Below are positions 1 to 55,186 of a stretch of 55,186 nt of DNA, piece by piece. Origin of the DNA: a virus (lineage: Duplodnaviria; Caudoviricetes). Position 1 is the stretch's first letter; every line of letters begins with the position of its first letter. The notes beneath the pieces are model-generated. The model was not told where the DNA came from. It saw nothing but the letters and a program-made list of their open reading frames with translations, and made no database searches. The translations under genes were made by a program, and so were the position numbers. Location: positions 1 through 55,186 of the IMG/VR virus record IMGVR_UViG_3300030104_000268. The stretch is one strand, 5' to 3'.

Positions 1-77
1 CTACTTGTGCTAGTTCAGGCATATTATTTTCTCCTTATGTTGGGGCCAGCTATTACACTGGGTAGCCTTATTATTTT
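1..77. repeat. Exact 77-bp repeat of 54816-54892 (contig-end overlap)
   Basis: Base-by-base identity, with divergence at 78/54893. Confidence 0.95.
42..67 (-). promoter_or_regulatory. Scaffold-gene leader hairpin (duplicate of 54857-54882)
   Basis: GG-CUAC-CCAG-loop-CUGG-CC-CC just upstream of the AAGGAG RBS. Confidence 0.5.
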
Positions 78-3000
78 CTTTGCATTAAACCGCCTTTGTT
101 ACGTCCTCCAGAAGGCCCTGTATATCCACCAAAATTACTGGTATCTTCTATACCACCTGTTTTTTCTTTTTGTTTTTCTCTGGCTCCTTCTTGAGCAGCT
201 TTTACTTCTGGACTTTGTGATCTTAATGTCTCTGTTTTTCTTCTCTCATCTTGCATTTGTTGTAGCATTTTTTGTGATTCAGATGGTCCATCATCACCAC
301 TATCTTTAGTAGTAGTGGCTTTAGTAGCTGTGGCATCACTATTCATCCAAGCATTTAATTCTTTCCTAGTTGTTGTGCCATCATCATCAATATCAGCAAC
401 ACCTCTAGCACCCCTAGTTCTAAGTGTCCCTGATGCTAAGGTAGATACTAATTTAGGGTCAAGATTATTATCTTCTGCATATTTATCAACTCTACCCTTT
501 AATTTATTATAAGTATCATCATCTATCTTACCAGCAGCTTTTGCTAACTCAATAGACGAAAATGCTTTAGAAACATTACCTAGTTTGTCTATACCCTCTA
601 CAAGACTTATAACTGGAGTTTTTAAGCCAAATATACCTGAAGATTTTGGTTCTGTTAATATACTATCTACATAACCAGACACGTTATTAAAGTCTACTTC
701 TTTATACCAAGGATCTTTTGGTTCAGGTGTAAATCCACTACCACTATCACTACCACCACCTCCACTTGTAGGTTGTTGTATTGGTTTTGGTGCTGTTGTT
801 TTATAACCTTGAGATATTAATTGATCATATCTTTCTTGATCTTGTGGTAATATTAAATTTACAACTTCACCATTAGGTCCATAAAGTGTTGTTGGTTTTT
901 GGGGTTGTGGTGTTATAGACCCTGGACCTGTAGCTTCCCAACTAAATCCTGTACCTATATTAGGCATAAAAGGACTACCACCTAAAGACATACCCTGTGG
1001 TTGTTGATACATAGACTTTTGTTGTTGATAGGGATCTGCCATTTGAACCACACCACCGTTAGCCATCCTTTGTAACTCTTGCATTTCTTCACCACTAAGA
1101 GGTCCACCCATAGCCATTTGTTTTGGTGCTGGTGGCATTGGAGCCTGAGTCATAGGTGGTTGTCCAGCCTTGGGTCCACCTACAGGTACAGGTTCTCCAC
1201 CTATACGTCCATCACGTTCCATCTGACCAAGACCACCCTTAGCTTTGTTACGTAAATCCTCAAAGTGTTTTACTCCATAGTATTGTACTACATCAGCAGG
1301 AACTACATACTCACCCTCTGATAACTGTGCAGGTATATCATCTCTTACTTCTTTAGCCATAGAACCAGGTGGTATTTGATTACCTGACACAGGGTCTACC
1401 TTCATACCATCATCCTTCAGACCACCCTGTTGCATGAAAGCCATTTGCATTTGTCTGTTCATTGTTACCCCACCCTCGTTAAATATTCTTAGTTTACCAT
1501 CTTTTGTTCTTACTGCCATTTCTTTTAAATCAGAAATAGTAGCAGTTTTAACATTTTTTGCTAAAACAAGAGGACCAACTTGTATCATCTCATCAGCATC
1601 AAATACAATTTTTCCTGTTTTCTTACCATAGAATTGACTTCCTCTGTAGGGATTCATTCCTACTTGTGTCCATTCTTTTGAACCAGACTCTATAATAGAT
1701 GCAGCCATTTCCTGTAGTTCGTAAGGATCTTCTGGGACGTACTCACCAACAGCACGAGCTATTGTAGATTTACCAAAAGGTTTTTCTTCACCAGTTTTTT
1801 TAACTAGTATTTTACCTCTAGCAATATCTAAAGCTTCTTTTGATTGAGATCCAAACCTAACATTCTTTAGTCTTATTGCTTGTCCATACCCTAAAACAGA
1901 CCCTTTTAAATTTATTTTTTCTTTAGTGCCACCATCGTGTATAGACACAACCCACTTATCATACTTGTTATAGGCAGGAATATCTAAACGTGTTCCTAAT
2001 AATTGACCTTTTTTTAAATCAAAACCTTTTACACCAAGTATACCATAGTCTTTTGCTTTTTTACCCATTGACCCTGTTACATCAGTTACAGTAGGCATCA
2101 TGTTTCGTACTTCATCAGCAGTATATTCTTTTGGTGGAGGTATAGCATCACCAACACGTTTACGAGCTTCCTTAGATGTTATATCACCTCTGTATAAAGC
2201 TTCTGCTGCTGCTTCAGAATCTGTAGGATTTTCTTGTCTTTTACCTTTTCCACCCTCTTTTTTTTGCCAAGCCTTTAATGCGTCAGGATCATCAATAAGT
2301 CTTTCTGCTTCTTTTACATCTGCAGCTCTATTAAATAATTTTGTATCTGTAGGAGTTTTTTTAAAAGGTTCATCTACAATACCAGAAGCAGTGGATTTTA
2401 ATCTAATATTACCACCCATCATACCTACAGCATTAGGATCAACTTCAACACGTTTGGCTGTATCAAGTGCTTTTCTTGAACCAGCCATAAATGCATCTGC
2501 TGCATCATCAAGTTGGGTTAGACTTCTAGCACCTGCCATACCAGCAAAAGCCTCTGGTATAGAATATAAATCCCTAGCCATACGTTTTTCTAATTGTTCT
2601 GTGGGCATAGCTTGTGATACAGCACCCACAGCATATTTAAAAGCAGTGTCAGCTAAACTTAAACCAGAAAGGCCCATATCTTTAAGGTAGTCTATAGAGC
2701 GTTTATAGGCAGTAAATAAAGCAGGGTCTTCGGGATCTACATCAATCTTACCTGCATCCATAAACCTTTCTTTTGTTTCTTCCCAAGAGTCAGAAGCAAA
2801 GTCTCTAGCAGTAAAATTTTTAGGTTTATTAGTAGTATAGTCATTATCTGCAGAGGGTAACATTAAGGATTGCATCTGTTTTGTTAAACCACCTTTTTGC
2901 ATACCGTAACCTGGTGTGCCTTTTTTCTCATAAAAAAATAAAGGGTTTTCGTCTTTTACGCCTTCCCAAGGTTTACTGTCTCTGGTTATTCTTCTTACTG

Positions 3001-3811
3001 AAAGAACATTTTCTAAATCAAAATTTTTAATAGAGACTGCACCTTCTGTAAACTCACCCTCTGATGAGCGTTCAATAGTAGCACCCATACCACCTTGATT
3101 ACCACCAAGCATTTTAATTTCATCCTTACGACTAGGAAAACCACCTGCCCTGTCACCAGGATAAAAACCTACATGATCTCCTATCCCATGACCAGGTGTT
3201 CCAGGTGGATCAAAATCAAGAACAATTAAATCACCCTCTTTAATATCACTAAGTTCTATTGCTTCTCCATAGTTTACATATTCTCTAGCTCTTACTCTTG
3301 CGTAAGATTCTTCAGAACCTAATTTAACACCTGGATTTAATCTATCAGCACCAATTTTAGTTAGTGTAGCATCTACAAACGCAGCACACCAAGCTATATC
3401 TCTAGGATCATAATCTTCTCTACCTACTGCATTTTTAAAAAAACCTATTATAGCATCTCTATGCTCTTTAATATTTTCATCTAAATTTAACCCTGGTATT
3501 TGTATACCAGTGTTCCCAATCATTTTACCTCTAGTAAGCATATTAGCGTAAAGAACTGCTTGAATAGGATTTTCTGTTTGATTTACGTCCTCAATATAAT
3601 CTTCTGCTTTTTGTAAAAGAAGATCTGTTGGTGTAGCTATATCTCTACGTATTTGAGGAGACATAATTGGTTGACCATCATCAGTCTTATCCCTACCAGT
3701 AACCATAGCTGCCATTTGATCAGAAAGTTTAGCAACGGGTTTACCAATAGGAACTACATCATCAGGTTTAATCTTTGGCCTTAAACTTTCATCTACTGCT
3801 GTTTTAACCAT
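71..3811 (-). CDS. Large modular internal virion/ejection protein: N-terminal TIGR02594/NlpC-P60-CHAP-like peptidoglycan hydrolase, central 'RLDIPAY..NPY' domain, 'DDIPAQLSEGEYVV' domain, eight xxGG motifs
   Basis: AWCAAFV...GDHVGFY...LGGNQ Cys/His motif; lies between portal and scaffold in circular order; low-complexity P/Q linkers. Confidence 0.7.
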   Translation of the reverse strand: MVKTAVDESLRPKIKPDDVVPIGKPVAKLSDQMAAMVTGRDKTDDGQPIMSPQIRRDIATPTDLLLQKAEDYIEDVNQTENPIQAVLYANMLTRGKMIGNTGIQIPGLNLDENIKEHRDAIIGFFKNAVGREDYDPRDIAWCAAFVDATLTKIGADRLNPGVKLGSEESYARVRAREYVNYGEAIELSDIKEGDLIVLDFDPPGTPGHGIGDHVGFYPGDRAGGFPSRKDEIKMLGGNQGGMGATIERSSEGEFTEGAVSIKNFDLENVLSVRRITRDSKPWEGVKDENPLFFYEKKGTPGYGMQKGGLTKQMQSLMLPSADNDYTTNKPKNFTARDFASDSWEETKERFMDAGKIDVDPEDPALFTAYKRSIDYLKDMGLSGLSLADTAFKYAVGAVSQAMPTEQLEKRMARDLYSIPEAFAGMAGARSLTQLDDAADAFMAGSRKALDTAKRVEVDPNAVGMMGGNIRLKSTASGIVDEPFKKTPTDTKLFNRAADVKEAERLIDDPDALKAWQKKEGGKGKRQENPTDSEAAAEALYRGDITSKEARKRVGDAIPPPKEYTADEVRNMMPTVTDVTGSMGKKAKDYGILGVKGFDLKKGQLLGTRLDIPAYNKYDKWVVSIHDGGTKEKINLKGSVLGYGQAIRLKNVRFGSQSKEALDIARGKILVKKTGEEKPFGKSTIARAVGEYVPEDPYELQEMAASIIESGSKEWTQVGMNPYRGSQFYGKKTGKIVFDADEMIQVGPLVLAKNVKTATISDLKEMAVRTKDGKLRIFNEGGVTMNRQMQMAFMQQGGLKDDGMKVDPVSGNQIPPGSMAKEVRDDIPAQLSEGEYVVPADVVQYYGVKHFEDLRNKAKGGLGQMERDGRIGGEPVPVGGPKAGQPPMTQAPMPPAPKQMAMGGPLSGEEMQELQRMANGGVVQMADPYQQQKSMYQQPQGMSLGGSPFMPNIGTGFSWEATGPGSITPQPQKPTTLYGPNGEVVNLILPQDQERYDQLISQGYKTTAPKPIQQPTSGGGGSDSGSGFTPEPKDPWYKEVDFNNVSGYVDSILTEPKSSGIFGLKTPVISLVEGIDKLGNVSKAFSSIELAKAAGKIDDDTYNKLKGRVDKYAEDNNLDPKLVSTLASGTLRTRGARGVADIDDDGTTTRKELNAWMNSDATATKATTTKDSGDDGPSESQKMLQQMQDERRKTETLRSQSPEVKAAQEGAREKQKEKTGGIEDTSNFGGYTGPSGGRNKGGLMQRK
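307..364. repeat. 58-bp exact repeat of 55128-55185
   Basis: tagtagtagtggctttagtagc...atttaattcttt is identical at both places. Confidence 0.9.
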
Positions 3812-4013
3812 TTACTTTGTCTCTTAATCTTACTAAAGAACGTAAGGCACGTATCTCACCCTGTAGTCTAAACATCTCATCTGGTTCTCTAGACTGTTCC
3901 AGTGCAATCTGTGACATTATTATACGTTCACCTATCTCTTCTAGAAACGGATTGTATAACTCTGGATTATTTACAAAAGGTTTAAGTGTATTATTCACGA
4001 CTAGTTTCATCAC
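3804..4013 (-). CDS. Small conserved portal-adjacent protein
   Basis: 69-aa helical ORF overlapping the portal stop and the next start; RLQGEIRAL segment. Confidence 0.65.
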   Translation of the reverse strand: MMKLVVNNTLKPFVNNPELYNPFLEEIGERIIMSQIALEQSREPDEMFRLQGEIRALRSLVRLRDKVNG

Positions 4014-6112
4014 TGTATTGGTTGCTCATTGCCTGAGAAGCCCTGTTCTCCTGGCTGAGGGGCTGTTCCTGTTCCTATAGTACCTCCCCCACTACCTTGC
4101 GTATCCTGCACTCCTGCGCCAGCAGGTGGCTTCTGTGGAGATGGTGGCTGGTTTACACCCTGTTGGGGTGATGGTGGATCAGGGTTTGCTTCCTTAAACT
4201 TCTTGAGTATCTCTGCCTGTATTGCAGCCTCAGTCATATTATTACCCACTTTGTCAGGATCAAGGTCCATAGACTTAGCAATCTCACGAACTACATAATC
4301 CATTCTAAAAAATGGTGCTAGTGTTGGATTCTGTCCTATTTGCAAGAATTGCATCAGGCGTTGGCTACGTACTTCATTAGCCATTAGACTTTCTGTACCA
4401 CGGGCCTTAATCTCTAAGTCACCCTTAATCTCTTGGTCAAAGTCAAACTGCATGTTAAAATTAAAAAATGCTTTACCCAGTGGTGCTAGTAGGTAGTCAT
4501 CTATATTTTTTACAACATTGCGGATAGAACCATTAGCAGCAGACATAAGCATAGAGATACCAGAAGCAGTACGCCCCACACCACTGACGCCAGTTTGACC
4601 ATGTGCAAAACTTGGAAATCCCGTACTTTCATCTGCTAACACCCTTGCCTTATCAAACATCTGCATGTTTTCACTACTTACATTAGGAAACTTTGTACCA
4701 AAAATGGCTTGACCTGGAGCACCACCCTGTCTCCTAAATATCTTACCAGGATATACGGATAAGTCTTGTCCAGGGACTAGGTTAGTTTCATCTACCTCAA
4801 TTAACAAGTTGCCTGACAGTGCAGCATTATCCACTGCCATACGCATAAACCCATTCATCAAAGTCTGTGTGTCATCCATGTTTTCAGCAATACCCACACC
4901 AAAGATACTGTAAGGATTCATCTCATAAGGGGCGGCAAAATAAGGAATGTAAGCAGGAGTAAAAGGATTCATTACCAAACGTAGCACCTGACCATTACAT
5001 GTCCAGACATTTACACTTAGTTGCTCTGTATCCCGTAACTCTTTTGGTATTTCTATGTCTTGTTCTTCCAGTATCTCAGTATCAACAAAACCCCAAAACT
5101 CCAATACCTCAAACCGTTCTGATTTAGATTCCTGTGCATCATCCTCCATAGCTTGTTCCCACCACTCTTTTGTGTAGGACTCGCCTAAAGACAAGGCATT
5201 ATCTATTGTATTTTTTCTAAAGTATGGTCTGTTTTTTAATGCACGTAGTTGAGAACGAGACATTTTGTGGCGTTCCACAATATACTCTGCCTCTTCCATT
5301 GTAGCTGCATCAGGGTCAGGGTAGAAGTTCCAAATAGAAACGCTAGTAGTTTGTGGTATTGTTTTAAATACTGGAGAGTAATTACCCTCCTCATCCCAGT
5401 TAGGATACTCTTTATCCACGGCAAACGGACCCTTCATAATCCCAGTGCCAAACAAGGCTGACTCAAATGCTGCAGCCCTCATGTGTTTCTTTGCATGGGA
5501 CTCTTCTAACTGATCATGTATCTTTTTCTCCATCTTCTTTGCTGCAACTTCTGCAGGATAGAACTGTGGAGATGTTGGTGTTTTAGCATAGCCAGGTTCT
5601 AACTTATCCATTACAGGTTCTAAGTTATCTCTTAGAGCACCAAGACGTTCCTGAAACTCTGGGTATGTTTCGCCAGGAAGTAACTCAGGCATACCCTCTT
5701 TTGCTTTTGTTTGTTCTGGATTAGTTTCAAAGTTTACAACTTCCTCCACACCTTCAGGAAGTCTGGTTGGATCAATGCTAATAGGAAACTTATTACCACC
5801 AAAAAGTACATCCGCTATCTGACCATAAGCAGCAAGAACTTTTGTTTTAGTTATCTTAACAAATACCTGAGACTTTTCTGTAGAAGTAAACTGTACATCT
5901 GGTCCGTATATACCACGATAGTTTCTATAGGCTTGTATCCAACGGTGTTCCTCTGTCTCTCTTGCATTTTCTGCTTTTTCAAATCTTTCTTTTACAAAAC
6001 CTACGATTTGACCAGCTTTAGGGTCAGAATATTCTTCTTCTTTAACATCCTCTATAGAAGAAGTTTCCTCCATATCCATAAGCATATCTTCTGTGTCAAA
6101 TTCTTCTGCCAT
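4010..6112 (-). CDS. Portal (head-tail connector) protein
   Basis: ~700 aa directly downstream of TerL; P22-like portal features (FYPDP, GRTASGISML); start moved to the ATG at 6112 with RBS. Confidence 0.88.
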   Translation of the reverse strand: MAEEFDTEDMLMDMEETSSIEDVKEEEYSDPKAGQIVGFVKERFEKAENARETEEHRWIQAYRNYRGIYGPDVQFTSTEKSQVFVKITKTKVLAAYGQIADVLFGGNKFPISIDPTRLPEGVEEVVNFETNPEQTKAKEGMPELLPGETYPEFQERLGALRDNLEPVMDKLEPGYAKTPTSPQFYPAEVAAKKMEKKIHDQLEESHAKKHMRAAAFESALFGTGIMKGPFAVDKEYPNWDEEGNYSPVFKTIPQTTSVSIWNFYPDPDAATMEEAEYIVERHKMSRSQLRALKNRPYFRKNTIDNALSLGESYTKEWWEQAMEDDAQESKSERFEVLEFWGFVDTEILEEQDIEIPKELRDTEQLSVNVWTCNGQVLRLVMNPFTPAYIPYFAAPYEMNPYSIFGVGIAENMDDTQTLMNGFMRMAVDNAALSGNLLIEVDETNLVPGQDLSVYPGKIFRRQGGAPGQAIFGTKFPNVSSENMQMFDKARVLADESTGFPSFAHGQTGVSGVGRTASGISMLMSAANGSIRNVVKNIDDYLLAPLGKAFFNFNMQFDFDQEIKGDLEIKARGTESLMANEVRSQRLMQFLQIGQNPTLAPFFRMDYVVREIAKSMDLDPDKVGNNMTEAAIQAEILKKFKEANPDPPSPQQGVNQPPSPQKPPAGAGVQDTQGSGGGTIGTGTAPQPGEQGFSGNEQPIQ

Positions 6113-6246
6113 TAGTTTTCCTTCCAAGGCTCATTATTAAAGTCATTTTCTTGTTGACATCTAGGACAAAACTGATATTTTTCCGTGTTATAACTTGTTT
6201 CACATTTAAAACAAGTTTTTTGTATTTTAGTAACCAAATCTTGCAT
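6112..6246 (-). CDS. 44-aa zinc-ribbon microprotein (not in ORF track)
   Basis: Hand translation MQDLVTKIQKTCFKCETSYNTEKYQFCPRCQQENDFNNEPWKEN; CxxC-x11-CxxC; TAATG overlap with the portal start. Confidence 0.6.
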   Translation of the reverse strand: MQDLVTKIQKTCFKCETSYNTEKYQFCPRCQQENDFNNEPWKEN

Positions 6247-7774
6247 CTGACACTTGAAACCCTGACTTAGTTACAGCAGGATCAAAATCAAATATGTTAC
6301 TTCTTGGTCTAGTCATTACACCATAACGTAAAGCATCATATAAGTGATCCTCTGCATTTGTATTTACATCCTCTGGATTATTTTTATCAAGAGGTAAGGA
6401 AGGTAACTGAGAAATGGTATTAATACAATTATTAAAAAATACCAGTCTTGGTTCCTCAGTAAACTCATCAATCTGTAAACGTCTGTGTATTTCGTTTTTA
6501 CCTGCAACCCTTGACCCCCTTGATCTATCTGATGGCCTCCACCTACAACCTTTCATAATCATTTGTTCAGCAAGGCTAGGGCCAGTATCACCACGATTAT
6601 GCCACAGAGAAGAGTCCAAAACTCCATAACGCATCTTCTCCCCTTCTTCTACCTCTAGTATCATATCAGCTAGATCAGTAGCTATAACTTTAGATACATA
6701 CATTTCCCTATAAACTACAAGTTGTTCTGAGGGAGATACTGCAAACCAGAGAACTCCTGTGTGTGATCCATAACCATAGTCACAGGCTCTAAACTTAACC
6801 CAACTATTAGGTATGTCATATGGATCAACTACATGTTCTTTCCTATTAAACTCAGGAAATGCTGCTCCTTCTTGTATATCCCAGTCACCTTCTAGTAACT
6901 GTCTTCTTTGATGTTCTGGTAAAGATAAAAGGTTTGCCTCATACATACCATCGTCTGCCAGATACGGATTATCAAAGAGGGTGGCTGGTATAAATTTTCT
7001 TTTAAACAGAGGCTCACCCTCTTTAGTATGACCTTTAGGCCATGTAATTATATTTCCTGTGTCTATATCTGTTGCCCAAAAAGTTTCATTATGTGGAGCA
7101 GGATCAATAAAAGTTTTCTTAACCCACTGATGTCCTGGCCCACCTGGGTTAGTAGTTGCCCTCATGTATAAAGGTAATCCACTATCCTTTGATGACCTTA
7201 GCCTTGATCTCATATAGTTCCAAGGATAGGGTGTAGGCCACTGTGTAAGTTCATCAAACCCAATCCAGTTAAATGCCTGACCTTGGTAACGCATAACATC
7301 ATCATCACGGTCTAGGTAGGACATCCAGAGAGTTGCTCCACTTGGTGCTACCCAAGTCTTGTCTCTCTCCATAAACTTAATCCCAGGAACTGCTTTGGGG
7401 TACAGGTCTTTTGATATGGAAATAAGTTCTCTTAGTTCTTCTGTGCTTCTACGCACAAGCAACATACTAGCCTGTGAGTTACCAAAGTATCTAATAGGAT
7501 CAACAACTAGACTATAACTTTTACCACCACCTGCTGATCCTCCATAGAGCACCTCTTGTTCTGTTGCTGCAAGAAAAGAAGTCTGTGGCCCAGGATTAGG
7601 TTGAAAAAGTATTTTCTGTTTTGGTTTCTCAACCTCCTCAATAGATACCTTTGTCACTGGAGCCTTGGATTCTTTTAATGGTTTCTTCAATTTTCTGCGC
7701 TTTGGAACTCGCCTCTTTGTACCGTTGGGCATAGTAGCGTTGGTTTGCAAGATCTCTCTTAAATCTCGACTCAC
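6227..7774 (-). CDS. terL: Terminase large subunit
   Basis: Walker A GGSAGGGKS, Walker B WIGFDE, coupling motif TTNPGG, RNase H-like DYG...DH.YDALRY; true start probably downstream of 7774. Confidence 0.95.
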   Translation of the reverse strand: MSRDLREILQTNATMPNGTKRRVPKRRKLKKPLKESKAPVTKVSIEEVEKPKQKILFQPNPGPQTSFLAATEQEVLYGGSAGGGKSYSLVVDPIRYFGNSQASMLLVRRSTEELRELISISKDLYPKAVPGIKFMERDKTWVAPSGATLWMSYLDRDDDVMRYQGQAFNWIGFDELTQWPTPYPWNYMRSRLRSSKDSGLPLYMRATTNPGGPGHQWVKKTFIDPAPHNETFWATDIDTGNIITWPKGHTKEGEPLFKRKFIPATLFDNPYLADDGMYEANLLSLPEHQRRQLLEGDWDIQEGAAFPEFNRKEHVVDPYDIPNSWVKFRACDYGYGSHTGVLWFAVSPSEQLVVYREMYVSKVIATDLADMILEVEEGEKMRYGVLDSSLWHNRGDTGPSLAEQMIMKGCRWRPSDRSRGSRVAGKNEIHRRLQIDEFTEEPRLVFFNNCINTISQLPSLPLDKNNPEDVNTNAEDHLYDALRYGVMTRPRSNIFDFDPAVTKSGFQVSDARFGY

Positions 7775-8054
7775 GGTTTACCCTTTCATTCAAAGCTACG
7801 TAACTAATATCTCTCCCCGACTGTGTAGTTAACCAGTTTGCAACATCCCTGTAGCTATATTTTTTTAGGTGTTGTTTGGCTTGTTCATATAACTCTAACT
7901 CAGATGGTATTGGTAGTAGTATATCCTCATCTTTAGGATCTTGCTTATAACCAAACGGTACAACTCTACCAACTCTAACGACAGGATACCAGGTTCTTTT
8001 TCCTTCTATAAAGTCTGGTCTAGGTAGTCTCCAAGTTTTCTGTACCTTACTCAT
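7638..8054 (-). CDS. Putative DNA-binding protein with a recombinase-domain-like PFGY motif
   Basis: VVPFGYK followed by helical SYRDVANWL; sits between TerS and TerL. Confidence 0.5.
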   Translation of the reverse strand: MSKVQKTWRLPRPDFIEGKRTWYPVVRVGRVVPFGYKQDPKDEDILLPIPSELELYEQAKQHLKKYSYRDVANWLTTQSGRDISYVALNERVNRESRFKRDLANQRYYAQRYKEASSKAQKIEETIKRIQGSSDKGIY

Positions 8055-8412
8055 CTTCTTTCTCTGGTAAGATAAATAAAGGATTTGTTGCCTTAACTTC
8101 TACCTTATCAGTCTTAACAAATCCTGCCCTGTCTAATAAATCTTTTGCAGCAACAATCTTTTCTTTGTTACCTAAGTCTGTAGGATTATGCATTACCTCA
8201 GACATTGCCCATGCTGCCTTTGATCCACTGGATGCAATAAACTTTTTAGTAAGTTCTGAAATTTCTTCCTGCAGAGGCCCAGTTATTTGTGTAGAAGATG
8301 TATTAGGAGCATATCCAGCAGCCTTCATAGCAGCTACTGGATTGCCCTTGCACTCTTCCGTAAACAAAACATCTAAAAACTTTTGTTGTTTTTCTGTAAG
8401 ATTATGTGCCAT
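8047..8412 (-). CDS. terS: Terminase small subunit
   Basis: N-terminal LTEKQQKF...AAMKAAGY HTH-like motif, AAKDLLDRAG; upstream of TerL. Confidence 0.7.
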   Translation of the reverse strand: MAHNLTEKQQKFLDVLFTEECKGNPVAAMKAAGYAPNTSSTQITGPLQEEISELTKKFIASSGSKAAWAMSEVMHNPTDLGNKEKIVAAKDLLDRAGFVKTDKVEVKATNPLFILPEKEDE

Positions 8413-8545
8413 ATACTCTTTGCCATATCTCTGAACGAGATACTCCTATATCTTTTAATTGTTGATCTGACATATGTTCTAATTGCCAGTAAGCTACTTT
8501 TTTTTCTTGTGATTTTTTAATAAAATTATACATCCGTTTAAACAT
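8402..8545 (-). CDS. DUF1127-family small protein, 47 aa (not in ORF track)
   Basis: Hand translation MFKRMYNFIKKSQEKKVAYWQLEHMSDQQLKDIGVSRSEIWQRVYGT; L..M.D..L.DIG..R signature; AAGGAG RBS. Confidence 0.8.
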   Translation of the reverse strand: MFKRMYNFIKKSQEKKVAYWQLEHMSDQQLKDIGVSRSEIWQRVYGT

Positions 8546-8569
8546 TTCTATCTCCTTGTTATGGGGATA

Positions 8570-8597
8570 GTTTTACATATTTGATAGGTAAGTACAA
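8570..8597 (-). promoter_or_regulatory. Possible sigma70-like promoter for the DUF1127-terS-terL unit
   Basis: TTGTAC-N16-TAAAAC in an intergenic gap. Confidence 0.3.
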
Positions 8598-8638
8598 CTT
8601 ATATTTATGCAACCCCGTTATGTTGGGATTGCATATTT

Positions 8639-8941
8639 TTATGATAAAACTACACGCACTGTTGTAGATGTACTACTTGCACGTCTGTAGTTTAGTATTG
8701 TAGCATTGCCCACTGCCTTTGGTACAATGAAACTGTGTAGCCCTGCAGCTAACTCAATATCATTATCATCACAATCAGCTTCCGCAGCATCAAAATTAAT
8801 ATCAATTGCATGACTACAATGAATATATACTGTGCTTGCATTAGTGCAGACTACATGTGTTGTGTTGGTATTACTTAGGGTAACTGCAGTTTCTACAGAC
8901 CACCCTAAGTCTTCACCAATCAAACCAACTTGATCAGCCAT
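8639..8941 (-). CDS. Hypothetical beta-rich virion protein
   Basis: 100-aa ORF with AGGAG RBS; Thr/Ala/Val-rich. Confidence 0.55.
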   Translation of the reverse strand: MADQVGLIGEDLGWSVETAVTLSNTNTTHVVCTNASTVYIHCSHAIDINFDAAEADCDDNDIELAAGLHSFIVPKAVGNATILNYRRASSTSTTVRVVLS

Positions 8942-8955
8942 GATTATCTCCTAAC

Positions 8956-9471
8956 TTACGTAAAGTTATGAGTTACAGTACCGTCACCAAATAGGTGTCC
9001 TGTTACCATCCAAAGGGCATCCGTAATAGCTACACAACTTATATAGCCACCAAGAAAACGTCCATCTGCATCTGCATTAAGAACTAGCTGATGGTCATCT
9101 GCAGCAGGTACGTTAAAACCGTTTGTGTCTACGTTTTCATTAAGAGCAACTGCTGTACCTACATCATCTTTGTCCATTTGTAGAATTACACCCTGCATAA
9201 CATCTGCATCACTTGCAGCAGAAATAGTATAGCTGTTTGATGTGCCTGTTGTTCCAATATGGAAGTCATAGTATAATCCTGCAGAAGCAGCAGGTAGTGT
9301 TACTACAACACCAGCAGCACGATTAAGAGTAAAGATAGTTCCTGACTCTGCTGCTGTTACTGTTTTAGTTGCGTCAGTAAGACTTGTTACTGTTCGTGTC
9401 ATTGTTGTGAAGGAGATATTTGGATTTTGATATACCTCAATTCCTTCTTCTCTTGTTACTGATAGTGACAT
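8956..9471 (-). CDS. Putative capsid fibre/decoration protein
   Basis: AESGTIFTL...VTLPAASAGL pattern typical of phage fibre/spike beta domains. Confidence 0.5.
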   Translation of the reverse strand: MSLSVTREEGIEVYQNPNISFTTMTRTVTSLTDATKTVTAAESGTIFTLNRAAGVVVTLPAASAGLYYDFHIGTTGTSNSYTISAASDADVMQGVILQMDKDDVGTAVALNENVDTNGFNVPAADDHQLVLNADADGRFLGGYISCVAITDALWMVTGHLFGDGTVTHNFT

Positions 9472-9512
9472 TGTTTATCCTCTCATTTAAATGTTACTAG
9501 TTATTATGTAAT

Positions 9513-10073
9513 TTAAAAACCTTTACCATCTTTAAAGTTCATATTTCTTAATTTTCCAGCCATTGCTGCTACTTTAGTAGCTGGTAAACCTAAAGCCCTT
9601 CTTTCTGATTTAGACATATTTGCCCATTGACTACGAGTTATTTTTTTCATAACTGCCGCACCCCTCAGTCTGGAAGGAGACTTAGGATCAGTTTGTCGTT
9701 GAAGAAGTTCTTTTGCCCCATCTCCACGACCACCTGATTTCTTTTTAATAGTCTCCTTAAGTGTTTTATCAGAACCAGGTAGTAACTTTTCTACAGTAAT
9801 TTTTGGTTGGTTTAAATCTCCAGGTTTAGCAACATCTGATTTTTTCTTTGGTCTTGCTTTAGGACGAATAGATTTACTAGGGGCTAAAGACTTTTTAAGA
9901 TCTTCTGCAAAAACAGCAGCCATAACTTTACCATTCTTGTCAGTGTAGTAAAGTGATCCTGCTTTCTTAGCAGCAGAAATACTTTTGTATTTACCAGCGT
10001 TCTTTTTTGCTTGTTTTACAGTCATGCCCTTTGCTTTTAATTTAGCATTAAGATATTCACGTAGTGTAGCCAT
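9513..10073 (-). CDS. Lys-rich basic protein
   Basis: 186 aa, very high K/R content; stop-start coupled to the upstream gene. Confidence 0.65.
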   Translation of the reverse strand: MATLREYLNAKLKAKGMTVKQAKKNAGKYKSISAAKKAGSLYYTDKNGKVMAAVFAEDLKKSLAPSKSIRPKARPKKKSDVAKPGDLNQPKITVEKLLPGSDKTLKETIKKKSGGRGDGAKELLQRQTDPKSPSRLRGAAVMKKITRSQWANMSKSERRALGLPATKVAAMAGKLRNMNFKDGKGF

Positions 10074-10438
10074 TACTTCATTCCTTTCTTCATACCACCC
10101 ATAGCACCACCCTTAGCCATACCTTTTGACTTACCTGTGGCTTTTTTAATGCCAGTGTTCATTGTACCTTGTGATTTAACCATGCCACCTACATTGTAGG
10201 TCATAACCTTACCACCCTTGGCGTATGCTTTCTTCTTCATGCCACCCTTAGCCATGCCTTTAGACATTCCACCTTTTGCCATACCTTTAGCCATACCGCC
10301 TTTGTTCATTTTACCTTTACCATCAGCAGCATAGAATGGAACTTTCTTTCCATCCTTCTCAACCATTTTAAGACCACCAGCAGCATATCCTTTTTTCATA
10401 CCGCCTTTAGCCATTCCTTTATTCTTCATTTTTTTCAT
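10073..10438 (-). CDS. Basic Met/Lys/Gly-rich protein built from MAKGG repeats
   Basis: Eight [MY][AN]xGG units in 121 aa; overlaps both neighbours. Confidence 0.75.
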   Translation of the reverse strand: MKKMKNKGMAKGGMKKGYAAGGLKMVEKDGKKVPFYAADGKGKMNKGGMAKGMAKGGMSKGMAKGGMKKKAYAKGGKVMTYNVGGMVKSQGTMNTGIKKATGKSKGMAKGGAMGGMKKGMK

Positions 10439-11118
10439 TGTTCATCCTCACTATATAAATTGTTAAACACTCGTTGCGTATCCCACACATAGTCTACGTT
10501 TTCTTTAGAGTTATAAATATGTTGGTTAGGTCTAAAGTCTGGAGCGCCTTCTCCCGTTTCAAACCATGCAGGGTGAGTTACTCTCACTCTATTATTGGGT
10601 AACGCAACTATGTTACCAGTATAAGGTCCAGCATCCAGTAGTTCCAACACATGAGACTGTTTGTGTTGTGCTGGATCATCTGCTACCTCACTGTCAGTGT
10701 AATCAACTGTGAAGTAATACTTAGCTGGATAGAACTCTCCATCTACTTTAGCAATCCACGGGGCAGGTGTAGCTCTTTCCAACTTATACACACTGTGGTA
10801 ATGCGACATACAATCCCAAGGTTGAGCAAGGTATGGGGGTAACTCTTCAGGCCATTGCTCGTATGGTGTGTCTGCTACCAAAGCTGTTAGGGGCATCCTA
10901 GCCCACATAGCTCCCCCGTGAACGTTGAGGTCTTCTTCTGATCCTGACGGTACGCATCCTGTAAATATTACTTGAAAGCTGAGAGTCCTGTTTGGCATTG
11001 TTGTTACCGCCACCACCATGCAATGAAGAAACTCTCCGTGATATTCCTCTAAGTTCTTTGTATATTCTCTTCTTACCCATGCTTTAAAATATGGTATGTT
11101 ACTTTGTAGATACGCCAT
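10435..11118 (-). CDS. Conserved phage hypothetical protein (AQPWDC / QHKQSH motifs)
   Basis: 227-aa globular-looking ORF with ATGA overlap onto the MAKGG gene. Confidence 0.7.
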   Translation of the reverse strand: MAYLQSNIPYFKAWVRREYTKNLEEYHGEFLHCMVVAVTTMPNRTLSFQVIFTGCVPSGSEEDLNVHGGAMWARMPLTALVADTPYEQWPEELPPYLAQPWDCMSHYHSVYKLERATPAPWIAKVDGEFYPAKYYFTVDYTDSEVADDPAQHKQSHVLELLDAGPYTGNIVALPNNRVRVTHPAWFETGEGAPDFRPNQHIYNSKENVDYVWDTQRVFNNLYSEDEQ

Positions 11119-11404
11119 CCTTTTTATTTTTCCTCCGCAAGTCTGCCTTAGCTTGTTTAAAAAGACTAGCTACTGCTGTCTTTCCCATTACTTTAGCACG
11201 TTGTTCAGCCACTGTCAAGATCTGAATCTTCCTTGCGTAAGGTTTTTTTATCTTTTTTACTCTTGCTATTGTAGCTTTAGAGTCAGCTATGGTAGCAAAT
11301 TTAATTGGCACTGTATCCTTTGGGTTCTCATCCGTATACAGTCTACGTCCAGACCCTTTAGGTTTCTTACCTGTTCCTACTTTTGGGTCTTTTTGCTTTG
11401 CCAT
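11099..11404 (-). CDS. Basic protein (GRRLYTDENPKDTV family)
   Basis: Lys-rich ORF in a coupled operon; start set at ATG 11404. Confidence 0.65.
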   Translation of the reverse strand: MAKQKDPKVGTGKKPKGSGRRLYTDENPKDTVPIKFATIADSKATIARVKKIKKPYARKIQILTVAEQRAKVMGKTAVASLFKQAKADLRRKNKKDGVSTK

Positions 11405-11516
11405 TACCAACCATACCTTTTAATGTTTTAGCTTGACCTTGGTGTGTTTTTACAGCTTTATTCAAACCTTTTATCACACCTTTTACTTTCTTTTGATTTC
11501 CTTTTGTTAAGGGCAT
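11367..11516 (-). CDS. 49-aa Lys-rich microprotein (not in ORF track)
   Basis: MPLTKGNQKKVKGVIKGLNKAVKTHQGQAKTLKGMVGNGKAKRPKSRNR; GGAG RBS. Confidence 0.6.
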   Translation of the reverse strand: MPLTKGNQKKVKGVIKGLNKAVKTHQGQAKTLKGMVGNGKAKRPKSRNR

Positions 11517-11527
11517 TTTTTTCTCCG

Positions 11528-11719
11528 TTAAGTTACTATAAAGTCTACACGCTTAGACTGAGGATGGTGTTGGTACTCAGTATCATATCTATACTTGTCT
11601 GCCTTTCTATCCACTGCCTTTGAACTTTCCTCAACACGTTGTGCTTTCTTTTGAGGCCAGTCTGGTATTACCTTATCCTGTGGTATTGGTATTGGGACTG
11701 CTATTGGATTTATGTTCAT
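11528..11719 (-). CDS. Hypothetical protein
   Basis: Start moved to ATG 11719, which gives an ATGA overlap with the upstream peptide ORF. Confidence 0.55.
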   Translation of the reverse strand: MNINPIAVPIPIPQDKVIPDWPQKKAQRVEESSKAVDRKADKYRYDTEYQHHPQSKRVDFIVT

Positions 11720-11796
11720 GGTAACATCCAAATTACAAAACAAGTTAGACATGCCCACATTACAATCCACATAAAATAATCTTTAACCCATTTCAT
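11716..11796 (-). CDS. 26-aa hydrophobic membrane peptide (not in ORF track)
   Basis: MKWVKDYFMWIVMWACLTCFVIWMLP; ATGA overlaps at both ends. Confidence 0.5.
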   Translation of the reverse strand: MKWVKDYFMWIVMWACLTCFVIWMLP

Positions 11797-12068
11797 TTCT
11801 TTTTACCTTTTGCTAAACCGCCTCTGGAGGATCTAAAGGGTTTGGTTTTCTTTGCAACACCTTTAGGCTGAGGTACATGCTGCTTACCTGCCTTCGTGCC
11901 TTTTCGTTTAGCTCTGGTTGTAGCGGCATACTCACTGCTGCTAAGAGACTTAATAGCCTTATCAGGTAGATAACGCTCACCAGTCTTAGCACTAGGTTTC
12001 CCACTCTTAGTCCTCCATTTTTGTTTACTCCAATCCTTTAGACTCTTCTGTGATTTCTTTAGTGCCAT
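11793..12068 (-). CDS. Basic protein, C-terminal half of a DUF5872-like family
   Basis: KSLKDWSKQKWRT...ERYLPDKA...KQHV motifs. Confidence 0.6.
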   Translation of the reverse strand: MALKKSQKSLKDWSKQKWRTKSGKPSAKTGERYLPDKAIKSLSSSEYAATTRAKRKGTKAGKQHVPQPKGVAKKTKPFRSSRGGLAKGKKK

Positions 12069-12143
12069 CTAGCAACAATCACACTCTGGATGACATTTAC
12101 GATTTAATAAAGCACACCATAATCTTTTTAAGTACCTTCTCAT
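12069..12143 (-). CDS. 24-aa Cys-rich peptide (not in ORF track)
   Basis: MRRYLKRLWCALLNRKCHPECDCC; exactly fills the gap and is coupled at both ends. Confidence 0.5.
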   Translation of the reverse strand: MRRYLKRLWCALLNRKCHPECDCC

Positions 12144-12313
12144 TTGTATCCTCCCCCTGCTTTTTTATATCTAGCTGCTAGTAGTTGAGCTTTTCTTGCT
12201 GACCACTGCCCAGGTTTACCACCCTTTGATCCAGCCTTAATTGCAGAAAATTGTCTTTTACGCATAGCTGGTTTAGTATAGTTTCCTGCTTGATTTACTT
12301 TTGATTTTGCCAT
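12140..12313 (-). CDS. Basic protein, N-terminal half of a DUF5872-like family
   Basis: NYTKP...KGGKPGQWSARKAQ...YKKAGGGY; TAATG coupling. Confidence 0.65.
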   Translation of the reverse strand: MAKSKVNQAGNYTKPAMRKRQFSAIKAGSKGGKPGQWSARKAQLLAARYKKAGGGYK

Positions 12314-12606
12314 TACCACTTCACCTTGTGTGACCAATACCTAGCTGATAATTTACTGGGCTTGGAATCTTGAGCATCATGCCTTGCATAATAACTTTTC
12401 TTACGTGCCTTATCCTTTGCAGTCTTAGGGTTCTTTCCAGCACCACTTACACCCTGCTGACCAAAACGAATAAACTTATACGTGTCACCCTCTTTAGCCA
12501 TAACGCAATGAGACTTAGTAGGATGTTTAGGAGTTTTCTTAGGTTTGTTAACACCCTTGAGTCCCTCCTTTTTCATTTTAGTTTTAACTCGTTCAGGTAT
12601 TGACAT
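12313..12606 (-). CDS. Basic protein (DUF5754-like)
   Basis: IRFGQQG...RKKSYYARH...SARYWS..KW motif; start set at ATG 12606. Confidence 0.6.
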   Translation of the reverse strand: MSIPERVKTKMKKEGLKGVNKPKKTPKHPTKSHCVMAKEGDTYKFIRFGQQGVSGAGKNPKTAKDKARKKSYYARHDAQDSKPSKLSARYWSHKVKW

Positions 12607-12694
12607 ACTAATCCTAATCTGTGAGGGGAACAAGGACGGTTCTTTGTTTACCCACACTACTTAATATTAATTGTATCACAAAAAACTTTTACCG

Positions 12695-13147
12695 TCAAAT
12701 CAATTCAAAGTGTGGTGCATCAATAAATGGTCTACGTCCCTGTGACCTACGAAGGTCTATGTATGCGTTCATAGCATCCTCTGCAGTACCCTGATACATC
12801 CTAATATCCCCTTCACTCCAGGCTGCTCCCCATTTAATAGCCACAGAATTTCTTCTAGCAGCCTCCGCAAAGGCATCACAAATATCATCATAAATATTTA
12901 ACTCCCACGAAATATCAGAACCAAAGTATGCTACAACGTCTACGGCTCTACCATCAAGATGTTTAGATTTCATAGTCTGTGATCTGCCAGCTTCGTACAA
13001 CTCTTTCTGCTGTTCTAAGGTACGTAGTCCATACGTAACTCCAAAGTCCACCGTAGTCAGTTTGATAGCTTCTGAAACTACATTAACCAGACCTTCATCC
13101 ACACCCTCTAGTTTCTTTAGGCTTCTTGAGCTTAATTTAAATGCCAT
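12695..13147 (-). CDS. Endolysin, peptidase M15 (L-Ala-D-Glu peptidase)
   Basis: GLRTLEQQ, SKHLDGRAVD and DAPHFE zinc-peptidase motifs; near the holin. Confidence 0.9.
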   Translation of the reverse strand: MAFKLSSRSLKKLEGVDEGLVNVVSEAIKLTTVDFGVTYGLRTLEQQKELYEAGRSQTMKSKHLDGRAVDVVAYFGSDISWELNIYDDICDAFAEAARRNSVAIKWGAAWSEGDIRMYQGTAEDAMNAYIDLRRSQGRRPFIDAPHFELI

Positions 13148-13479
13148 TACTTCTTTTTCCTTTTTGCAGGTTTCTTTTTAGGCATGGCCTTTACAGGTAC
13201 AGCCCCAACAGATATAACTATTGCCATACCCTTCTTACCTCTTTTAGGTGCAGGTTTTTTCTTTTTTCTTTTAACAACTCCACCATTATTAAAGTCACTT
13301 CTTACTCTTCCACTTGGCATAGCAACCTCCAAATCATTAGATGCCATTTTTGAAGTTATTCTAGAGTTTAAAACTTCTGCTCCTAAAGATTTAATACCAG
13401 ACCTAAGCTGTGTATTTGTAAGTTTACCTCTACTCCACATATCAATTATATCATCTATTTGCATTATTAAACTTGGCAT
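13147..13479 (-). CDS. Hypothetical protein with FNNGG motif and basic C-tail
   Basis: 110 aa; Lys-rich after FNNGG. Confidence 0.6.
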   Translation of the reverse strand: MPSLIMQIDDIIDMWSRGKLTNTQLRSGIKSLGAEVLNSRITSKMASNDLEVAMPSGRVRSDFNNGGVVKRKKKKPAPKRGKKGMAIVISVGAVPVKAMPKKKPAKRKKK

Positions 13480-13866
13480 TTATTTTTTTCCAAAAAACTT
13501 AGTAGCTGACCTGACACCAAAGCTGGCAGCTACAATCACCCCAAGTGTATACTGATACCACTCAGGCATTGTCTCCAAAGCAACAAATCCACTAGACACT
13601 ATTCCTCTACCCCAGTCTCCAGCAAAAACTAAAATTAACGGGATTGAAAATAAAATAGTCAGCCACTCATCCTTCCACGAGTTCTGACTTCCTTGAGCCA
13701 TTAGTTTTTCCCAATCGGCCTCTGAGGTAGCTGCAGACTTCATAATAGTGGCTTTTGCTTCTGCCTCTACAAGTTTTAGATTGGATGCTGCAGCCTGTGC
13801 ATCAGCCTTACCTTTAAGCCAACCACCAGCTAAATTTGCTATTGGTCCTATCAATGCTTGGATCAT
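13480..13866 (-). CDS. Holin (3-TM, GTA-holin-like)
   Basis: SWKDEW motif, hydrophobic segments, P.WY...ASFG.R; adjacent to endolysin. Confidence 0.7.
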   Translation of the reverse strand: MIQALIGPIANLAGGWLKGKADAQAAASNLKLVEAEAKATIMKSAATSEADWEKLMAQGSQNSWKDEWLTILFSIPLILVFAGDWGRGIVSSGFVALETMPEWYQYTLGVIVAASFGVRSATKFFGKK

Positions 13867-14066
13867 AGTGACACCTTTGGTTTATCTAGTTCTAAACCTA
13901 CACACTTAGAAAATATTTGTGCAGTCTTATTTGGTTTAGTTTCTTCTAGGCTACCTACTAATAGAATCCTATCTATTTCACACATCTCCATACTAGGATA
14001 CAATATTTGATTGGATACTATTTTATGCTGCCCCATATTTATCATCATCATTACTATTACGTACAT
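13863..14066 (-). CDS. Small secreted/membrane protein
   Basis: Hydrophobic N-terminus and two Cys; start set at ATG 14066. Confidence 0.45.
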   Translation of the reverse strand: MYVIVMMMINMGQHKIVSNQILYPSMEMCEIDRILLVGSLEETKPNKTAQIFSKCVGLELDKPKVSL

Positions 14067-14067
14067 A

Positions 14068-14424
14068 CTAGAATGACATCTTTGCACCAATAGTAAAGTC
14101 ACCAAACTCAAAGTCTGAGTCTGAGGATACTTCAGTGTAGGCTGTTAGCCCTGCACTAAGTAAGTTATATTCAGCTTTAACGTCTACTCCCTTAAATATA
14201 TCATCTTCACCCAAGTCTAGAGCATTAAATGTTGTATCAACACTAAAGTTTAATCCATAAACTGCAAGTCCTACAGAGGGAGTGATGTCAGCCTTCCAGG
14301 TTTCAATACCAGTGGTATAGTTTACATCCGTTTCTATACCTACAGAAAGGCCATTCCCTAGTTCTGCTGATGTGACAGTAGTTGCTGCTAAAGCTACAGC
14401 AGATGCTAAAAGTATATTCTTCAT
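14068..14424 (-). CDS. Small outer-membrane beta-barrel-like protein
   Basis: Signal peptide MKNILLASAVALAATTVTSA, amphipathic beta strands, C-terminal Phe (IGAKMSF). Confidence 0.65.
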   Translation of the reverse strand: MKNILLASAVALAATTVTSAELGNGLSVGIETDVNYTTGIETWKADITPSVGLAVYGLNFSVDTTFNALDLGEDDIFKGVDVKAEYNLLSAGLTAYTEVSSDSDFEFGDFTIGAKMSF

Positions 14425-14426
14425 TA

Positions 14427-14642
14427 TTAGTCCCAAAACTCCGTTTCCTTGTTGACCATTACAGGTAAGCAGTAAGCATCTATTCTTTCTGTCCTGTATA
14501 AGTAGGAACCAGATCTTATTAGGTTCCCTATTTCTATTTGCTCTGCAAAAAAGTTACAACGGGTTATGTCCCTGAAGTACATATCTTGCGTATTATGTGT
14601 TTGACCTCCAACCGTAACAAGTAATATAAACGCCATGAGCAT
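14427..14642 (-). CDS. Small secreted/membrane protein
   Basis: Hydrophobic start, C..FA and AYCLP motifs; start uncertain. Confidence 0.5.
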   Translation of the reverse strand: MLMAFILLVTVGGQTHNTQDMYFRDITRCNFFAEQIEIGNLIRSGSYLYRTERIDAYCLPVMVNKETEFWD

Positions 14643-14646
14643 GTCA

Positions 14647-14862
14647 TTACTTAGCACCTCGGTCAGTCTTTGCTTCCTTGTTCATCCAGATGCCAAAACA
14701 TCCTGTCAAGGCTCCCATACACACTGATACTAGTCCAGCCTGTCCATTAGTAGGATCAGGTAGAGACATATACCAGTGGACAGACTGATATGTTAGTACT
14801 GTTACCACCAACATCATTAGTCTTGGAAAGATCTTATAGTCATCTATGATTGTACTAGCCAT
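14647..14862 (-). CDS. Two-TM membrane protein (holin-like)
   Basis: FPRLMM...W...P.P...QAGLVS pattern. Confidence 0.55.
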   Translation of the reverse strand: MASTIIDDYKIFPRLMMLVVTVLTYQSVHWYMSLPDPTNGQAGLVSVCMGALTGCFGIWMNKEAKTDRGAK

Positions 14863-15106
14863 ATTCTCTTTTCCTCTTGGGATCTAGAACGTCTTTAGCT
14901 TCCAACATACCTTCAAGATACATTGCACGTTCCACTCTGTCTAAAGAATATCTGACTCCTGTATCCTGGTGTATCTTTTCTCTAACATAAAATACATCTG
15001 ATCTAGGGATGTGTACTCTTTTTAGTCTTCCTTCGTCTTCACTTACCAGTGCTTCATAAAATTCTTCTATAACTTTGTCTGAAGAATACATTTTTGGTTT
15101 AGACAT
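14855..15106 (-). CDS. Hypothetical protein, first gene of the leftward arm
   Basis: 83-aa ORF immediately after a consensus promoter; no SD. Confidence 0.65.
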   Translation of the reverse strand: MSKPKMYSSDKVIEEFYEALVSEDEGRLKRVHIPRSDVFYVREKIHQDTGVRYSLDRVERAMYLEGMLEAKDVLDPKRKREYG

Positions 15107-15111
15107 GCCTA

Positions 15112-15140
15112 GTTATACCTCATATCATTCTGAATGTCAA
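15112..15140 (-). promoter_or_regulatory. Sigma70-type promoter, probably giving a leaderless mRNA
   Basis: TTGACA-N17-TATAAC ending 5 nt before ATG 15106. Confidence 0.7.
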
Positions 15141-15248
15141 TACCTTTATCAGTATATTTAGATCTTTTTCACTCCGTTCAAAAGATGGACGACAGATAAA
15201 GATATTCTAAAAGCGTCCTCCTATAAATAAAGAGTAATCTTTAGGGAT

Positions 15249-15362
15249 ACTATTAGTTATAACTAATAGTTATACTATAGCTTCTACTAAAACTATATAA
15301 ACTTAGTAATACTAAATACTTTTAGTTACAATTAATAGCTATACTATATAGTATACTATATA
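15249..15362. repeat. AT-rich palindrome cluster (candidate origin / protein-binding array)
   Basis: Perfect 22-bp palindrome 15249-15270, 14-bp 15341-15354, 18-bp 15345-15362; TAGT/ACTA iterations. Confidence 0.6.
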
Positions 15363-15389
15363 TTATATCATGTTTAGCAGTATTGTCAA
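15362..15389 (-). promoter_or_regulatory. Sigma70-type promoter
   Basis: TTGACA-N16-TATAAT. Confidence 0.55.
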
Positions 15390-15794
15390 GTCTTTTTTTA
15401 CCCTTTTTATTCTCAAGGCGTTTTATTTTTATTAATTTAGTCCCTTACATATTAAAAATTATTAAATATCACATTTTGTTACAGAATGTTACAAAGTTAA
15501 AATGCCCATCTCTGTCATTGAGTGTACATACGTAACGTACTAACGGGGGGTGGCCCATGCAGGGTATAGATAGGGGGTCTATTGTCTGCCAGTTTTTAGG
15601 ATTGCTAGACTTTTTTAGTACAAGTCTCTGTTATTACTGACAGTTATAGACAATATTTTGTTATTTATTTTAATAGGTAAGGAAAAACGGCAAGTATTTT
15701 GGAGGCAAGCAAAGTATTTTAAATTTATGCATCCCCCTCTTTCTTTCGTCTACTCCAGAATACTACCCCTTATTTTTTATGGTCATCACTATTT

Positions 15795-15811
15795 GTGACG
15801 TAACGTAACAA
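15795..15811 (+). promoter_or_regulatory. 17-bp operator-like repeat GTGACGTAACGTAACAA, copy 1
   Basis: Identical copy at 17920-17936; both are intergenic and upstream of early gene blocks. Confidence 0.6.
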
Positions 15812-15880
15812 AAAAGTTTTCTTGTGTTTGTTTATTGGTTGAATTAACAGAGTAGCAGATCAAACAAAAGGACAAATAAA

Positions 15881-15985
15881 ATGAAACTATCAAATAATGC
15901 ATATCATGACCAGATAGAAAAAGAGTTGGTTGACTACATTCTCAAACTGTGGAACGACTACAAAACAAACAAAAAGGACCAATAA
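15881..15985 (+). CDS. 34-aa first early protein (not in ORF track)
   Basis: MKLSNNAYHDQIEKELVDYILKLWNDYKTNKKDQ; AAGGAC RBS repeated before the next gene. Confidence 0.55.
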   Translation: MKLSNNAYHDQIEKELVDYILKLWNDYKTNKKDQ

Positions 15986-15986
15986 A

Positions 15987-16622
15987 ATGTATAAAAGAGA
16001 CTGTATAGAAATTGCAAACTTAGCAAAGTATCAAAACAGCGTAGCACCAATAATTGGTTTTACACTTTCCACAATTCAATCTGGACTACAAACTTGCACA
16101 GGACAGGCTGAAAAAGTAATTAAGGACAAGTACAAAGCCAATTGCTTGTGGGGATTGAAGGCTGAAGGTCTAGAATATGCAATAAAAAACGATGCTTGGC
16201 TATATGGAAAAGCAATGCATATTGCTGATAAGTATGGATATAATAGCATTGAGGGTATTACTGAAGCCATTCTGTTATTTATGAATGTTCCAAACTTAGG
16301 CATGGTCAAAGCTTCATTCGTTTGTCAAATGCTTGGTTTTAATATTGCTTGTTTAGATAGTCACAATTTAAAGAGACTTGGCATGAGTGCAAACTTTACA
16401 AAAATTCCTGCTACAATGTCAGACAATGGCAAGCGTAAGAAGATCGCTACTTACATTGAATTATGCCAACAAGAGGGTAGTGAATACTGGTGGAATAGTT
16501 GGTGCGATTACGTTGCTGGTAATCAAGCTAATAGGTCGCTTGCTACTGGTGACGTTGTATCCAGGTTTCATGTTGAGTGCATAAACATTTGGACACTTGC
16601 GGTTGACGCTTGTAAAAAATGA
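15987..16622 (+). CDS. HhH-GPD superfamily DNA glycosylase-like protein
   Basis: VPNLGMVKASF...ACLDSH helix-hairpin-helix with Lys and downstream Asp; start moved to ATG 15987. Confidence 0.6.
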   Translation: MYKRDCIEIANLAKYQNSVAPIIGFTLSTIQSGLQTCTGQAEKVIKDKYKANCLWGLKAEGLEYAIKNDAWLYGKAMHIADKYGYNSIEGITEAILLFMNVPNLGMVKASFVCQMLGFNIACLDSHNLKRLGMSANFTKIPATMSDNGKRKKIATYIELCQQEGSEYWWNSWCDYVAGNQANRSLATGDVVSRFHVECINIWTLAVDACKK

Positions 16623-16672
16623 TTGCTTTCTAATTAGCATTAGTTTAAACTGGTGCTAATTGCTAATCAATC
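16621..16672 (+). other. Long intergenic stem-loop (RNase III-site-like or terminator)
   Basis: aattagca..tgctaatt inner stem with gattg/caatc outer pairing. Confidence 0.4.
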
Positions 16673-16692
16673 TTTAATAGGAGTAAAACAAA

Positions 16693-16935
16693 ATGCAAAC
16701 TTTTAACATATACAAGGGATATGATAGAGACTTAACAGCAAAGCTAGGTGTGGCCTATTCTATGGCAGAAGCTAAAAGAAAAGCTAGAAACTTTGCTTTT
16801 AATGCTAATCTTTTAGCAATACCATCAGATCAATACCAAGCTTCTGTGATTACAGTTCGTGATGTTCTAGGCGGTTTACGGTTTGAAGTAAATTTAAAAG
16901 TACCAGAACAACATCAAGAGAGAGAAACAAAATGA
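16693..16935 (+). CDS. Early hypothetical protein
   Basis: AGGAG RBS, 80 aa. Confidence 0.65.
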   Translation: MQTFNIYKGYDRDLTAKLGVAYSMAEAKRKARNFAFNANLLAIPSDQYQASVITVRDVLGGLRFEVNLKVPEQHQERETK

Positions 16936-17186
16936 TTAATCAAGAGATAAAAAACCGTATCAAGATTTCTGTTGCAGCATATGCTTACGAATACCTTGAC
17001 GCACCTATTATGTCTGACGGTGACTTTGACGCATTGTCACAACTGATAGATACCAAAAAGAAAACGGGTAATGAAAAGCTAGACAAGTTTTTTGAGAAGC
17101 ATTTTGTTGCTGACAGTGGGATGTGGATACACAAGCATCCAGAAAAAGAGAAACTAAAATATCTATATGAGGAGTTTTATACATGA
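16932..17186 (+). CDS. Stand-alone NAD+-dependent DNA ligase domain Ia-like protein
   Basis: AYAYEYLDAPIMSDGDFDAL matches the LigA N-terminal YY..D.P.ISD..YD.L motif. Confidence 0.7.
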   Translation: MINQEIKNRIKISVAAYAYEYLDAPIMSDGDFDALSQLIDTKKKTGNEKLDKFFEKHFVADSGMWIHKHPEKEKLKYLYEEFYT

Positions 17187-17386
17187 CATATGAAAGCAAA
17201 GATAGACAATGGTTTGCCCTGAGTTGTTTAGGTAATCTATTTGCACTAGGCGACTGCGGGGACTTTGATGCCGCAACGGAAATTGCTGACGATTTAGGTT
17301 TGGACGCAATATGGATTGCAGATGTAGATACAGTCACGCAATGGATCAAAACAATACAAAGTAAACTTACTGAGATAGAGGTGTAA
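17183..17386 (+). CDS. Early hypothetical protein
   Basis: GAGGAG RBS; ATGA overlap. Confidence 0.65.
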   Translation: MTYESKDRQWFALSCLGNLFALGDCGDFDAATEIADDLGLDAIWIADVDTVTQWIKTIQSKLTEIEV

Positions 17387-17387
17387 A

Positions 17388-17588
17388 ATGAGTTTATATA
17401 CCATGATTGAAAATGATGCTGGTGGTTTAGGTGCAAGTGATATTGGTTTTATTCGTATTATTTGGAAAGATTACCTTACCATTGATGCTAAAACTAGGAA
17501 GCATAGGAAGGATAGGCATAAAGTTATTAGGGATATTTTAGAAGATAAACGAAAAGCAGAAAACCTATATGCAGATTGGGGGTTTTAA
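17388..17588 (+). CDS. Early hypothetical protein
   Basis: GAGGTG RBS, 66 aa. Confidence 0.6.
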   Translation: MSLYTMIENDAGGLGASDIGFIRIIWKDYLTIDAKTRKHRKDRHKVIRDILEDKRKAENLYADWGF

Positions 17589-17589
17589 A

Positions 17590-17676
17590 ATGAGTTTACT
17601 AGGTTCAATGTTGATTGGTGCCGTTATTACTTTGGTGGTGGTGGTGTTCTGTTATCTGCTAGTGATAAATTGGTGA
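17590..17676 (+). CDS. 28-aa single-TM peptide (not in ORF track)
   Basis: MSLLGSMLIGAVITLVVVVFCYLLVINW fills the gap. Confidence 0.45.
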   Translation: MSLLGSMLIGAVITLVVVVFCYLLVINW

Positions 17677-17687
17677 GGTGTAAGAGG

Positions 17688-17909
17688 ATGAAGATGATAG
17701 CAGAAGTATATAAAGAAAAAGGTAAAGAGCCTTGGAAGTATACCAGACAGGTGCTTGCTTCTGACGGTAAAATAGAAAGGCACACAACACGGTATAGTTC
17801 ATACAACTATGCATACCAGTTTGCCTATGATGATTTCAAGGCAGGAAAGATAAACATTCTTTATCTATACCATCCTTGGGGTACATTGAAGGATACTTTG
17901 TATGAATGA
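17688..17909 (+). CDS. Early hypothetical protein
   Basis: Start set at ATG 17688 after GAGG. Confidence 0.55.
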   Translation: MKMIAEVYKEKGKEPWKYTRQVLASDGKIERHTTRYSSYNYAYQFAYDDFKAGKINILYLYHPWGTLKDTLYE

Positions 17910-17919
17910 AGTGGAAGTA

Positions 17920-17965
17920 GTGACGTAACGTAACAATTGCAATACTAGGAAACATGAAATATACT
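17920..17965 (+). promoter_or_regulatory. Operator-like 17-mer (copy 2) abutting a sigma70 promoter
   Basis: GTGACGTAACGTAACAA immediately followed by TTGCAA-N17-TATACT. Confidence 0.65.
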
Positions 17966-17997
17966 TAGGATAGAACACAAACAAAGAGGAGAAAAAG

Positions 17998-18225
17998 ATG
18001 TTTGTAATTTTTGCTACTAAGCCACTTAATGATGGAACAAAGGGTTTTCGTTTTAACTTTGTAGGTAACAAGGGATTGTACCGCAAGCGTAAGAACGTGA
18101 AGCGTAACTTTAAGATTGACCGTAACGGTTGCATGACTGCTATTCACTTGGGCAAGCGTAGCCTATATATGGAACACAAAACCAACCGTAAAACTGAACG
18201 TAAACTCTGCCACTTTGCAGGGTAA
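17998..18225 (+). CDS. Basic early hypothetical protein
   Basis: GAGGAG RBS, 75 aa. Confidence 0.65.
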   Translation: MFVIFATKPLNDGTKGFRFNFVGNKGLYRKRKNVKRNFKIDRNGCMTAIHLGKRSLYMEHKTNRKTERKLCHFAG

Positions 18226-18236
18226 GGAGAAAGAAA

Positions 18237-18431
18237 ATGCTTACAATAAATCAAATTGCACAGATGGAAAGTTGCACCCACAATTCAAATATGCCCAGGG
18301 ATATCAGGGAATTGTTAAACTCAACATACTACAGTGAAAGTAAGAAGGATAACATGCCCATTGGTGAACTTTCACTACCACAATTCATAAGAGTTTTAAG
18401 AAAGTACAACATAGGAAAAGACAATGCTTAA
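18237..18431 (+). CDS. Early hypothetical protein
   Basis: AAGGAG RBS. Confidence 0.6.
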   Translation: MLTINQIAQMESCTHNSNMPRDIRELLNSTYYSESKKDNMPIGELSLPQFIRVLRKYNIGKDNA

Positions 18432-18783
18432 TAATATTTTACCAATTACAATTAATACTGGCGCATTTCCTGATGTGCCAGAAGAACACCTCAAAGAAAT
18501 GTTGGGTATACTCCCCTACTGGGTGGCCGACTATGATGTGTATGGACTAGAGACAGAAACACTAAAGGACTTCATGGAAAAAATGTATGGTCTTGGTAGT
18601 CTGTTTGAGATTGAAGGGGAAGTATTGGCTACTGGAAACTACAAGTCTAAGTATGAGGATGATCCTCTAATGCACTGGGTTGCAAGTATGAATTGTGCTT
18701 GGGGTACTGTGTACTTTTATGAGTGTGCAATACTTGCCTTGCCTATGCCTGATGGTGTACACTTTATAACAAGGATGGACTGA
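18424..18783 (+). CDS. Early hypothetical protein
   Basis: 119 aa, acidic; C-terminal F..RMD. Confidence 0.65.
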   Translation: MLNNILPITINTGAFPDVPEEHLKEMLGILPYWVADYDVYGLETETLKDFMEKMYGLGSLFEIEGEVLATGNYKSKYEDDPLMHWVASMNCAWGTVYFYECAILALPMPDGVHFITRMD

Positions 18784-18967
18784 TGATGAATAGGTATTAT
18801 GTTGAAATAAAAAGAGGCTTACAGCCTACATTAGATTCTGAGTTCTATGATGTAATTGGTTTTTACATCTATGCATATAGCAAAAGTCAAATCGTTGATA
18901 TGTTGGGAGATGAATATTTTCTAGTCACTGTGGATCAGACGGACTAAATAACAAGGATGGACTGATG
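18766..18967. repeat. 20-bp direct repeat (18766-18785 and 18948-18967) flanking one small gene
   Basis: ataacaaggatggactgatg occurs twice, 182 bp apart. Confidence 0.85.
18783..18947 (+). CDS. 54-aa hypothetical protein (not in ORF track)
   Basis: MMNRYYVEIKRGLQPTLDSEF...VDQTD; TGATG coupling. Confidence 0.55.
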   Translation: MMNRYYVEIKRGLQPTLDSEFYDVIGFYIYAYSKSQIVDMLGDEYFLVTVDQTD

Positions 18968-19135
18968 CAAGAAGAATTGAATTTAAACCATGAACCTAGC
19001 CTTGATCATTGGGCTAGGGCTTTGGCAGATAATGACGTAGAAACTGGTGAAATTTTAAATTGGGATCATGCATATGAAAGTGCTTGGATGTATTTATTAG
19101 AATTAAAGAAATGGCAAGGATGGGAGGCTGCGTAA
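18965..19135 (+). CDS. 56-aa hypothetical protein (not in ORF track)
   Basis: MQEELNLNHEPSLDHWA...WEAA; TAATG coupling downstream. Confidence 0.6.
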   Translation: MQEELNLNHEPSLDHWARALADNDVETGEILNWDHAYESAWMYLLELKKWQGWEAA

Positions 19136-19260
19136 TGAATAGGAAAGAATTTTTTGAGTGGTTGGAGACTTGCCCGACCCACAAGTGGGACATTACTGCT
19201 GACGAGTATGGTTATGTTGTGGTGTCCTTTCCCAACAATGAAGAACAGGAGATTGCTTAA
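19135..19260 (+). CDS. 41-aa hypothetical protein (not in ORF track)
   Basis: MNRKEFFEWLETCPTHKW...; GGAGG RBS; TAATG coupling on both sides. Confidence 0.6.
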   Translation: MNRKEFFEWLETCPTHKWDITADEYGYVVVSFPNNEEQEIA

Positions 19261-19385
19261 TGTTTAAGATGTATTACGAATGTCCATGTGGTGAAGAATG
19301 GGAAATGGAATGGGAGTGCTGTTGTAATGATCGTTGCCCATCATGCAACAGAGAAAATGAAGCAGTAGATAGTGAGGATATATAG
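19260..19385 (+). CDS. 41-aa Cys-rich zinc-finger microprotein (not in ORF track)
   Basis: YECPCGEEWEMEWECCCNDRCPSC; AGGAG RBS. Confidence 0.65.
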   Translation: MFKMYYECPCGEEWEMEWECCCNDRCPSCNRENEAVDSEDI

Positions 19386-19388
19386 TAT

Positions 19389-19874
19389 ATGCCAAAACCA
19401 GCCCTAAGTATTTCTTGGCTTTATGTGGATGGCAAGGATGAACTGATGCAAACTTGCCCGTGTTGTCACGCAGAAGTGAGCACATTGCACAGACATCACA
19501 TACTACCCAAAGTATTGGGTGGTGTGGATGATGAGAGTAACATAGTAAACTGTTGTGAGGAGTGTCATGGTAAGATACATGGTAGAGACATGCTACATCA
19601 CAGTGCTCTAACACGTGAAGGATTACGTAAGGCTAAAGCACGTGGTGTGTTGTTAGGTGGTGCAAGACCTAACAGCCAAGCACGGCACGATGCAGTTAAG
19701 GCATTGGCAGATGCAAAAGCAAAGGAGGTCAAACCAACAATTGAACAATTTAGAAACGATGGTTTAACTTATAGTGAGATTGCAGACAAATTAAACGAGG
19801 CAAATGTGCCTACTGCACGGGGAGGCAAATGGTATGACGGCACTGTGCAGAGATATAACAAGAGAGAAGTGTAA
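19389..19874 (+). CDS. HNH endonuclease fused to a serine-recombinase C-terminal-like DNA-binding domain
   Basis: CPCC..HRHHILP..LGG.D..SN...C..CH..IH, then TREGL..AKARG..LG and EIADKLN....TARGGKW. Confidence 0.7.
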   Translation: MPKPALSISWLYVDGKDELMQTCPCCHAEVSTLHRHHILPKVLGGVDDESNIVNCCEECHGKIHGRDMLHHSALTREGLRKAKARGVLLGGARPNSQARHDAVKALADAKAKEVKPTIEQFRNDGLTYSEIADKLNEANVPTARGGKWYDGTVQRYNKREV

Positions 19875-19885
19875 AGGTAAAGACG

Positions 19886-20038
19886 ATGCGAATAATACTT
19901 GACGATTTCACAAACCGAGAGTTTGATTTCTTAGCAGAAATGATCGATGAAAAGTTAATTGATATGGGGCATGAAACGGATGGCAACTTTGCCTTTACGT
20001 TGTCTGTTGAATTTGTGGAGAGTGACAATGAGAGTTGA
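19886..20038 (+). CDS. 50-aa acidic hypothetical protein (not in ORF track)
   Basis: MRIILDDFTNREFDFLAEMIDEKL...; AAGG RBS. Confidence 0.5.
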   Translation: MRIILDDFTNREFDFLAEMIDEKLIDMGHETDGNFAFTLSVEFVESDNES

Positions 20039-20081
20039 AGTCTACTTTAATCTACACAAACACTTGTTCTCTGTTCGTTAA
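20028..20081 (+). pseudogene. Truncated 17-codon remnant of a phage 'VYFNLH..FSVR' family gene
   Basis: GGAG RBS, then MRVEVYFNLHKHLFSVR and a stop; no continuation found in other frames. Confidence 0.5.
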
Positions 20082-20158
20082 AGCTGTAGCAATACAGTAT
20101 GCGAGAAGAATAACTGTTGCACAAAAACCCCTATGGTTTACAAAGGAAGTTGTAGGGG

Positions 20159-20186
20159 TTGACTATAAAAACTACTTGTGTATAAT
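20159..20186 (+). promoter_or_regulatory. Sigma70-type promoter upstream of integrase
   Basis: TTGACT-N16-TATAAT with TG extension. Confidence 0.55.
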
Positions 20187-20216
20187 TAACTGTAAGTTAA
20201 AACGAAAGGTAAAGCT

Positions 20217-21104
20217 ATGAGGTTTAGTAAGTCTGTATGTAAGTATTTAGATAGTAGAACTTATAACTCTTTAAGTTATAGTACAAAAAAGACTTACAAA
20301 TATAATCTAAACCGTATCAGTAATACTAAAGTATATGGTACACCTATGGCTACAAAGATGCTAAAAAGGATAGACTTTGATATATGCAATGAGTTGTACG
20401 ACACTTGGGAGTTTGAGGATAGCACTTCAAATGCTAATCACTTGGCTAGGGTATTCTCTGTACTAATGAACTACTATGTTGATAGGGAAGTAATACTAAG
20501 AAATCCAATGAGGAGAGTTAAAAAGAGGACTAGTGAACCAAGGTCAGTCATATGGAAACATGAACAGGTTATGTTGTTTCTGGATGTGGCCTTCACAAAC
20601 TTTGACTGGAGAAACATTGGACTAATAGTGCTGATGTGTTATGAGTGGAGCCAAAGACCAGTGGACATACGCAACTTAACATTTAATAACATTAACTGGA
20701 AGGATAGATTTGTAACTATAAAACAGACTAAACGTGGTGCCACAGTAGAACTACCCATAACAGATGAACTCTACCCTATGCTTGAACAGCAGTTTCAGGA
20801 CTGGGGGTTTCAGGACTATGTAGTACCACACCACAGGGCTTCTGATGGGGCTTACAGGCCGCTAACAGTTTTACAGATGACCACCCTACTGAAAGAAGTT
20901 AAGGCTACTGCTGGACTTCCTGATGACCTACAGGTGGGTGATCTACGTAAGACTGGTATAGTCCAGATGATTGAGGGGCAGGTGGATCACTTGGCTATTC
21001 AGTCTGTAACAGGACACAAGAATGTTAGTAGTCTTAACCCGTACAATAAGTTTAACTTGGAAACAGCAAAATCTGCATTAGATAGGAGAGTTAAATGCCA
21101 CTAG
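20217..21104 (+). CDS. int: Tyrosine recombinase / integrase
   Basis: QRPVD (Arg I), QTKRG (Lys), DLRKT (Arg II), TGH, catalytic Tyr in LNPY. Confidence 0.85.
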   Translation: MRFSKSVCKYLDSRTYNSLSYSTKKTYKYNLNRISNTKVYGTPMATKMLKRIDFDICNELYDTWEFEDSTSNANHLARVFSVLMNYYVDREVILRNPMRRVKKRTSEPRSVIWKHEQVMLFLDVAFTNFDWRNIGLIVLMCYEWSQRPVDIRNLTFNNINWKDRFVTIKQTKRGATVELPITDELYPMLEQQFQDWGFQDYVVPHHRASDGAYRPLTVLQMTTLLKEVKATAGLPDDLQVGDLRKTGIVQMIEGQVDHLAIQSVTGHKNVSSLNPYNKFNLETAKSALDRRVKCH

Positions 21105-21340
21105 TAGAGAATGACTATGATGAAGAAGATATAGCTTTTGAGGATGGACTTGAAGAAGCCGTAAAAAAGTTTGCTGAAAGTTTAGATATAGATGGACTAA
21201 GAGAGTATGTCAGGCATGATTTATATGAGTATTACTCAGAGGATGCAGACTATGATGAGGCTTGGAATTTTATAGACTGGATAACATATAAAGAAAGAAA
21301 GAAAAGGCAAGAAGCTGATGATCAAAAACCCAATGGCTAA
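21095..21340 (+). CDS. Acidic hypothetical protein
   Basis: AGGAG RBS; D/E-rich. Confidence 0.6.
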   Translation: MPLVENDYDEEDIAFEDGLEEAVKKFAESLDIDGLREYVRHDLYEYYSEDADYDEAWNFIDWITYKERKKRQEADDQKPNG

Positions 21341-21443
21341 AGACTTGCGGCAACCAAAGTACAAGTCCCAGTCTATACCAGACAAGAAGAAACCTAAGCC
21401 AGTTCGTAAAACAAAACATAAAAAAGATAAGTTTGAGGAGTGA
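21318..21443 (+). CDS. 41-aa basic microprotein, ArfA-like pattern (not in ORF track)
   Basis: MIKNPMAKDLRQPKYKSQSIPDKKKPKPVRKTKHKKDKFEE. Confidence 0.6.
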   Translation: MIKNPMAKDLRQPKYKSQSIPDKKKPKPVRKTKHKKDKFEE

Positions 21444-21446
21444 GAT

Positions 21447-21839
21447 ATGCTTAATACAATTCTAATGTGCCTTGCACTTAACGTGTACCATGAAACTAGG
21501 GGTGAACCTATGAGTGAGGGCTACGCAGTATCACATGTTGTATTAAACCGTGTTAAGCATGACCGTTGGCCTGATGATGTTTGCTCTGTCGTAAAGCAGG
21601 GGTACAAAAAGGGTAGTGAAAAGTGTCAGTTTAGTTGGTACTGTGATGGTAAACCAGACACACCCTATGAGAAAAAGGCTTGGGCATTATCTCAGTTGAT
21701 AGCACATGATGTGCTTGATGGAACTGTGCCTGACAATACAAACGGTGCTACCCACTACCATGCACACTATGTCAACCCTTGGTGGGCAAAAGAGTTAACC
21801 AAAACTGTGTCACTAAAGACACACATATATTACAAATAA
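21447..21839 (+). CDS. Cell wall hydrolase, SleB/Hydrolase_2 family
   Basis: CLALNVYHETRGE, VVLNRV, CQFSW, GATHYH, HIYY motifs. Confidence 0.9.
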   Translation: MLNTILMCLALNVYHETRGEPMSEGYAVSHVVLNRVKHDRWPDDVCSVVKQGYKKGSEKCQFSWYCDGKPDTPYEKKAWALSQLIAHDVLDGTVPDNTNGATHYHAHYVNPWWAKELTKTVSLKTHIYYK

Positions 21840-21854
21840 TTAAAGGAGATAGGC

Positions 21855-22082
21855 ATGAAAATCGTAAGGACTAGTATGTTGACAGACAACACAAACAGTT
21901 GGGAGATTGATGTGACAGAGGATCAACTAGCCGACTGGCAGTCTGGAACTTTAATACATAACGCAATGCCACACTTATCACCAGAGGAGAGGGAGTTTAT
22001 TATGACTGGTGTTATGCCTGATGAATGGCCTAACTGTCCTGATGATGTGTGCATAATAGATCAGGAGTGGGATGAGTTATGA
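21855..22082 (+). CDS. Conserved phage hypothetical protein
   Basis: W..G.LI.NAMPHLS.EEREFIMTG motif; AAGGAG RBS. Confidence 0.7.
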   Translation: MKIVRTSMLTDNTNSWEIDVTEDQLADWQSGTLIHNAMPHLSPEEREFIMTGVMPDEWPNCPDDVCIIDQEWDEL

Positions 22083-22237
22083 GAAGAACTAGCATGGTTG
22101 AATGTCCTTGGTGCAAGGATTTATTTAATTGGAGAGAAGACAGAGAGTGTCCACACTGCAAAGACAAGTATCAGTGTGTTAGTTGTGGAGCACCTACCAA
22201 GAATACATGGTGTGGTTTTTGTTTGGAGGAAGAATGA
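22079..22237 (+). CDS. 52-aa double zinc-ribbon microprotein (not in ORF track)
   Basis: Four CxxC pairs (CPWC, CPHC, CVSC, CGFC); ATGA overlaps at both ends. Confidence 0.7.
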   Translation: MRRTSMVECPWCKDLFNWREDRECPHCKDKYQCVSCGAPTKNTWCGFCLEEE

Positions 22238-22506
22238 TGAAATGGTTTGTAATGATATTCTTTTTAACGTACCATCAAGACGGTACAAGGGATACGTTTG
22301 TGTTTACCAATCCTACCTTTGATGACAGAGCTACTTGCATGGCTACATTAAACAACAAGGATGAGATAGCAAAGTATGTTATGGGATTAGTAGATGCCTA
22401 CAATGGTATGATACCTGGCCCTATTGAGTTGGTTAACTGTATAAACCAAGAACAGTTTGATGAACTTGAAAGGTTAAGAAGGGAGGAGGGTAAACTTGAC
22501 ACCTAG
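22234..22506 (+). CDS. Hypothetical secreted/membrane protein
   Basis: GGAGG RBS; MMKWFVMIFF hydrophobic start. Confidence 0.6.
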   Translation: MMKWFVMIFFLTYHQDGTRDTFVFTNPTFDDRATCMATLNNKDEIAKYVMGLVDAYNGMIPGPIELVNCINQEQFDELERLRREEGKLDT

Positions 22507-22681
22507 AGAAGAAGCACAGATAGAAGCAGAAAAAACTTATGCTTTGTTTATTGATAAGAGTAAGAAGGTTATGATAGTGTGTATTATAACATTAATATTT
22601 ATAGCTTGGTTTAGTGACTGGGATACCCCCACTAATTATAATGGCGAAGTATATGCACCAATGAACGTGGGAGATTATTGA
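22496..22681 (+). CDS. Small membrane protein
   Basis: TTG start with GGAGG RBS; one TM segment. Confidence 0.6.
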   Translation: MTPREEAQIEAEKTYALFIDKSKKVMIVCIITLIFIAWFSDWDTPTNYNGEVYAPMNVGDY

Positions 22682-23436
22682 TGATAAAAGTAACATACAT
22701 AGACCACATGGGTAGTGATGTATCTGTAGTCAACGCAGCCAGAGTTAGCTTTGGTAAGAAGACTACGCTAGATCAGACGTTACCAGAGGATGACAGACTA
22801 ATACGATATCTAGCTGAACATGAACATATGTCACCCTTTGGTCACTGCTTTGCCAGCTTTCACATTAAGGCTCCTGTGTTTGTAGCTAGGCAGTTGGTTA
22901 AGCATAAGTTTCTACGTTGGAATGAGATCAGCCGTAGGTATGTAGATCAATTACCCTCTTATTACACACCTAAGTTTAGACACGCAGCCAGGAACAAGAA
23001 GCAAGGATCAGGTGACGAAATGGCTATAAGTCACCAGCAAGACGCAGTGCTTGAACAAGTGTATATTAAAGCACATGAGTCCTACAAGTATTTAATTAAG
23101 ACAGGGGTATGTCCAGAGCAAGCACGTATAGTGTTACCTCAAGGTGTTATGACTGAGTGGTACTGGTCAGGTAGTCTTGATGCCTTTGCTGACATGTGCA
23201 ACCTAAGACTAGCACTAGACACACAATACGAAACACGGCTGGTTGCTACACAAATTAGTGACGGGATGCAAAAATTATTTCCTGTGTCATGGGCAGCACT
23301 GGTAAAAAACTCACTACCTAAACCAGTAAACAAAAAGATTAGACCCATGACTGATGAGGAAAGAGGTAGAGCAACAGAGAGAAAAGAAATAAATCAGGTA
23401 TGGTATAATGGTGATGGTTCAGAGTTGTTTGATTAA
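22678..23436 (+). CDS. thyX: Flavin-dependent thymidylate synthase
   Basis: AARVSF, H.SPF.H, ARQLVKH...NEISRRY, EQAR.VLP motifs. Confidence 0.92.
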   Translation: MMIKVTYIDHMGSDVSVVNAARVSFGKKTTLDQTLPEDDRLIRYLAEHEHMSPFGHCFASFHIKAPVFVARQLVKHKFLRWNEISRRYVDQLPSYYTPKFRHAARNKKQGSGDEMAISHQQDAVLEQVYIKAHESYKYLIKTGVCPEQARIVLPQGVMTEWYWSGSLDAFADMCNLRLALDTQYETRLVATQISDGMQKLFPVSWAALVKNSLPKPVNKKIRPMTDEERGRATERKEINQVWYNGDGSELFD

Positions 23437-23441
23437 GTGCA

Positions 23442-23630
23442 ATGATGCAACTAATAAACATAATAGTATCTTCATACGTATTGACTTTGTTTGTTGTGGG
23501 GTTTATGGTGACAGTGGGTGTTGATGTTAAAAGTATTAATAGTCAAGACACATATGTAATAGTATTACAGACTATTTTAATACTGATGGTGTTGATAAAG
23601 ATAAGGAGATTTATTTATGGCAGAGGGTGA
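23442..23630 (+). CDS. Two-TM membrane protein
   Basis: Hydrophobic 62-aa ORF. Confidence 0.45.
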   Translation: MMQLINIIVSSYVLTLFVVGFMVTVGVDVKSINSQDTYVIVLQTILILMVLIKIRRFIYGRG

Positions 23631-25221
23631 CACACCACACTTAGCCTGTCCATTTGAGGACTGTGGTTCTAGTGATGCTTTCAACTGGAATGATGAGGGT
23701 TATGGCTACTGTCATTCCTGTGGTAACTCATACCCAAGTAAGGAACCCACATTTGATTGGGCAAAAGAAGAATACCCAGTAAAAGAGAGGAGAAATATTA
23801 TGGATGTACCCATCAAGAGTATGACCTTTGAAGGTATACGGGGCATCAAACCAGAGGTCTGTCAGGTGTATCAGATACAGCTACAGTTGGGTGAAGGTGG
23901 TAAACCTATCAGGTATGCCTTCAAGTACCCACACACCACCAAGTACAGATCCTATGATGACAAAAAGAAAACCTGGCAGAAGGATGTGGGGGCTGGTATG
24001 GCCTACCTCTTTGGCCCTGAGTTTAATGCTGGTACTAGTGAACGTCTATACCTCACTGAGGGTGAATTTGATGCGGCTAGTCTGTATGAAATACTAGGTG
24101 AAAAGTTTCCTGTAAAGTCTCTACCCAGTGCATCAATTAGTAATAAGTTTCTACAACAGAACTTAAACTACTTGAAGTCTTTCAAGATGGTGGTGTATGC
24201 AGGAGAACTTGATGCAGCAGGTAGGGCAGCAGCAGACAAACTGTATGCTGTAATACCAGACAGGTTCTTCTATGCCCCAATGTCAAAGCACAAGGATGCT
24301 AATGACTTCCTTACTGCTGGTGATGGAAAGGACTTGATGTGGGCTGCTATGAAGCCACAGAAGTATTCACCTGACAACTTCTTTATTAGTGATGAGGATG
24401 TGGATACGGCTATACGAACAGAAAACCCATACTCATATACACCCACAGGACACAGTGGTATTGATGAGAAGATAAGAGGACTGGTCAAGGGTGGTCTGAC
24501 ATTCATCAAAGCACCAAGGGGTACTGGTAAGACTGAGGTGATACGTTACTTTGAGAATGGGCTGCTACGCACACCAGATACACGCATAGCCCTGCTACAC
24601 ATGGAAGAAATGAAGTCCACCACCTACAGGGCAATGGCTACCTACCACTTAGGCTGCAATGTGCGTACCAATGATGATGCGGAAGCCAACGGTGTTAGCA
24701 CTGATGATGTAGTTAAGGCTGCACAGATTGCTGCTGATACTGAAAACAACAGAACAATAATCTTTGAGATGAGGAGCCATGATGACCCGCTTAAACTTCT
24801 TGACCACACTAGGACTGCTGCTACTGTGTTTGGTGCTGACTATATATTCGTAGATCATGCCCAACGCCTTGCATACTTATCCAGCAGTGGGGTTGATGGC
24901 GCTACCAGTACACTAACTACACTATCCTCACGCATGGCACAACTGGCTAAAGAACTGAATATTGGTGTGATATTTATATCACAGGTTAATGATGATGGTA
25001 GGACTAAGTATGCATCTTCTCTTGAAGAAGAGGCAATAATATGCTTAAAGATAGACAGAGATGTTGAGTCGGAGGATGAGATAGTGCAGAACACTACCAA
25101 CTTTATAGTGGATAAGAACAGACCCTTTGCCAAGTTAGGTATGGCAGGGTCACTATACTACAATCCACAGACAACTATCCTGACTGAGGACGCACCATAT
25201 AACGTGAAGGATGCTGCATGA
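23617..25221 (+). CDS. T7 gp4-like DNA primase-helicase
   Basis: N-terminal Zn finger (CPFEDC..SDA..CHSC), TOPRIM EGEFD, Walker A GTGKT, FVDH, KNR. Confidence 0.92.
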   Translation: MAEGDTPHLACPFEDCGSSDAFNWNDEGYGYCHSCGNSYPSKEPTFDWAKEEYPVKERRNIMDVPIKSMTFEGIRGIKPEVCQVYQIQLQLGEGGKPIRYAFKYPHTTKYRSYDDKKKTWQKDVGAGMAYLFGPEFNAGTSERLYLTEGEFDAASLYEILGEKFPVKSLPSASISNKFLQQNLNYLKSFKMVVYAGELDAAGRAAADKLYAVIPDRFFYAPMSKHKDANDFLTAGDGKDLMWAAMKPQKYSPDNFFISDEDVDTAIRTENPYSYTPTGHSGIDEKIRGLVKGGLTFIKAPRGTGKTEVIRYFENGLLRTPDTRIALLHMEEMKSTTYRAMATYHLGCNVRTNDDAEANGVSTDDVVKAAQIAADTENNRTIIFEMRSHDDPLKLLDHTRTAATVFGADYIFVDHAQRLAYLSSSGVDGATSTLTTLSSRMAQLAKELNIGVIFISQVNDDGRTKYASSLEEEAIICLKIDRDVESEDEIVQNTTNFIVDKNRPFAKLGMAGSLYYNPQTTILTEDAPYNVKDAA

Positions 25222-27050
25222 TACTGTTTGATATTGAGACTGATGGTTTACTAGAGGATGTGACGAAGATACACTGCCTTTCATATACTCGTAATGGATC
25301 AGAGGTTAGGACTACTGATGACTATGACTACATGCGTAGGATACTACGCAGGGAGAAGGGTTTAATTGGTCACAATATTATACGCTATGACATTCCTGTG
25401 CTTGAGAAGATACTTGGTATAAAGATTAAGGCTCAACTGTTTGACACCCTGCCTATGTCATGGGTAGTAAACTTTGACAGGTCACGCCATGGTCTTGAGT
25501 ATTATGGTGATGACTACGGTATACCCAAGCCAGAGATTAATGACTGGAGAAACCTGACACTTGAGGAGTATACACATCGTTGTGAACAGGATGTAAAGAT
25601 AAACTGGATACTGTGGCAAGACCTACTAAAGAAGTTTATGTTCCTGTACAAGGATAACAAGTCAGAATTAAACAGGTTCTTTCTTTATCTGTCGTTTAAG
25701 ATGGACTGTGCTAGGGAAGCAGAGATGCAGGGGTGGAGACTGGATGTACGTAAAGCAAACAGTTGTATCTCACAACTGAGAGTATTACAGGAACAAAAGG
25801 TAAAAGAATTAATATCCGTTATGCCCATGCGTAAGGTTATGACTGAGAAATCTAAACCTAAAGTGATGACAAAGAAGGATGGTTCCTTATCAGCTAATGG
25901 TAAGAAGTGGTATGACCTTTTAGATGCCAATGACTTACCCCATGACTATGATAAGAAGGTAACTGTGGTTAAGGGTGTTGAACCAGCTAATCCAAACTCA
26001 TCAGACCAGGTTAAGGATTGGTTAACTTCTCTTGGTTGGCAACCATGCTACCACAAGTTTGATGGTGACAGGGCTATACCACAAGTTAGGAAGAATGGAG
26101 AGCTTACACCATCTGTAATAAGACTGGCACAAAAAGAACCAGTAGTTAATGTTCTTGAGGGATTGACCGTAATACAACATAGACTTGGTATACTAGAGGG
26201 TTTTGTATCCTGTGAACGTGATGGATATGTTAAGGCAGAGATTAGTGGACTAACTAATACTCTACGCTTTAAACACAACAAGCCCCTAGTTAATTTACCT
26301 AGTGTGGATAAGCCTTGGGGTAAAGAGGTACGTGGATGTCTGATTGCACCAGAGGGTAGTGTTCTGTGTGGGGCTGACATGACCTCACTAGAGGATACCT
26401 GCAAGCGTCACTACATGCATGACTATGACCCTGACTATGTGGCAGAAATGTCACAATCTGGATTTGATCCACATTTAGACTTGGCAAGACACGCAGGATA
26501 TGTTACACAGGGTGATATAGACAGATACAATAGGGGTGACATGCCACAACTAAAAGACTTACGTAAGAACTTCAAGGTAGTAAACTACTCTGCTACTTAT
26601 GGTATTGGTTCTGCTAAACTATCAAGAGAAACAGGTATGTCTCAGAAGGATGCACAGGTATTACTTGATGCATACTGGGACCGTAACTGGTCAGTAAAAG
26701 ATTTTGTTGAGGATCAAGAGATACGTAGCATTGGTAATGATATGTGGGTACAGAATCCAGTGAGTAAGTTCTGGCATAGCCTACGGTATAAGAAGGATGC
26801 CTTCTCTACCATCAACCAGAGTACAGGTGCATACTGCTTTGACAAGTGGGTTGCATACTACCGTGGTACTAGACCAAACATTGTAGGTCAGTTCCATGAT
26901 GAATCAATTAACGTAGTAAGAAAAGGAGAGGAGAACATGCATACAAATTATCTTCAAGAGGCTATTGAAAAGTTGAATGAAGATCTTAAATTAAATGTTA
27001 CACTGGGTATTGACATACAATACGGTAACAACTATTCTGAAATACATTAG
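25218..27050 (+). CDS. polA: Family A DNA polymerase (T7-like, Tyr at the E. coli 762-equivalent position)
   Basis: Exo I DIETDG, Exo II GHNIIRYD, motif A GADMTSLE, motif B RKNFKVVNYSATYG, motif C FHDE. Confidence 0.95.
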   Translation: MILFDIETDGLLEDVTKIHCLSYTRNGSEVRTTDDYDYMRRILRREKGLIGHNIIRYDIPVLEKILGIKIKAQLFDTLPMSWVVNFDRSRHGLEYYGDDYGIPKPEINDWRNLTLEEYTHRCEQDVKINWILWQDLLKKFMFLYKDNKSELNRFFLYLSFKMDCAREAEMQGWRLDVRKANSCISQLRVLQEQKVKELISVMPMRKVMTEKSKPKVMTKKDGSLSANGKKWYDLLDANDLPHDYDKKVTVVKGVEPANPNSSDQVKDWLTSLGWQPCYHKFDGDRAIPQVRKNGELTPSVIRLAQKEPVVNVLEGLTVIQHRLGILEGFVSCERDGYVKAEISGLTNTLRFKHNKPLVNLPSVDKPWGKEVRGCLIAPEGSVLCGADMTSLEDTCKRHYMHDYDPDYVAEMSQSGFDPHLDLARHAGYVTQGDIDRYNRGDMPQLKDLRKNFKVVNYSATYGIGSAKLSRETGMSQKDAQVLLDAYWDRNWSVKDFVEDQEIRSIGNDMWVQNPVSKFWHSLRYKKDAFSTINQSTGAYCFDKWVAYYRGTRPNIVGQFHDESINVVRKGEENMHTNYLQEAIEKLNEDLKLNVTLGIDIQYGNNYSEIH

Positions 27051-27064
27051 AAAAGGAGAATAAC

Positions 27065-27580
27065 ATGGTAGCGAGATTAGTGACAGTGAAGGGTATTGCA
27101 GAGTGGGCTAAAGTCTTCCCTGAAAACCGTGATATGGAGGGGTACGATGGTGCTTTCAGAGAGTTTGATGGTGCTTGTACTATTGACCTCATTATGCAGG
27201 ATGAAGATATAGACCGCCTAGTTGCAGCAGGTTGTGGGAGAAACCCTAAGCCAGACCCACAGGGTAGGGGTAAAAAGATTAGGTTTGAACGCAGGTTTAA
27301 AACAGCCCACGATTTTAATAGTGGCCCACCCATTGTTACAAAGGCAGACGGAACGCCTTGGGTCTTACAAGAGGATGGAATTATAGGTAATGGATCTATC
27401 GTGGAGGCAGACATTACTTTCTTTGATACAAAAAGAAAACATGCTGGCTCACGATTAGACAGGGTGAAGGTGTTAGACCACGTTGAATACAACACACAAC
27501 CCCAACAGGCAAGTAGTGGTACTCCTCCCTCTACAAATAAGCCTGAACCAGCATCATCAGGAGAACAAATACTCTTCTAG
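27065..27580 (+). CDS. Single-stranded DNA-binding protein (T7 gp2.5-like)
   Basis: IGNGS motif, flexible tail ending in Phe, position after polA. Confidence 0.7.
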   Translation: MVARLVTVKGIAEWAKVFPENRDMEGYDGAFREFDGACTIDLIMQDEDIDRLVAAGCGRNPKPDPQGRGKKIRFERRFKTAHDFNSGPPIVTKADGTPWVLQEDGIIGNGSIVEADITFFDTKRKHAGSRLDRVKVLDHVEYNTQPQQASSGTPPSTNKPEPASSGEQILF

Positions 27581-27590
27581 GTGCAAACTA

Positions 27591-27623
27591 GGGGGTGGGT
27601 TTCGTATCACTCACCCCCACTTT
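27591..27623 (+). terminator. GC-rich hairpin after SSB
   Basis: gggggtgggt...actcaccccc stem followed by a short T run. Confidence 0.5.
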
Positions 27624-27636
27624 AATAGGATAAAAT

Positions 27637-28410
27637 ATGGAAAACAAATATACAAAAACAATGTCCAACAAAGAGTACCACTTAGCACCTGGTATATCTT
27701 CCAGTGCAGTCAAGTCCGTATACAAGAAGTCTGTTGCCCACTGGAAGGGGGAGAAGCGTAACCCTGACAATCCAGCATTTGCTATGGGTAATGCAGTACA
27801 CGCTAACCTATTGGAGAAGGAACGTAACCTAGTAATCAAAGGACCAAAGACTAAGAACAGTATAACCTTTAAGGATATGAAAGAAAAACTAACTGAGGAT
27901 CAGGTACTATTAACTGAGGTTGAGTTTAATGTAGCCAACTGCATAACAAATGGTGTATTAAACAATCCACTCTGTAATAGTATCCTGAGTGATCCAGATG
28001 GCTTAAATGAGATTAGTATATTTGTAGAAGATCCTATCTCAAAACTACTACTTAAGACAAGACCAGACCGTTTACTAGGGGATACCGTGTTTGATGTAAA
28101 GACTACACAGGATGCCAGTCCATCTGGTTTTCTAAAGGATTGTGTAAAGTACGGATACTTTTTACAGGGTGCTCACTACGTCTACACTTGTCAGTTGGCT
28201 GGCTACGATGTAACAGAATTTAACTTTATAGCCTGTGAGAAGTCAGCCCCTTACATATCTCATGTACACGTAATGGGGCCAGAAATAATGGAGTGGGCTA
28301 CAGTTAAGTTACACGAGACACTAGCCGTTATTGCAAGGGCAGAGGATGCAGTAGACTATAGCACAGGGTGGGGTGACTACACTATCATTGAAAAACCCAA
28401 GTGGTTATGA
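27637..28410 (+). CDS. Exonuclease VIII/RecE-like PD-(D/E)XK nuclease (DUF3799-like)
   Basis: YH...ISSS, G.AVH..LLE, KTRPD, DVKTT, Y.LQGA.Y. Confidence 0.85.
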   Translation: MENKYTKTMSNKEYHLAPGISSSAVKSVYKKSVAHWKGEKRNPDNPAFAMGNAVHANLLEKERNLVIKGPKTKNSITFKDMKEKLTEDQVLLTEVEFNVANCITNGVLNNPLCNSILSDPDGLNEISIFVEDPISKLLLKTRPDRLLGDTVFDVKTTQDASPSGFLKDCVKYGYFLQGAHYVYTCQLAGYDVTEFNFIACEKSAPYISHVHVMGPEIMEWATVKLHETLAVIARAEDAVDYSTGWGDYTIIEKPKWL

Positions 28411-28805
28411 GCAAGTTAGCAAAACAGAAGGGTAGACTTGGGCAGAATGAGATTAGGGATAAATTACTGGAAACTTTTCCTGAGTTGGAACCTGATGATA
28501 TTAAGGGATGTGTAATGGGTGATACTGGAGAAGATATACAGTTCTCACCAGCAGCTAGAAAGATGTTACCGTTATCAATAGAAGTAAAGAGGAGAAAGAC
28601 AGGACTACAAACAGCATACAATTACATGGAACAAGCGTCCTCCCATAGTAAAGGGGAACCAGTTGTATGCTACAGATCAGATCGTAAACCTTGGCTGGTG
28701 ATGGTAGGACTAGATCACTACGCCCAACTATTAAGGAGTTGGAATGACAATAAAAGTGTGGGGAATACTAGAAGGACCAGTAAACATAAACGAAATAGAC
28801 GGTGA
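28407..28805 (+). CDS. Holliday-junction resolvase-like PD-(D/E)XK endonuclease
   Basis: KQKGR, GEDI, SIEVK, QA motifs. Confidence 0.7.
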   Translation: MSKLAKQKGRLGQNEIRDKLLETFPELEPDDIKGCVMGDTGEDIQFSPAARKMLPLSIEVKRRKTGLQTAYNYMEQASSHSKGEPVVCYRSDRKPWLVMVGLDHYAQLLRSWNDNKSVGNTRRTSKHKRNRR

Positions 28806-28989
28806 TGAAGAGGATATACCAGAAGATGCAGGTTGGTTTATGGTCTGTAAGACGGAGATTGATGGTCAGATAGAACCAGCTAATTTTTGGTTTGAAAAAA
28901 TAGATCATGCCTATGAATGGCAGAAACACTTTGCTAAATCTATAGAACCTCTGGTGGTGGATGATAAGTACAAGGAGTATATGACTTGA
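28744..28989 (+). CDS. Hypothetical protein
   Basis: AAGGAG RBS, 81 aa. Confidence 0.65.
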   Translation: MTIKVWGILEGPVNINEIDGDEEDIPEDAGWFMVCKTEIDGQIEPANFWFEKIDHAYEWQKHFAKSIEPLVVDDKYKEYMT

Positions 28990-29011
28990 AGTTAGAATAA
29001 AGGATTGACTA

Positions 29012-29200
29012 ATGCACAAAAAAGAGTATAACTTGGGTTTTCCATATGAGGTATCTATTAACATACAAGTAGACGAAGACGCAAACTTTCTAGAAGTTTC
29101 TGGAGATAATTGTAATGTAATAAAAGACTTGATTAGGTCTGCATTATATGATATAGATGATGTAACTATAACAAAATGTGAGGTAATAAAACATGACTAA
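29012..29200 (+). CDS. Hypothetical protein
   Basis: 62-aa ORF in operon. Confidence 0.55.
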   Translation: MHKKEYNLGFPYEVSINIQVDEDANFLEVSGDNCNVIKDLIRSALYDIDDVTITKCEVIKHD

Positions 29201-29399
29201 AGTAACTATTGATGATGTGGAGTATGATACTTCTGACTTTTCGGATGACCAAAACAAATGGGTAATGGAGTTACAGTACAACACCAACGTCCAACAACAA
29301 CTTAACTATCAACTTAGTTCAGTAAAGACTAGGGGTGAGATAATTGTTAATCGTCTTAAAGGATCTCTTGCCAAGGAGGAAGATGGTGCTACCTCTTGA
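29193..29399 (+). CDS. Small coiled-coil protein (KVTIDDVEYD family)
   Basis: GAGG RBS; motif common in marine phages. Confidence 0.6.
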   Translation: MTKVTIDDVEYDTSDFSDDQNKWVMELQYNTNVQQQLNYQLSSVKTRGEIIVNRLKGSLAKEEDGATS

Positions 29400-29460
29400 G
29401 AAAATAGAGAATTGGGATAAAGTGGATTTACAAATGATAGATAGTAGAACGGGGAGAACA

Positions 29461-31365
29461 ATGAATAACTACTTACCCACAGAGTATCAAGCCTTTATAC
29501 ATAAGTCACGGTATGCACGTTGGCTTGATAAAGGGAAGCGTAGAGAAGAATGGTCTGAGACAGTTGAGAGGTATATGGATAATGTCGTCAGACCAGTAAT
29601 AGGTGATGATAGTTACGTCAATAAAATACGTGACGCTATACTTGACTTGGAAGTAATGCCCTCCATGAGGGCTATGATGACTGCAGGACCAGCCTTAAAC
29701 CGTGATAACACTGCTGGTTACAACTGCAGCTACTTACCTGTTGATGACCCTAAAAGTTTTGATGAGGCTATGTTTATTCTTTTGTGTGGTACTGGTGTGG
29801 GGTTCTCCGTTGAGAGACAGTTCATCAGCAAGCTCCCCGACATACCAGACCTCTTCAATAGTGAAACCACCATTGTCGTTAAGGATAGTAAAGAAGGTTG
29901 GGCAAAAGCGTTCAGACAATTGATAGCACTCCTTTATAGTGGGGAGATACCTCAGTGGGATGTCTCCCAAGTTCGTCCTGCTGGTGCAAGACTAAAGACC
30001 TTTGGCGGTAGAGCCTCTGGCCCTGGTCCACTGGTGGATCTATTTAACTTTACTATACACACATTCAAAGAAGCACAGGGTTACAAGTTATCCAGTATGC
30101 AGTGCCATGACATCATGTGTAAGATTGGTGAAGTAATTGTCATGGGTGGTGTACGTAGGTCAGCAATGATTAGCTTGTCTAACCTGTCTGATGACCGTAT
30201 GCGTCATGCTAAGTCTGGTGCTTGGTGGTCATCTGATCCACACAGAGCACTAGCTAATAACTCTGTAGCTTATACAGAGAAGCCAGATGCAGTATCTTTT
30301 ATGCGTGAGTGGACTGCTCTAGTAGAGTCAGGGAGTGGGGAACGTGGTATATTCAACCGTGAAGCAGCTAAGAAACAGGCTGGCAAGTATAACAGGCGTG
30401 ATGCTGACTGGGACTTTGGAACTAATCCTTGCAGTGAGATTATACTTAGGCCATATCAGTTCTGCAATCTTACGGAAGTTGTGGTACGTGCCACTGATAC
30501 GATTGAGGATTTGGAGCGCAAGGTCAGATGTGCCACAATACTTGGGACAATCCAAAGCACTTACACAAAGTTCCCATACCTGCGGAAAGTGTGGCAGCGT
30601 AATACAGAAGAGGAGCGTTTGCTTGGTGTGTCACTCACAGGGATAATGGACAATAGGTTATTAACTAGTAAGAACAAAGGTTTAGATAAGACTCTTGAAC
30701 ATTTACGTGAAGTTGCTGTTAATGTTAATGCTATGTGGGCTGATAGATTGGGTATTCCCCACTCAACCTCTATTACCTGTGTTAAACCAAGTGGTACAGT
30801 CTCACAACTTGTTGACAGTGCCAGTGGGATACACCCACGTTATTCACCTTATTACATTAGAACCGTTAGAGGAGATAACAAAGATCCACTTACCACCTTT
30901 ATGAAGGATCAGGGTATACCCAATGAGCCTGACATAATGAAACCTGATAATACAACTGTGTTTAGTTTTCCAATCAAAGCACCTGATGGTGCAATAGTTA
31001 CAGAGGATCTTACGGCTATTGAACAGTTGGAGACTTGGTTAACCTATCAAAGAAACTGGTGTGAACACAAACCAAGTATTACTGTCAATGTAAAACCTGA
31101 TGAGTGGTTTGAGGTTGGTGCATTTGTACACAAACATTTTGATGAAATGTCTGGTGTATCATTCCTGCCGTACAATGAGCATACTTACCAACAGGCTCCC
31201 TATCAGAACATTTCTGCAACAGAGTACAAAAAACTTTCTAAGTGTATGCCAAAGTCTATTGACTGGAGTGAGCTTTCAGAGTATGAAGAAGAGGACACCA
31301 CCAAGTCTAGTCAGACCCTAGCTTGTACTGGTGATATTTGTGAAGTAGTGGATATAGGAGCCTAG
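29461..31365 (+). CDS. nrdJ: Class II (adenosylcobalamin-dependent) ribonucleotide reductase, monomeric RTPR type
   Basis: PSMR, YNC, GGVRRSA, TNPCSE, VKPSGT, C-terminal ACTGDIC; no nrdB partner; GGAG RBS before ATG 29461. Confidence 0.9.
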   Translation: MNNYLPTEYQAFIHKSRYARWLDKGKRREEWSETVERYMDNVVRPVIGDDSYVNKIRDAILDLEVMPSMRAMMTAGPALNRDNTAGYNCSYLPVDDPKSFDEAMFILLCGTGVGFSVERQFISKLPDIPDLFNSETTIVVKDSKEGWAKAFRQLIALLYSGEIPQWDVSQVRPAGARLKTFGGRASGPGPLVDLFNFTIHTFKEAQGYKLSSMQCHDIMCKIGEVIVMGGVRRSAMISLSNLSDDRMRHAKSGAWWSSDPHRALANNSVAYTEKPDAVSFMREWTALVESGSGERGIFNREAAKKQAGKYNRRDADWDFGTNPCSEIILRPYQFCNLTEVVVRATDTIEDLERKVRCATILGTIQSTYTKFPYLRKVWQRNTEEERLLGVSLTGIMDNRLLTSKNKGLDKTLEHLREVAVNVNAMWADRLGIPHSTSITCVKPSGTVSQLVDSASGIHPRYSPYYIRTVRGDNKDPLTTFMKDQGIPNEPDIMKPDNTTVFSFPIKAPDGAIVTEDLTAIEQLETWLTYQRNWCEHKPSITVNVKPDEWFEVGAFVHKHFDEMSGVSFLPYNEHTYQQAPYQNISATEYKKLSKCMPKSIDWSELSEYEEEDTTKSSQTLACTGDICEVVDIGA

Positions 31366-31368
31366 TAA

Positions 31369-31857
31369 ATGAAACCTTACGTTAGACCGTTTCAAAAAGA
31401 TGTGTACGATGAAGTTGATACACCATCTAAAAAAGCCTTAATAAAGGTATTGACATCAGAGGGGCATGATATTATTTCATCACATGAAAACTATTATGCT
31501 GATATTGTATCTCAAAAAGATGGGGCTACATACTATCATGAAGTAGAACGAAAAGCACAGTGGGGTAAGGACTACCTAAAGAAAAAGAAATACAAAGTCA
31601 CACCTGAAAGTGGTTGGCCTTTTTCTTGGAAAGAACTTAGAATACCAGGTAGAAAGAAAAGACTTATAGAAAAGTATAAAGACGAGATAGAAAATCTTTC
31701 CTTCTATGTTTTTAACTTTGAGTATGACAAGGCATGGAAAGTTAAAGCTACACAGATGACAGATGACACTATGCGTAGACCAGACTTTGCTAGGGTACAT
31801 AAGTCTGAAACTTTCTATCACATACCCTACACTGAAGCAGAATTATTAGAGGTATAA
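31369..31857 (+). CDS. PD-(D/E)XK-like hypothetical nuclease
   Basis: YADIV...HEVERK pattern. Confidence 0.45.
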   Translation: MKPYVRPFQKDVYDEVDTPSKKALIKVLTSEGHDIISSHENYYADIVSQKDGATYYHEVERKAQWGKDYLKKKKYKVTPESGWPFSWKELRIPGRKKRLIEKYKDEIENLSFYVFNFEYDKAWKVKATQMTDDTMRRPDFARVHKSETFYHIPYTEAELLEV

Positions 31858-31858
31858 T

Positions 31859-32137
31859 ATGTCACGTAAAACAGCAAGAGAAGTTTTTGAGGAGAAGACA
31901 AACAAGAAGTTTGATACTGTTAATAGTCCACCTCATTACACTCTAAAAGAGGGGGTGGAGTGTATAGACTACATCAAGCAAGTGTTAACAAAGGAAGAGT
32001 TCAAGGGTTACTGTCATGGCAATGTAATAAAGTATCAACACAGGCATGAGTATAAAGGCAACCCAATAGAGGATATGGAGAAAGCAAAATGGTATCTAGA
32101 AAAAATGATAGAAACAATGAAGGAACTAAGAAAGTAA
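31859..32137 (+). CDS. DUF3310 protein (T7 gp1.7-like nucleotide kinase family)
   Basis: VNSPPHY..ECID..GNVIKY..R...K..ED..KA.WYL. Confidence 0.85.
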   Translation: MSRKTAREVFEEKTNKKFDTVNSPPHYTLKEGVECIDYIKQVLTKEEFKGYCHGNVIKYQHRHEYKGNPIEDMEKAKWYLEKMIETMKELRK

Positions 32138-32316
32138 CTCCATACGATCAGGGTAAGAAGGACTTTAGTGGTGGTAGGTTAAACAATCCCTACCATCACC
32201 ACTACAACTTTAGAAGACACAGGGACTGGCAGTTTGGTTTTAACCAGGCTTACTTTGATAATTTAAAAAAGGTGAAGCAACGTGAAAAAGTTGACGAAAT
32301 TAGAGGCAGAAGCTAA
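32089..32316 (+). CDS. Hypothetical protein
   Basis: Y.QG...NPY...W..G pattern; start uncertain. Confidence 0.5.
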   Translation: MVSRKNDRNNEGTKKVTPYDQGKKDFSGGRLNNPYHHHYNFRRHRDWQFGFNQAYFDNLKKVKQREKVDEIRGRS

Positions 32317-32494
32317 GGCTTATCAGGAATTAAATAATAAAAAACCAACGAGACAAGCTAACAATCTTAGTGTTCGTAGGTACTTTGCAGGACAGGCTAT
32401 GGTTGCACTAATTATTAAGTCTCATGGTGGAGTACGTAAGGCTGACATAAAGAGGGAAGCATACGAGTGGGCTGACTACATGTTAGAGGATTAG
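32282..32494 (+). CDS. Hypothetical protein, last gene of the + arm
   Basis: RYFAGQAM...AYEWADYML motif; converges on the - arm. Confidence 0.65.
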   Translation: MKKLTKLEAEAKAYQELNNKKPTRQANNLSVRRYFAGQAMVALIIKSHGGVRKADIKREAYEWADYMLED

Positions 32495-35400
32495 TCTAGT
32501 CCTATAGATTTTTCAAATAATTTCTTTCTAAATGGTTCATCTTTTATAAAAGATAATATTAATTCTAACTGTGGGGTATCTAGTTCCCACAGATTATCTT
32601 CTGATGTACCAAAGGCTTCATAGTAATCTCTTAACTTTTCTTTTTCTACACCACTATTTGTTATATCAAAAACAACTCCTGCTTTTCTAGGTTCGTCCTT
32701 ATCACTGTATTTTAATACTTCTTTTACATCTTTTTTAGCTTCTCTAACAATAATATTTAAATTTCTTTCTTTGTCTTTTAAAGATAATTCATCCCACCTG
32801 TTAGCAACAGTAGCATCTGCGTAAAGTTCTAAGTATGGAAAAATATAATCATTAATTATGTTAACGGCTTCAGGTTCTGAATATATATTAGTTTTCCAAT
32901 TTGATCTTCCAACATCATTAAATAGTTTTTCTATTGTAGATGGTGCTTCAACTGCTCTAAATCCCACGACCCTACCTATTGGAGCAGAGGGAGAATCCTC
33001 TTGTGTAGCAAACTTTTTTTCTTCTTGAGAAACACCTGCAAGTTCCCCAAAGATTTGATCTACATATCTTAGTGAATCATTCCAAGCCTTGCTGCCTTGT
33101 TTTTTATCCGCATAAACATAATCCTCACCTTTGTAAAGGCCAACAGCTTGATTAACAGGGTCAGCAAATCTAGTAAAACCAGAACCATACATTGAAAAAG
33201 CACTACCCAACAGTTTACCAAATCCTTTTGCCGCTTCAGTACCATCAAGTTCTACCATGTTACCCACTAAGTCACTAAGTATACGTCCTTGATCTCCAAG
33301 ATTACGAATGAAACCTTCAATACCAACCTGTTGTGCAAATACAGCCTTTAAATCATTAGGTATCTCACCATCCCTAATCATGTGAGCACCTATTCTAGCA
33401 GCTATTTTAAAATGACTATATGGGAAGTCATACTGCCTACTGACTATTTGTCCGTCAGATTGTCTCTCTTCATGCCAAGCAAGATTTTTCTCTAAGTTGT
33501 CCATCTCCCTGTAGGTTATGGCCCCTAGCGCCATATACCCTGCTGCTGCTCTTGATATACCCTCAAATACATCCTGTTCTTTACCTATAGCTGCTCTGTA
33601 CAACATGGTTGTTCCAGTGTGTCTAGCAGTAAATGCAAGAGTATTATTAAAAAACTGTCCAAAAGGAGCAACTGCACCTACAATGGGTATTAATCTCATA
33701 GATTCTACTGCACCTGCAAAGATTGCTACTGGATCTCCTTTTCTAGCTCTTTTAGGATCAGTAAAAGATCTTGAGAAAGAATTATCTAATGCATCTGTAA
33801 CAGCCGTGGTTTCTATTTTTAAAAACTTTTTATATGAGTCAGACTTGGCATCAGATAAATATTCCCAAACATTGTCTTGAGCCATAAAATCATTCAAGGA
33901 CATATCATATTCTAGTCTAACTTGTTTATCCAAAGAGTACATAAATTCTTGTGTTTTAGATAAAAAGTCTTGTACTTTAACACCATATAAAGTCTGTAAA
34001 CTATTAGTTAGTGTTTCAAATTTAGTTTTAGAAAGTTTTTCGCCAGGATTTAATTCTAATTCTTTTAGCACATCATTAACTTCAACACCACCGTATATGT
34101 ACCTAAATAATTCTTTACGTGCTTCTGGCCTAAAAGTTAAATAGTCCATTGCTGATTCATATGTTGAATAAGGATCAACTATATTTTTAAATTTTTGAAA
34201 TTGTAATTTAACAAGTTGTTTAGATTTGTTTCTGTAAACATTAGCAGTAGTTTTACTACCAACCACATCAGATATAAAAGCACCACCACCATATAAAGTA
34301 GCTTGTATCATATCAGAAAATGATTGCATGGTTGATGCTTGCACCCAACCTTTTATGTTTAATGCTGTAGTTCCAGGGTGCATAACGAGGTATTTAATAA
34401 AATTCTTTTGAAAATTATCTGTAAATTCTTTTGTGTTTTTCCACACACCTTTTTTACTAGGATCAAGAATAATATCTACGGCCTGTTTACTAGTAAGTTC
34501 TGGTAAAGTCTTACCTTTTAAACCTGCCTTTGCCGATTCATCAAGACCTGCATTAAGTTGCCTAGATAATGATAAAGTTCTACCAGCACCCTTTGCCTCC
34601 TCAGACATTCTTTTTAAGAAATCTTCTACGGATAAATTTTTAAACTCAGAGTCTATAGCATTTTTAAATATATTATCATAAGATTCTTGTATAGAATCTT
34701 TTGTTGATTTATCTAATTTTTCATATATATCTCCAAGGTATAAATTAAATCTATCATCTTTTCCACGAGAAGTCCATTGCTTTACTCCAGCTTGATATAA
34801 AATATCTTTTAATCCACCTACTTCACTACCATCTCCTTGATAAAAATAACGTATTAAATTATAGTCATATGCTGCATCATAAATATCTTCATCCATTTCT
34901 TTGTTAGCTATTTTTAAATTAAGTCCCTCTGCAGTCCTTTCTGCCCACTGTTCAGCAAAAGATGAAAGTTTAGTAGCGCCATCTTGAACAACTTTTACAT
35001 CTACTGCCTCTACTATTTTTGCAGCATCAAAAACTCTGGCAGCTTCATCCATCTCTGCTTGTCTAGTGGTCAAAACAATCTGTTCTGATCTGTCTACTAG
35101 CTGAGAATATAAGGGAAGTTTAGATACCCCCCTTGTTTTATTCAAAGCAAAAGCTAGACCACCGCCAGTTAAACCACCAGCAGCACTAAGAAACATTGCC
35201 AAAGGATCATACTCTTTTAAAGTATCTGCCTTCATACGAGCCTTTTGGTTCATGGCTTCTAAACCGACACCAGCAGCAGCATCAAATCCAGCAGAATAAA
35301 TTATCTCTTTTCGTAATGCCTTATTTGCAGCAGTCTTATAACTAGAATCCTTTAATATTTTTTCTGTATAGGCTTTACGTGCCTGTCTTGCAATCTCTTC

Positions 35401-35946
35401 TTGTCCCTTTTTAGATGCAGCCTTTACACCAAGAGACTTACTAGCAGCCTCTGCAGCCCTTATTGCACCTGCCTTTGCAATCTGTGTTGCAGCCTTTGTA
35501 GCACCAGATGCAAACAATTTTCCAACACCAAGACTTAAAATGTTTACTGGATCTACAATTAAAGCACGAGCATAATCACCAACGGCATCTACTTTTTCAC
35601 CAAGAGTTCTATCTTTACTAAACGCACCATCTAAACTATCAAATACATTGTAAGCATCTCCTGCTATCTTACGTCTTTTTGCAAGAGATGGACCATCTCC
35701 TTTATTTAAATAAGATAATTCAGTGGCTGTAACAAGAGACTGACCAAAGTTAAACTTACGCATATTGTTTACAAAAGAATCTATTATTTCATCTTTCTCA
35801 TATTCGTCTTCAGTCATACTGAAACGGTCTTCCATGTACACTTGAATTTTTTTATAACTGTCTTGTTTCCCTAACTGATCTCTTAAGGAACCAGAAGTGG
35901 GAGCACCAAATAATTCATCATATTCTGCTTGAGATATTTTGCCCAT
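32491..35946 (-). CDS. Large internal virion (ejection) protein
   Basis: 1151 aa, largely helical, last of the internal-protein block. Confidence 0.65.
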   Translation of the reverse strand: MGKISQAEYDELFGAPTSGSLRDQLGKQDSYKKIQVYMEDRFSMTEDEYEKDEIIDSFVNNMRKFNFGQSLVTATELSYLNKGDGPSLAKRRKIAGDAYNVFDSLDGAFSKDRTLGEKVDAVGDYARALIVDPVNILSLGVGKLFASGATKAATQIAKAGAIRAAEAASKSLGVKAASKKGQEEIARQARKAYTEKILKDSSYKTAANKALRKEIIYSAGFDAAAGVGLEAMNQKARMKADTLKEYDPLAMFLSAAGGLTGGGLAFALNKTRGVSKLPLYSQLVDRSEQIVLTTRQAEMDEAARVFDAAKIVEAVDVKVVQDGATKLSSFAEQWAERTAEGLNLKIANKEMDEDIYDAAYDYNLIRYFYQGDGSEVGGLKDILYQAGVKQWTSRGKDDRFNLYLGDIYEKLDKSTKDSIQESYDNIFKNAIDSEFKNLSVEDFLKRMSEEAKGAGRTLSLSRQLNAGLDESAKAGLKGKTLPELTSKQAVDIILDPSKKGVWKNTKEFTDNFQKNFIKYLVMHPGTTALNIKGWVQASTMQSFSDMIQATLYGGGAFISDVVGSKTTANVYRNKSKQLVKLQFQKFKNIVDPYSTYESAMDYLTFRPEARKELFRYIYGGVEVNDVLKELELNPGEKLSKTKFETLTNSLQTLYGVKVQDFLSKTQEFMYSLDKQVRLEYDMSLNDFMAQDNVWEYLSDAKSDSYKKFLKIETTAVTDALDNSFSRSFTDPKRARKGDPVAIFAGAVESMRLIPIVGAVAPFGQFFNNTLAFTARHTGTTMLYRAAIGKEQDVFEGISRAAAGYMALGAITYREMDNLEKNLAWHEERQSDGQIVSRQYDFPYSHFKIAARIGAHMIRDGEIPNDLKAVFAQQVGIEGFIRNLGDQGRILSDLVGNMVELDGTEAAKGFGKLLGSAFSMYGSGFTRFADPVNQAVGLYKGEDYVYADKKQGSKAWNDSLRYVDQIFGELAGVSQEEKKFATQEDSPSAPIGRVVGFRAVEAPSTIEKLFNDVGRSNWKTNIYSEPEAVNIINDYIFPYLELYADATVANRWDELSLKDKERNLNIIVREAKKDVKEVLKYSDKDEPRKAGVVFDITNSGVEKEKLRDYYEAFGTSEDNLWELDTPQLELILSFIKDEPFRKKLFEKSIGLD

Positions 35947-35956
35947 TATTTTACCT

Positions 35957-37138
35957 TTATGGTTTTTCTTTTACTATACCATCTTTTTTAATGAATGTTT
36001 TTGTAGACCCATCAGGCATAATTACATCAAGAATAGTTTCACCCTTATTACGTCTGCGCCTAAAAAATTGTTCAGCCTTTTTTAATGGATCTTGTCCTTG
36101 TGTTATTTTAATATCTGGATATTCTACTACATTGTCATCATCAAGGGGTAAGGTTTCAGGGAGAGGTTCAGAAGACGTTGTAGTAAAATCATATTCTTCT
36201 TCACCAGAAACAAAAGGTAAAAGATTTTGATTTATAAATATAGGTTGATCTCTAAAAATTTCTGGGTACTGATCAAAGTATTGCTGTGCAGTATTAAAAC
36301 CAACACTTTGTTCAACTAACATCTTATTAAATCTTTCTTTTGAACTATCAATATCCTGTATTGCTTCTAATCTATCTACCTCTTTTTGTAAACGAGTTAC
36401 CTCTGCAGTATTTTGATCTACTTGTGCTTTTGCTGCCTTTGTTTTAAGTCTTGTTATACTATTTAGTAAAAGTGTATCATATTCATCAACAAGTTCTCTT
36501 TGAACTTGTAAAATATCTGATCCTTCTAGCTGTTGAAACTTACTTAAATCTGTTGTAACTGTGTCTCCCACCCTTCTCTTTAATATAGGAGCACTAATGC
36601 TTGCTTGTATGTCTGCACCTTTTCTGCCCATAATATCTGAAGAGTAAACATCATACATTATTTCTTCTGTATCAGTTGCCCCAAATATTTTTTGCAACAT
36701 ATTCTTTTGTACTTGCTCTGGTTTTCTTAATTCACCAGCCTCTACAAATTCTACTGTAGCAGATTTAATTAATTCAGATGGGGTCATGCCAGATTCTTCA
36801 TAGTCTGCAGAAAGATCAACGGAACTATCTAACATATCTCCAGTCACAGGCCCAGTTTCTTCTGCAGTCATTGCAGTACGAGTTAATCTTAACAGTTCTC
36901 TAGGATCATTTTCAAGTAAAGCATTTATTTTATTTTTATTCATACCCTTTGAATCTAAATAATCAACTGCTGTTGTTAAAGTATTTCGTTCTTTTTTTAC
37001 TTCTTGTTGTCTGTCAAGTCCAGCCTTCCACAGGTATTCCTGCATAGCATCAGACTTCTGCCTGACGTACTCCCTGTTCTCTTTCATGTTCTCTGCTAGA
37101 CCACCCAGAAAACCTCCTGCTAAAACTGCACCTAACAT
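35957..37138 (-). CDS. Internal virion protein
   Basis: Gly-rich hydrophobic N-terminus followed by coiled coil. Confidence 0.55.
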   Translation of the reverse strand: MLGAVLAGGFLGGLAENMKENREYVRQKSDAMQEYLWKAGLDRQQEVKKERNTLTTAVDYLDSKGMNKNKINALLENDPRELLRLTRTAMTAEETGPVTGDMLDSSVDLSADYEESGMTPSELIKSATVEFVEAGELRKPEQVQKNMLQKIFGATDTEEIMYDVYSSDIMGRKGADIQASISAPILKRRVGDTVTTDLSKFQQLEGSDILQVQRELVDEYDTLLLNSITRLKTKAAKAQVDQNTAEVTRLQKEVDRLEAIQDIDSSKERFNKMLVEQSVGFNTAQQYFDQYPEIFRDQPIFINQNLLPFVSGEEEYDFTTTSSEPLPETLPLDDDNVVEYPDIKITQGQDPLKKAEQFFRRRRNKGETILDVIMPDGSTKTFIKKDGIVKEKP

Positions 37139-37139
37139 C

Positions 37140-37676
37140 TTATACCCTCGCCATTAAACCTTGCTTTGGTGGAGCCATTTCTTCAGTTTGCTCCCCTGTT
37201 TGCTCCTGTGGTTCTGCCTCTTGTTGAGTAGCCTCACCTGCTTCTTTTAGTAAGTCATAACCTGCGTCCTGTTCCTCCTTTGGAGTAGCTCTGGCTGCAC
37301 TAACAAGTATTGCTGCCCTCTGCATTGGACTTGTATCATCATCAGGTTCAAACTCTTCTTTGTAATCTACACCAGCAGTATCAGCAGCCTTGCTAATAAA
37401 CTTTCTTACAATAGGTGCAGCAATCATACTAACATCAATACTGTGTATGCCCTGTGATACTGCCCCTGTCATCAAAGAGTCAGTCAAGTTTTTTACTGGC
37501 ACACCAAACTCTAATGCAAAAAATATGTTATCTATTACATCCTCTTGAGATACCCTATCAATGTGATAACGTATAGCCTCATCAGGATCAACAATCTCAG
37601 GTGGCCTCTCCCAAGGAAAGTTTCTAGGTTCATCCGTTAAAGACTGACCAGGAATTGCTGCTTGTAGTGCTTTCAT
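37140..37676 (-). CDS. Virion protein
   Basis: IPGQSLT..P...PWE.PP motif; C-terminal GLMARV. Confidence 0.55.
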   Translation of the reverse strand: MKALQAAIPGQSLTDEPRNFPWERPPEIVDPDEAIRYHIDRVSQEDVIDNIFFALEFGVPVKNLTDSLMTGAVSQGIHSIDVSMIAAPIVRKFISKAADTAGVDYKEEFEPDDDTSPMQRAAILVSAARATPKEEQDAGYDLLKEAGEATQQEAEPQEQTGEQTEEMAPPKQGLMARV

Positions 37677-38404
37677 TATGTCTCATCCTTATTAAAACCG
37701 TAGTTAAATAAATCGTATTCTTTCTGCCGCCTTTTAACTAAACCAGGTAGTTTCTTTTTATCAGCATACACATACTCAAGAAGCATGTCACCCATTTCCT
37801 CCACACCCCTAGTTCCGTTTTGTGATAACTGATTTAAATTTCCTTGTCCTACATTGTATGTAAAACTAATCAGTGCATTTTTTTGACCTTCAGTAAATGG
37901 TTCATCATAACCCTCTTCTAGTTTATTAACAGCTTTTCTAGCAACTTGTAGTTCTTCATTAAGACGATTAAGGGCTTCTTCTTTTGTTATAACTTCTGTT
38001 TTACTTTTAGCTTTAGTTCCATAACCAACAGTGTACTGTTTAACATCCCAGTAAGCCTTCTCTTTAAAACCTTCTAAACCTATAACAAAATCTACAAGAT
38101 TATTACTGGGTATTTTATTACTAGTGCCTGTAGGACTGGATAACTCTTTTTTCTTTTGGGTTAACTGTGGATTTTCATTATTAAAACCATCATCTATTGA
38201 AGTTTCCCAGTTGTTCTCCCACTCAGCTAACTGCCTTCTTTGAGTGTTTCTTGTGGACCTACGACTTTCTTGAGCAGATCTTTTTACTTTACTCATCTGA
38301 CTTTCCATCATAGACCCTACGTCTAATGGTTTTGGTTTTGTACCCAAACCCCCAGTTTTTCTACCTGGCTCTGCAATATCCAATGCATCACTTAATCTTG
38401 CCAT
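37676..38404 (-). CDS. Virion-associated GH24 lysozyme
   Basis: EGF...YWD...TVGYG, ALISFTYNVG, GLVKRR..E. Confidence 0.85.
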   Translation of the reverse strand: MARLSDALDIAEPGRKTGGLGTKPKPLDVGSMMESQMSKVKRSAQESRRSTRNTQRRQLAEWENNWETSIDDGFNNENPQLTQKKKELSSPTGTSNKIPSNNLVDFVIGLEGFKEKAYWDVKQYTVGYGTKAKSKTEVITKEEALNRLNEELQVARKAVNKLEEGYDEPFTEGQKNALISFTYNVGQGNLNQLSQNGTRGVEEMGDMLLEYVYADKKKLPGLVKRRQKEYDLFNYGFNKDET

Positions 38405-38415
38405 AGTTTACCTCT

Positions 38416-41400
38416 TTACAAGTCTATAATTTTTAAGAACACTTCAGACAAAAAGTTACCAGTGCTTTGTGTTGCCTCTATTTTGGCCTGAAGTTCTGCT
38501 GCTGTTAGTGTTGCCTCTGCAGCCATTTGCTGTAATATAATTGATGTTGCATTATCCGCATTACTCTCAGCAGTTTGAAAGGCTAACGACATAATGTCTC
38601 TTTCTCTTTGCCATACAGCATCTATATTTTTAGATGTCATTGCGTTCATTGTCTTAGCAAAATCTCTGTTACTTTCATTCTGTGTAGCAGTATTAATAGT
38701 AGAAAGGTTTTGTCTCCACTGTGCATTAGCCTGTGCTACTACCAAACCATTGTTAGCATTAAACTGATCCCTCTGATTTTGTAGATTAGAATTAAACTGA
38801 CGAACAGAGTTTACTGCATTAACATTAGCTTGATTAACAGCGTTTGTTTGTGTTGCATTAAACTGTGAAGTCTGTGATGCCAGTGATGCAAAGAACTGAT
38901 TAGTTTGATTCTCACTGGTAGCATTAAACTGTGATGCAGCATTAGTAGCAGCCTGATCAGTAAAGAGTGCTTGTACATTTTGTTGTGCTTTAAATAGTGC
39001 AGTTTGCTGCTCATTACCTAAGTTAGCCATGTCCATCTGCAGGAACGCTTGTGCATTTTGCACTGCAGCCTGTTGCCTGTTATTTAAATTAGCCATATCA
39101 AGGTTAGCTATTGCTGCAACTTCTGCCATTACCATAGCCTGTTTATTTGTTAGGTTAGCCATGTTCATAGTATTTACTGCACGAGAGTTTTCCATTGCTA
39201 TATTTTGCTCTGCAGTAAAGTTCATATTAGCAACATCACCAATACGTGCAGAGTTTTGTACTCTGGATTGAAACTCTTGGTCAAACTCTTGTCCCATAAA
39301 CTGAGCACGTTGTTGTGCAGCAAGCATAGCACGTTGTTGACGATTTGACAAGTTTTGTGATTCAAATTGTGCAACAGTTTGTGCGTCAGCCTGTGCAATA
39401 GGTAGTGCAGACTCCATTGCTGCTTGCACCATAGCTTGACCAGCCATACTACTTGCACCTAATCCCCTTGCAGCCATTGCAGCACTTACTGCCCTCATTG
39501 CACCAGAAGCCCAAGGGGGAGTATTGCCCCCCTCAAAGTCCTGCATCAGCCCTTCTAGCTGACCCTGTACGGTAGCCATCTTAGTTGGAGTAGCCTCTGC
39601 AGCCTGTACTTGTTCCGTAAACTTAGCGGCCTTCTCTGCATCAGCAGCACCACTAATAAGTTCACCCTCTTGTATCTCACGTTGTACAGGGTTTTCCATA
39701 ATATTAGCAGCACCTTGGGCAGACTGCATACCAGACACAGAGGATTCAGTCTGTTGTGCTGCACCTACTTGTGCTTCATCACTAACTTTACCTGTAGCTG
39801 CTGTTGTTCCCTCTACTGCCTTTCCCACTGCTTTAGCAGCAGATGTTGCACCATAAGTAGCTGTATCTGCTACACCAGGAGTTGTTGCTGTTTCTACTGT
39901 TCCTACAGTTGCTGCATCTGCATATGGAGCTGTGCCACTAACCTGACCAGCACCAGAACCTATGTCTTGATCTGCAGTGGGTGATATATAAGATACTGGT
40001 GCTTGTATAGGTTGCATGGTTTGTTTTACCACATCCTGAAACATTGGCACTATTTCTTCTTGATATTTTATACCACTTGGATCATCAGTGGTTTCTCCTC
40101 CCTCTTGATAACCAGTAACCATACCACCTCTATTCATACTACCTTTTCTAGGAAAAGGTCCAGCCTTTAGTTTTTTTATATCAAAAGGAACAGAGTAATC
40201 AAAAGAACCCGTAGTTTCATTACCCATTGGATCATACTTTAATCCAACTTCAAAATTATTACCATATATTGGATCTTTACCTTTTATAAAAAATTTACCT
40301 TGATAAAGACCAAACTTTGTATTCTTAGATTCTTCAACTATTTTATTAGGTACAATAATTTTACTTCCTACCTGATCATAAGATAAATTTTGACTATCTA
40401 ACTCTGTCTTAAAAGCATCTACCCAAGGATTATTCACATCAAAGATAGACTTTTGACTATCCCCTTCACCAAGAACAGAGCCTTTGTCATCAGTGTAAGT
40501 ATACTCTATACCTTTTTCTTTCATACGGTTAGAAGTACGTTGCCTTTCTGTTCTGTTACTAGGTGTGTCAGAGTATTGTAAGGGTTTAGTTTGAGTAGTT
40601 GGAGTAGACTTTGCAAATGCCTGTTGCGTTTGTTGTGATTGAGATGACCTATCATCTCTATTTCTTGGTGTAGCTACAGGAGTACCCATGGAGAGTTGAG
40701 TAGTAGCCTGTGGTGGAGGGGTAGAAACACTAGGTTGTTGTGTTCTACCTCTCTCTACACCTGCTGCAGGTTGTGATCTAGGGGCAGGACTAGCTGCAGG
40801 TGCTCCCCTACCTGTTTCAGCAGGTCCACCAGTATAACCACCATAGGCCATACCAGTCATGGCCTTTTCATACTGACCCATACGAGAAGCAGCACCAGAG
40901 TTTGACTGGTAGAAGTTATCCAAGGCAGTTCTAGACTTCTCGCCAGTATACCCAAGAAACTTCTTAGCTAAATCATTCTCTGCATCTAGTGATATAAACC
41001 CACCTGCAGACATGGATCTAACATAACCTGGTGGTACATAGGTAATAGGTTGACCATTTTTAAGAGTAACAGGCATCTGTTGTCCTCTTTCATTACGGTA
41101 TGTTACAGTCTGAACACCACTATCTCCAACACCTAACTCAGGTGGTTGAAAAGTAGAACCTGGTTGATACCCACCACCAAATGTAGGCACAGAACCTAGA
41201 CCAACTGTGGATACGGGTTTAGCAACTGTAGCACTAACTGGTGTATAGTCTGTAACTGGTGGAGGTGCAGCAGCAGTAGCAAGTCCCGTATCAGTTGTAG
41301 TAGGTGCAGTTGTGGTAACTGGTGCTGTTTCTACTGGTGTGGTAGTAGTTGGTGTTGGATCATAACCAGTTGTAACTGGTTGACTAAATGCCTCTTCTGT

Positions 41401-42471
41401 TTGAGTCTGAGTTGCTTCTGGTACTGTAACCTCTGGAGCAGGTGTAGTGTCAGCATAGGTAACTACTTCTTCTTGTGTAGGTTGTTGACTATCTATATAA
41501 TCTTGCACTGCTTGCCTATCAGGAGATCTAAAAACAGCACTCTTTGGAACTGCCATAGGAGAAGATGCTCTTTGTATTTGATTACCACCACGCATTACGT
41601 AAAAAGTTTCTACTTGTGGAACTAAAAATGTAGGATCATCAGGTTTACCTGCATCTGGTTGCTGTTCTTGTTCACCACCAAGGTTTAACTGTGTATCCCT
41701 GTAGTCAAATACAGCCTGTTGATCAAAGCCAGAGTTTACTGCACTCTCATTTAAGAAAGAACTAGAGAAACCAGTCTGTTCATAAGAGGAGTCTAGTGTA
41801 GGATTGTCAACTGTAAATGTTCTACCATCATCCAGTAGGAATGTTTTTGGGTCAGACCTGTAACCTGCCTCTTCCATTTGAGCAGACTTAGCATTTACTA
41901 AATTATATGCATCTTCAAGTCTTTGTCCACCTAAAGCACTAGCACCCATAGCCAAGTTTATATTTGATATATCATTAAGTTTTATTTGACCATCATTATC
42001 CAAGTCATACAGTGCTAAATCTTCAGCAGACATATTTGCTGTTTTTCCACTATCAAGTTGATTTGGTATTAAGTTACCATCCGTATCTCGTTGACCATAC
42101 TTTTCAAAAAAATCATTGCCCCAATTAGCTAGGTTAAAACTAGCATCACCACCAAGATTAGTATCAGTTCTGTCAGGCAAGGGTATACTTGGACCATCAT
42201 CTACTGGTGGTTCTTCTGCTGGTGGTGGTGCTTCTTCAGCAGGTGGTCCATAAGCTGCACCAGGTTCAAATAATCCTAATTCCCTAGCTTTATTTTGGGC
42301 AGTAGCCATTTGATTTTTCATATCTCTCTGAGTTTCTTTGTCAAAGTTGTACTTTTCAAACACAGTACCATCAATCAAAGACTTCTCAAATGCAAGTTGA
42401 TTTCTAAAATCTGTTAAATCTTTCTTGTCAATATTAAAAGATTTACCGTATGCGTCAGTTACTTGTGGCAT
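38416..42471 (-). CDS. Large internal virion/ejection protein with P/T-rich N-half, four xxGG motifs and a Q/N/A-rich coiled-coil C-half
   Basis: 1351 aa; AQF/NQF heptad-like region; EF-hand-like DLDNDGQI. Confidence 0.65.
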   Translation of the reverse strand: MPQVTDAYGKSFNIDKKDLTDFRNQLAFEKSLIDGTVFEKYNFDKETQRDMKNQMATAQNKARELGLFEPGAAYGPPAEEAPPPAEEPPVDDGPSIPLPDRTDTNLGGDASFNLANWGNDFFEKYGQRDTDGNLIPNQLDSGKTANMSAEDLALYDLDNDGQIKLNDISNINLAMGASALGGQRLEDAYNLVNAKSAQMEEAGYRSDPKTFLLDDGRTFTVDNPTLDSSYEQTGFSSSFLNESAVNSGFDQQAVFDYRDTQLNLGGEQEQQPDAGKPDDPTFLVPQVETFYVMRGGNQIQRASSPMAVPKSAVFRSPDRQAVQDYIDSQQPTQEEVVTYADTTPAPEVTVPEATQTQTEEAFSQPVTTGYDPTPTTTTPVETAPVTTTAPTTTDTGLATAAAPPPVTDYTPVSATVAKPVSTVGLGSVPTFGGGYQPGSTFQPPELGVGDSGVQTVTYRNERGQQMPVTLKNGQPITYVPPGYVRSMSAGGFISLDAENDLAKKFLGYTGEKSRTALDNFYQSNSGAASRMGQYEKAMTGMAYGGYTGGPAETGRGAPAASPAPRSQPAAGVERGRTQQPSVSTPPPQATTQLSMGTPVATPRNRDDRSSQSQQTQQAFAKSTPTTQTKPLQYSDTPSNRTERQRTSNRMKEKGIEYTYTDDKGSVLGEGDSQKSIFDVNNPWVDAFKTELDSQNLSYDQVGSKIIVPNKIVEESKNTKFGLYQGKFFIKGKDPIYGNNFEVGLKYDPMGNETTGSFDYSVPFDIKKLKAGPFPRKGSMNRGGMVTGYQEGGETTDDPSGIKYQEEIVPMFQDVVKQTMQPIQAPVSYISPTADQDIGSGAGQVSGTAPYADAATVGTVETATTPGVADTATYGATSAAKAVGKAVEGTTAATGKVSDEAQVGAAQQTESSVSGMQSAQGAANIMENPVQREIQEGELISGAADAEKAAKFTEQVQAAEATPTKMATVQGQLEGLMQDFEGGNTPPWASGAMRAVSAAMAARGLGASSMAGQAMVQAAMESALPIAQADAQTVAQFESQNLSNRQQRAMLAAQQRAQFMGQEFDQEFQSRVQNSARIGDVANMNFTAEQNIAMENSRAVNTMNMANLTNKQAMVMAEVAAIANLDMANLNNRQQAAVQNAQAFLQMDMANLGNEQQTALFKAQQNVQALFTDQAATNAASQFNATSENQTNQFFASLASQTSQFNATQTNAVNQANVNAVNSVRQFNSNLQNQRDQFNANNGLVVAQANAQWRQNLSTINTATQNESNRDFAKTMNAMTSKNIDAVWQRERDIMSLAFQTAESNADNATSIILQQMAAEATLTAAELQAKIEATQSTGNFLSEVFLKIIDL

Positions 42472-42932
42472 TATCTAGTTCCTATCCATACAAAACCAAA
42501 GAGAGCACCCAAAAGAACAAGGAAGAGTGCAATACCTGCAGTCCATTCAATAATCGTTTGTTTGATTTCCATTTGTCTGTGTTCATGTTCTCTCTTCTGC
42601 TTTCTTAAATCTGCTTCTATTTCTAGTATCTCTTGCCACTTAGAGGGACCATACATTACTGAAATATAATCTTTCAGTTCTTTACGCATGGACTCAGCTT
42701 TTTGTTTAGCTGCAAATATCTCCATTGCCTGAGATTCAATACCACCACCTAGTGCTTTGTACCATGGTGGCTTTTGATTTTGTCTGTCTGCAAAGTCTAG
42801 ATCGGCTACTGCACCAGCCCACTTAGCCATAGTGCCACCCATGTCTTGCAGGTCTTTGCCAACCTGTATGCCTTTCTTTAATGCATTAAAGGCAGCAGTA
42901 GCACCTGCAATAGCCGTTATGGGATCTATCAT
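42471..42932 (-). CDS. Membrane-anchored coiled-coil protein
   Basis: MIDPITAIA N-terminus and C-terminal TM. Confidence 0.6.
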   Translation of the reverse strand: MIDPITAIAGATAAFNALKKGIQVGKDLQDMGGTMAKWAGAVADLDFADRQNQKPPWYKALGGGIESQAMEIFAAKQKAESMRKELKDYISVMYGPSKWQEILEIEADLRKQKREHEHRQMEIKQTIIEWTAGIALFLVLLGALFGFVWIGTR

Positions 42933-43165
42933 CTTCTCTCTATGATTCTATCTAGCTTTGCGTCTAGAGCCTCCAACCTGTCTATTATTCTATTCATATC
43001 ACTGTTAGCTTCTGCTCTAGTCATATAATCACGAGCCATTTCTTCTCGTGTCTTGTTTAGTAAAACCTGCATACGTTGTGTTTCTGTGTGTTGGCTACGG
43101 ATAATCCAACCTACTATACCAAGTAGGCCAGTTAGTCCTGCACTCCATAGCAACTCCATTTCCAT
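42929..43165 (-). CDS. Small TM plus coiled-coil protein
   Basis: 78 aa; RLE..D.KLD C-terminus. Confidence 0.6.
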   Translation of the reverse strand: MEMELLWSAGLTGLLGIVGWIIRSQHTETQRMQVLLNKTREEMARDYMTRAEANSDMNRIIDRLEALDAKLDRIIERR

Positions 43166-43170
43166 GAGGG

Positions 43171-43443
43171 TTAGCCTGTAAAACTATCAGCAGCAGTTAT
43201 AGCTGCATTGATTGCTGTAAAGTCCTTGCTACCCCAATCTGAGTATGTATCCTTCTGGTGCTTGAGGTATCCTACACTACGACTTACACGAGCCTTCTTT
43301 TCGTCATGTGTCATGTCGTATGCAAAGTCTGCTGATGTAGCAGAGTTACCTTTGTTATGTGTTGCAATTACAGAATTAACTGTATCTGCCCCATTAAGAC
43401 AAGCCTTATATGCCTGTTCTATTACTTCTGTTTCTCTAGCCAT
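43171..43443 (-). CDS. Hypothetical tail-fibre-associated protein
   Basis: 90 aa downstream of the fibre; AGGAG RBS. Confidence 0.55.
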   Translation of the reverse strand: MARETEVIEQAYKACLNGADTVNSVIATHNKGNSATSADFAYDMTHDEKKARVSRSVGYLKHQKDTYSDWGSKDFTAINAAITAADSFTG

Positions 43444-44080
43444 TGTTCATTTCTCCTATATTAATGTTACCAGATATTGATATTCTTTCACCATCATCAT
43501 TATAAAAGGGAAAGACCTGATGAAGTAAGCATGAAGGAAACATTACCATATATCCTTCTGCTTGTTTCTCCATATTATATGCAAAGGTTGACACCCTGCC
43601 TAACGTATTTGTGTAACTAAATGCAAAGTTACTTATGTGATTGTCTGCATTTGACTCTGCACAGATAGGTAGCTTGCGTTGTTCTTCATAGGACGTAGGT
43701 ATCTGCATCCATATTACAAAGCTGTAAACACCTGCATGATCATGTGGTGGATTAAACTCGTTCTGCTTTTGGAAGTTTACCCATAGGCTTTCTAAGTTAA
43801 ACCCTTCATCTTCTTTCATGCCTAAACGATAGGGTGTTCCATAATCTTCTAAGTGCTTCCTCATATAGGCTGGTATTACCTCACCTACAAAGTCTTCTAT
43901 TAAATCTGACTTACTATCTAGTCTAATAGAAGAACTGATGTTACCTGCTAGTTCAGGCTTCATATCTTCTGGTTTTTCTCTTGCTTCGTTTATTAATGTC
44001 CACAAGTCATCAACTATTTCTTCTGATAGTTTTCCTTCCACTACCCCAATGTTAGGGAAGTTTCTTGCTAGTAGTTCCAT
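43436..44080 (-). CDS. 2OG-Fe(II) oxygenase-like protein
   Basis: WVN...NPPHDH...FP..L.HQV.P...RISISGN. Confidence 0.8.
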   Translation of the reverse strand: MELLARNFPNIGVVEGKLSEEIVDDLWTLINEAREKPEDMKPELAGNISSSIRLDSKSDLIEDFVGEVIPAYMRKHLEDYGTPYRLGMKEDEGFNLESLWVNFQKQNEFNPPHDHAGVYSFVIWMQIPTSYEEQRKLPICAESNADNHISNFAFSYTNTLGRVSTFAYNMEKQAEGYMVMFPSCLLHQVFPFYNDDGERISISGNINIGEMNNG

Positions 44081-44083
44081 TGT

Positions 44084-47000
44084 TTATCCTTCTAGTGTTG
44101 CTATTCGTGCTTCTAGGGCATCGTTCTTTGCTGATAGTTCTTGTAGTGCTTTGACTAGGATTGGTACAAACTTGCTGTACTGCATACCGTACTGTTTACC
44201 GTCATCAGATAAAGATGTTACTAAATTAGTTTTATCTGCAATCTTATAGCCAGCAGCTTTTTCTAACACCTCAACTTCTTGAGCTTTAAATCCTACGTCT
44301 AACCAATCTTCTTTATGTGTTCCATCAGGTGTTTGGGCATCAAGATCATAATCGTCAGCAGTTCTGTCACCATATCTAGCTCGTTTATCCCACTTATAAG
44401 TTACAGGATTAAGTGCTTTTACAAAATCAAGTCCAACATCTAATGCAGTAAAATCTGTCTTATCTCGTTGGTCAGAAGCTACCGTCCAATCAGCTTGAAT
44501 ATGACAAGCACCAATAGTTTCATTTCCTAAAGCTATTGTATTGTTACCTGTGGTAATATTGCCACCAGGACTACCTGTTCGCCCTGCATTATGACCTAAC
44601 ACCAAATTGTTGATACCACTTGAAATAGCAGCCCCTGCTGCTGTACCTAAGCCTGTGTTATCAGTGCCTGTGCAAACTTCTAGTGCAGAAACCCCAACTG
44701 CTACGTTACCGTCACCACAATTACCACTCAATGCCTGATAACCCACTGCTACATTTTCTTGACCATCATCAGTACCATCACCTGCTTCAGCACCTATAAA
44801 GGTGTTAAAAAATCCTGTTATATTAGTTGTACCTGCTTCATAACCAACTGCGGTGTTGTACATATTATTTGCAGTTGCACCAGCAGAATTTTGTGATCTT
44901 AAAGAACGGTAGCCAATAGCTACACAACGACTACCTACATCATCAGTCTCTAATGCTTCACGGCCTATAGCCACGTTATAAGAACCAACCGTTAATGCAC
45001 GGGCAGCTTGATAACCCATAATTGCGTTAGCCTCGCCACTAGTACAAGAAAACAAGCTTTCAACACCTACAGTAGTATTAGCTCCACCCGTCATAGCTCC
45101 ACCACCAGATGAAGCACCGACAAAAGTATTGGCTGTTCCTGTAGTAAGACCTGAACCTGCGTTATATCCTACTGCGGTATTATTAGTATTTGTAGCTGTA
45201 GTGAGATTTTGTGTAAATAGAGCTTGGTATCCTACAGCCGTTGATTGAGAACCAAGTGTGTCACTACTCAAAGCAGTATAGCCTACAGTAGTGTTTTTAT
45301 CTGCATCAGTAAGAGCATCGCCAGCTTCACTACCTATTAAGGTATTTAATCGACCTGTTGTGACTGCTACACCTGCTTGAAAACCTACAGCAGTATTGTA
45401 GGTCTCCGTAGCTGTAGTAAAATTTTGATTACTCAATGCAGTATAACCAATTGCAGTAGACCTGCTGCCTAATGTATCAGCATCTAATGCAAGAGCACCT
45501 ACTGCGGTATTAAGAGCACCTGTTGTAATAGCATTACCTGCATCAAAACCTACTGCTGTATTATAAACACTAGTTGCAGTGCTATTGCTTTGATTTGCAA
45601 GACTAGAATTACCTATAGCTACACTAAAAGAACCTGCTACTTCAGAAGTTAATGCGTTCATCCCTACTGCTGTATTATGACCGCCAGTAGTTATAGCATC
45701 TCCAGAACTACCTCCTACAAGGGTATTTAATGTACCTGTAGTGACTGCATTACCTGCACCACTTCCAACAGCTACATTAAACATATTTGTAGCTGTAGTA
45801 GGATTTTGTGTTGCTAAAGTATCATTACCAATAGCTGTAGAATAACTGCCTAGTTGATTTGCAGTTAATGCCCTTGTACCAACCGCAGTATTAAAGTCTG
45901 CATCTGTTATTGCGTCACCTGCTAGTCCACCTATAATAGTGTTGTCTACACCTGTTGTGACTGATAGCCCTGCATTATGACCTATGGCTACGTTGTAATT
46001 ATCTGTGGCTGTTGTAAAATTTTGATTAAGTAAAGCACCATGCCCAATAGCAACTGCTCTGCTACCTTTTGTGTCAGAGCTTAATGCAGCAACCCCTAAA
46101 ACTTGATTAAACGATCCAATAGTAAGTGCATCACCTGCAAGTCCACCAATAAGGTTGTTAGACTCGCCTGTTGTAACTGATAATCCTGCATCTGTGCCTA
46201 CGGCAGTATTGTACATATCCGTAGCTGTTGTTGGATTTTGAACTAGCAACGCCTGATTGCCAATAGCTACTGACCTGTTTCCAAGAACATTAGCACTTAA
46301 TGTCTGATAACCTACTGCTGTATTTAAGTCTGCATCAGTCATTGCGTCACCAGCTAATGCACCTACAAGTGTGTTGCGTATGCCTGTTGTAACTGCTGCT
46401 CCTGTTTGATATCCAACAGCAACATTATAACCATCCGTTGCTGTAGCATAGTTTTGGGCTGATAGTGCATCTGCACCCACTGCTGTTGACTTACTTCCTA
46501 CATCATCACTAGTTAGTGCAGCATGACCTATAGCTGTATTATCACTTCCTGTAGTTAAAGCATCGCCAGTAAATGCACCTATAAGATTATTTCTTAAACC
46601 TGTTGAAACTACATTACCAGCAGAAAAACCAACAGCTACATTATACGTATCTGTAGCTGTAGTTGGATTTTGTTCGTTTAAGGCAGTATCACCAATCGCA
46701 ACAGCCCTACTACCAAGAACATTTGAACTTAATGCACTGTGTCCTATTGCCACATTAAAGTCTGCATCTGTTATTGCGTCCCCTGCTAAAGCACCGACAA
46801 GAATGTTGCGTATACCTGTTGTGATATCATTACCTGCATCATGTCCTACTGCTACGTTGAAAGCATCTGTAGCTGTAGTGAAGTTTTGAGTAGCTAATGC
46901 TTGATTCCCAACAGCCGTTGTTTTACTGCCTAAAGTATCACCAGTTAAAGCTCCTCTTCCTATCGCTGTATTAGCACCTCCTGTTGTAAGAGCATCACCT

Positions 47001-48688
47001 GCTCTACCTCCAACAAGTACATTATCTACACCTGTAGTCAAAGATAATCCTGCAAGGTACCCAATTGCTACATTTTCAGCGTCTGCACCAGCATTAAGAG
47101 TTTTTAACGCTTGATAACCCATTGCGGTATTTCTGCTATTTGCATCTTCCGTTTTAAGTGCCTCAAATCCTACAGCTACATTAAAATCACCAGTAGTAAT
47201 TGCAGTACCAGCTTCATCACCTATAAGCACATTATAGTTACCGCCAGATAAAATGCTGTTACCTGCATTACCACCTAGCTTAACGTTTGATGTACCTAGT
47301 GTTGTAGTAGAGATAGAGTCAGATGCCGTTAGTATTATATTAGCCTCACCAGCTATGGTCATCGTTCCATCAGTATTTTGATGTATAAAAGTTGCAGCAT
47401 CACCAAATGTTAATTTGTTAGTGCTATTTAGAGTTAATCCTGTTCCATCAGTATGTGTAAGGGTAGTGTCATCATCGTCACCAAAAGAAAGTATTGCACC
47501 ATCATGCTGTAGTTCTAAATCTTGAGTAAGTGTAACATCACCATCAGCACCTATAGCAATAGCATCAGGATCACTGGCAGAACCAATAGTACCAGCATCT
47601 TTAATAATAAAGTCATCTGCAATAGTAAGCAAACCTGCAGAGCTTAGTGTCATTTTAGCAGTGGCACTAGCAGCAGCAGTTTCAGATGCACCAGTAGTAA
47701 ATACTAATTTAGTAGAGTTAACACTAGAGGTAAACTCTGCCTCTGCTATAGCATGGATACCTGCAGCTACAGTAGCAGCATCTGTACCACTATCATCTCC
47801 TGCAGCAAACTCAATAGAACCAATAACTTCATTTGCAGTTATTTCATTTTCCTCAGATTTAAGTTGTACTACTATTGGTTTATTATCACCTGTATTGGTG
47901 TTGGTAACTGTCAAACCTGTATCTGCTACATGAGTAACAGTTATTTCATTGTCAACACCAAAACCTAGCACAGCAGCATCACTGTCTAGTTTTAAGTCAT
48001 TGCTAACTAAGACTGCAGTAGAAGCGTTAATGTCAACTGTAGCCTCGCCATCTATACGTAGTACACCATCAGATGATTGCTGTACAAATGACGCAGCGTC
48101 ACCAAAGGTCAGCTTGTTTGTACTATTTAATGTAAGACCTGTGCCATCTGTGTGTGTAATTGTAGTGTCGTTGTCTGCGCCAAAACCTAGTACGGCAGAG
48201 TCACTGTCTAATTTTAAGTCATTACTTACTAGCACTGCAGTAGATGCATTTATATCAACCGTAGGTGCTGTTATTTCTAGTTCTGTATCAGCATCTATAT
48301 CTAGCTGACCATCTGTACTTGAGTTTATAAATATTGCAGTGTCACGAAACTGTACTTTTTTATCCGTAGCAACAAGCATGTCCCTACCAAAACCATCAAT
48401 GTAAGCTACACCATCCAGATATAAATCTTTAAACTCTAAGGCATCTGTACCCAAGTCTATTGCATTATTTGATTTAGGTGAAACAATTGTAGCACTAATG
48501 GTAATATCCTGTGCAGGACCAACAACAGATACTGGCCCACCCTCAGCAGATGTACCATCATGTGTGTGACCACTTGTAGAAAATGCAGTTACAATGGCAT
48601 CAAACTCTCCATCAAAGTCTGCAGCATTAATAACATTACCGTCAGCAATATTATTGTCCGTATCGTTTCTTGTATAACCTGTTCCCAT
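44084..48688 (-). CDS. Tail fibre with YadA-like N.A[VI]G repeats and C-terminal intramolecular chaperone (peptidase S74)
   Basis: N-terminal GHTHDG anchor motif, dozens of ~14-aa NxAVG repeats, SDQRDK...GFKAQEV...LEARI. Confidence 0.88.
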   Translation of the reverse strand: MGTGYTRNDTDNNIADGNVINAADFDGEFDAIVTAFSTSGHTHDGTSAEGGPVSVVGPAQDITISATIVSPKSNNAIDLGTDALEFKDLYLDGVAYIDGFGRDMLVATDKKVQFRDTAIFINSSTDGQLDIDADTELEITAPTVDINASTAVLVSNDLKLDSDSAVLGFGADNDTTITHTDGTGLTLNSTNKLTFGDAASFVQQSSDGVLRIDGEATVDINASTAVLVSNDLKLDSDAAVLGFGVDNEITVTHVADTGLTVTNTNTGDNKPIVVQLKSEENEITANEVIGSIEFAAGDDSGTDAATVAAGIHAIAEAEFTSSVNSTKLVFTTGASETAAASATAKMTLSSAGLLTIADDFIIKDAGTIGSASDPDAIAIGADGDVTLTQDLELQHDGAILSFGDDDDTTLTHTDGTGLTLNSTNKLTFGDAATFIHQNTDGTMTIAGEANIILTASDSISTTTLGTSNVKLGGNAGNSILSGGNYNVLIGDEAGTAITTGDFNVAVGFEALKTEDANSRNTAMGYQALKTLNAGADAENVAIGYLAGLSLTTGVDNVLVGGRAGDALTTGGANTAIGRGALTGDTLGSKTTAVGNQALATQNFTTATDAFNVAVGHDAGNDITTGIRNILVGALAGDAITDADFNVAIGHSALSSNVLGSRAVAIGDTALNEQNPTTATDTYNVAVGFSAGNVVSTGLRNNLIGAFTGDALTTGSDNTAIGHAALTSDDVGSKSTAVGADALSAQNYATATDGYNVAVGYQTGAAVTTGIRNTLVGALAGDAMTDADLNTAVGYQTLSANVLGNRSVAIGNQALLVQNPTTATDMYNTAVGTDAGLSVTTGESNNLIGGLAGDALTIGSFNQVLGVAALSSDTKGSRAVAIGHGALLNQNFTTATDNYNVAIGHNAGLSVTTGVDNTIIGGLAGDAITDADFNTAVGTRALTANQLGSYSTAIGNDTLATQNPTTATNMFNVAVGSGAGNAVTTGTLNTLVGGSSGDAITTGGHNTAVGMNALTSEVAGSFSVAIGNSSLANQSNSTATSVYNTAVGFDAGNAITTGALNTAVGALALDADTLGSRSTAIGYTALSNQNFTTATETYNTAVGFQAGVAVTTGRLNTLIGSEAGDALTDADKNTTVGYTALSSDTLGSQSTAVGYQALFTQNLTTATNTNNTAVGYNAGSGLTTGTANTFVGASSGGGAMTGGANTTVGVESLFSCTSGEANAIMGYQAARALTVGSYNVAIGREALETDDVGSRCVAIGYRSLRSQNSAGATANNMYNTAVGYEAGTTNITGFFNTFIGAEAGDGTDDGQENVAVGYQALSGNCGDGNVAVGVSALEVCTGTDNTGLGTAAGAAISSGINNLVLGHNAGRTGSPGGNITTGNNTIALGNETIGACHIQADWTVASDQRDKTDFTALDVGLDFVKALNPVTYKWDKRARYGDRTADDYDLDAQTPDGTHKEDWLDVGFKAQEVEVLEKAAGYKIADKTNLVTSLSDDGKQYGMQYSKFVPILVKALQELSAKNDALEARIATLEG

Positions 48689-48692
48689 AATC

Positions 48693-51089
48693 TTACCTTC
48701 TTGTGTTTGTTCCGTACTCTAGTGTCACCGTGTCAAGTGAAAAAGGTGGGTCTGTACTATCACTTCTAAATTGAACTGCTGTTGTAAATCCTGTACCAAC
48801 TGTTTGTGTTTTAAATAAGTTTTGAACCTTACCGCCAAATACAACTGCGGCATTTGTAATTCTAACATTACTTATTGTAGATGTCAATGCATTACTTATA
48901 GTAATTGCAGTGCTTTTAAATGTTAAGTCTACATTATCTGTTAGACTATTTGCTTTTGATAAAACAATATTATTTTGATCTGTTACTGTAGTTACAAATG
49001 TATCAGTCTTAACTCCTGTCCCTGATACACCCATACCCACCGCAATTGTTCCACTGTTATTATCCAATACTAAACTTGTAGTATTAGCCGTAACACCATT
49101 TACTTTAGCTGTAGCTGTTGTAGTTGTTCCTATATCTGATGTTCCTGTTGAGGTAATAGTAGTATCACTAGGTATACCAGTACCAGCTATTGTATCTCCA
49201 AAAACCATATTGGTATTATCTGCTACTGTTATTGTAGTTCCTCCACTAGAACCAGAACCCGTTGTAGCAAACTTAGCAAAAGTATTTACACCAAAAAATG
49301 CAATCTGTGCAGTTTCGTTAGAAAAAGTTATTCCTGCAGGTTGCACAGAGTTTAGTTCGTCAAAGTCAAACTTTAAATTGAATGTAAAGTTAACTGCACC
49401 CTGTGGATCTGTAAATAGATTTGCTTTATAAACTGTCTTACGTATTCTTGGGTCGTTAATAGGCATAAATGGTGATAGATATTCTGCAGATATATTAGAC
49501 CCATCAAAACTATTACCATCCTCCATCTGATAAAGAAAACCATTATCGCCAGAAAATAATACTTTTTCGTTTGCACCCACCATTTTACTTGATGCAGAGA
49601 ATACTTCCATACCTCTTATCTCTGCAAAAGAAAAGTCTGCACCACCTTGAGGAGAGAACTGTGTGGCTATAATACCCTTTGCTGCAGCACCTACTTGATC
49701 AGGATTAAAAGCAAACAATCTGTACTGTGACTTAGCCCTAATAACTAAACTGGTAAACAAACTAGCAGACTGTATAAAGTTACCTAGAGTAGCCTGTATT
49801 GACTTAGATATAATACCCAAACCAAAGTCACCAATACGATCAGTAGCACCTAGTAGTCTTAAACCATCAGCAGTGAGAAACATAACATCCCCACCTATTT
49901 CTTGAATGGTATCTCCATCAATACATCCAATGTCTTCACTAATAGGTGCTAACGCAAAGTTAGCCAAGGATGTACCTGATATTTGTTGGATAGTCCTATC
50001 CGTAAATATTATAAGTGATTCTCTAAAAGGTATTAAACCAGTAACGGAACCACCAACTCTAAAACTACCACCACCATTACCAGAAGTAAAATCACTATCT
50101 AATAGTGGACCAGTAAAAGTAACCACATCTCCTTTACCATAAAACAGATGCTTCTTAAAAGGAGATACGTGTGTTGCAGATATTACATCTGATGGTGCTC
50201 CTGTAAGCTCTACAAAGCTAGTACCATCATATAGTGCAGGTGGGTTAGCTCCATCAACTATTGCAACCTTACGTGTTCCTGTAAAGTTATACTCAGCAAA
50301 CCTAGTTCTACCTGCGCCCTCTCTGTTTAAACTTATAAATGTTACAACTGCATTATCAGCAGGAGTGGATGCTAGATTAGGACTTATTGCTAGTGTCTGT
50401 CCACCTGTACCACCAGCATCAGAGGTTACTGTATATACCTTGTCAACACTAGCTATGGTAAACATATCTCCTATCTGAGGAGCAACAGTTAATCCATCTA
50501 CTGCTAATGTACCACCTGAGTTAGACCCACCATTAACCAATACAGTACCATACGCAGGTACATTTACTTTTGTAAACCCACTACCAGATGTTTTATACAA
50601 GTCTGAGTTTAGTGCTACAATAACATCATCACCAAAAACTTCTACACCCTGTGTTCTATAAGGAGTAGAGTAACTTGTAAATGTTAATGCTGCTCCGTTT
50701 GCAGGACTAGAATCTAAACTAGTGGATAGTGTTAGTGTTGTTCTGTTATTAGTAGCATCAAAAGATACACCCGTTATGGTATATGTACCATCTACCCCTG
50801 CTATTGTAAATGTATCCGTTGCTACAGGTGTAGTGTGTGTTCTAGCTACAGTTAGTGTAGTTCCTGTTTGACTTGCACCATCTACAACTGCTAGTCCATA
50901 TGGTGGTATCTTGTTAGCATCAAACTTACTAAACCCAAGTATTCTTCTATACCCACCAACAATAGATGGTTCAAAGTTTTTTAAAGTTATTGCAGATCCA
51001 GGCATGTTAATACCCTGCTGCAATGGACTTATGTTTGTTACAAGTCCTCCCCTAAACTCTACGGGAAAAGTTTCTCTAGTTGTGGGCAT
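48693..51089 (-). CDS. Tail tubular protein B / nozzle-like protein with inserted beta domains
   Basis: GGL.TN, NFEPS..GGYRRI.G, DIGC..DTIQEIGGD motifs; position. Confidence 0.7.
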   Translation of the reverse strand: MPTTRETFPVEFRGGLVTNISPLQQGINMPGSAITLKNFEPSIVGGYRRILGFSKFDANKIPPYGLAVVDGASQTGTTLTVARTHTTPVATDTFTIAGVDGTYTITGVSFDATNNRTTLTLSTSLDSSPANGAALTFTSYSTPYRTQGVEVFGDDVIVALNSDLYKTSGSGFTKVNVPAYGTVLVNGGSNSGGTLAVDGLTVAPQIGDMFTIASVDKVYTVTSDAGGTGGQTLAISPNLASTPADNAVVTFISLNREGAGRTRFAEYNFTGTRKVAIVDGANPPALYDGTSFVELTGAPSDVISATHVSPFKKHLFYGKGDVVTFTGPLLDSDFTSGNGGGSFRVGGSVTGLIPFRESLIIFTDRTIQQISGTSLANFALAPISEDIGCIDGDTIQEIGGDVMFLTADGLRLLGATDRIGDFGLGIISKSIQATLGNFIQSASLFTSLVIRAKSQYRLFAFNPDQVGAAAKGIIATQFSPQGGADFSFAEIRGMEVFSASSKMVGANEKVLFSGDNGFLYQMEDGNSFDGSNISAEYLSPFMPINDPRIRKTVYKANLFTDPQGAVNFTFNLKFDFDELNSVQPAGITFSNETAQIAFFGVNTFAKFATTGSGSSGGTTITVADNTNMVFGDTIAGTGIPSDTTITSTGTSDIGTTTTATAKVNGVTANTTSLVLDNNSGTIAVGMGVSGTGVKTDTFVTTVTDQNNIVLSKANSLTDNVDLTFKSTAITISNALTSTISNVRITNAAVVFGGKVQNLFKTQTVGTGFTTAVQFRSDSTDPPFSLDTVTLEYGTNTRR

Positions 51090-51092
51090 AGT

Positions 51093-52037
51093 TTAAAAAA
51101 CCCTGCTAGGTAAAATTTTAGTATTCATTGTCCCAGTATTAACAACATTTGATCTAATGTAGTCATACTTATTTATATAAAGAGTACGCATATGTTTTAT
51201 GCCATCATCAAAAGCACTCTTCATAATTACTGACTCTTGTGTTTCCCCTCTAAACATATAACTTATGTGCATAGCTCCGTCTACAATTACATACCTAAAC
51301 TGCACTGGCAAACTAGGTACATCTGTTGCAGATGATAAATCAGTAGGTAGTTTAAAAAAATCAAACTCTAACACATATTGTTTGTTTGGGTATGGGTATA
51401 ATAAATAATTATTGTCAGGGGTTCTTACAATAAATCTAGGTATTTCTCCCTCAGAAAACTGTGTTACTACTGTGCTATTATCTATAGCTGCTGCTGTTGT
51501 ACTATTAGCTCCTCTGGTACATCCAGTAAAATCATTACCTGTTATACCCGTGTAAGTTATCTGTTCTCCACCTATAAACAAAGTACCTGTTGTACTAAAA
51601 CCTGTGCTTGATGCTACGGATATTGTTGTAACAGAATCAGATAAACCACTACTAGCATTAATAGTTGTAGACTGTATATCATCCTCTTGGTTTGCATACT
51701 CTCTAGATATATACTCTTTATAATCTAAAAGGTTTAAATTATTACCAAAAGAACCTAAGTCAGTATCTTTTTTAATCCTAGCTGTAGAATAGTCTACGTG
51801 TTTAGCTGTTGTAGGTATTGAATATCTTACTACACCTGGAGTTAGTGTTTTTGTTTCCGTATCATGGTTAAACGGAAAACCATACTCATGTTGATTAATA
51901 TATCTTATTGATGCATTTACAGCATCCTTTACCATAGCATACTCACCTATAGCAGATCCAAAATTACTAGATGTAAGTTCTACCTCATTTAGTCTTCTGT
52001 TAACATCATTGACTAAACCTAAATAATCATATGCCAT
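51093..52037 (-). CDS. Tail tubular protein A / adaptor
   Basis: YL.LVN.V..RLNEV N-terminus, L.P.P, P..F..VIVDGA; position after the capsid genes. Confidence 0.7.
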   Translation of the reverse strand: MAYDYLGLVNDVNRRLNEVELTSSNFGSAIGEYAMVKDAVNASIRYINQHEYGFPFNHDTETKTLTPGVVRYSIPTTAKHVDYSTARIKKDTDLGSFGNNLNLLDYKEYISREYANQEDDIQSTTINASSGLSDSVTTISVASSTGFSTTGTLFIGGEQITYTGITGNDFTGCTRGANSTTAAAIDNSTVVTQFSEGEIPRFIVRTPDNNYLLYPYPNKQYVLEFDFFKLPTDLSSATDVPSLPVQFRYVIVDGAMHISYMFRGETQESVIMKSAFDDGIKHMRTLYINKYDYIRSNVVNTGTMNTKILPSRVF

Positions 52038-52060
52038 TATTATTCCTTAGTGTAAGCTAA

Positions 52061-52088
52061 GGGGGTTAACCTAAGCTAACCCCCAAAG
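52061..52088 (-). terminator. Probable terminator hairpin after the capsid operon
   Basis: ggggtta...taacccc inverted repeat in the intergenic gap. Confidence 0.45.
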
Positions 52089-52090
52089 TC

Positions 52091-52627
52091 TTATGCTAGT
52101 AGATCACGATCCACTTCTTGAGCAGAACTAGACTGTGAGACATCATCCATCATTACGCATACTGCGTAAACACGAATAGTGCCACCAGTGATGGTTCCAC
52201 TTGATGCATGTATTTCTACATCAATAGTATCTGCTGATGCAGTAAATGCTGGTAGATTAGAACATACACCTGAAGATGTAACTGCAGGAGTGTGATCTCC
52301 TACAGATGCAGCATCTAGGTCAAATGATGCAGCAAAGATATCTACATCTGTTCCAGTAATACCAATATGCAAAGCAGAGTCACTTGTAGTGCCTGTCATT
52401 GCAGCAGTAACTTCAAAACCTGAGTGCAGGATTAAAGTGTTTGCAGGAACAGCAATAGCTTCAATGATATCATTAGCTGCTAGTGCAGTTCCACCGTTTT
52501 GTAAGATAGCATCTGCAAGATCAATATCATTCTGCAGAGTTACCAAACTTCCACGAATCTGCTTGTTGCCTGTACCGCCATTGTTGGAAGTAGAGGCTGA
52601 GTTTGTGCTCATTGAGATAGTAGCCAT
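52091..52627 (-). CDS. Capsid decoration/minor capsid protein
   Basis: Beta-rich 178 aa directly after MCP; GGAGG RBS. Confidence 0.55.
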   Translation of the reverse strand: MATISMSTNSASTSNNGGTGNKQIRGSLVTLQNDIDLADAILQNGGTALAANDIIEAIAVPANTLILHSGFEVTAAMTGTTSDSALHIGITGTDVDIFAASFDLDAASVGDHTPAVTSSGVCSNLPAFTASADTIDVEIHASSGTITGGTIRVYAVCVMMDDVSQSSSAQEVDRDLLA

Positions 52628-52641
52628 AATTCAATCCTCCC

Positions 52642-53715
52642 TTACGCTGAGTTATATTTAGCAGTACAGATAGCTTCAGGACGAAGTATCTTCCTACCGT
52701 ATAGATGCATACCACGAACAATGTCAGCAAAGCTGTCAGGGTCACGATATGTTTCTGTCTTATTGATCTGCTCTGCAGTTGCAACAGCAGAATCATGTCC
52801 AGCAACAATTACACCAAAAGCTGTATTTTGGTTTGCAGTGCCTGATGTACCTGGTCCAGTACCTACTGCTGGTAGGTTAGAGGATACATATAGACGGAAG
52901 CCGTGAAAGTTATTAATCACGAGTCCGTTACGTAGGCCACCTGACTCACCGTAATCTCCATTCATGAAGCGACTGTCCTCATCGGAAAGTATCTCCATAA
53001 ATACAGGGTCGATTACCAGCCAACGCCCTTGGGTGTCAACTTGTTGTTGATCAAGCAAACGCTTCATACGTGCAATAATCATTGCAGGTGAAACAGTTGC
53101 AGTTGGAAGTGAAGTAGCACCTGGCATACGAGCAGTTACTGGGATTGAGTGATCACCAGCAGATGTCGTAGTAATATTACCAAATGAACTTTTAATCAGT
53201 TTCATGCTTGAAAGCAATTCGTCTGAACCTGCAGAGAGAACAGCTTTTTCACCACTTGCAGTAGTGTTAGCTGTATCTGCTTTTGCATGTAGAGCCGATT
53301 GTTTGAAGCCTGATAAATAACCTAGAACCTCTTGGTCATACTGATCAGCTAGACGGTAAGCTGCACGATCTGTTGCCAGATCCATGAAGTTTACGTGACT
53401 GTGTGCTTCCTCAATGTCATCCATTTTGAAAGCAAAGTAGTTTGATTTGTCAACTACTAGTGTGAAATCTTCATCGTCTAGGTCTTGTGCTGTGACAGTT
53501 GTGCCACGAGTATAAGCCTGGACTGAGATTTCAGGTTCTTTAATGATACGTACTGTATCACCTTGGGCAGCAATCTCTCCGAAATAGTCAGAGTTTGTAA
53601 TGTCACCCACGGTAGCAGCTTTACGGAACGCAAGCTGTACCTTTTTGGAATAGATTATGGGACTAAAATTACCATTAGGTAAATTCCCATAACCTGACGC
53701 ACTTGAAAAAGCCAT
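52642..53715 (-). CDS. Major capsid protein
   Basis: FSPIIYSKK, DYFGEI..QGDTV.I, GMHLYGRKILRPE; AGGAGG RBS before ATG 53715. Confidence 0.9.
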   Translation of the reverse strand: MAFSSASGYGNLPNGNFSPIIYSKKVQLAFRKAATVGDITNSDYFGEIAAQGDTVRIIKEPEISVQAYTRGTTVTAQDLDDEDFTLVVDKSNYFAFKMDDIEEAHSHVNFMDLATDRAAYRLADQYDQEVLGYLSGFKQSALHAKADTANTTASGEKAVLSAGSDELLSSMKLIKSSFGNITTTSAGDHSIPVTARMPGATSLPTATVSPAMIIARMKRLLDQQQVDTQGRWLVIDPVFMEILSDEDSRFMNGDYGESGGLRNGLVINNFHGFRLYVSSNLPAVGTGPGTSGTANQNTAFGVIVAGHDSAVATAEQINKTETYRDPDSFADIVRGMHLYGRKILRPEAICTAKYNSA

Positions 53716-53759
53716 GGTATCATCCTCCTGTAGTTTGGCTTTAGAAGCTAAACACATTG

Positions 53760-53895
53760 AAGAGGCTGTTATTTTTCTAGGGTGCAAGCATACTGATCAG
53801 GTTAGCTTGGGCCTATACTTGAACAGGTAGTTCTTATTAGTTTAGACTTTATTGAAATGAACATAAACAAAAGGTAGTCAAAAGAGGCTTTTGTT
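53760..53895 (-). ncRNA. Structured 5' leader of the MCP mRNA with three copies of a G-CC/C(U)AC-C internal loop
   Basis: Hairpin 53866-53895 and nested stems 53760-53835 and 53778-53815, paired by hand. Confidence 0.55.
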
Positions 53896-53906
53896 ATATA
53901 TCCCTA

Positions 53907-53934
53907 GTTATACTATTAACTTTCTATTTGTCAA
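53907..53934 (-). promoter_or_regulatory. Promoter for the MCP operon
   Basis: TTGACA-N16-TATAAC; shares GTATAACTAGG with the 15112 promoter. Confidence 0.65.
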
Positions 53935-53937
53935 TAG

Positions 53938-54837
53938 TTATCTTGCAGATCCTGATATATCATACACAAATTTTCCACTACGTAGTGCAGCATTTATGTT
54001 ATCAGAATTTTCTGCAAATTCTCTGTCAGACATTTTAGCAACGTCTGATTCTTTAATCATGTTGTTAGCATCAGCAAGATCTACTTCTGTCTTACTTTTT
54101 CTGGCTACAGTCTTAGCAGCGTTCTTAGTATTTTTCTTTCTGTCAGAAACAGTAAGACCATTATCCATTTTATATAAATCAATAACTCTAATTACTGAGT
54201 CAGGGTCATCTGAGTTTTCATAGAGAGCATCCTTAACCCACTTAGGTTGTTCTTCTGCCCAGTTGTGAAACTCATCTGCTGCTCTAAGATCATCAAAGTC
54301 AGAGTGAGCTTTACGTATTAAGTTTTCTGCACTGTCACGCTTTAGCTCCATACGTTCCTCATCAATCTCTTTAATACGTATGTTAGCCTTTTCAAACATT
54401 TCTTGTGCTTGTTTAGCTGCAATTTTTTCTACTATGCCAGCTACATCAGGATACTGCTTTGCCCACTCTTCTATATCCTCATCAGACTTAGGTGGGGTTA
54501 TTCCTTCTTGAGTAGCTACTTTTTCTAAGCGGCTAAACTTTTCTTCCCACTCTTTTTCTTTTTCTTGGACATGTCTCCGTAGATCACCATATCTTTTTTT
54601 AAAAGTTCTTTCTTCTGCAGATAGCGTTTTTTCTTCAACTTCTGTATTGGCCTCTTCCTCTTGGGAAGTTTCTTCTTTTGGCTCTGCATCTACTGGGTTT
54701 TCCCCTCTTGCTTCAGCTTCAAGTTTTTTAATCTCCTCTTCTTCAGCTTCCATTTTCTTTTGTTTCTTTTCGTAGTTGTAACCACGGTCAACAAATCCTG
54801 CAGTCTTCTTTGTTTCTACTTGTGCTAGTTCAGGCAT
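53938..54837 (-). CDS. Capsid scaffolding protein
   Basis: Acidic coiled coil, FKKRYGDLRRH, HSDF, upstream of MCP. Confidence 0.75.
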   Translation of the reverse strand: MPELAQVETKKTAGFVDRGYNYEKKQKKMEAEEEEIKKLEAEARGENPVDAEPKEETSQEEEANTEVEEKTLSAEERTFKKRYGDLRRHVQEKEKEWEEKFSRLEKVATQEGITPPKSDEDIEEWAKQYPDVAGIVEKIAAKQAQEMFEKANIRIKEIDEERMELKRDSAENLIRKAHSDFDDLRAADEFHNWAEEQPKWVKDALYENSDDPDSVIRVIDLYKMDNGLTVSDRKKNTKNAAKTVARKSKTEVDLADANNMIKESDVAKMSDREFAENSDNINAALRSGKFVYDISGSAR

Positions 54838-54856
54838 ATTATTTTCTCCTTATGTT

Positions 54857-54882
54857 GGGGCCAGCTATTACACTGGGTAGCC
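54857..54882 (-). promoter_or_regulatory. Scaffold-gene leader hairpin with the G-CC/CUAC-C internal loop
   Basis: GG-CUAC-CCAG-UGUAAUAG-CUGG-CC-CC, 5 nt upstream of AAGGAG. Confidence 0.55.
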
Positions 54883-54885
54883 TTA

Positions 54886-55186
54886 TTATTTTTTGTTTAC
54901 CTTTTTTCTTTGCATTAAACCACCTTTGTTAAATCCACCACCTCTTTTTATTTTTTGTTCTATACTTTCTGTTCTACCTGCAGCTTGTTGTTCTTTTTCG
55001 GCTTTTGCTGCTGCAGTATATGCTTCTTTATATTGCTTTTCTTTTTTTTCTCTTTGCATTTTCTGTGCTGCTGATTCACCACCACTTTTATCAGTACTAC
55101 TACCACCTTGTTGTTGTGGTTCTGGAGTAGTAGTAGTGGCTTTAGTAGCTGTGGCATCACTATTCATCCAAGCATTTAATTCTTTT
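54886..55186 (-). CDS. Partial CDS: alternative C-terminal allele of the 1246-aa protein
   Basis: Shares KELNAWMNSDATATKATTT and NKGGLMQRK with 71-364 but differs in between; runs off the window end. Confidence 0.75.
   Translation of the reverse strand, partial: KELNAWMNSDATATKATTTTPEPQQQGGSSTDKSGGESAAQKMQREKKEKQYKEAYTAAAKAEKEQQAAGRTESIEQKIKRGGGFNKGGLMQRKKVNKK

What the first reader, a model, noticed from the sequence alone, without database searches (positions are those of the whole stretch)
71..42471. A shared [MFY]-[ANQS]-x-G-G motif across late proteins: candidate virion cargo-tagging or processing system
Seen: about 20 strict matches by eye, all in - arm proteins. The 1246-aa protein has MQKGG (2888-2902), FNEGG (1469-1483), MQQGG (1421-1435), MAMGG (1103-1117), MANGG (1052-1066) and MSLGG (977-991), plus near-matches KAKGG and RNKGG. 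The 1351-aa protein has MSAGG (40999-41013), MAYGG (40837-40851), MNRGG (40123-40137) and YQEGG (40096-40110). There are eight copies in the 121-aa protein, FNNGG in 13147-13479 and FNKGG in the alternative C-terminus. I found no strict match in the replication proteins, MCP, portal or fibre. The motifs lie in linkers between domains and are usually followed by a hydrophobic residue. Established: adenovirus protease cleaves core proteins at (M/I/L)xGG and ASFV pS273R cleaves polyproteins at GG-X; FAxGG followed by a D.IPA.LS.GE.V domain is familiar from phage tape-measure proteins. Inference: unrelated proteins carry one short tag, either a cleavage site that cuts polyproteins into delivered modules or a docking signal for packaging into the head.
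Basis: partly seen in the sequence, partly recalled or inferred. Interest (0 to 1): 0.85.

Follow-up and report, generated by a model that had tools for sequence, protein, structure and literature searches.

The report
Glycine joint motif on injection proteins
A short peptide built around two glycines really does recur in a handful of proteins of this marine short-tailed phage; it belongs to a module also found in the tape-measure proteins of long-tailed phages such as lambda, and most likely marks joints where injected proteins dock or are cut.

Summary
All 20 strict [MFY][ANQS]xGG matches lie at the stated coordinates, against 2.65 expected from shuffles. The motif is conserved in homologues of the same few families and absent from portal, terminase, coat and scaffold. 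It is not a general late-protein tag.

The window is a complete HMO-2011-type marine podovirus genome. In the 1246-aa protein encoded beside the portal, copies flank a conserved core (DDIPAQLSEGEYVV...). That core is homologous to lambda tape-measure protein gpH residues about 745-778 (hhalign 98.3%). Lambda shows the same layout: FATGG, core, YATGG, then MRDGG twelve residues from the end. That last lambda copy is ordered in the tail tip beside gpI. In T5, the tape-measure protein is cut exactly in front of AEGGMM.

In this lineage the motif also forms 9-residue arrays and basic C-terminal tails on small proteins with unrelated N-terminal domains.

My best reading (0.4) is a joint and docking element of mostly disordered DNA-injection proteins. 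A cutting site (0.25) remains open. Docking to the capsid is disfavoured, because tape-measure proteins never meet the head shell. No protease gene was found, and function is untested.

The parts
71..3811 (-). Gene for the 1246-aa tape-measure-like injection protein, encoded between the portal and the scaffold. It carries six strict motif copies plus the conserved core.
   Evidence: The family holds 180 motifs against 10.8 expected, and 56 of 57 homologous ORFs have at least one. phrog_3547 (tape measure) E 7.5e-8.
3071..3469 (-). NlpC/P60-like (TIGR02594-type) cell-wall hydrolase domain, residues 115-247. It is present in only some homologues.
   Evidence: phrog_21825 endolysin E 1.1e-5. TIGR02594 E 4.3e-5, below the curated cut-off. 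tblastn hits to tape-measure proteins of Caulobacter phages over residues 116-274. Homologues of 438-762 aa are too short to hold it.
2888..2902 (-). Motif copy MQKGG (residue 304).
1469..1483 (-). Motif copy FNEGG, 47 residues upstream of the core. This position is conserved.
   Evidence: 36 of 41 homologues have a copy 28-54 residues upstream of the core (my count from the table).
1421..1435 (-). Motif copy MQQGG, 31 residues upstream of the core. This position is conserved, and the GG is invariant or nearly so in alignment A1.
1223..1348 (-). Conserved core VRDDIPAQLSEGEYVVPADVVQYYGVKHFEDLRNKAKGGLGQ, homologous to lambda gpH residues about 745-778.
   Evidence: Invariant columns in A1. hhalign of A1 against A2: 98.3%, E 1.2e-14, 34 columns. 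2991 protein clusters at E <= 1e-3.
977..1117 (-). Three downstream copies: MAMGG (1103-1117), MANGG (1052-1066) and MSLGG (977-991). MANGG follows a conserved helix of the type LSxEEMxxIQxM.
   Evidence: 33 of 41 homologues have a copy 58-127 residues downstream of the core (my count).
74..103 (-). C-terminal tail RNKGGLMQRK. It is a near-match to the motif and ends in basic residues.
   Evidence: The tail pattern occurs in 22 of 41 distinct family C-termini.
54886..55167 (-). Diverged second copy of the 1246-aa C-terminus, created by the contig wrapping round. It ends ...GGGFNKGGLMQRKKVNKK, with FNKGG at 54919-54933.
38416..42471 (-). Gene for the 1351-aa protein, which lies in the block syntenic with the SU10 ejection proteins. 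Copies: MSAGG 40999-41013, MAYGG 40837-40851, MNRGG 40123-40137, YQEGG 40096-40110.
   Evidence: 75 distinct homologues hold 119 motifs against 8.8 expected, and 59 of 75 have at least one. Copies are conserved at residue 52 and as a pair or triple just before the conserved C-terminal domain. Synteny with SU10 gp20-24.
10073..10438 (-). Gene for the 121-aa, very basic protein made of about ten 9-residue units (G-[MY]-A-K-G-G-M-K-K), with eight strict copies.
   Evidence: Family: 72 motifs against 1.9 expected, 13 of 13. 775 relatives at E <= 1e-3, none named. AlphaFold2 mean pLDDT 55.8, no repeat fold.
11793..12068 (-). Gene for the 91-aa basic protein, whose C-terminal tail FRSSRGGLAKGKKK is a near-match. 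Homologues carry strict copies or longer arrays.
   Evidence: Family: 13 motifs against 1.0 expected, 12 of 41.
9513..10073 (-). Gene for the 186-aa basic protein directly after the 121-aa gene. Homologues are fused to motif arrays (for example L035:696-1304).
13147..13479 (-). Gene for the 110-aa protein with FNNGG (13279-13293), followed by a polybasic stretch. It lies directly upstream of the endolysin gene.

Best explanation
The peptide G-[F/M/Y]-[A/N]-x-G-G-[L/M/V/Y]-[V/A] is a joint and docking element of DNA-injection proteins.

Its home is a module shared with the tape-measure proteins of long-tailed phages. One copy sits just before a conserved core (P-A-x-hydrophobic-x-x-G-E-aromatic-V-V...A-x-V-x-x-Y-G...L). 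One sits just after the core, and one lies about 12 residues before the C-terminus. The hydrophobic residue ends a helix or strand, the two glycines make the turn, and the next hydrophobic pair is free to pack on a partner.

Such joints hold long, mostly unfolded injection proteins in place inside the virion's channel or core and let them go at ejection. In this phage those proteins are the portal-adjacent 1246-aa protein and the 1351-aa protein.

In this phage lineage the element has multiplied. It has also been appended, as arrays and as basic C-terminal tails, to small basic proteins, which would thereby be tethered to the same assembly and injected with it.

Shown: enrichment, conservation of positions, homology of the core with lambda gpH, and order of the last lambda copy in the tail tip.

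Inferred: that the motif itself makes the contacts, that these proteins are virion components, and that the small proteins ride along.
For: Specificity and conservation (motifs observed against expected):
- 1246-aa family: 180 against 10.8
- 121-aa family: 72 against 1.9
- 91-aa family: 13 against 1.0
- portal: 1 against 9.8
- large terminase: 0 against 3.9
- coat: 0 against 2.1
The 1351-aa family holds 119 against 8.8.

Positions are fixed relative to the core. 36 of 41 homologues have a copy 28-54 residues upstream, and 33 of 41 have one 58-127 residues downstream. A tail copy is present in 22 of 41 distinct C-termini.

A glycine at -1, which was not part of the search pattern, is enriched in all four families (34-70%).

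The same layout occurs in tape-measure proteins of Burkholderia phiE125, Gordonia Clawz, Mycobacterium MrMagoo and lambda gpH (FATGG 733, core, YATGG 778, MRDGG 842 of 853). hhalign gives 98.3%, E 1.2e-14.

Lambda structures: gpH 818-842 is a three-helix coiled coil resting on the gpI tripod, and the model runs to residue 849. The helix therefore ends at the motif's hydrophobic residue, and GG-LFS follows in ordered density (PMC10721106 and PMC12617516, passages; PDB 9E7M chain = residues 818-849).

AlphaFold2 models of the module (pLDDT 61) and of the 121-aa protein (pLDDT 55.8) are mostly coil. In the module model, two of five copies sit at helix ends. This is as expected for segments that fold only on a partner.

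The motif is fused to unrelated small domains: DUF6496, DUF6321, the 91-aa type, the 186-aa type and a CxxCxGxG zinc ribbon.

The motif and the core occur together. Neither is present in Pelagibacter phage HTVC033P or in SU10, and both are present in CRP-9 and HMO-2011.
Against: There is no direct evidence that any of these proteins is in the virion. No virion proteomics of an HMO-2011-type phage turned up in the passages I searched.

In lambda, the part of gpH that holds the first two copies and the core (residues 690-817) is unresolved. Its function is called unknown (PMC12617516 passages).

I did not see residue-level contacts of MRDGGLFS with gpI.

SU10, whose portal and adaptor families match this phage, has five proven ejection proteins with 0 strict motifs. 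The motif is therefore not needed for ejection proteins as such.

The 9-residue arrays leave no room for helices, so helix capping cannot be the whole story.

Enrichment in single tape-measure proteins is modest. Lambda has 3 against 0.16 expected, with 1 of 1000 shuffles reaching it. For phiE125, Clawz and MrMagoo, 161, 53 and 23 of 1000 shuffles reach the observed count.
Confidence: 0.4

Rival explanations
1. Processing site. A protease, probably of the host, cuts the injection proteins at the motif, between the hydrophobic residue and the [A/N]-x-G-G. This releases modules such as the core-bearing fragment and the basic C-terminal tail.
For: T5 pb2 is cut after R1127 (PMC10038345 passages). 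In the sequence this reads ...NSFVPR|AEGGMMYPGVSYQMGEHGTEVV, which is directly in front of a near-match, and it leaves the 92-residue pb2C.

[quoted passage not shown] A cut before ATGG (after F733) would give 79.8 + 12.5 kDa. The reported values are about 78 and about 14 kDa.

Copies lie at module boundaries.

An earlier finding of this scan, e1-6000541, made the same link.
Against: This rests on one mapped site. Its position 0 is Arg, not hydrophobic, which would also fit an ordinary trypsin-like cut in an exposed linker.

No trans-acting protease gene is present in the window.

The NlpC/P60-like domain is missing from short homologues that keep the motif.

Eight copies at 9-residue spacing would shred the 121-aa protein into nonapeptides.

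No Ser, Thr or Cys follows GG, so self-cleavage by acyl shift is unlikely (inference).

The lambda authors place the cut near residue 710, about 20 residues upstream of FATGG.
Confidence: 0.25
2. Self-associating 'sticker' in disordered, low-complexity regions. Aromatic or Met residues beside glycines give weak contacts between motif copies, with no dedicated receptor. Acidic motif-bearing regions of the large proteins and basic arrays of the small ones would then condense together, possibly with DNA.
For: The motif is multivalent: 8, 6 and 4 copies per protein. AlphaFold2 predicts disorder. The motif occurs in acidic surroundings in the 1246-aa family and in lysine-rich surroundings in the small proteins. 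Arrays expand and contract between close relatives.
Against: Positions are fixed relative to a folded or conserved core across very distant phages. That argues for a specific structural role rather than for composition alone. Nothing here tests condensation.
Confidence: 0.15
3. Capsid cargo tag. The motif, above all the C-terminal tail, docks proteins to the inside of the coat shell or to the scaffold, so that they are packed into the head. This would resemble T4 capsid-targeting sequences or encapsulin cargo-loading peptides (both recalled).
For: The tag is portable and often C-terminal, and it sits on unrelated small domains. The 1246-aa gene lies between the portal and scaffold genes. SU10-type phages do carry ejection proteins in the head (PMC9509320 passages).
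Against: The homologous module with the same flanking copies sits in tape-measure proteins, which assemble into tails without contact with coat or scaffold (established knowledge). SU10 ejection proteins lack the motif. Coat and scaffold are present in HTVC033P, which lacks the motif.
Confidence: 0.1
4. Chance or compositional artefact of glycine-rich proteins, inflated because the pattern was defined after looking.
For: The pattern was fitted by eye. Eight of the 20 copies come from one internal repeat. One copy is a duplicate allele created by contig wrap-round.
Against: 0 of 2000 shuffles reach the count even without the repeat protein. The other glycine-rich proteins (tailspike, 798-aa protein) have 12 GG sites each and no match. 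Independent columns (G at -1, hydrophobic at +5) are also biased. Positions are conserved in hundreds of homologues.
Confidence: 0.01

Closest known systems
C-terminal region of lambda tape-measure protein gpH (the cleaved fragment gpHC, residues about 710-853)
   Same: The order of elements is the same: hydrophobic-A-x-G-G, then a core with P-A-x-x-x-x-G-E-F/Y-V, then G-Y-A-x-G-G, and a last copy 12 residues from the C-terminus. The core is homologous by profile comparison (98.3%). Most of the region is disordered in the model and unresolved in lambda (PMC12617516 passages).
   Different: The window's protein belongs to a short-tailed phage with an SU10-type portal and adaptor and no tail-tube gene. 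It is encoded beside the portal. It lacks the Pfam Tape_meas_lam_C domain. It carries more copies and ends in a polybasic tail.
T5 tape-measure protein pb2 and its mapped cut after R1127
   Same: A near-match, AEGGMM, followed by a G-E...V-V-x-P stretch, starts the C-terminal fragment pb2C. A lytic activity lies in the same protein, as with the NlpC/P60-like domain here.
   Different: The residue before A-E-G-G is Arg. T5 pb2 has no strict copy and only one relaxed copy elsewhere. Its core is of the G-E-x-G-x-E-x-V-x-P kind, not the P-A-x-L-S-x-G-E-Y-V kind.
Ejection proteins gp20-24 of Escherichia phage SU10 (Kuravirus)
   Same: The portal and adaptor match the Pfam SU10 families. Gene order is large terminase, portal, small gene, scaffold, coat, tail genes, then a block of large proteins including a cell-wall hydrolase at the end of the late operon. 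The 1351-aa gene lies in the corresponding block.
   Different: BLASTP finds no similarity at E <= 1e-3 between any window protein and the 16 SU10 virion-module proteins compared, and gp20-24 hold 0 strict motifs. SU10 has no gene between its small gp7 and the scaffold, where this phage has the 1246-aa gene.
T4 internal-protein capsid-targeting sequence and encapsulin cargo-loading peptides (recalled, not tested)
   Same: Both are short portable terminal peptides that bring unrelated cargo into a shell built on the HK97 fold.
   Different: No binding to coat or scaffold is shown here. The motif is also internal and repeated, and it occurs in tail proteins of other phages.
Adenovirus protease and ASFV pS273R cleavage sites
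   Same: The recognition peptide contains Gly-Gly with a hydrophobic residue upstream.
   Different: The hydrophobic residue is one position further from GG. No clan CE or other cysteine protease gene was found. The one relevant mapped cut (T5) lies before A-x-G-G, not after G-G.

Membership tests
Lambda-type tape-measure C-terminal module (gpHC-like) | Core segment homologous to gpH residues about 745-778 | tested here: met
   hhalign A1 against A2: 98.3%, E 1.2e-14, 34 columns. The A6 profile finds lambda gpH at E 1.2e-17; lambda is one of the 14 rows of A6, so that match is partly by construction.
Lambda-type tape-measure C-terminal module (gpHC-like) | Hydrophobic-[A/N]-x-G-G copies directly before and after the core, and one near the C-terminus | tested here: met
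   Window copies lie at -47, -31, +76 to +118 and in the tail. Lambda copies lie at 733, 778 and 842.
Tape-measure protein proper (tail-length ruler) | Encoded with tail-tube, chaperone and hub genes of a long tail, with length proportional to the tail | tested here: not met
   The window has an SU10-type portal and adaptor, a tubular-tail-B-like 798-aa protein and a tailspike. No tail-tube or chaperone family was found. Family lengths range from 438 to 2050 aa within one phage type.
Tape-measure protein proper (tail-length ruler) | Pfam Tape_meas_lam_C or another curated tape-measure domain above its cut-off | tested here: not met
   Pfam gives no such hit at E <= 0.1. Only phrog_3547 at E 7.5e-8.
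Virus-encoded GG-specific protease processing system (adenain or pS273R type) | A cysteine protease gene in the genome | tested here: not met
   51 of 54 ORFs were scanned against at least one of PHROGs, Pfam and NCBIfam. The only peptidase hit is Peptidase_S74 in the tailspike. Small ORFs under 80 aa, and three ORFs of 80-84 aa, were not scanned.
Virus-encoded GG-specific protease processing system (adenain or pS273R type) | Protein ends at the motif in mature virions | not testable with these tools
   This needs virion mass spectrometry.
Capsid-targeting or cargo-loading peptide | Portable terminal peptide on unrelated cargo domains | tested here: met
   Tails and arrays occur on the 91-aa type, the 186-aa type, DUF6496, DUF6321 and zinc-ribbon domains.
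Capsid-targeting or cargo-loading peptide | Binding to the shell or scaffold, and presence of the cargo in particles | not testable with these tools
   No virion proteomics for this phage type turned up in the passages searched. This needs packaging assays.
RTX-like nonapeptide beta-roll | 9-residue GG-containing repeat with a calcium-binding Asp that folds into a beta-roll (consensus recalled) | tested here: not met
   The period of 9 is present, but no Asp is conserved. The AlphaFold2 model of the 121-aa family has mean pLDDT 55.8 and shows no repeat fold.

The most novel reading that the evidence does not exclude
A tag-and-reader loading system for injected proteins. The conserved core (P-A-x-L-S-x-G-E-Y-V-V...) of the tape-measure-like protein would bind the hydrophobic-A-x-G-G tag by strand addition. 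Its own flanking copies would occupy the site in cis. Any small protein carrying the tag would be loaded in trans onto the injection protein and delivered into the host with the DNA. Candidates are the arrays on DUF6496, DUF6321, zinc-ribbon and other domains. Cutting in front of A-x-G-G, as in T5 and possibly lambda, would release the load. If true, the same code would explain the long-unexplained processing of lambda gpH.
Probability: 0.12. Interest if true: 0.85.

Novelty: new variant of a known kind. Interest (0 to 1): 0.6.

Why it matters
HMO-2011-type phages are described as a dominant, broadly distributed marine viral group (PMC9038755, abstract). Their large late proteins are annotated only as hypothetical. 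This work gives two of those proteins a place as tape-measure-like and ejection-type injection proteins.

It also shows that a module of lambda gpH, whose function and cleavage the lambda authors still call unknown (PMC12617516 passages), is conserved in short-tailed phages. The module comes with a simple and recognisable flanking peptide.

That turns an old open question into a precise hypothesis that can be tested in lambda itself: where and why are tape-measure proteins cut, and what does the C-terminal fragment do?

If the small tagged proteins are co-injected, the motif would also be a handle for finding proteins that phages deliver into cells.

Tried and rejected
DNA-level cause (internal ribosome-binding sites or DNA repeats): rejected. 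The GG codons follow genome usage and vary synonymously.

Beta-roll or solenoid fold of the 9-residue arrays: no support. AlphaFold2 gives pLDDT 55.8.

A free-standing globular 'IPA domain': AlphaFold2 on 33 sequences gives pLDDT 61, mostly coil. I therefore ran no fold search. Sequence and profile searches of the PDB with the window's module found nothing.

Co-folding of coat, scaffold and the 121-aa protein: no verdict. It counts neither for nor against binding.

The NlpC/P60-like domain as the motif's protease: rejected, because short homologues keep the motif without the domain.

The 2OG-Fe(II) oxygenase (43436-44080) as a modifier of the motif: rejected, because none is annotated in CRP-9, CRP-13, CRP-603, CRP-2 or HMO-2011, all of which have the motif.

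The 227-aa protein upstream of the 121-aa gene: no informative family. PHROG labels it 'ferredoxin', and the Atlas label 'Putative PurM' scores only 0.86. I found no link to the motif.

S24/LexA-like serine peptidase reading of the core: I saw a spacing resemblance from memory, but the would-be serine position is Asp in most members, so I dropped it.

Co-occurrence of small YAKGG proteins with the core in other viral contigs: 4 of 5 records hit. However, one is HMO-type, two are the same lineage, and there is no background rate. It is only a lead.

Literature: six full-text searches turned up no description of this motif. The search for the pentapeptide strings listed only primer sequences among the 15 papers shown.

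I could not see supplements of the SU10, lambda, T5 and HMO-2011 papers. These include virion protein tables, T5 figure S5G and the protein-group tables, and they may bear on virion content and cut sites. I did not see the original HMO-2011 paper (Kang et al. 2013).

Full report
**What the window is**

The 55,186-base window is a whole virus record (header). Its genes fall into a + strand replication arm (15930-32137) and a - strand late arm that wraps round the ends.
- Replication arm: primase-helicase, family A DNA polymerase, ThyX, ribonucleotide reductase and an integrase.
- Late arm: small terminase 8047-8412, large terminase 6227-7774, portal 4010-6127, a 68-aa ORF, the 1246-aa gene 71-3811, a scaffold-like gene 53938-54837 and the coat gene 52642-53715.
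- Then an SU10-type adaptor 51093-52037, a 798-aa tubular-tail-B-like protein, a 1534-aa tailspike, and a block with the 1351-aa protein, a lysozyme-domain protein and a 1151-aa protein.

The portal is 57-74% identical to those of the cultured HMO-2011-type phages listed: Roseobacter CRP-1, -2, -3, -9, -13, -207, -212, -235, -345, -603 and -738, and Puniceispirillum HMO-2011. This is a complete HMO-2011-type marine podovirus genome.

The two contig ends overlap. Positions 55128-55185 equal 307-364, and 54816-54940 match 1-110 at 85%. The 93-aa 'alternative C-terminus' is therefore a diverged allele of the end of the 1246-aa gene.

**The observation**

- Shuffling each protein gives 2.65 on average, and none of 2000 shuffles reaches 20. 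Without the 121-aa repeat protein the count is 12 against 2.48.
- Because the pattern was fitted by eye, I also conditioned on GG. In the 1246-aa and 1351-aa proteins, 10 of 31 GG sites have M/F/Y at -3, and all 10 also have A/N/Q/S at -2 (0.86 expected). In all other proteins this holds for 1 of 60 sites (1.45 expected). Fisher p = 5.8e-5.
- The other glycine-rich proteins (tailspike, 798-aa protein) show a quite different GG context.
- Codons for GG follow the genome's usage and vary synonymously, so the signal is in the protein.

**Conservation**

I examined the last 50 kb of five cultured relatives and 80 portal-anchored IMG/VR loci. ORFs of at least 50 aa were assigned to window families by BLASTP at E <= 1e-5. 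ORFs without a hit were not counted, and identical sequences were not removed in this table. Motifs observed against expected:

| Family | Observed | Expected | Members with at least one |
|---|---|---|---|
| 1246-aa | 180 | 10.8 | 56 of 57 |
| 121-aa | 72 | 1.9 | 13 of 13 |
| 91-aa | 13 | 1.0 | 12 of 41 |
| 186-aa | 4 | 0.4 | not counted here |
| Portal | 1 | 9.8 | |
| Large terminase | 0 | 3.9 | |
| Coat | 0 | 2.1 | |
| Scaffold | 0 | 0.2 | |

- A second scan gave 75 distinct 1351-aa homologues with 119 motifs against 8.8 expected, and 59 of 75 have at least one. Copies recur at residue 52 and as a pair or triple, 8-9 residues apart, just before the conserved C-terminal domain.
- In the five cultured genomes, six-frame ORFs of at least 60 aa hold 36 copies on the late strand and 1 on the early strand, the latter in the CRP-9 DNA polymerase.
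- The extended consensus is G-[F/M/Y]-[A/N]-x-G-G-[L/M/V/Y]-[V/A]. The glycine at -1 was not selected for, yet it reaches 34-70% in four families.

**Where the copies sit**

In the 1246-aa family the copies keep their places relative to a nearly invariant core, DPVSGNxIPxGSxAxEVRDDIPAQLSEGEYVVPADVVxYYGVKxFEDLR.
- Of the 41 distinct homologues in which my expression found the core, out of 55 in all, 36 have a copy 28-54 residues upstream. The five without one start within 41 residues of the core.
- 33 of the 41 have a copy 58-127 residues downstream (counts made on the table).
- A further copy lies about 12 residues before the C-terminus in a tail of the type xNKGGLMxKKKK. The tail pattern is present in 22 of 41 distinct C-termini. 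It also occurs in 6 of 34 C-termini of the 91-aa family and 3 of 17 of the 186-aa family. By contrast it occurs in 8 of 2811 unassigned six-frame ORFs and in none of the portal, terminase or scaffold C-termini.
- The two alleles at the window's ends differ over most of their last 90 residues but both end in NKGGLMQRK.

**The link to tape-measure proteins**

- tblastn of the module against 50,697 phage records finds the HMO-2011-type phages strongly. Beyond them it gives weak hits (E 1e-4 to 0.7). Among the 60 rows listed, these fall in tape-measure genes of Burkholderia, Gordonia and Mycobacterium phages and in one Rhizobium phage protein.
- Reading those genes shows the same layout. In phiE125 it reads LATGG, SDSIPAQLSNGEFVV..., LNAGG, FAAGG. 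Clawz and MrMagoo are similar.
- Lambda gpH reads ...KFH-FATGG-FTGTGGKYEPAGIVHRGEFVFTKEATSRIGVGNLYRLMRG-YATGG-YVG...QTQ-MRDGG-LFSGGGR.
- A profile of 33 podovirus modules matches a profile of five such tape-measure segments with probability 98.3% and E 1.2e-14 over 34 columns.
- The module is abundant: 2991 clusters at E <= 1e-3 among 1.84 billion representatives.
- The N-terminal NlpC/P60-like domain also has its nearest cultured relatives in tape-measure proteins, those of Caulobacter phages.
- The 1246-aa protein is thus a tape-measure-like injection protein in a phage that has no long tail.

**What is known about the module elsewhere** (passages only; supplements not seen)

Lambda:
- gpH is cut in the glycine-rich region near its C-terminus into gpH* (roughly residues 1-710) and gpHC.
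- Site, catalyst and the function of gpHC are stated to be unknown.
- Residues 818-849 of gpHC are ordered in the tail tip with gpI, while residues 690-817 are not resolved (PMC12617516).
- Residues 818-842 form a three-helix coiled coil on the gpI tripod (PMC10721106).
- The PDB holds that 32-residue chain (9E7M).
- The helix therefore ends at M842, the hydrophobic residue of the last copy, and R-D-G-G-L-F-S follows in ordered density.

T5:
- pb2 is cut after R1127, and pb2C stays in the tail (PMC10038345).
- In the sequence the cut reads ...NSFVPR|AEGGMMYPGVSYQMGEHGTEVV and leaves 92 residues.

SU10:
- Its portal and adaptor families match this phage.
- It has five ejection proteins in the head, encoded at the end of the late operon (PMC9509320).
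- The 1351-aa gene lies in the corresponding block here.
- The SU10 proteins carry no strict copy and show no BLASTP similarity.

**The small proteins**

- The 121-aa protein is a run of about ten 9-residue units. Its family (775 relatives at E <= 1e-3, none named) keeps the G-G, the aromatic or Met residue and the lysines invariant.
- In related loci the same arrays or tails are joined to different N-terminal domains. These include the 91-aa type, the 186-aa type (for example L035:696-1304) and a double CxxCxGxG zinc ribbon.
- A scan of IMG/VR for G-Y-A-K-G-G-M found more than 120 stretches. In the 80 loci read, the motif is in small proteins (median 111 aa). It is fused to DUF6496 in three of the ten proteins sent to Pfam and to DUF6321 in one. 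It also occurs in tape-measure proteins and in a 294-aa protein directly before a core.
- 22 of the 80 loci share no gene with the window at E <= 1e-10.

**Structure predictions**

AlphaFold2 models of the module (33 sequences, mean pLDDT 61) and of the 121-aa family (58 sequences, mean pLDDT 55.8) are mostly coil. In the module model the helices at residues 23-30 and 144-154 end at motif copies. These are low-confidence models. I use them only to say that no stable fold of the isolated chains is predicted.

**Interpretation**

The motif is a real, specific, portable short linear motif. I rank the readings as follows.

1. A joint and docking element of injection proteins (0.4). The hydrophobic residue closes a helix or strand, GG turns, and the next hydrophobic pair packs on a partner. 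The lambda tail-tip structure gives one worked example. The fixed places at module borders and the disorder of the free chains fit this reading.

2. A processing site (0.25). The T5 cut and the approximate lambda cut lie at the upstream border of the module. A cut after lambda F733 would give 79.8 + 12.5 kDa, against the reported values of about 78 and 14 kDa. However, this rests on one mapped site. Its position 0 is Arg, no trans-acting protease is encoded here, and arrays would be shredded.

3. A self-associating sticker in disordered regions (0.15).

4. A tag for docking to coat or scaffold (0.1). This is disfavoured because the same module works in tails, which never meet the head shell. 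SU10 ejection proteins do without the motif, and HTVC033P keeps coat and scaffold but lacks both motif and core.

5. Chance is excluded.

The motif and the core go together in the few genomes I could test:
- both are present in CRP-9 and HMO-2011;
- neither is present in HTVC033P or SU10;
- the core was found in 4 of 5 partial contigs chosen for a small YAKGG protein, but one of these is HMO-type and two are one lineage.

That pattern is the basis of the boldest reading, that the core reads the tag. I give it 0.12.

**Limits**

- No virion proteomics for this phage type was found in the passages searched.
- I did not see the original HMO-2011 paper or any supplement.
- Three small ORFs of 80-84 aa, and all ORFs under 80 aa, were not scanned for families.
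- The claim that the motif is undescribed rests on six full-text searches.
- Three earlier notes of this scan on other genomes reached similar views. They are not independent evidence.

Noticed in passing
1-364 and 54816-55186: The contig ends overlap by about 370 bases. Identity is 100% at the outer 58 bases and 85% at the inner 110-125 bases, with an unalignable middle. The assembly ran round a circular or terminally redundant genome into a second strain variant. The variable stretch is the C-terminal about 60 residues of the 1246-aa protein.
   Followed up: partly
3804-4010 (-): An unlisted 68-aa ORF lies between the portal and the 1246-aa gene. It starts at the portal's stop codon and overlaps the next start by 8 bases. 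Counterparts of 58-65 aa are annotated in CRP-9, CRP-13, CRP-603, CRP-2 and HMO-2011, and SU10 has a 78-aa gp7 at the same place.
   Followed up: partly
52642-53787 (-): The coat ORF as listed starts at a TTG. Homologues and the PHROG match begin 24 codons later, at the ATG at 53715 (MAFSSASGYGNLPNG...).
   Followed up: yes
43436-44080 (-): A 2OG-Fe(II) oxygenase gene sits inside the late structural operon. HTVC033P has two at a similar place, but the five cultured Roseobacter and SAR116 relatives have none annotated.
   Followed up: partly
44084-48688 (-): The 1534-aa tailspike ends in a Peptidase_S74 intramolecular-chaperone domain (residues 1405-1473). This is the only peptidase-family hit in the genome.
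   Followed up: no
L017:5432-5842, L001:45953-46435 (-), L003:47084-47353 (-): Small basic proteins of related phages carry a double CxxCxGxG zinc ribbon (CPKCKGxGCSHCGGxG) followed by motif copies. The same DnaJ-type motif pair is reported in the DNA polymerase of HMO-2011-type phages (PMC9038755 passages).
   Followed up: no
L180:8423-8782, L236:1362-2564, L191:7-690 (-), L174:3190-3504: In other viral contigs the G-YAKGG-M peptide is fused to DUF6496 or DUF6321 domains. Recurring C-terminal extensions such as ...RADGIAxRGKTRG... and ...CGASxxP... follow the motif in several small proteins.
   Followed up: partly
10435-11118 (-): The 227-aa protein is translationally coupled to the 121-aa gene (4-base overlap). 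It has no Pfam or NCBIfam match. PHROG labels it 'ferredoxin' and the Atlas labels it 'Putative PurM' (score 0.86). Its role is unexplained.
   Followed up: partly
13147-13479 (-): The 110-aa protein directly upstream of the endolysin combines FNNGG, two polybasic runs and a short hydrophobic stretch (GMAIVISVGAVPV). It may be a lysis accessory rather than a virion protein.
   Followed up: no
20217-21104 (+), 19389-19874 (+), 21447-21839 (+): The early arm encodes a tyrosine integrase, an HNH/recombinase-domain protein and a Hydrolase_2 cell-wall hydrolase. The phage may be temperate.
   Followed up: no

Follow-up and report, generated by a model that had tools for sequence, protein, structure and literature searches.

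The window, by which we mean the whole stretch of DNA analysed here (55,186 nucleotides, IMG/VR record IMGVR_UViG_3300030104_000268), comes from an HMO-2011-type podophage; phages of this type are described as dominant and widespread among marine viruses (PMC9038755). Its ends overlap, positions 1-77 being identical to 54816-54892; a 371-nt exact terminal repeat was ruled out, the identity spanning only these positions and the remainder being a diverged version of the same gene end. On the minus strand lie two head genes, one for a 299-aa scaffold-like protein and the capsid gene, whose product matches phrog_267 (major head protein). We call the former 'scaffold' with reserve, on account of its gene position and of weak BFVD matches that go under the name of capsid assembly or scaffolding protein (E = 1.3e-3 and 3.9e-3, low TM-scores). 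It matches phrog_13678, of unknown function, has no Pfam match, and its structural model is all-helical with a mean pLDDT of 74; a fold search against the PDB gave no match at E up to 0.001, and the Aca2 protein of phage ZF40 was discarded as a fold match, its E of 9 being meaningless. The features discussed below, beginning with those of the scaffold gene and continuing along the capsid mRNA, are these:

54857-54882, minus strand: hairpin A (element A) in the scaffold leader, GG-CUAC-CCAG/CUGG-CC-CC with an apical loop between CCAG and CUGG, ending 5 nt before the ribosome-binding site AAGGAG (54851-54846)
42-67, minus strand: second sighting of hairpin A through the overlapping window ends, not independent (62.1 bits with model R1 at 22-84)
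53938-54837, minus strand: scaffold-like gene (299 aa), starting at 54837 and served by leader A
53907-53934, minus strand: sigma-70-type promoter of the capsid transcript, TTGACA (53934-53929), 16-nt spacer, TATAAC (53912-53907)
53866-53895, minus strand: hairpin P1 (element B), 5'-proximal in the capsid leader, AACAAAAG-CC-UC/GA-CUAC-CUUUUGUU, an outer stem and a short inner stem around CC/CUAC with conserved A-U and G-C closure
53840-53845, minus strand: the 5' strand CUAAAC, which with its partner GUUUAG (53748-53753) makes up P2, a tentative long-range helix enclosing the rod
53760-53835, minus strand: the rod, element C around element D, AAGA-ACUAC-CUGUU/AACAG-CC-UCUU, with outer stem AAGA/UCUU, loop ACUAC/CC and stem CUGUU(C)/(U)AACAG
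53816-53820, minus strand: AAGUA, which faces GAAAA (53773-53777) across the internal loop that separates C from D
53778-53815, minus strand: element D, UAGG-CC-CAAGC/GCUUG-CAC-CCUA, with stem UAGG/CCUA, loop CC/CAC, inner stem CAAGC/GCUUG and a variable apex carrying the palindrome CUGAUCAG
53738-53748, minus strand: P4, GCUU-CUA-AAGC, a small hairpin downstream of the rod and ahead of the ribosome-binding site
53713-53729, minus strand: capsid ribosome-binding site AGGAGGA (53729-53723) and start codon (53715-53713), conserved in the alignment

The capsid transcript has a promoter of its own. TTGACA-N16-TATAAC occurs twice in the window, where 0.10 occurrences would be expected, and it follows the scaffold stop codon in 67 of 67 distinct scaffold-to-capsid gaps of relatives; its -35 and -10 hexamers, a spacing within 16-18 nt and its retention in relatives mark it as sigma-70-type, and a generic promoter scan missed it because that scan demands a T at the last -10 position. 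Transcription is presumed to begin near 53900. The leader downstream is conserved and about 185-210 nt long, and the first-pass annotation, which had proposed a major capsid protein leader of about 185 nt with a dedicated promoter, was thus right on both counts. Along the capsid mRNA the order is promoter, the 5'-proximal hairpin P1 with one internal loop, the rod with two nested loops in opposite orientation, and the ribosome-binding site. No terminator-like site was found on the coding strand between leader and capsid gene, or close behind the capsid gene, and no phage RNA polymerase was found in the window. A leader peptide was considered, an upstream frame being open to the capsid start in the window, and was rejected on the insertions and deletions that relatives carry there. 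There is no long capsid leader in the pelagiphages HTVC115P and HTVC033P or in Vibrio phage CHOED (gaps of 58, 31 and 26 nt). A search of public sequencing runs listed no RNA run carrying the sequence, and three metatranscriptomes from the same study contained next to none of the sampled words.

All four elements, A to D, share one asymmetric internal loop, its long strand reading C-(N)-A-C and then C, its short strand G and then CC; they had been noticed in the first pass from the letters alone, and each reads back exactly as described there. The likeness would carry little weight by itself: a loose single-sequence scan returned 21 such loops on the mRNA strand and 42 on the plus strand, the first of these counts compares with 15.1 +/- 3.8 (26 at most) over 100 block shuffles of the mRNA strand, and the pattern within this one sequence is therefore not beyond chance. 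It is the relatives that make the structure real. Capsid relatives were the best 80 of at least 600, and a model-fitted alignment comprised 75 distinct leaders, among them the non-seed members HMO-2011, CRP-2, CRP-3, CRP-207, CRP-603 and MW202701. Full-model scans of the whole 55-kb window found only A (65.7 bits with model R1) and B (45.8 bits with model R2, with no second copy in the window), and each relative had one match, in all cases on the coding strand and ahead of either the scaffold gene (52 of 98 loci) or the capsid gene (81 and 89 of 98).

In P1 the stems covary around an invariant AGCC / C(U/C)ACCU loop. Compensatory changes occur at 9 of its 11 pairs, and its cells are paired in 89.4% of cases, a value that drops to 34-51% when the partner strand is slid and that 0 of 500 shuffles reach; the covariation score is 0.654 (at most 0.163 in slid controls), and RNAalifold also predicts the hairpin. 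In CRP-2, CRP-603 and CRP-207 a plain P1 hairpin without the loop is present, and R2 finds no match. Cells of the rod are paired in 85.0% of cases on the MAFFT alignment (32-47% slid) and in 87.2% on the model-fitted one (27-50% slid), where 25 of 28 pairs show double changes; four to five pairs of the C inner stem have compensatory changes, and all five pairs of the D inner stem have double changes. The C outer stem is almost invariant and the D outer stem nearly so, the exception being a U-to-C change opposite A in 16-19 leaders, and since AAGA/UCUU and UAGG/CCUA hardly vary, covariation gives no test of either. RNAalifold run on the MAFFT alignment did not recover the rod, returning only three invariant pairs (GGC with GCC). 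Folded by energy alone, the scaffold-to-capsid gap does only modestly better than its shuffles (z = -2.13; 5 of 200 fold as well), and its minimum-energy fold includes B and the inner stem of D, not C.

Between C and D, the letters of AAGUA/GAAAA are each kept in 55-72 of the 75 distinct leaders, and the loop presumably resembles the AGUA/GAA bulged-G (sarcin-ricin or loop E) consensus; in HMO-2011 an ordinary helix stands in its place. The enclosing helix P2 is paired in 79.6% of cases on the MAFFT alignment (at most 50% slid), with few compensatory changes, and in 85.8% on the model-fitted alignment, with double changes at 4 of 5 pairs. P4 has no support on the MAFFT alignment and reaches 88%, with double changes at 4 of 4 pairs, on the model-fitted alignment, whose construction favours the model.

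The loop letters themselves scarcely change. Across the 75 distinct leaders the CC is present in 75 of 75 in both rod loops; on the long strand of the C loop the A and the 3' C are each found in 75 of 75 and the U in 68, while the 5' C occupies either of two columns (57 and 25); and the letters C-A-C of the D loop are kept in 67, 70 and 70. Phages of Roseobacter, SAR116 and Rhizobium carry the motif unchanged, and those of Pelagibacter have a variant of it. The first reading had held that the stems differ and stay paired while the loop remains constant in both orientations, and had proposed covariation and loop conservation among relatives as its check; the alignments bear this out, with both present (in B, in the inner stems of C and D, and in the variable pairs of A). 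Invariant loop letters within changing stems would behave as a recognition site does.

Hairpin A, which RNAalifold also predicts, was surveyed as 45 distinct hairpins from 96 loci, with a search pattern that also admitted C.A and A.C. Pair 1 is CG in 38, UA in 6, UG in 1 and CA in none; pair 3 is AU in 35, GU in 9, GC in 1 and AC in none; the free fifth pair is pairable in 45 of 45, and both semi-free pairs always are. The resulting excess of G.U over A.C (11 vs 0) points to RNA of the mRNA strand, and no such asymmetry exists in P1 (15 vs 15) or in the rod (39 vs 32). The other 17 pattern matches, mostly GC-rich, are read as chance (CA 3, AC 2). The outer GG/CC closure never varies, so that covariation offers no test of it, and the energy model gives it a probability of only 0.09. 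In relatives the hairpin stands a median of 6 nt from the ribosome-binding site, often has UACG or UUCG as its apical loop, and is embedded in a polycistronic stretch where it lacks a conserved promoter; in the close relative L060 another, plain hairpin precedes the scaffold gene. In wider relatives the scaffold leader carries two nested loops in opposite orientation (11 distinct cases, selected for pairing and hence illustrative), a dyad-like layout that would suit a dimer; for 4 of 12 wider relatives RNAfold instead pairs GGCUAC with GUGGCC and forms no loops.

How the rod might act is suggested by its outer strand. CCUCUU (53760-53765) is complementary to the AGGAGG of the capsid ribosome-binding site, so that rod formation and masking of the site are mutually exclusive, and the masking pairing is predicted in the free ensemble: over 67 leaders the site is unpaired with a mean probability of 0.23 (above 0.5 in 9 of 67) and pairs with the AGCCUCUU strand at a mean probability of 0.61. 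When the rod is imposed on the fold, at a median cost of 6.2 kcal/mol, the site becomes unpaired with a probability of 0.53 (above 0.5 in 37 of 64). A second constraint on UCUU would explain why AAGA/UCUU, unlike the other stems, is nearly invariant. The masking pairing lies beyond a covariation test because both its partners are fixed, and it is absent from the prediction in one subgroup (probability 0 in L043, L044, L046 and L063; L073 lay outside the computation) as well as in L009, L031 and L083 (probability 0) and L028 (0.02). That the rod sits some 6 kcal/mol above the predicted ensemble cuts both ways, the energy model being one without non-canonical motifs.

The suggestion made from the sequence that these leaders might be an undescribed cis-regulatory RNA family has held up as regards a cis-acting family, given the conserved structure, and the proposed comparison with Rfam matched no family. 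For the region 52500-55186, Rfam 15 at E up to 10 returned only mir-2797, on the plus strand (19.1 bits, where the gathering score is 74; E = 5), and the window together with the loci of 12 relatives (122,445 bases) gave no match at gathering scores; in the literature searched we found no description of this RNA element or of repeated C-loop-like modules in phage mRNA leaders. Candidate structured RNAs ahead of one major capsid protein family are tabulated in the supplement of PMC10690425, and the present motif may be among them.

The loop itself may be of the C-loop type. C-loops are said to have been described by Lescoute et al. in 2005 as a 3D motif of helices 38, 50 and 96 of 23S rRNA and of helix 15 of 16S rRNA. 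In a C-loop proper the cytosines make base triples with the pairs beside them, and the twist of the helix increases. In its published wording the motif has two cytosines that flank an unpaired, exposed A, and a variant of it contains one inserted nucleotide (PMC2952876); the phage loop fits this as far as its letters and pairing go: an asymmetric internal loop between Watson-Crick helices, of which both covary in B and the inner ones in C and D, with cytosines around the unpaired A as CAC in D and, with one inserted nucleotide, as C-U-A-C in A, B and C. It differs in its short strand, always CC (2 nt) here, whereas the H50 construct has a single nucleotide by our reading of PMC2441787. C-loops are described as structural twist elements (PMC2441787) and, in agreement with what the first-pass annotation had stated, as RNA-protein binding sites (PMC2952876); the sources consulted place them mainly in ribosomal RNA (PMC2952876, PMC3273805).

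Taken together, the leaders are most likely a cis-acting translational control element common to both head genes. For the more specific reading, that the conserved, folded scaffold and capsid leaders share one loop which is recognised by one trans-acting factor coupling the translation of both head proteins, we put the probability at about 0.5. The loops would be the recognition modules of this factor, most likely a protein, and what it couples would be the synthesis of the two head proteins needed in largest amounts: bound beside the ribosome-binding site of the scaffold leader it would hinder initiation, and by stabilising the rod in the capsid leader it would free the site there. A host-type capsid promoter could fire early, so that control after transcription would be useful. 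The factor might be the scaffold or the capsid protein, some other protein of the phage, or a component of the host. The loop stays invariant while the scaffold protein diverges (47-85% identity among close relatives), which sits poorly with scaffold as a co-evolving binder, and invariance across such deep phage divergence would favour either a fold intrinsic to the RNA or a partner conserved among hosts.

A narrower version of the coupling, in which the nested opposite loops form a dyad-symmetric operator for a dimeric head-assembly protein (free scaffold or capsid) that represses the scaffold mRNA and activates the capsid mRNA by locking the rod, we hold to be doubtful. Were it true, the operator would be an assembly-coupled switch setting the scaffold-to-capsid ratio, made up of C-loop and loop-E modules of the rRNA type and conserved in one of the most abundant marine phage groups as well as in its relatives from soil; how tailed phages set that ratio has, to our knowledge, been an open question since the work on P22. 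Whatever its partner, the element is a covariation-supported RNA of about 190 nt and a 26-nt hairpin with one invariant loop common to both, and to RNA biology it would offer an mRNA leader assembled from modules, namely rRNA-type internal loops that recur in either orientation and nest in pairs. Cultured members of the group (CRP-9, CRP-13, CRP-1, HMO-2011) exist for direct study.

Comparison with P22 is natural, since its scaffolding protein gene is reportedly autoregulated post-transcriptionally (Wyckoff and Casjens, 1985). We know of no defined RNA target for that autoregulation, whereas the HMO-2011-type phage has a defined RNA element. The N-terminus of the P22 protein has been implicated in translational autoregulation (bioRxiv 10.1101/2022.12.13.520362). 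The two systems would share post-transcriptional control of head-protein dosage, as proposed here, and a gene order in which the scaffold gene immediately precedes a coat gene of the P22 type, the HMO-2011 coat being annotated as Pfam P22 coat. They differ in layout: in P22 the portal-scaffold gap is 13 nt, the scaffold and coat genes overlap, no CUAC/CC loop was seen in the sequence upstream of gene 8, and there is no such leader, which rules P22 out as a direct homologue of the leader system and makes the analogy, on this comparison, only a conceptual one.

Several phages control translation through operators in 5' leaders, such as the T4 gene 32 pseudoknot, the RegA sites, the gp43 hairpin and the coat-protein hairpins of RNA phages. 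Here too a small structured element stands beside a ribosome-binding site: hairpin A adjoins that of the scaffold gene, ending 5-8 nt before it, and CCUCUU is complementary to that of the capsid gene. There is, however, no likeness to those operators in sequence or structure; one module is common to two genes, with three copies in one leader, and the capsid-leader modules lie at least 45 nt upstream of the site. Gene 10 of phage T7 forms a unit of dedicated promoter, structured translation-enhancing leader and terminator, and shares with our capsid gene a strong promoter of its own and a long conserved leader in the late region. Here, by contrast, the promoter is of the host sigma-70 type, the leader is about three times longer and has covarying helices, and no terminator-like site follows closely.

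A strong rival, though a less likely one, needs no dedicated factor at all: the loops would be architectural, a C-loop-like twist combined with a loop-E-like module, and the leaders would shield the two late mRNAs in heaviest use from 5'-end-dependent decay or keep the ribosome-binding region favourable, giving constitutively high expression. P1 lies within a few nt of the presumed transcript start, and its replacement by a plain hairpin in the CRP-2 type suggests that there the hairpin as such matters; the UACG and UUCG loops of hairpin A lean the same way. Loop letters kept by phages that are distantly related, infect different hosts and have diverged in their scaffold proteins are what an intrinsic 3D motif would show, C-loops being known twist elements, and no known RNA-binding domain, nor with it any candidate RNA-binding protein, was found among the 62 ORFs of the window. 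Yet a simple stabiliser has no need of fixed unpaired letters that recur in two different leaders and in either orientation, and hairpin A, inside its polycistronic region, could protect a 5' end only if the RNA were processed; that the rod and the ribosome-binding site are predicted to compete likewise suggests regulation over a static fold. Should the loops prove purely architectural, the leaders would still be a compact natural case of C-loop-like building blocks outside the ribosome.

Recognition by a conserved host component in place of a phage protein seems improbable to us. It would be a ribosome or ribosomal protein, with the leader as standby site or enhancer, or an RNase whose processing creates stable 5' ends of the scaffold and capsid mRNAs. 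Such a partner would be in keeping with a motif that is invariant in phages of Roseobacter, SAR116 and Rhizobium and takes a variant form in those of Pelagibacter, and, these loops being known mainly from rRNA, the leader could mimic an rRNA site. Ribosomal-protein autoregulatory leaders (L1, S15, L20, S8 and others) do just this, their operators mimicking rRNA sites, and they too reuse a small rRNA-type internal-loop motif in an mRNA leader near the translation start; the present element differs in being phage-borne and in matching none of their Rfam families, and nothing ties its motif to any particular ribosomal protein. A pairing of the loop's long strand with the 3' region of 16S rRNA was considered as well and set aside. 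On the RNase side, the RNase III sites of phage T7 are hairpins with conserved internal loops between genes, but RNase III needs roughly two helical turns, far more than stems of 2-8 bp on either side of the loop can offer. A scan of bacterial genomes with the hairpin-A pattern identified no host copy: at least 120 matches, mainly in GC-rich unrelated lineages, were set aside as chance, some 3,000 chance matches being estimated in 596 Gb.

Less probable still is that the capsid leader is a riboswitch-like sensor of a small molecule or a processive antitermination RNA that targets RNA polymerase in the manner of put, the RNA which phage HK022 makes right after its promoter. The same loop occurs alone in the minimal scaffold hairpin, which has no conserved promoter, and this is hard to fit to a ligand pocket or a polymerase modifier. 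A highly conserved RNA of about 190 nt with several helices, placed right behind a promoter and ahead of a long late operon, is admittedly the setting in which either might be sought, the predicted masking of the ribosome-binding site could serve as an expression platform, and some tandem riboswitches have repeated similar sub-domains, as the capsid leader does; the missing terminator-like site between leader and capsid gene on the coding strand and the want of any Rfam family match, even at E up to 10, speak against this reading.

That conservation acts on the DNA, as a regulator-binding, packaging or replication signal with incidental RNA folds, is very improbable: the dyad-like arrangement and the equal frequency of G.U and A.C in P1 and the rod would allow it, but covarying stems with fixed asymmetric unpaired letters are the signature of RNA structure, hairpin A has its 11 G.U/U.G pairs and no A.C/C.A, and in every relative the elements lie on the coding strand exactly between the promoter or upstream gene and the ribosome-binding site.

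A conserved, structured RNA lies in cis 5' of exactly the two head genes of the window, scaffold and capsid, with an invariant loop in common: an asymmetric internal loop in which CC stands opposite C(U)AC. The genes and RNA elements concerned are listed here.

Features of the head region, from 5' to 3' on the coding strand
Minus strand: 1246-aa gene, its end adjoining the leader-bearing genes
54857-54882, - strand: hairpin A of the scaffold leader
54837-53938, - strand: scaffold-like gene, 299 aa, matching phrog_13678 (function not known there)
53866-53895, - strand: hairpin B, or P1, of the capsid leader
53760-53835, - strand: loop C of the capsid leader
53778-53815, - strand: loop D, nested in C and forming with it the rod
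53715-52642, - strand: major capsid gene, matching phrog_267 (E = 1.9e-63)
Minus strand, 3' of the capsid gene: adaptor and tail genes

Among cultured phages the nearest capsids (72-80% identity) are those of Roseobacter phages CRP-9, CRP-13 and CRP-1 and Puniceispirillum phage HMO-2011, so the window is an HMO-2011-type podophage genome. Its genes include a DnaB-primase, a family-A DNA polymerase, ribonucleotide reductase, ThyX and an integrase; neither an RNA polymerase nor a recognisable RNA-binding domain was found among its 62 ORFs. The 299-aa protein is named scaffold because its gene lies directly 5' of the capsid gene, its predicted model is all-helical (mean pLDDT 74) and it has weak BFVD matches, with low TM-scores, to capsid assembly and scaffolding proteins (E = 1.3e-3 and 3.9e-3); a fold search against the PDB returned no match. 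The first codons of its gene, AUG CCU GAA CUA (54835-54826, - strand), are conserved at the nucleotide level in most close relatives, above the rest of the protein, which may mean that the N-terminal peptide is conserved or that the RNA element extends into the gene.

The first-pass annotation had reported four copies of the loop in the two leaders, and on the mRNA strand their letters are exactly those it gave. A loose loop scan of this strand found 21 instances against 15.1 +/- 3.8 in shuffles, and the minimum-energy fold of the gap between scaffold stop and capsid start (z = -2.13) contains B and the inner stem of D, without C; by themselves, the four loops in the window sequence are not convincing. 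Relatives were collected by scanning IMG/VR with the capsid protein, where at least 600 stretches matched and the best 80 loci (capsid identity 81-96%) were kept, joined by 18 GenBank phage regions. Of the window and 83 loci, 78 reach from the end of the scaffold gene to the start of the capsid gene, yielding 67 distinct gaps of 215-328 nt. All 67 hold TTGACA-N16-TATAAC, starting 6-21 nt past the scaffold stop codon, which bears out the proposal that the capsid leader has its own promoter; assuming a start ~7 nt past the -10 box, the leader measures 185 nt in the window, in agreement with the ~185 nt first estimated. The single further TTGACA-N15-19-TATAAC site in the window (15112-15140, - strand) heads a leftward operon, directly upstream of its first gene (14855-15106). 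In one relative, L084 (MW202701, positions 1202-2001), an HNH endonuclease gene separates the conserved promoter from the capsid gene, and the leader is recognisable before the capsid start in its 3' part only (GCACC...AGCCUCU), which suggests that a homing endonuclease has inserted into it.

Across the 67 sequences RNAalifold returns P1 as stem, internal loop and stem, with both sides changing at 7 of 9 pairs. In an 11-pair version of this structure 89.4% of cells are paired and covariation scores 0.654; sliding the 3' partner out of register leaves 34-51% paired and a score of at most 0.163. The unslid values are a level of pairing and covariation reached by none of 500 shuffles. The loop strands AGCC and C(U/C)ACCU never change and the flanking stems vary freely, so that the original description of stems that differ yet keep pairing around a constant loop holds among relatives. 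P1 is a plain hairpin in CRP-2-type phages. By eye, the alignment shows the P1 stem prolonged toward the presumed transcript start (53896-53906, - strand) in many relatives (GGG...CCC; GUAUCU...AGAUAC), which would bury the 5' end of the capsid mRNA in a long hairpin.

Loops C and D are nested on one long irregular hairpin, built as follows.

Elements of the rod, from outside inward
AAGA/UCUU stem
ACUAC/CC loop
CUG../..CAG stem
AAGUA/GAAAA internal loop
UAGG/CCUA stem
CC/CAC loop
Variable inner stem and apex

On a MAFFT alignment of 64 of the 67 sequences (L064, L076 and L082, with long insertions near the start codon, were left out) RNAalifold did not recover the rod fold; the structure listed above is 85.0% paired there versus 32-47% slid, with covariation of 0.247 versus at most 0.078 and compensatory changes at four pairs in the inner stem of C and four in that of D. 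When the rod, together with two flanking helices, was made into a covariance model, the window and 89 of 98 loci each gave a single hit, invariably on the coding strand; CRP-2, CRP-603, CRP-207, CRP-3, HMO-2011 and MW202701, from outside the seed, are among them. On the model-fitted alignment of 75 distinct rows, which leans toward the model, pairing is 87.2% versus 27-50% slid and double changes occur at 25 of 28 pairs. The AAGA/UCUU and UAGG/CCUA stems are nearly unvarying and the loop letters near-invariant among leaders; a long-range helix CUAAAC/GUUUAG enclosing the rod and a small hairpin ahead of the capsid ribosome-binding site are tentative. In its letters, AAGUA/GAAAA resembles the AGUA/GAA bulged-G module. 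The apical loop of D (53789-53803, - strand) contains a palindrome, CUGAUCAG, common to L001, L002 and L008, which could support loop-loop dimerisation; in most relatives a longer hairpin takes its place, GGUUGGCCGACU being one of the loops found there.

Ahead of the scaffold ribosome-binding site, 48 distinct upstream regions carry AUAAGGCUAC(C/U)CAG-loop-CUG(G/A)CCCCAACAUA, the sole exception being L060 with a different, plain hairpin. RNAalifold draws A as GG/CC, loop CUAC/CC and stem CCAG/CUGG; the GG/CC closure is unvarying and has an energy-model probability of 0.09, so A is read as an internal loop by analogy with B, C and D. Scanned with a pattern that permitted mismatched combinations at two pairs, IMG/VR gave at least 119 loci. 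Among the matches listed, 62 distinct hairpins are readable with full flanks, 45 of which (96 loci) show both the UAA flank and a ribosome-binding site; the remaining 17, mostly GC-rich, include CA three times and AC twice, and the genes 3' of the listed hairpins have many different N-termini.

Pairs of hairpin A in the 45 distinct hairpins, among the matches listed
Pair 1: CG 38, UA 6, UG 1, CA 0
Pair 3: AU 35, GU 9, GC 1, AC 0
Free fifth pair: pairable in 45/45

Run over the whole window with no filters, the A model found A (65.7 bits) and its duplicate in the overlapping window end, nothing else, and the P1 model B only (45.8 bits); the next best matches had E of at least 0.6. Two nested loops of opposite orientation, GG-[CUAC]-stem-[CC]-stem-loop-stem-[CUAC]-stem-[CC]-CC, stand directly 5' of the ribosome-binding site in the scaffold leaders of HMO-2011, CRP-212, CRP-3, CRP-345, MW202701, two rhizobial phages and several IMG/VR phages, in 11 distinct cases with differing middle stems, the parse having been selected for pairing. 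The capsid rod has this same topology with a longer middle part. Of 12 wider-relative sequences folded with RNAfold, 4 preferred a shifted pairing in which GGCUAC joins GUGGCC. The long capsid leader is missing from pelagiphages HTVC115P and HTVC033P and Vibrio phage CHOED, whose loops 5' of the scaffold gene are variants. In three uncultured IMG/VR phages (L151, L155, L176) a GGCUACCC...GGCCCC hairpin is followed ~13 nt on, just before a start codon, by a second GGCUACCC, an arrangement that is tandem, not nested.

The constant core of the loop is 5'-C(N)AC-C / 5'-G-CC, and the G-C pair on the long strand's 3' side varies hardly or not at all in P1 (61/62) and in C and D (75/75); in A it is CG in 38, UA in 6 and UG in 1 of the 45 hairpins among the matches listed. 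PMC2952876 describes the C-loop as two multi-paired cytosines with an accessible unpaired adenine, and PMC3273805 names an instance with one insertion per strand. This wording fits CAC (D) and CUAC (A, B, C), a likeness by description, with a short strand of two nucleotides here. No Rfam family matches the elements. Searches of the literature on HMO-2011 with capsid and structured RNA, and on capsid-leader covariation, found no description, and a term search of the main text of the HMO-2011 group paper found no mention of promoters or intergenic elements; PMC10690425 mentions five candidates, not named there, that lie 5' of one major capsid protein family.

The leaders may well exert translational control shared by the two genes, in which case the loops would be recognition modules for a common factor. 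The scaffold ribosome-binding site, 5-8 nt from hairpin A, is predicted to be accessible (mean unpaired probability 0.63), and a factor bound to the hairpin would obstruct it. The 3' strand of loop C in the capsid leader includes CCUCUU, which can pair with AGGAGG. In an energy model that ignores non-canonical motifs, the capsid ribosome-binding site has a mean unpaired probability of 0.23 in the free ensemble and pairs with the CCUCUU strand at 0.61, and forcing the covariation-supported rod, at a median cost of 6.2 kcal/mol, opens it to 0.53; rod and masking thus compete in the model, and whatever stabilises the rod would be predicted to activate translation. The near-invariance of AAGA/UCUU amid otherwise free stems fits a double constraint. 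The masking pair is not predicted in nine sequences (eight at 0-0.02, L073 without a score).

Scaffold proteins have drifted to 47-85% identity within the close set and the loop is invariant across these phages, a pattern that speaks against scaffold as a co-evolving binder and in favour of an intrinsic fold or a conserved partner. An intrinsic fold acting as a factor-free stabiliser or enhancer is a serious, though less likely, rival; a host partner or processing site is distinctly less probable. A riboswitch or antitermination RNA, with no match in Rfam, is improbable, and a DNA-level signal, set beside stems that vary with pairing kept, very much so.

The window ends overlap (1-371 and 54816-55186): positions 1-77 are identical to 54816-54892, the far ends are alike again, and the middle has diverged, with 193 ungapped mismatches, the two end versions of the low-complexity C-terminal part of the 1246-aa protein being 40% identical. 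The overlap suggests that the assembly is circular or permuted and unites two strain variants. The rightward early region encodes an HNH endonuclease with a recombinase-like tail (19389-19874, + strand) and a tyrosine integrase (20217-21104, + strand).
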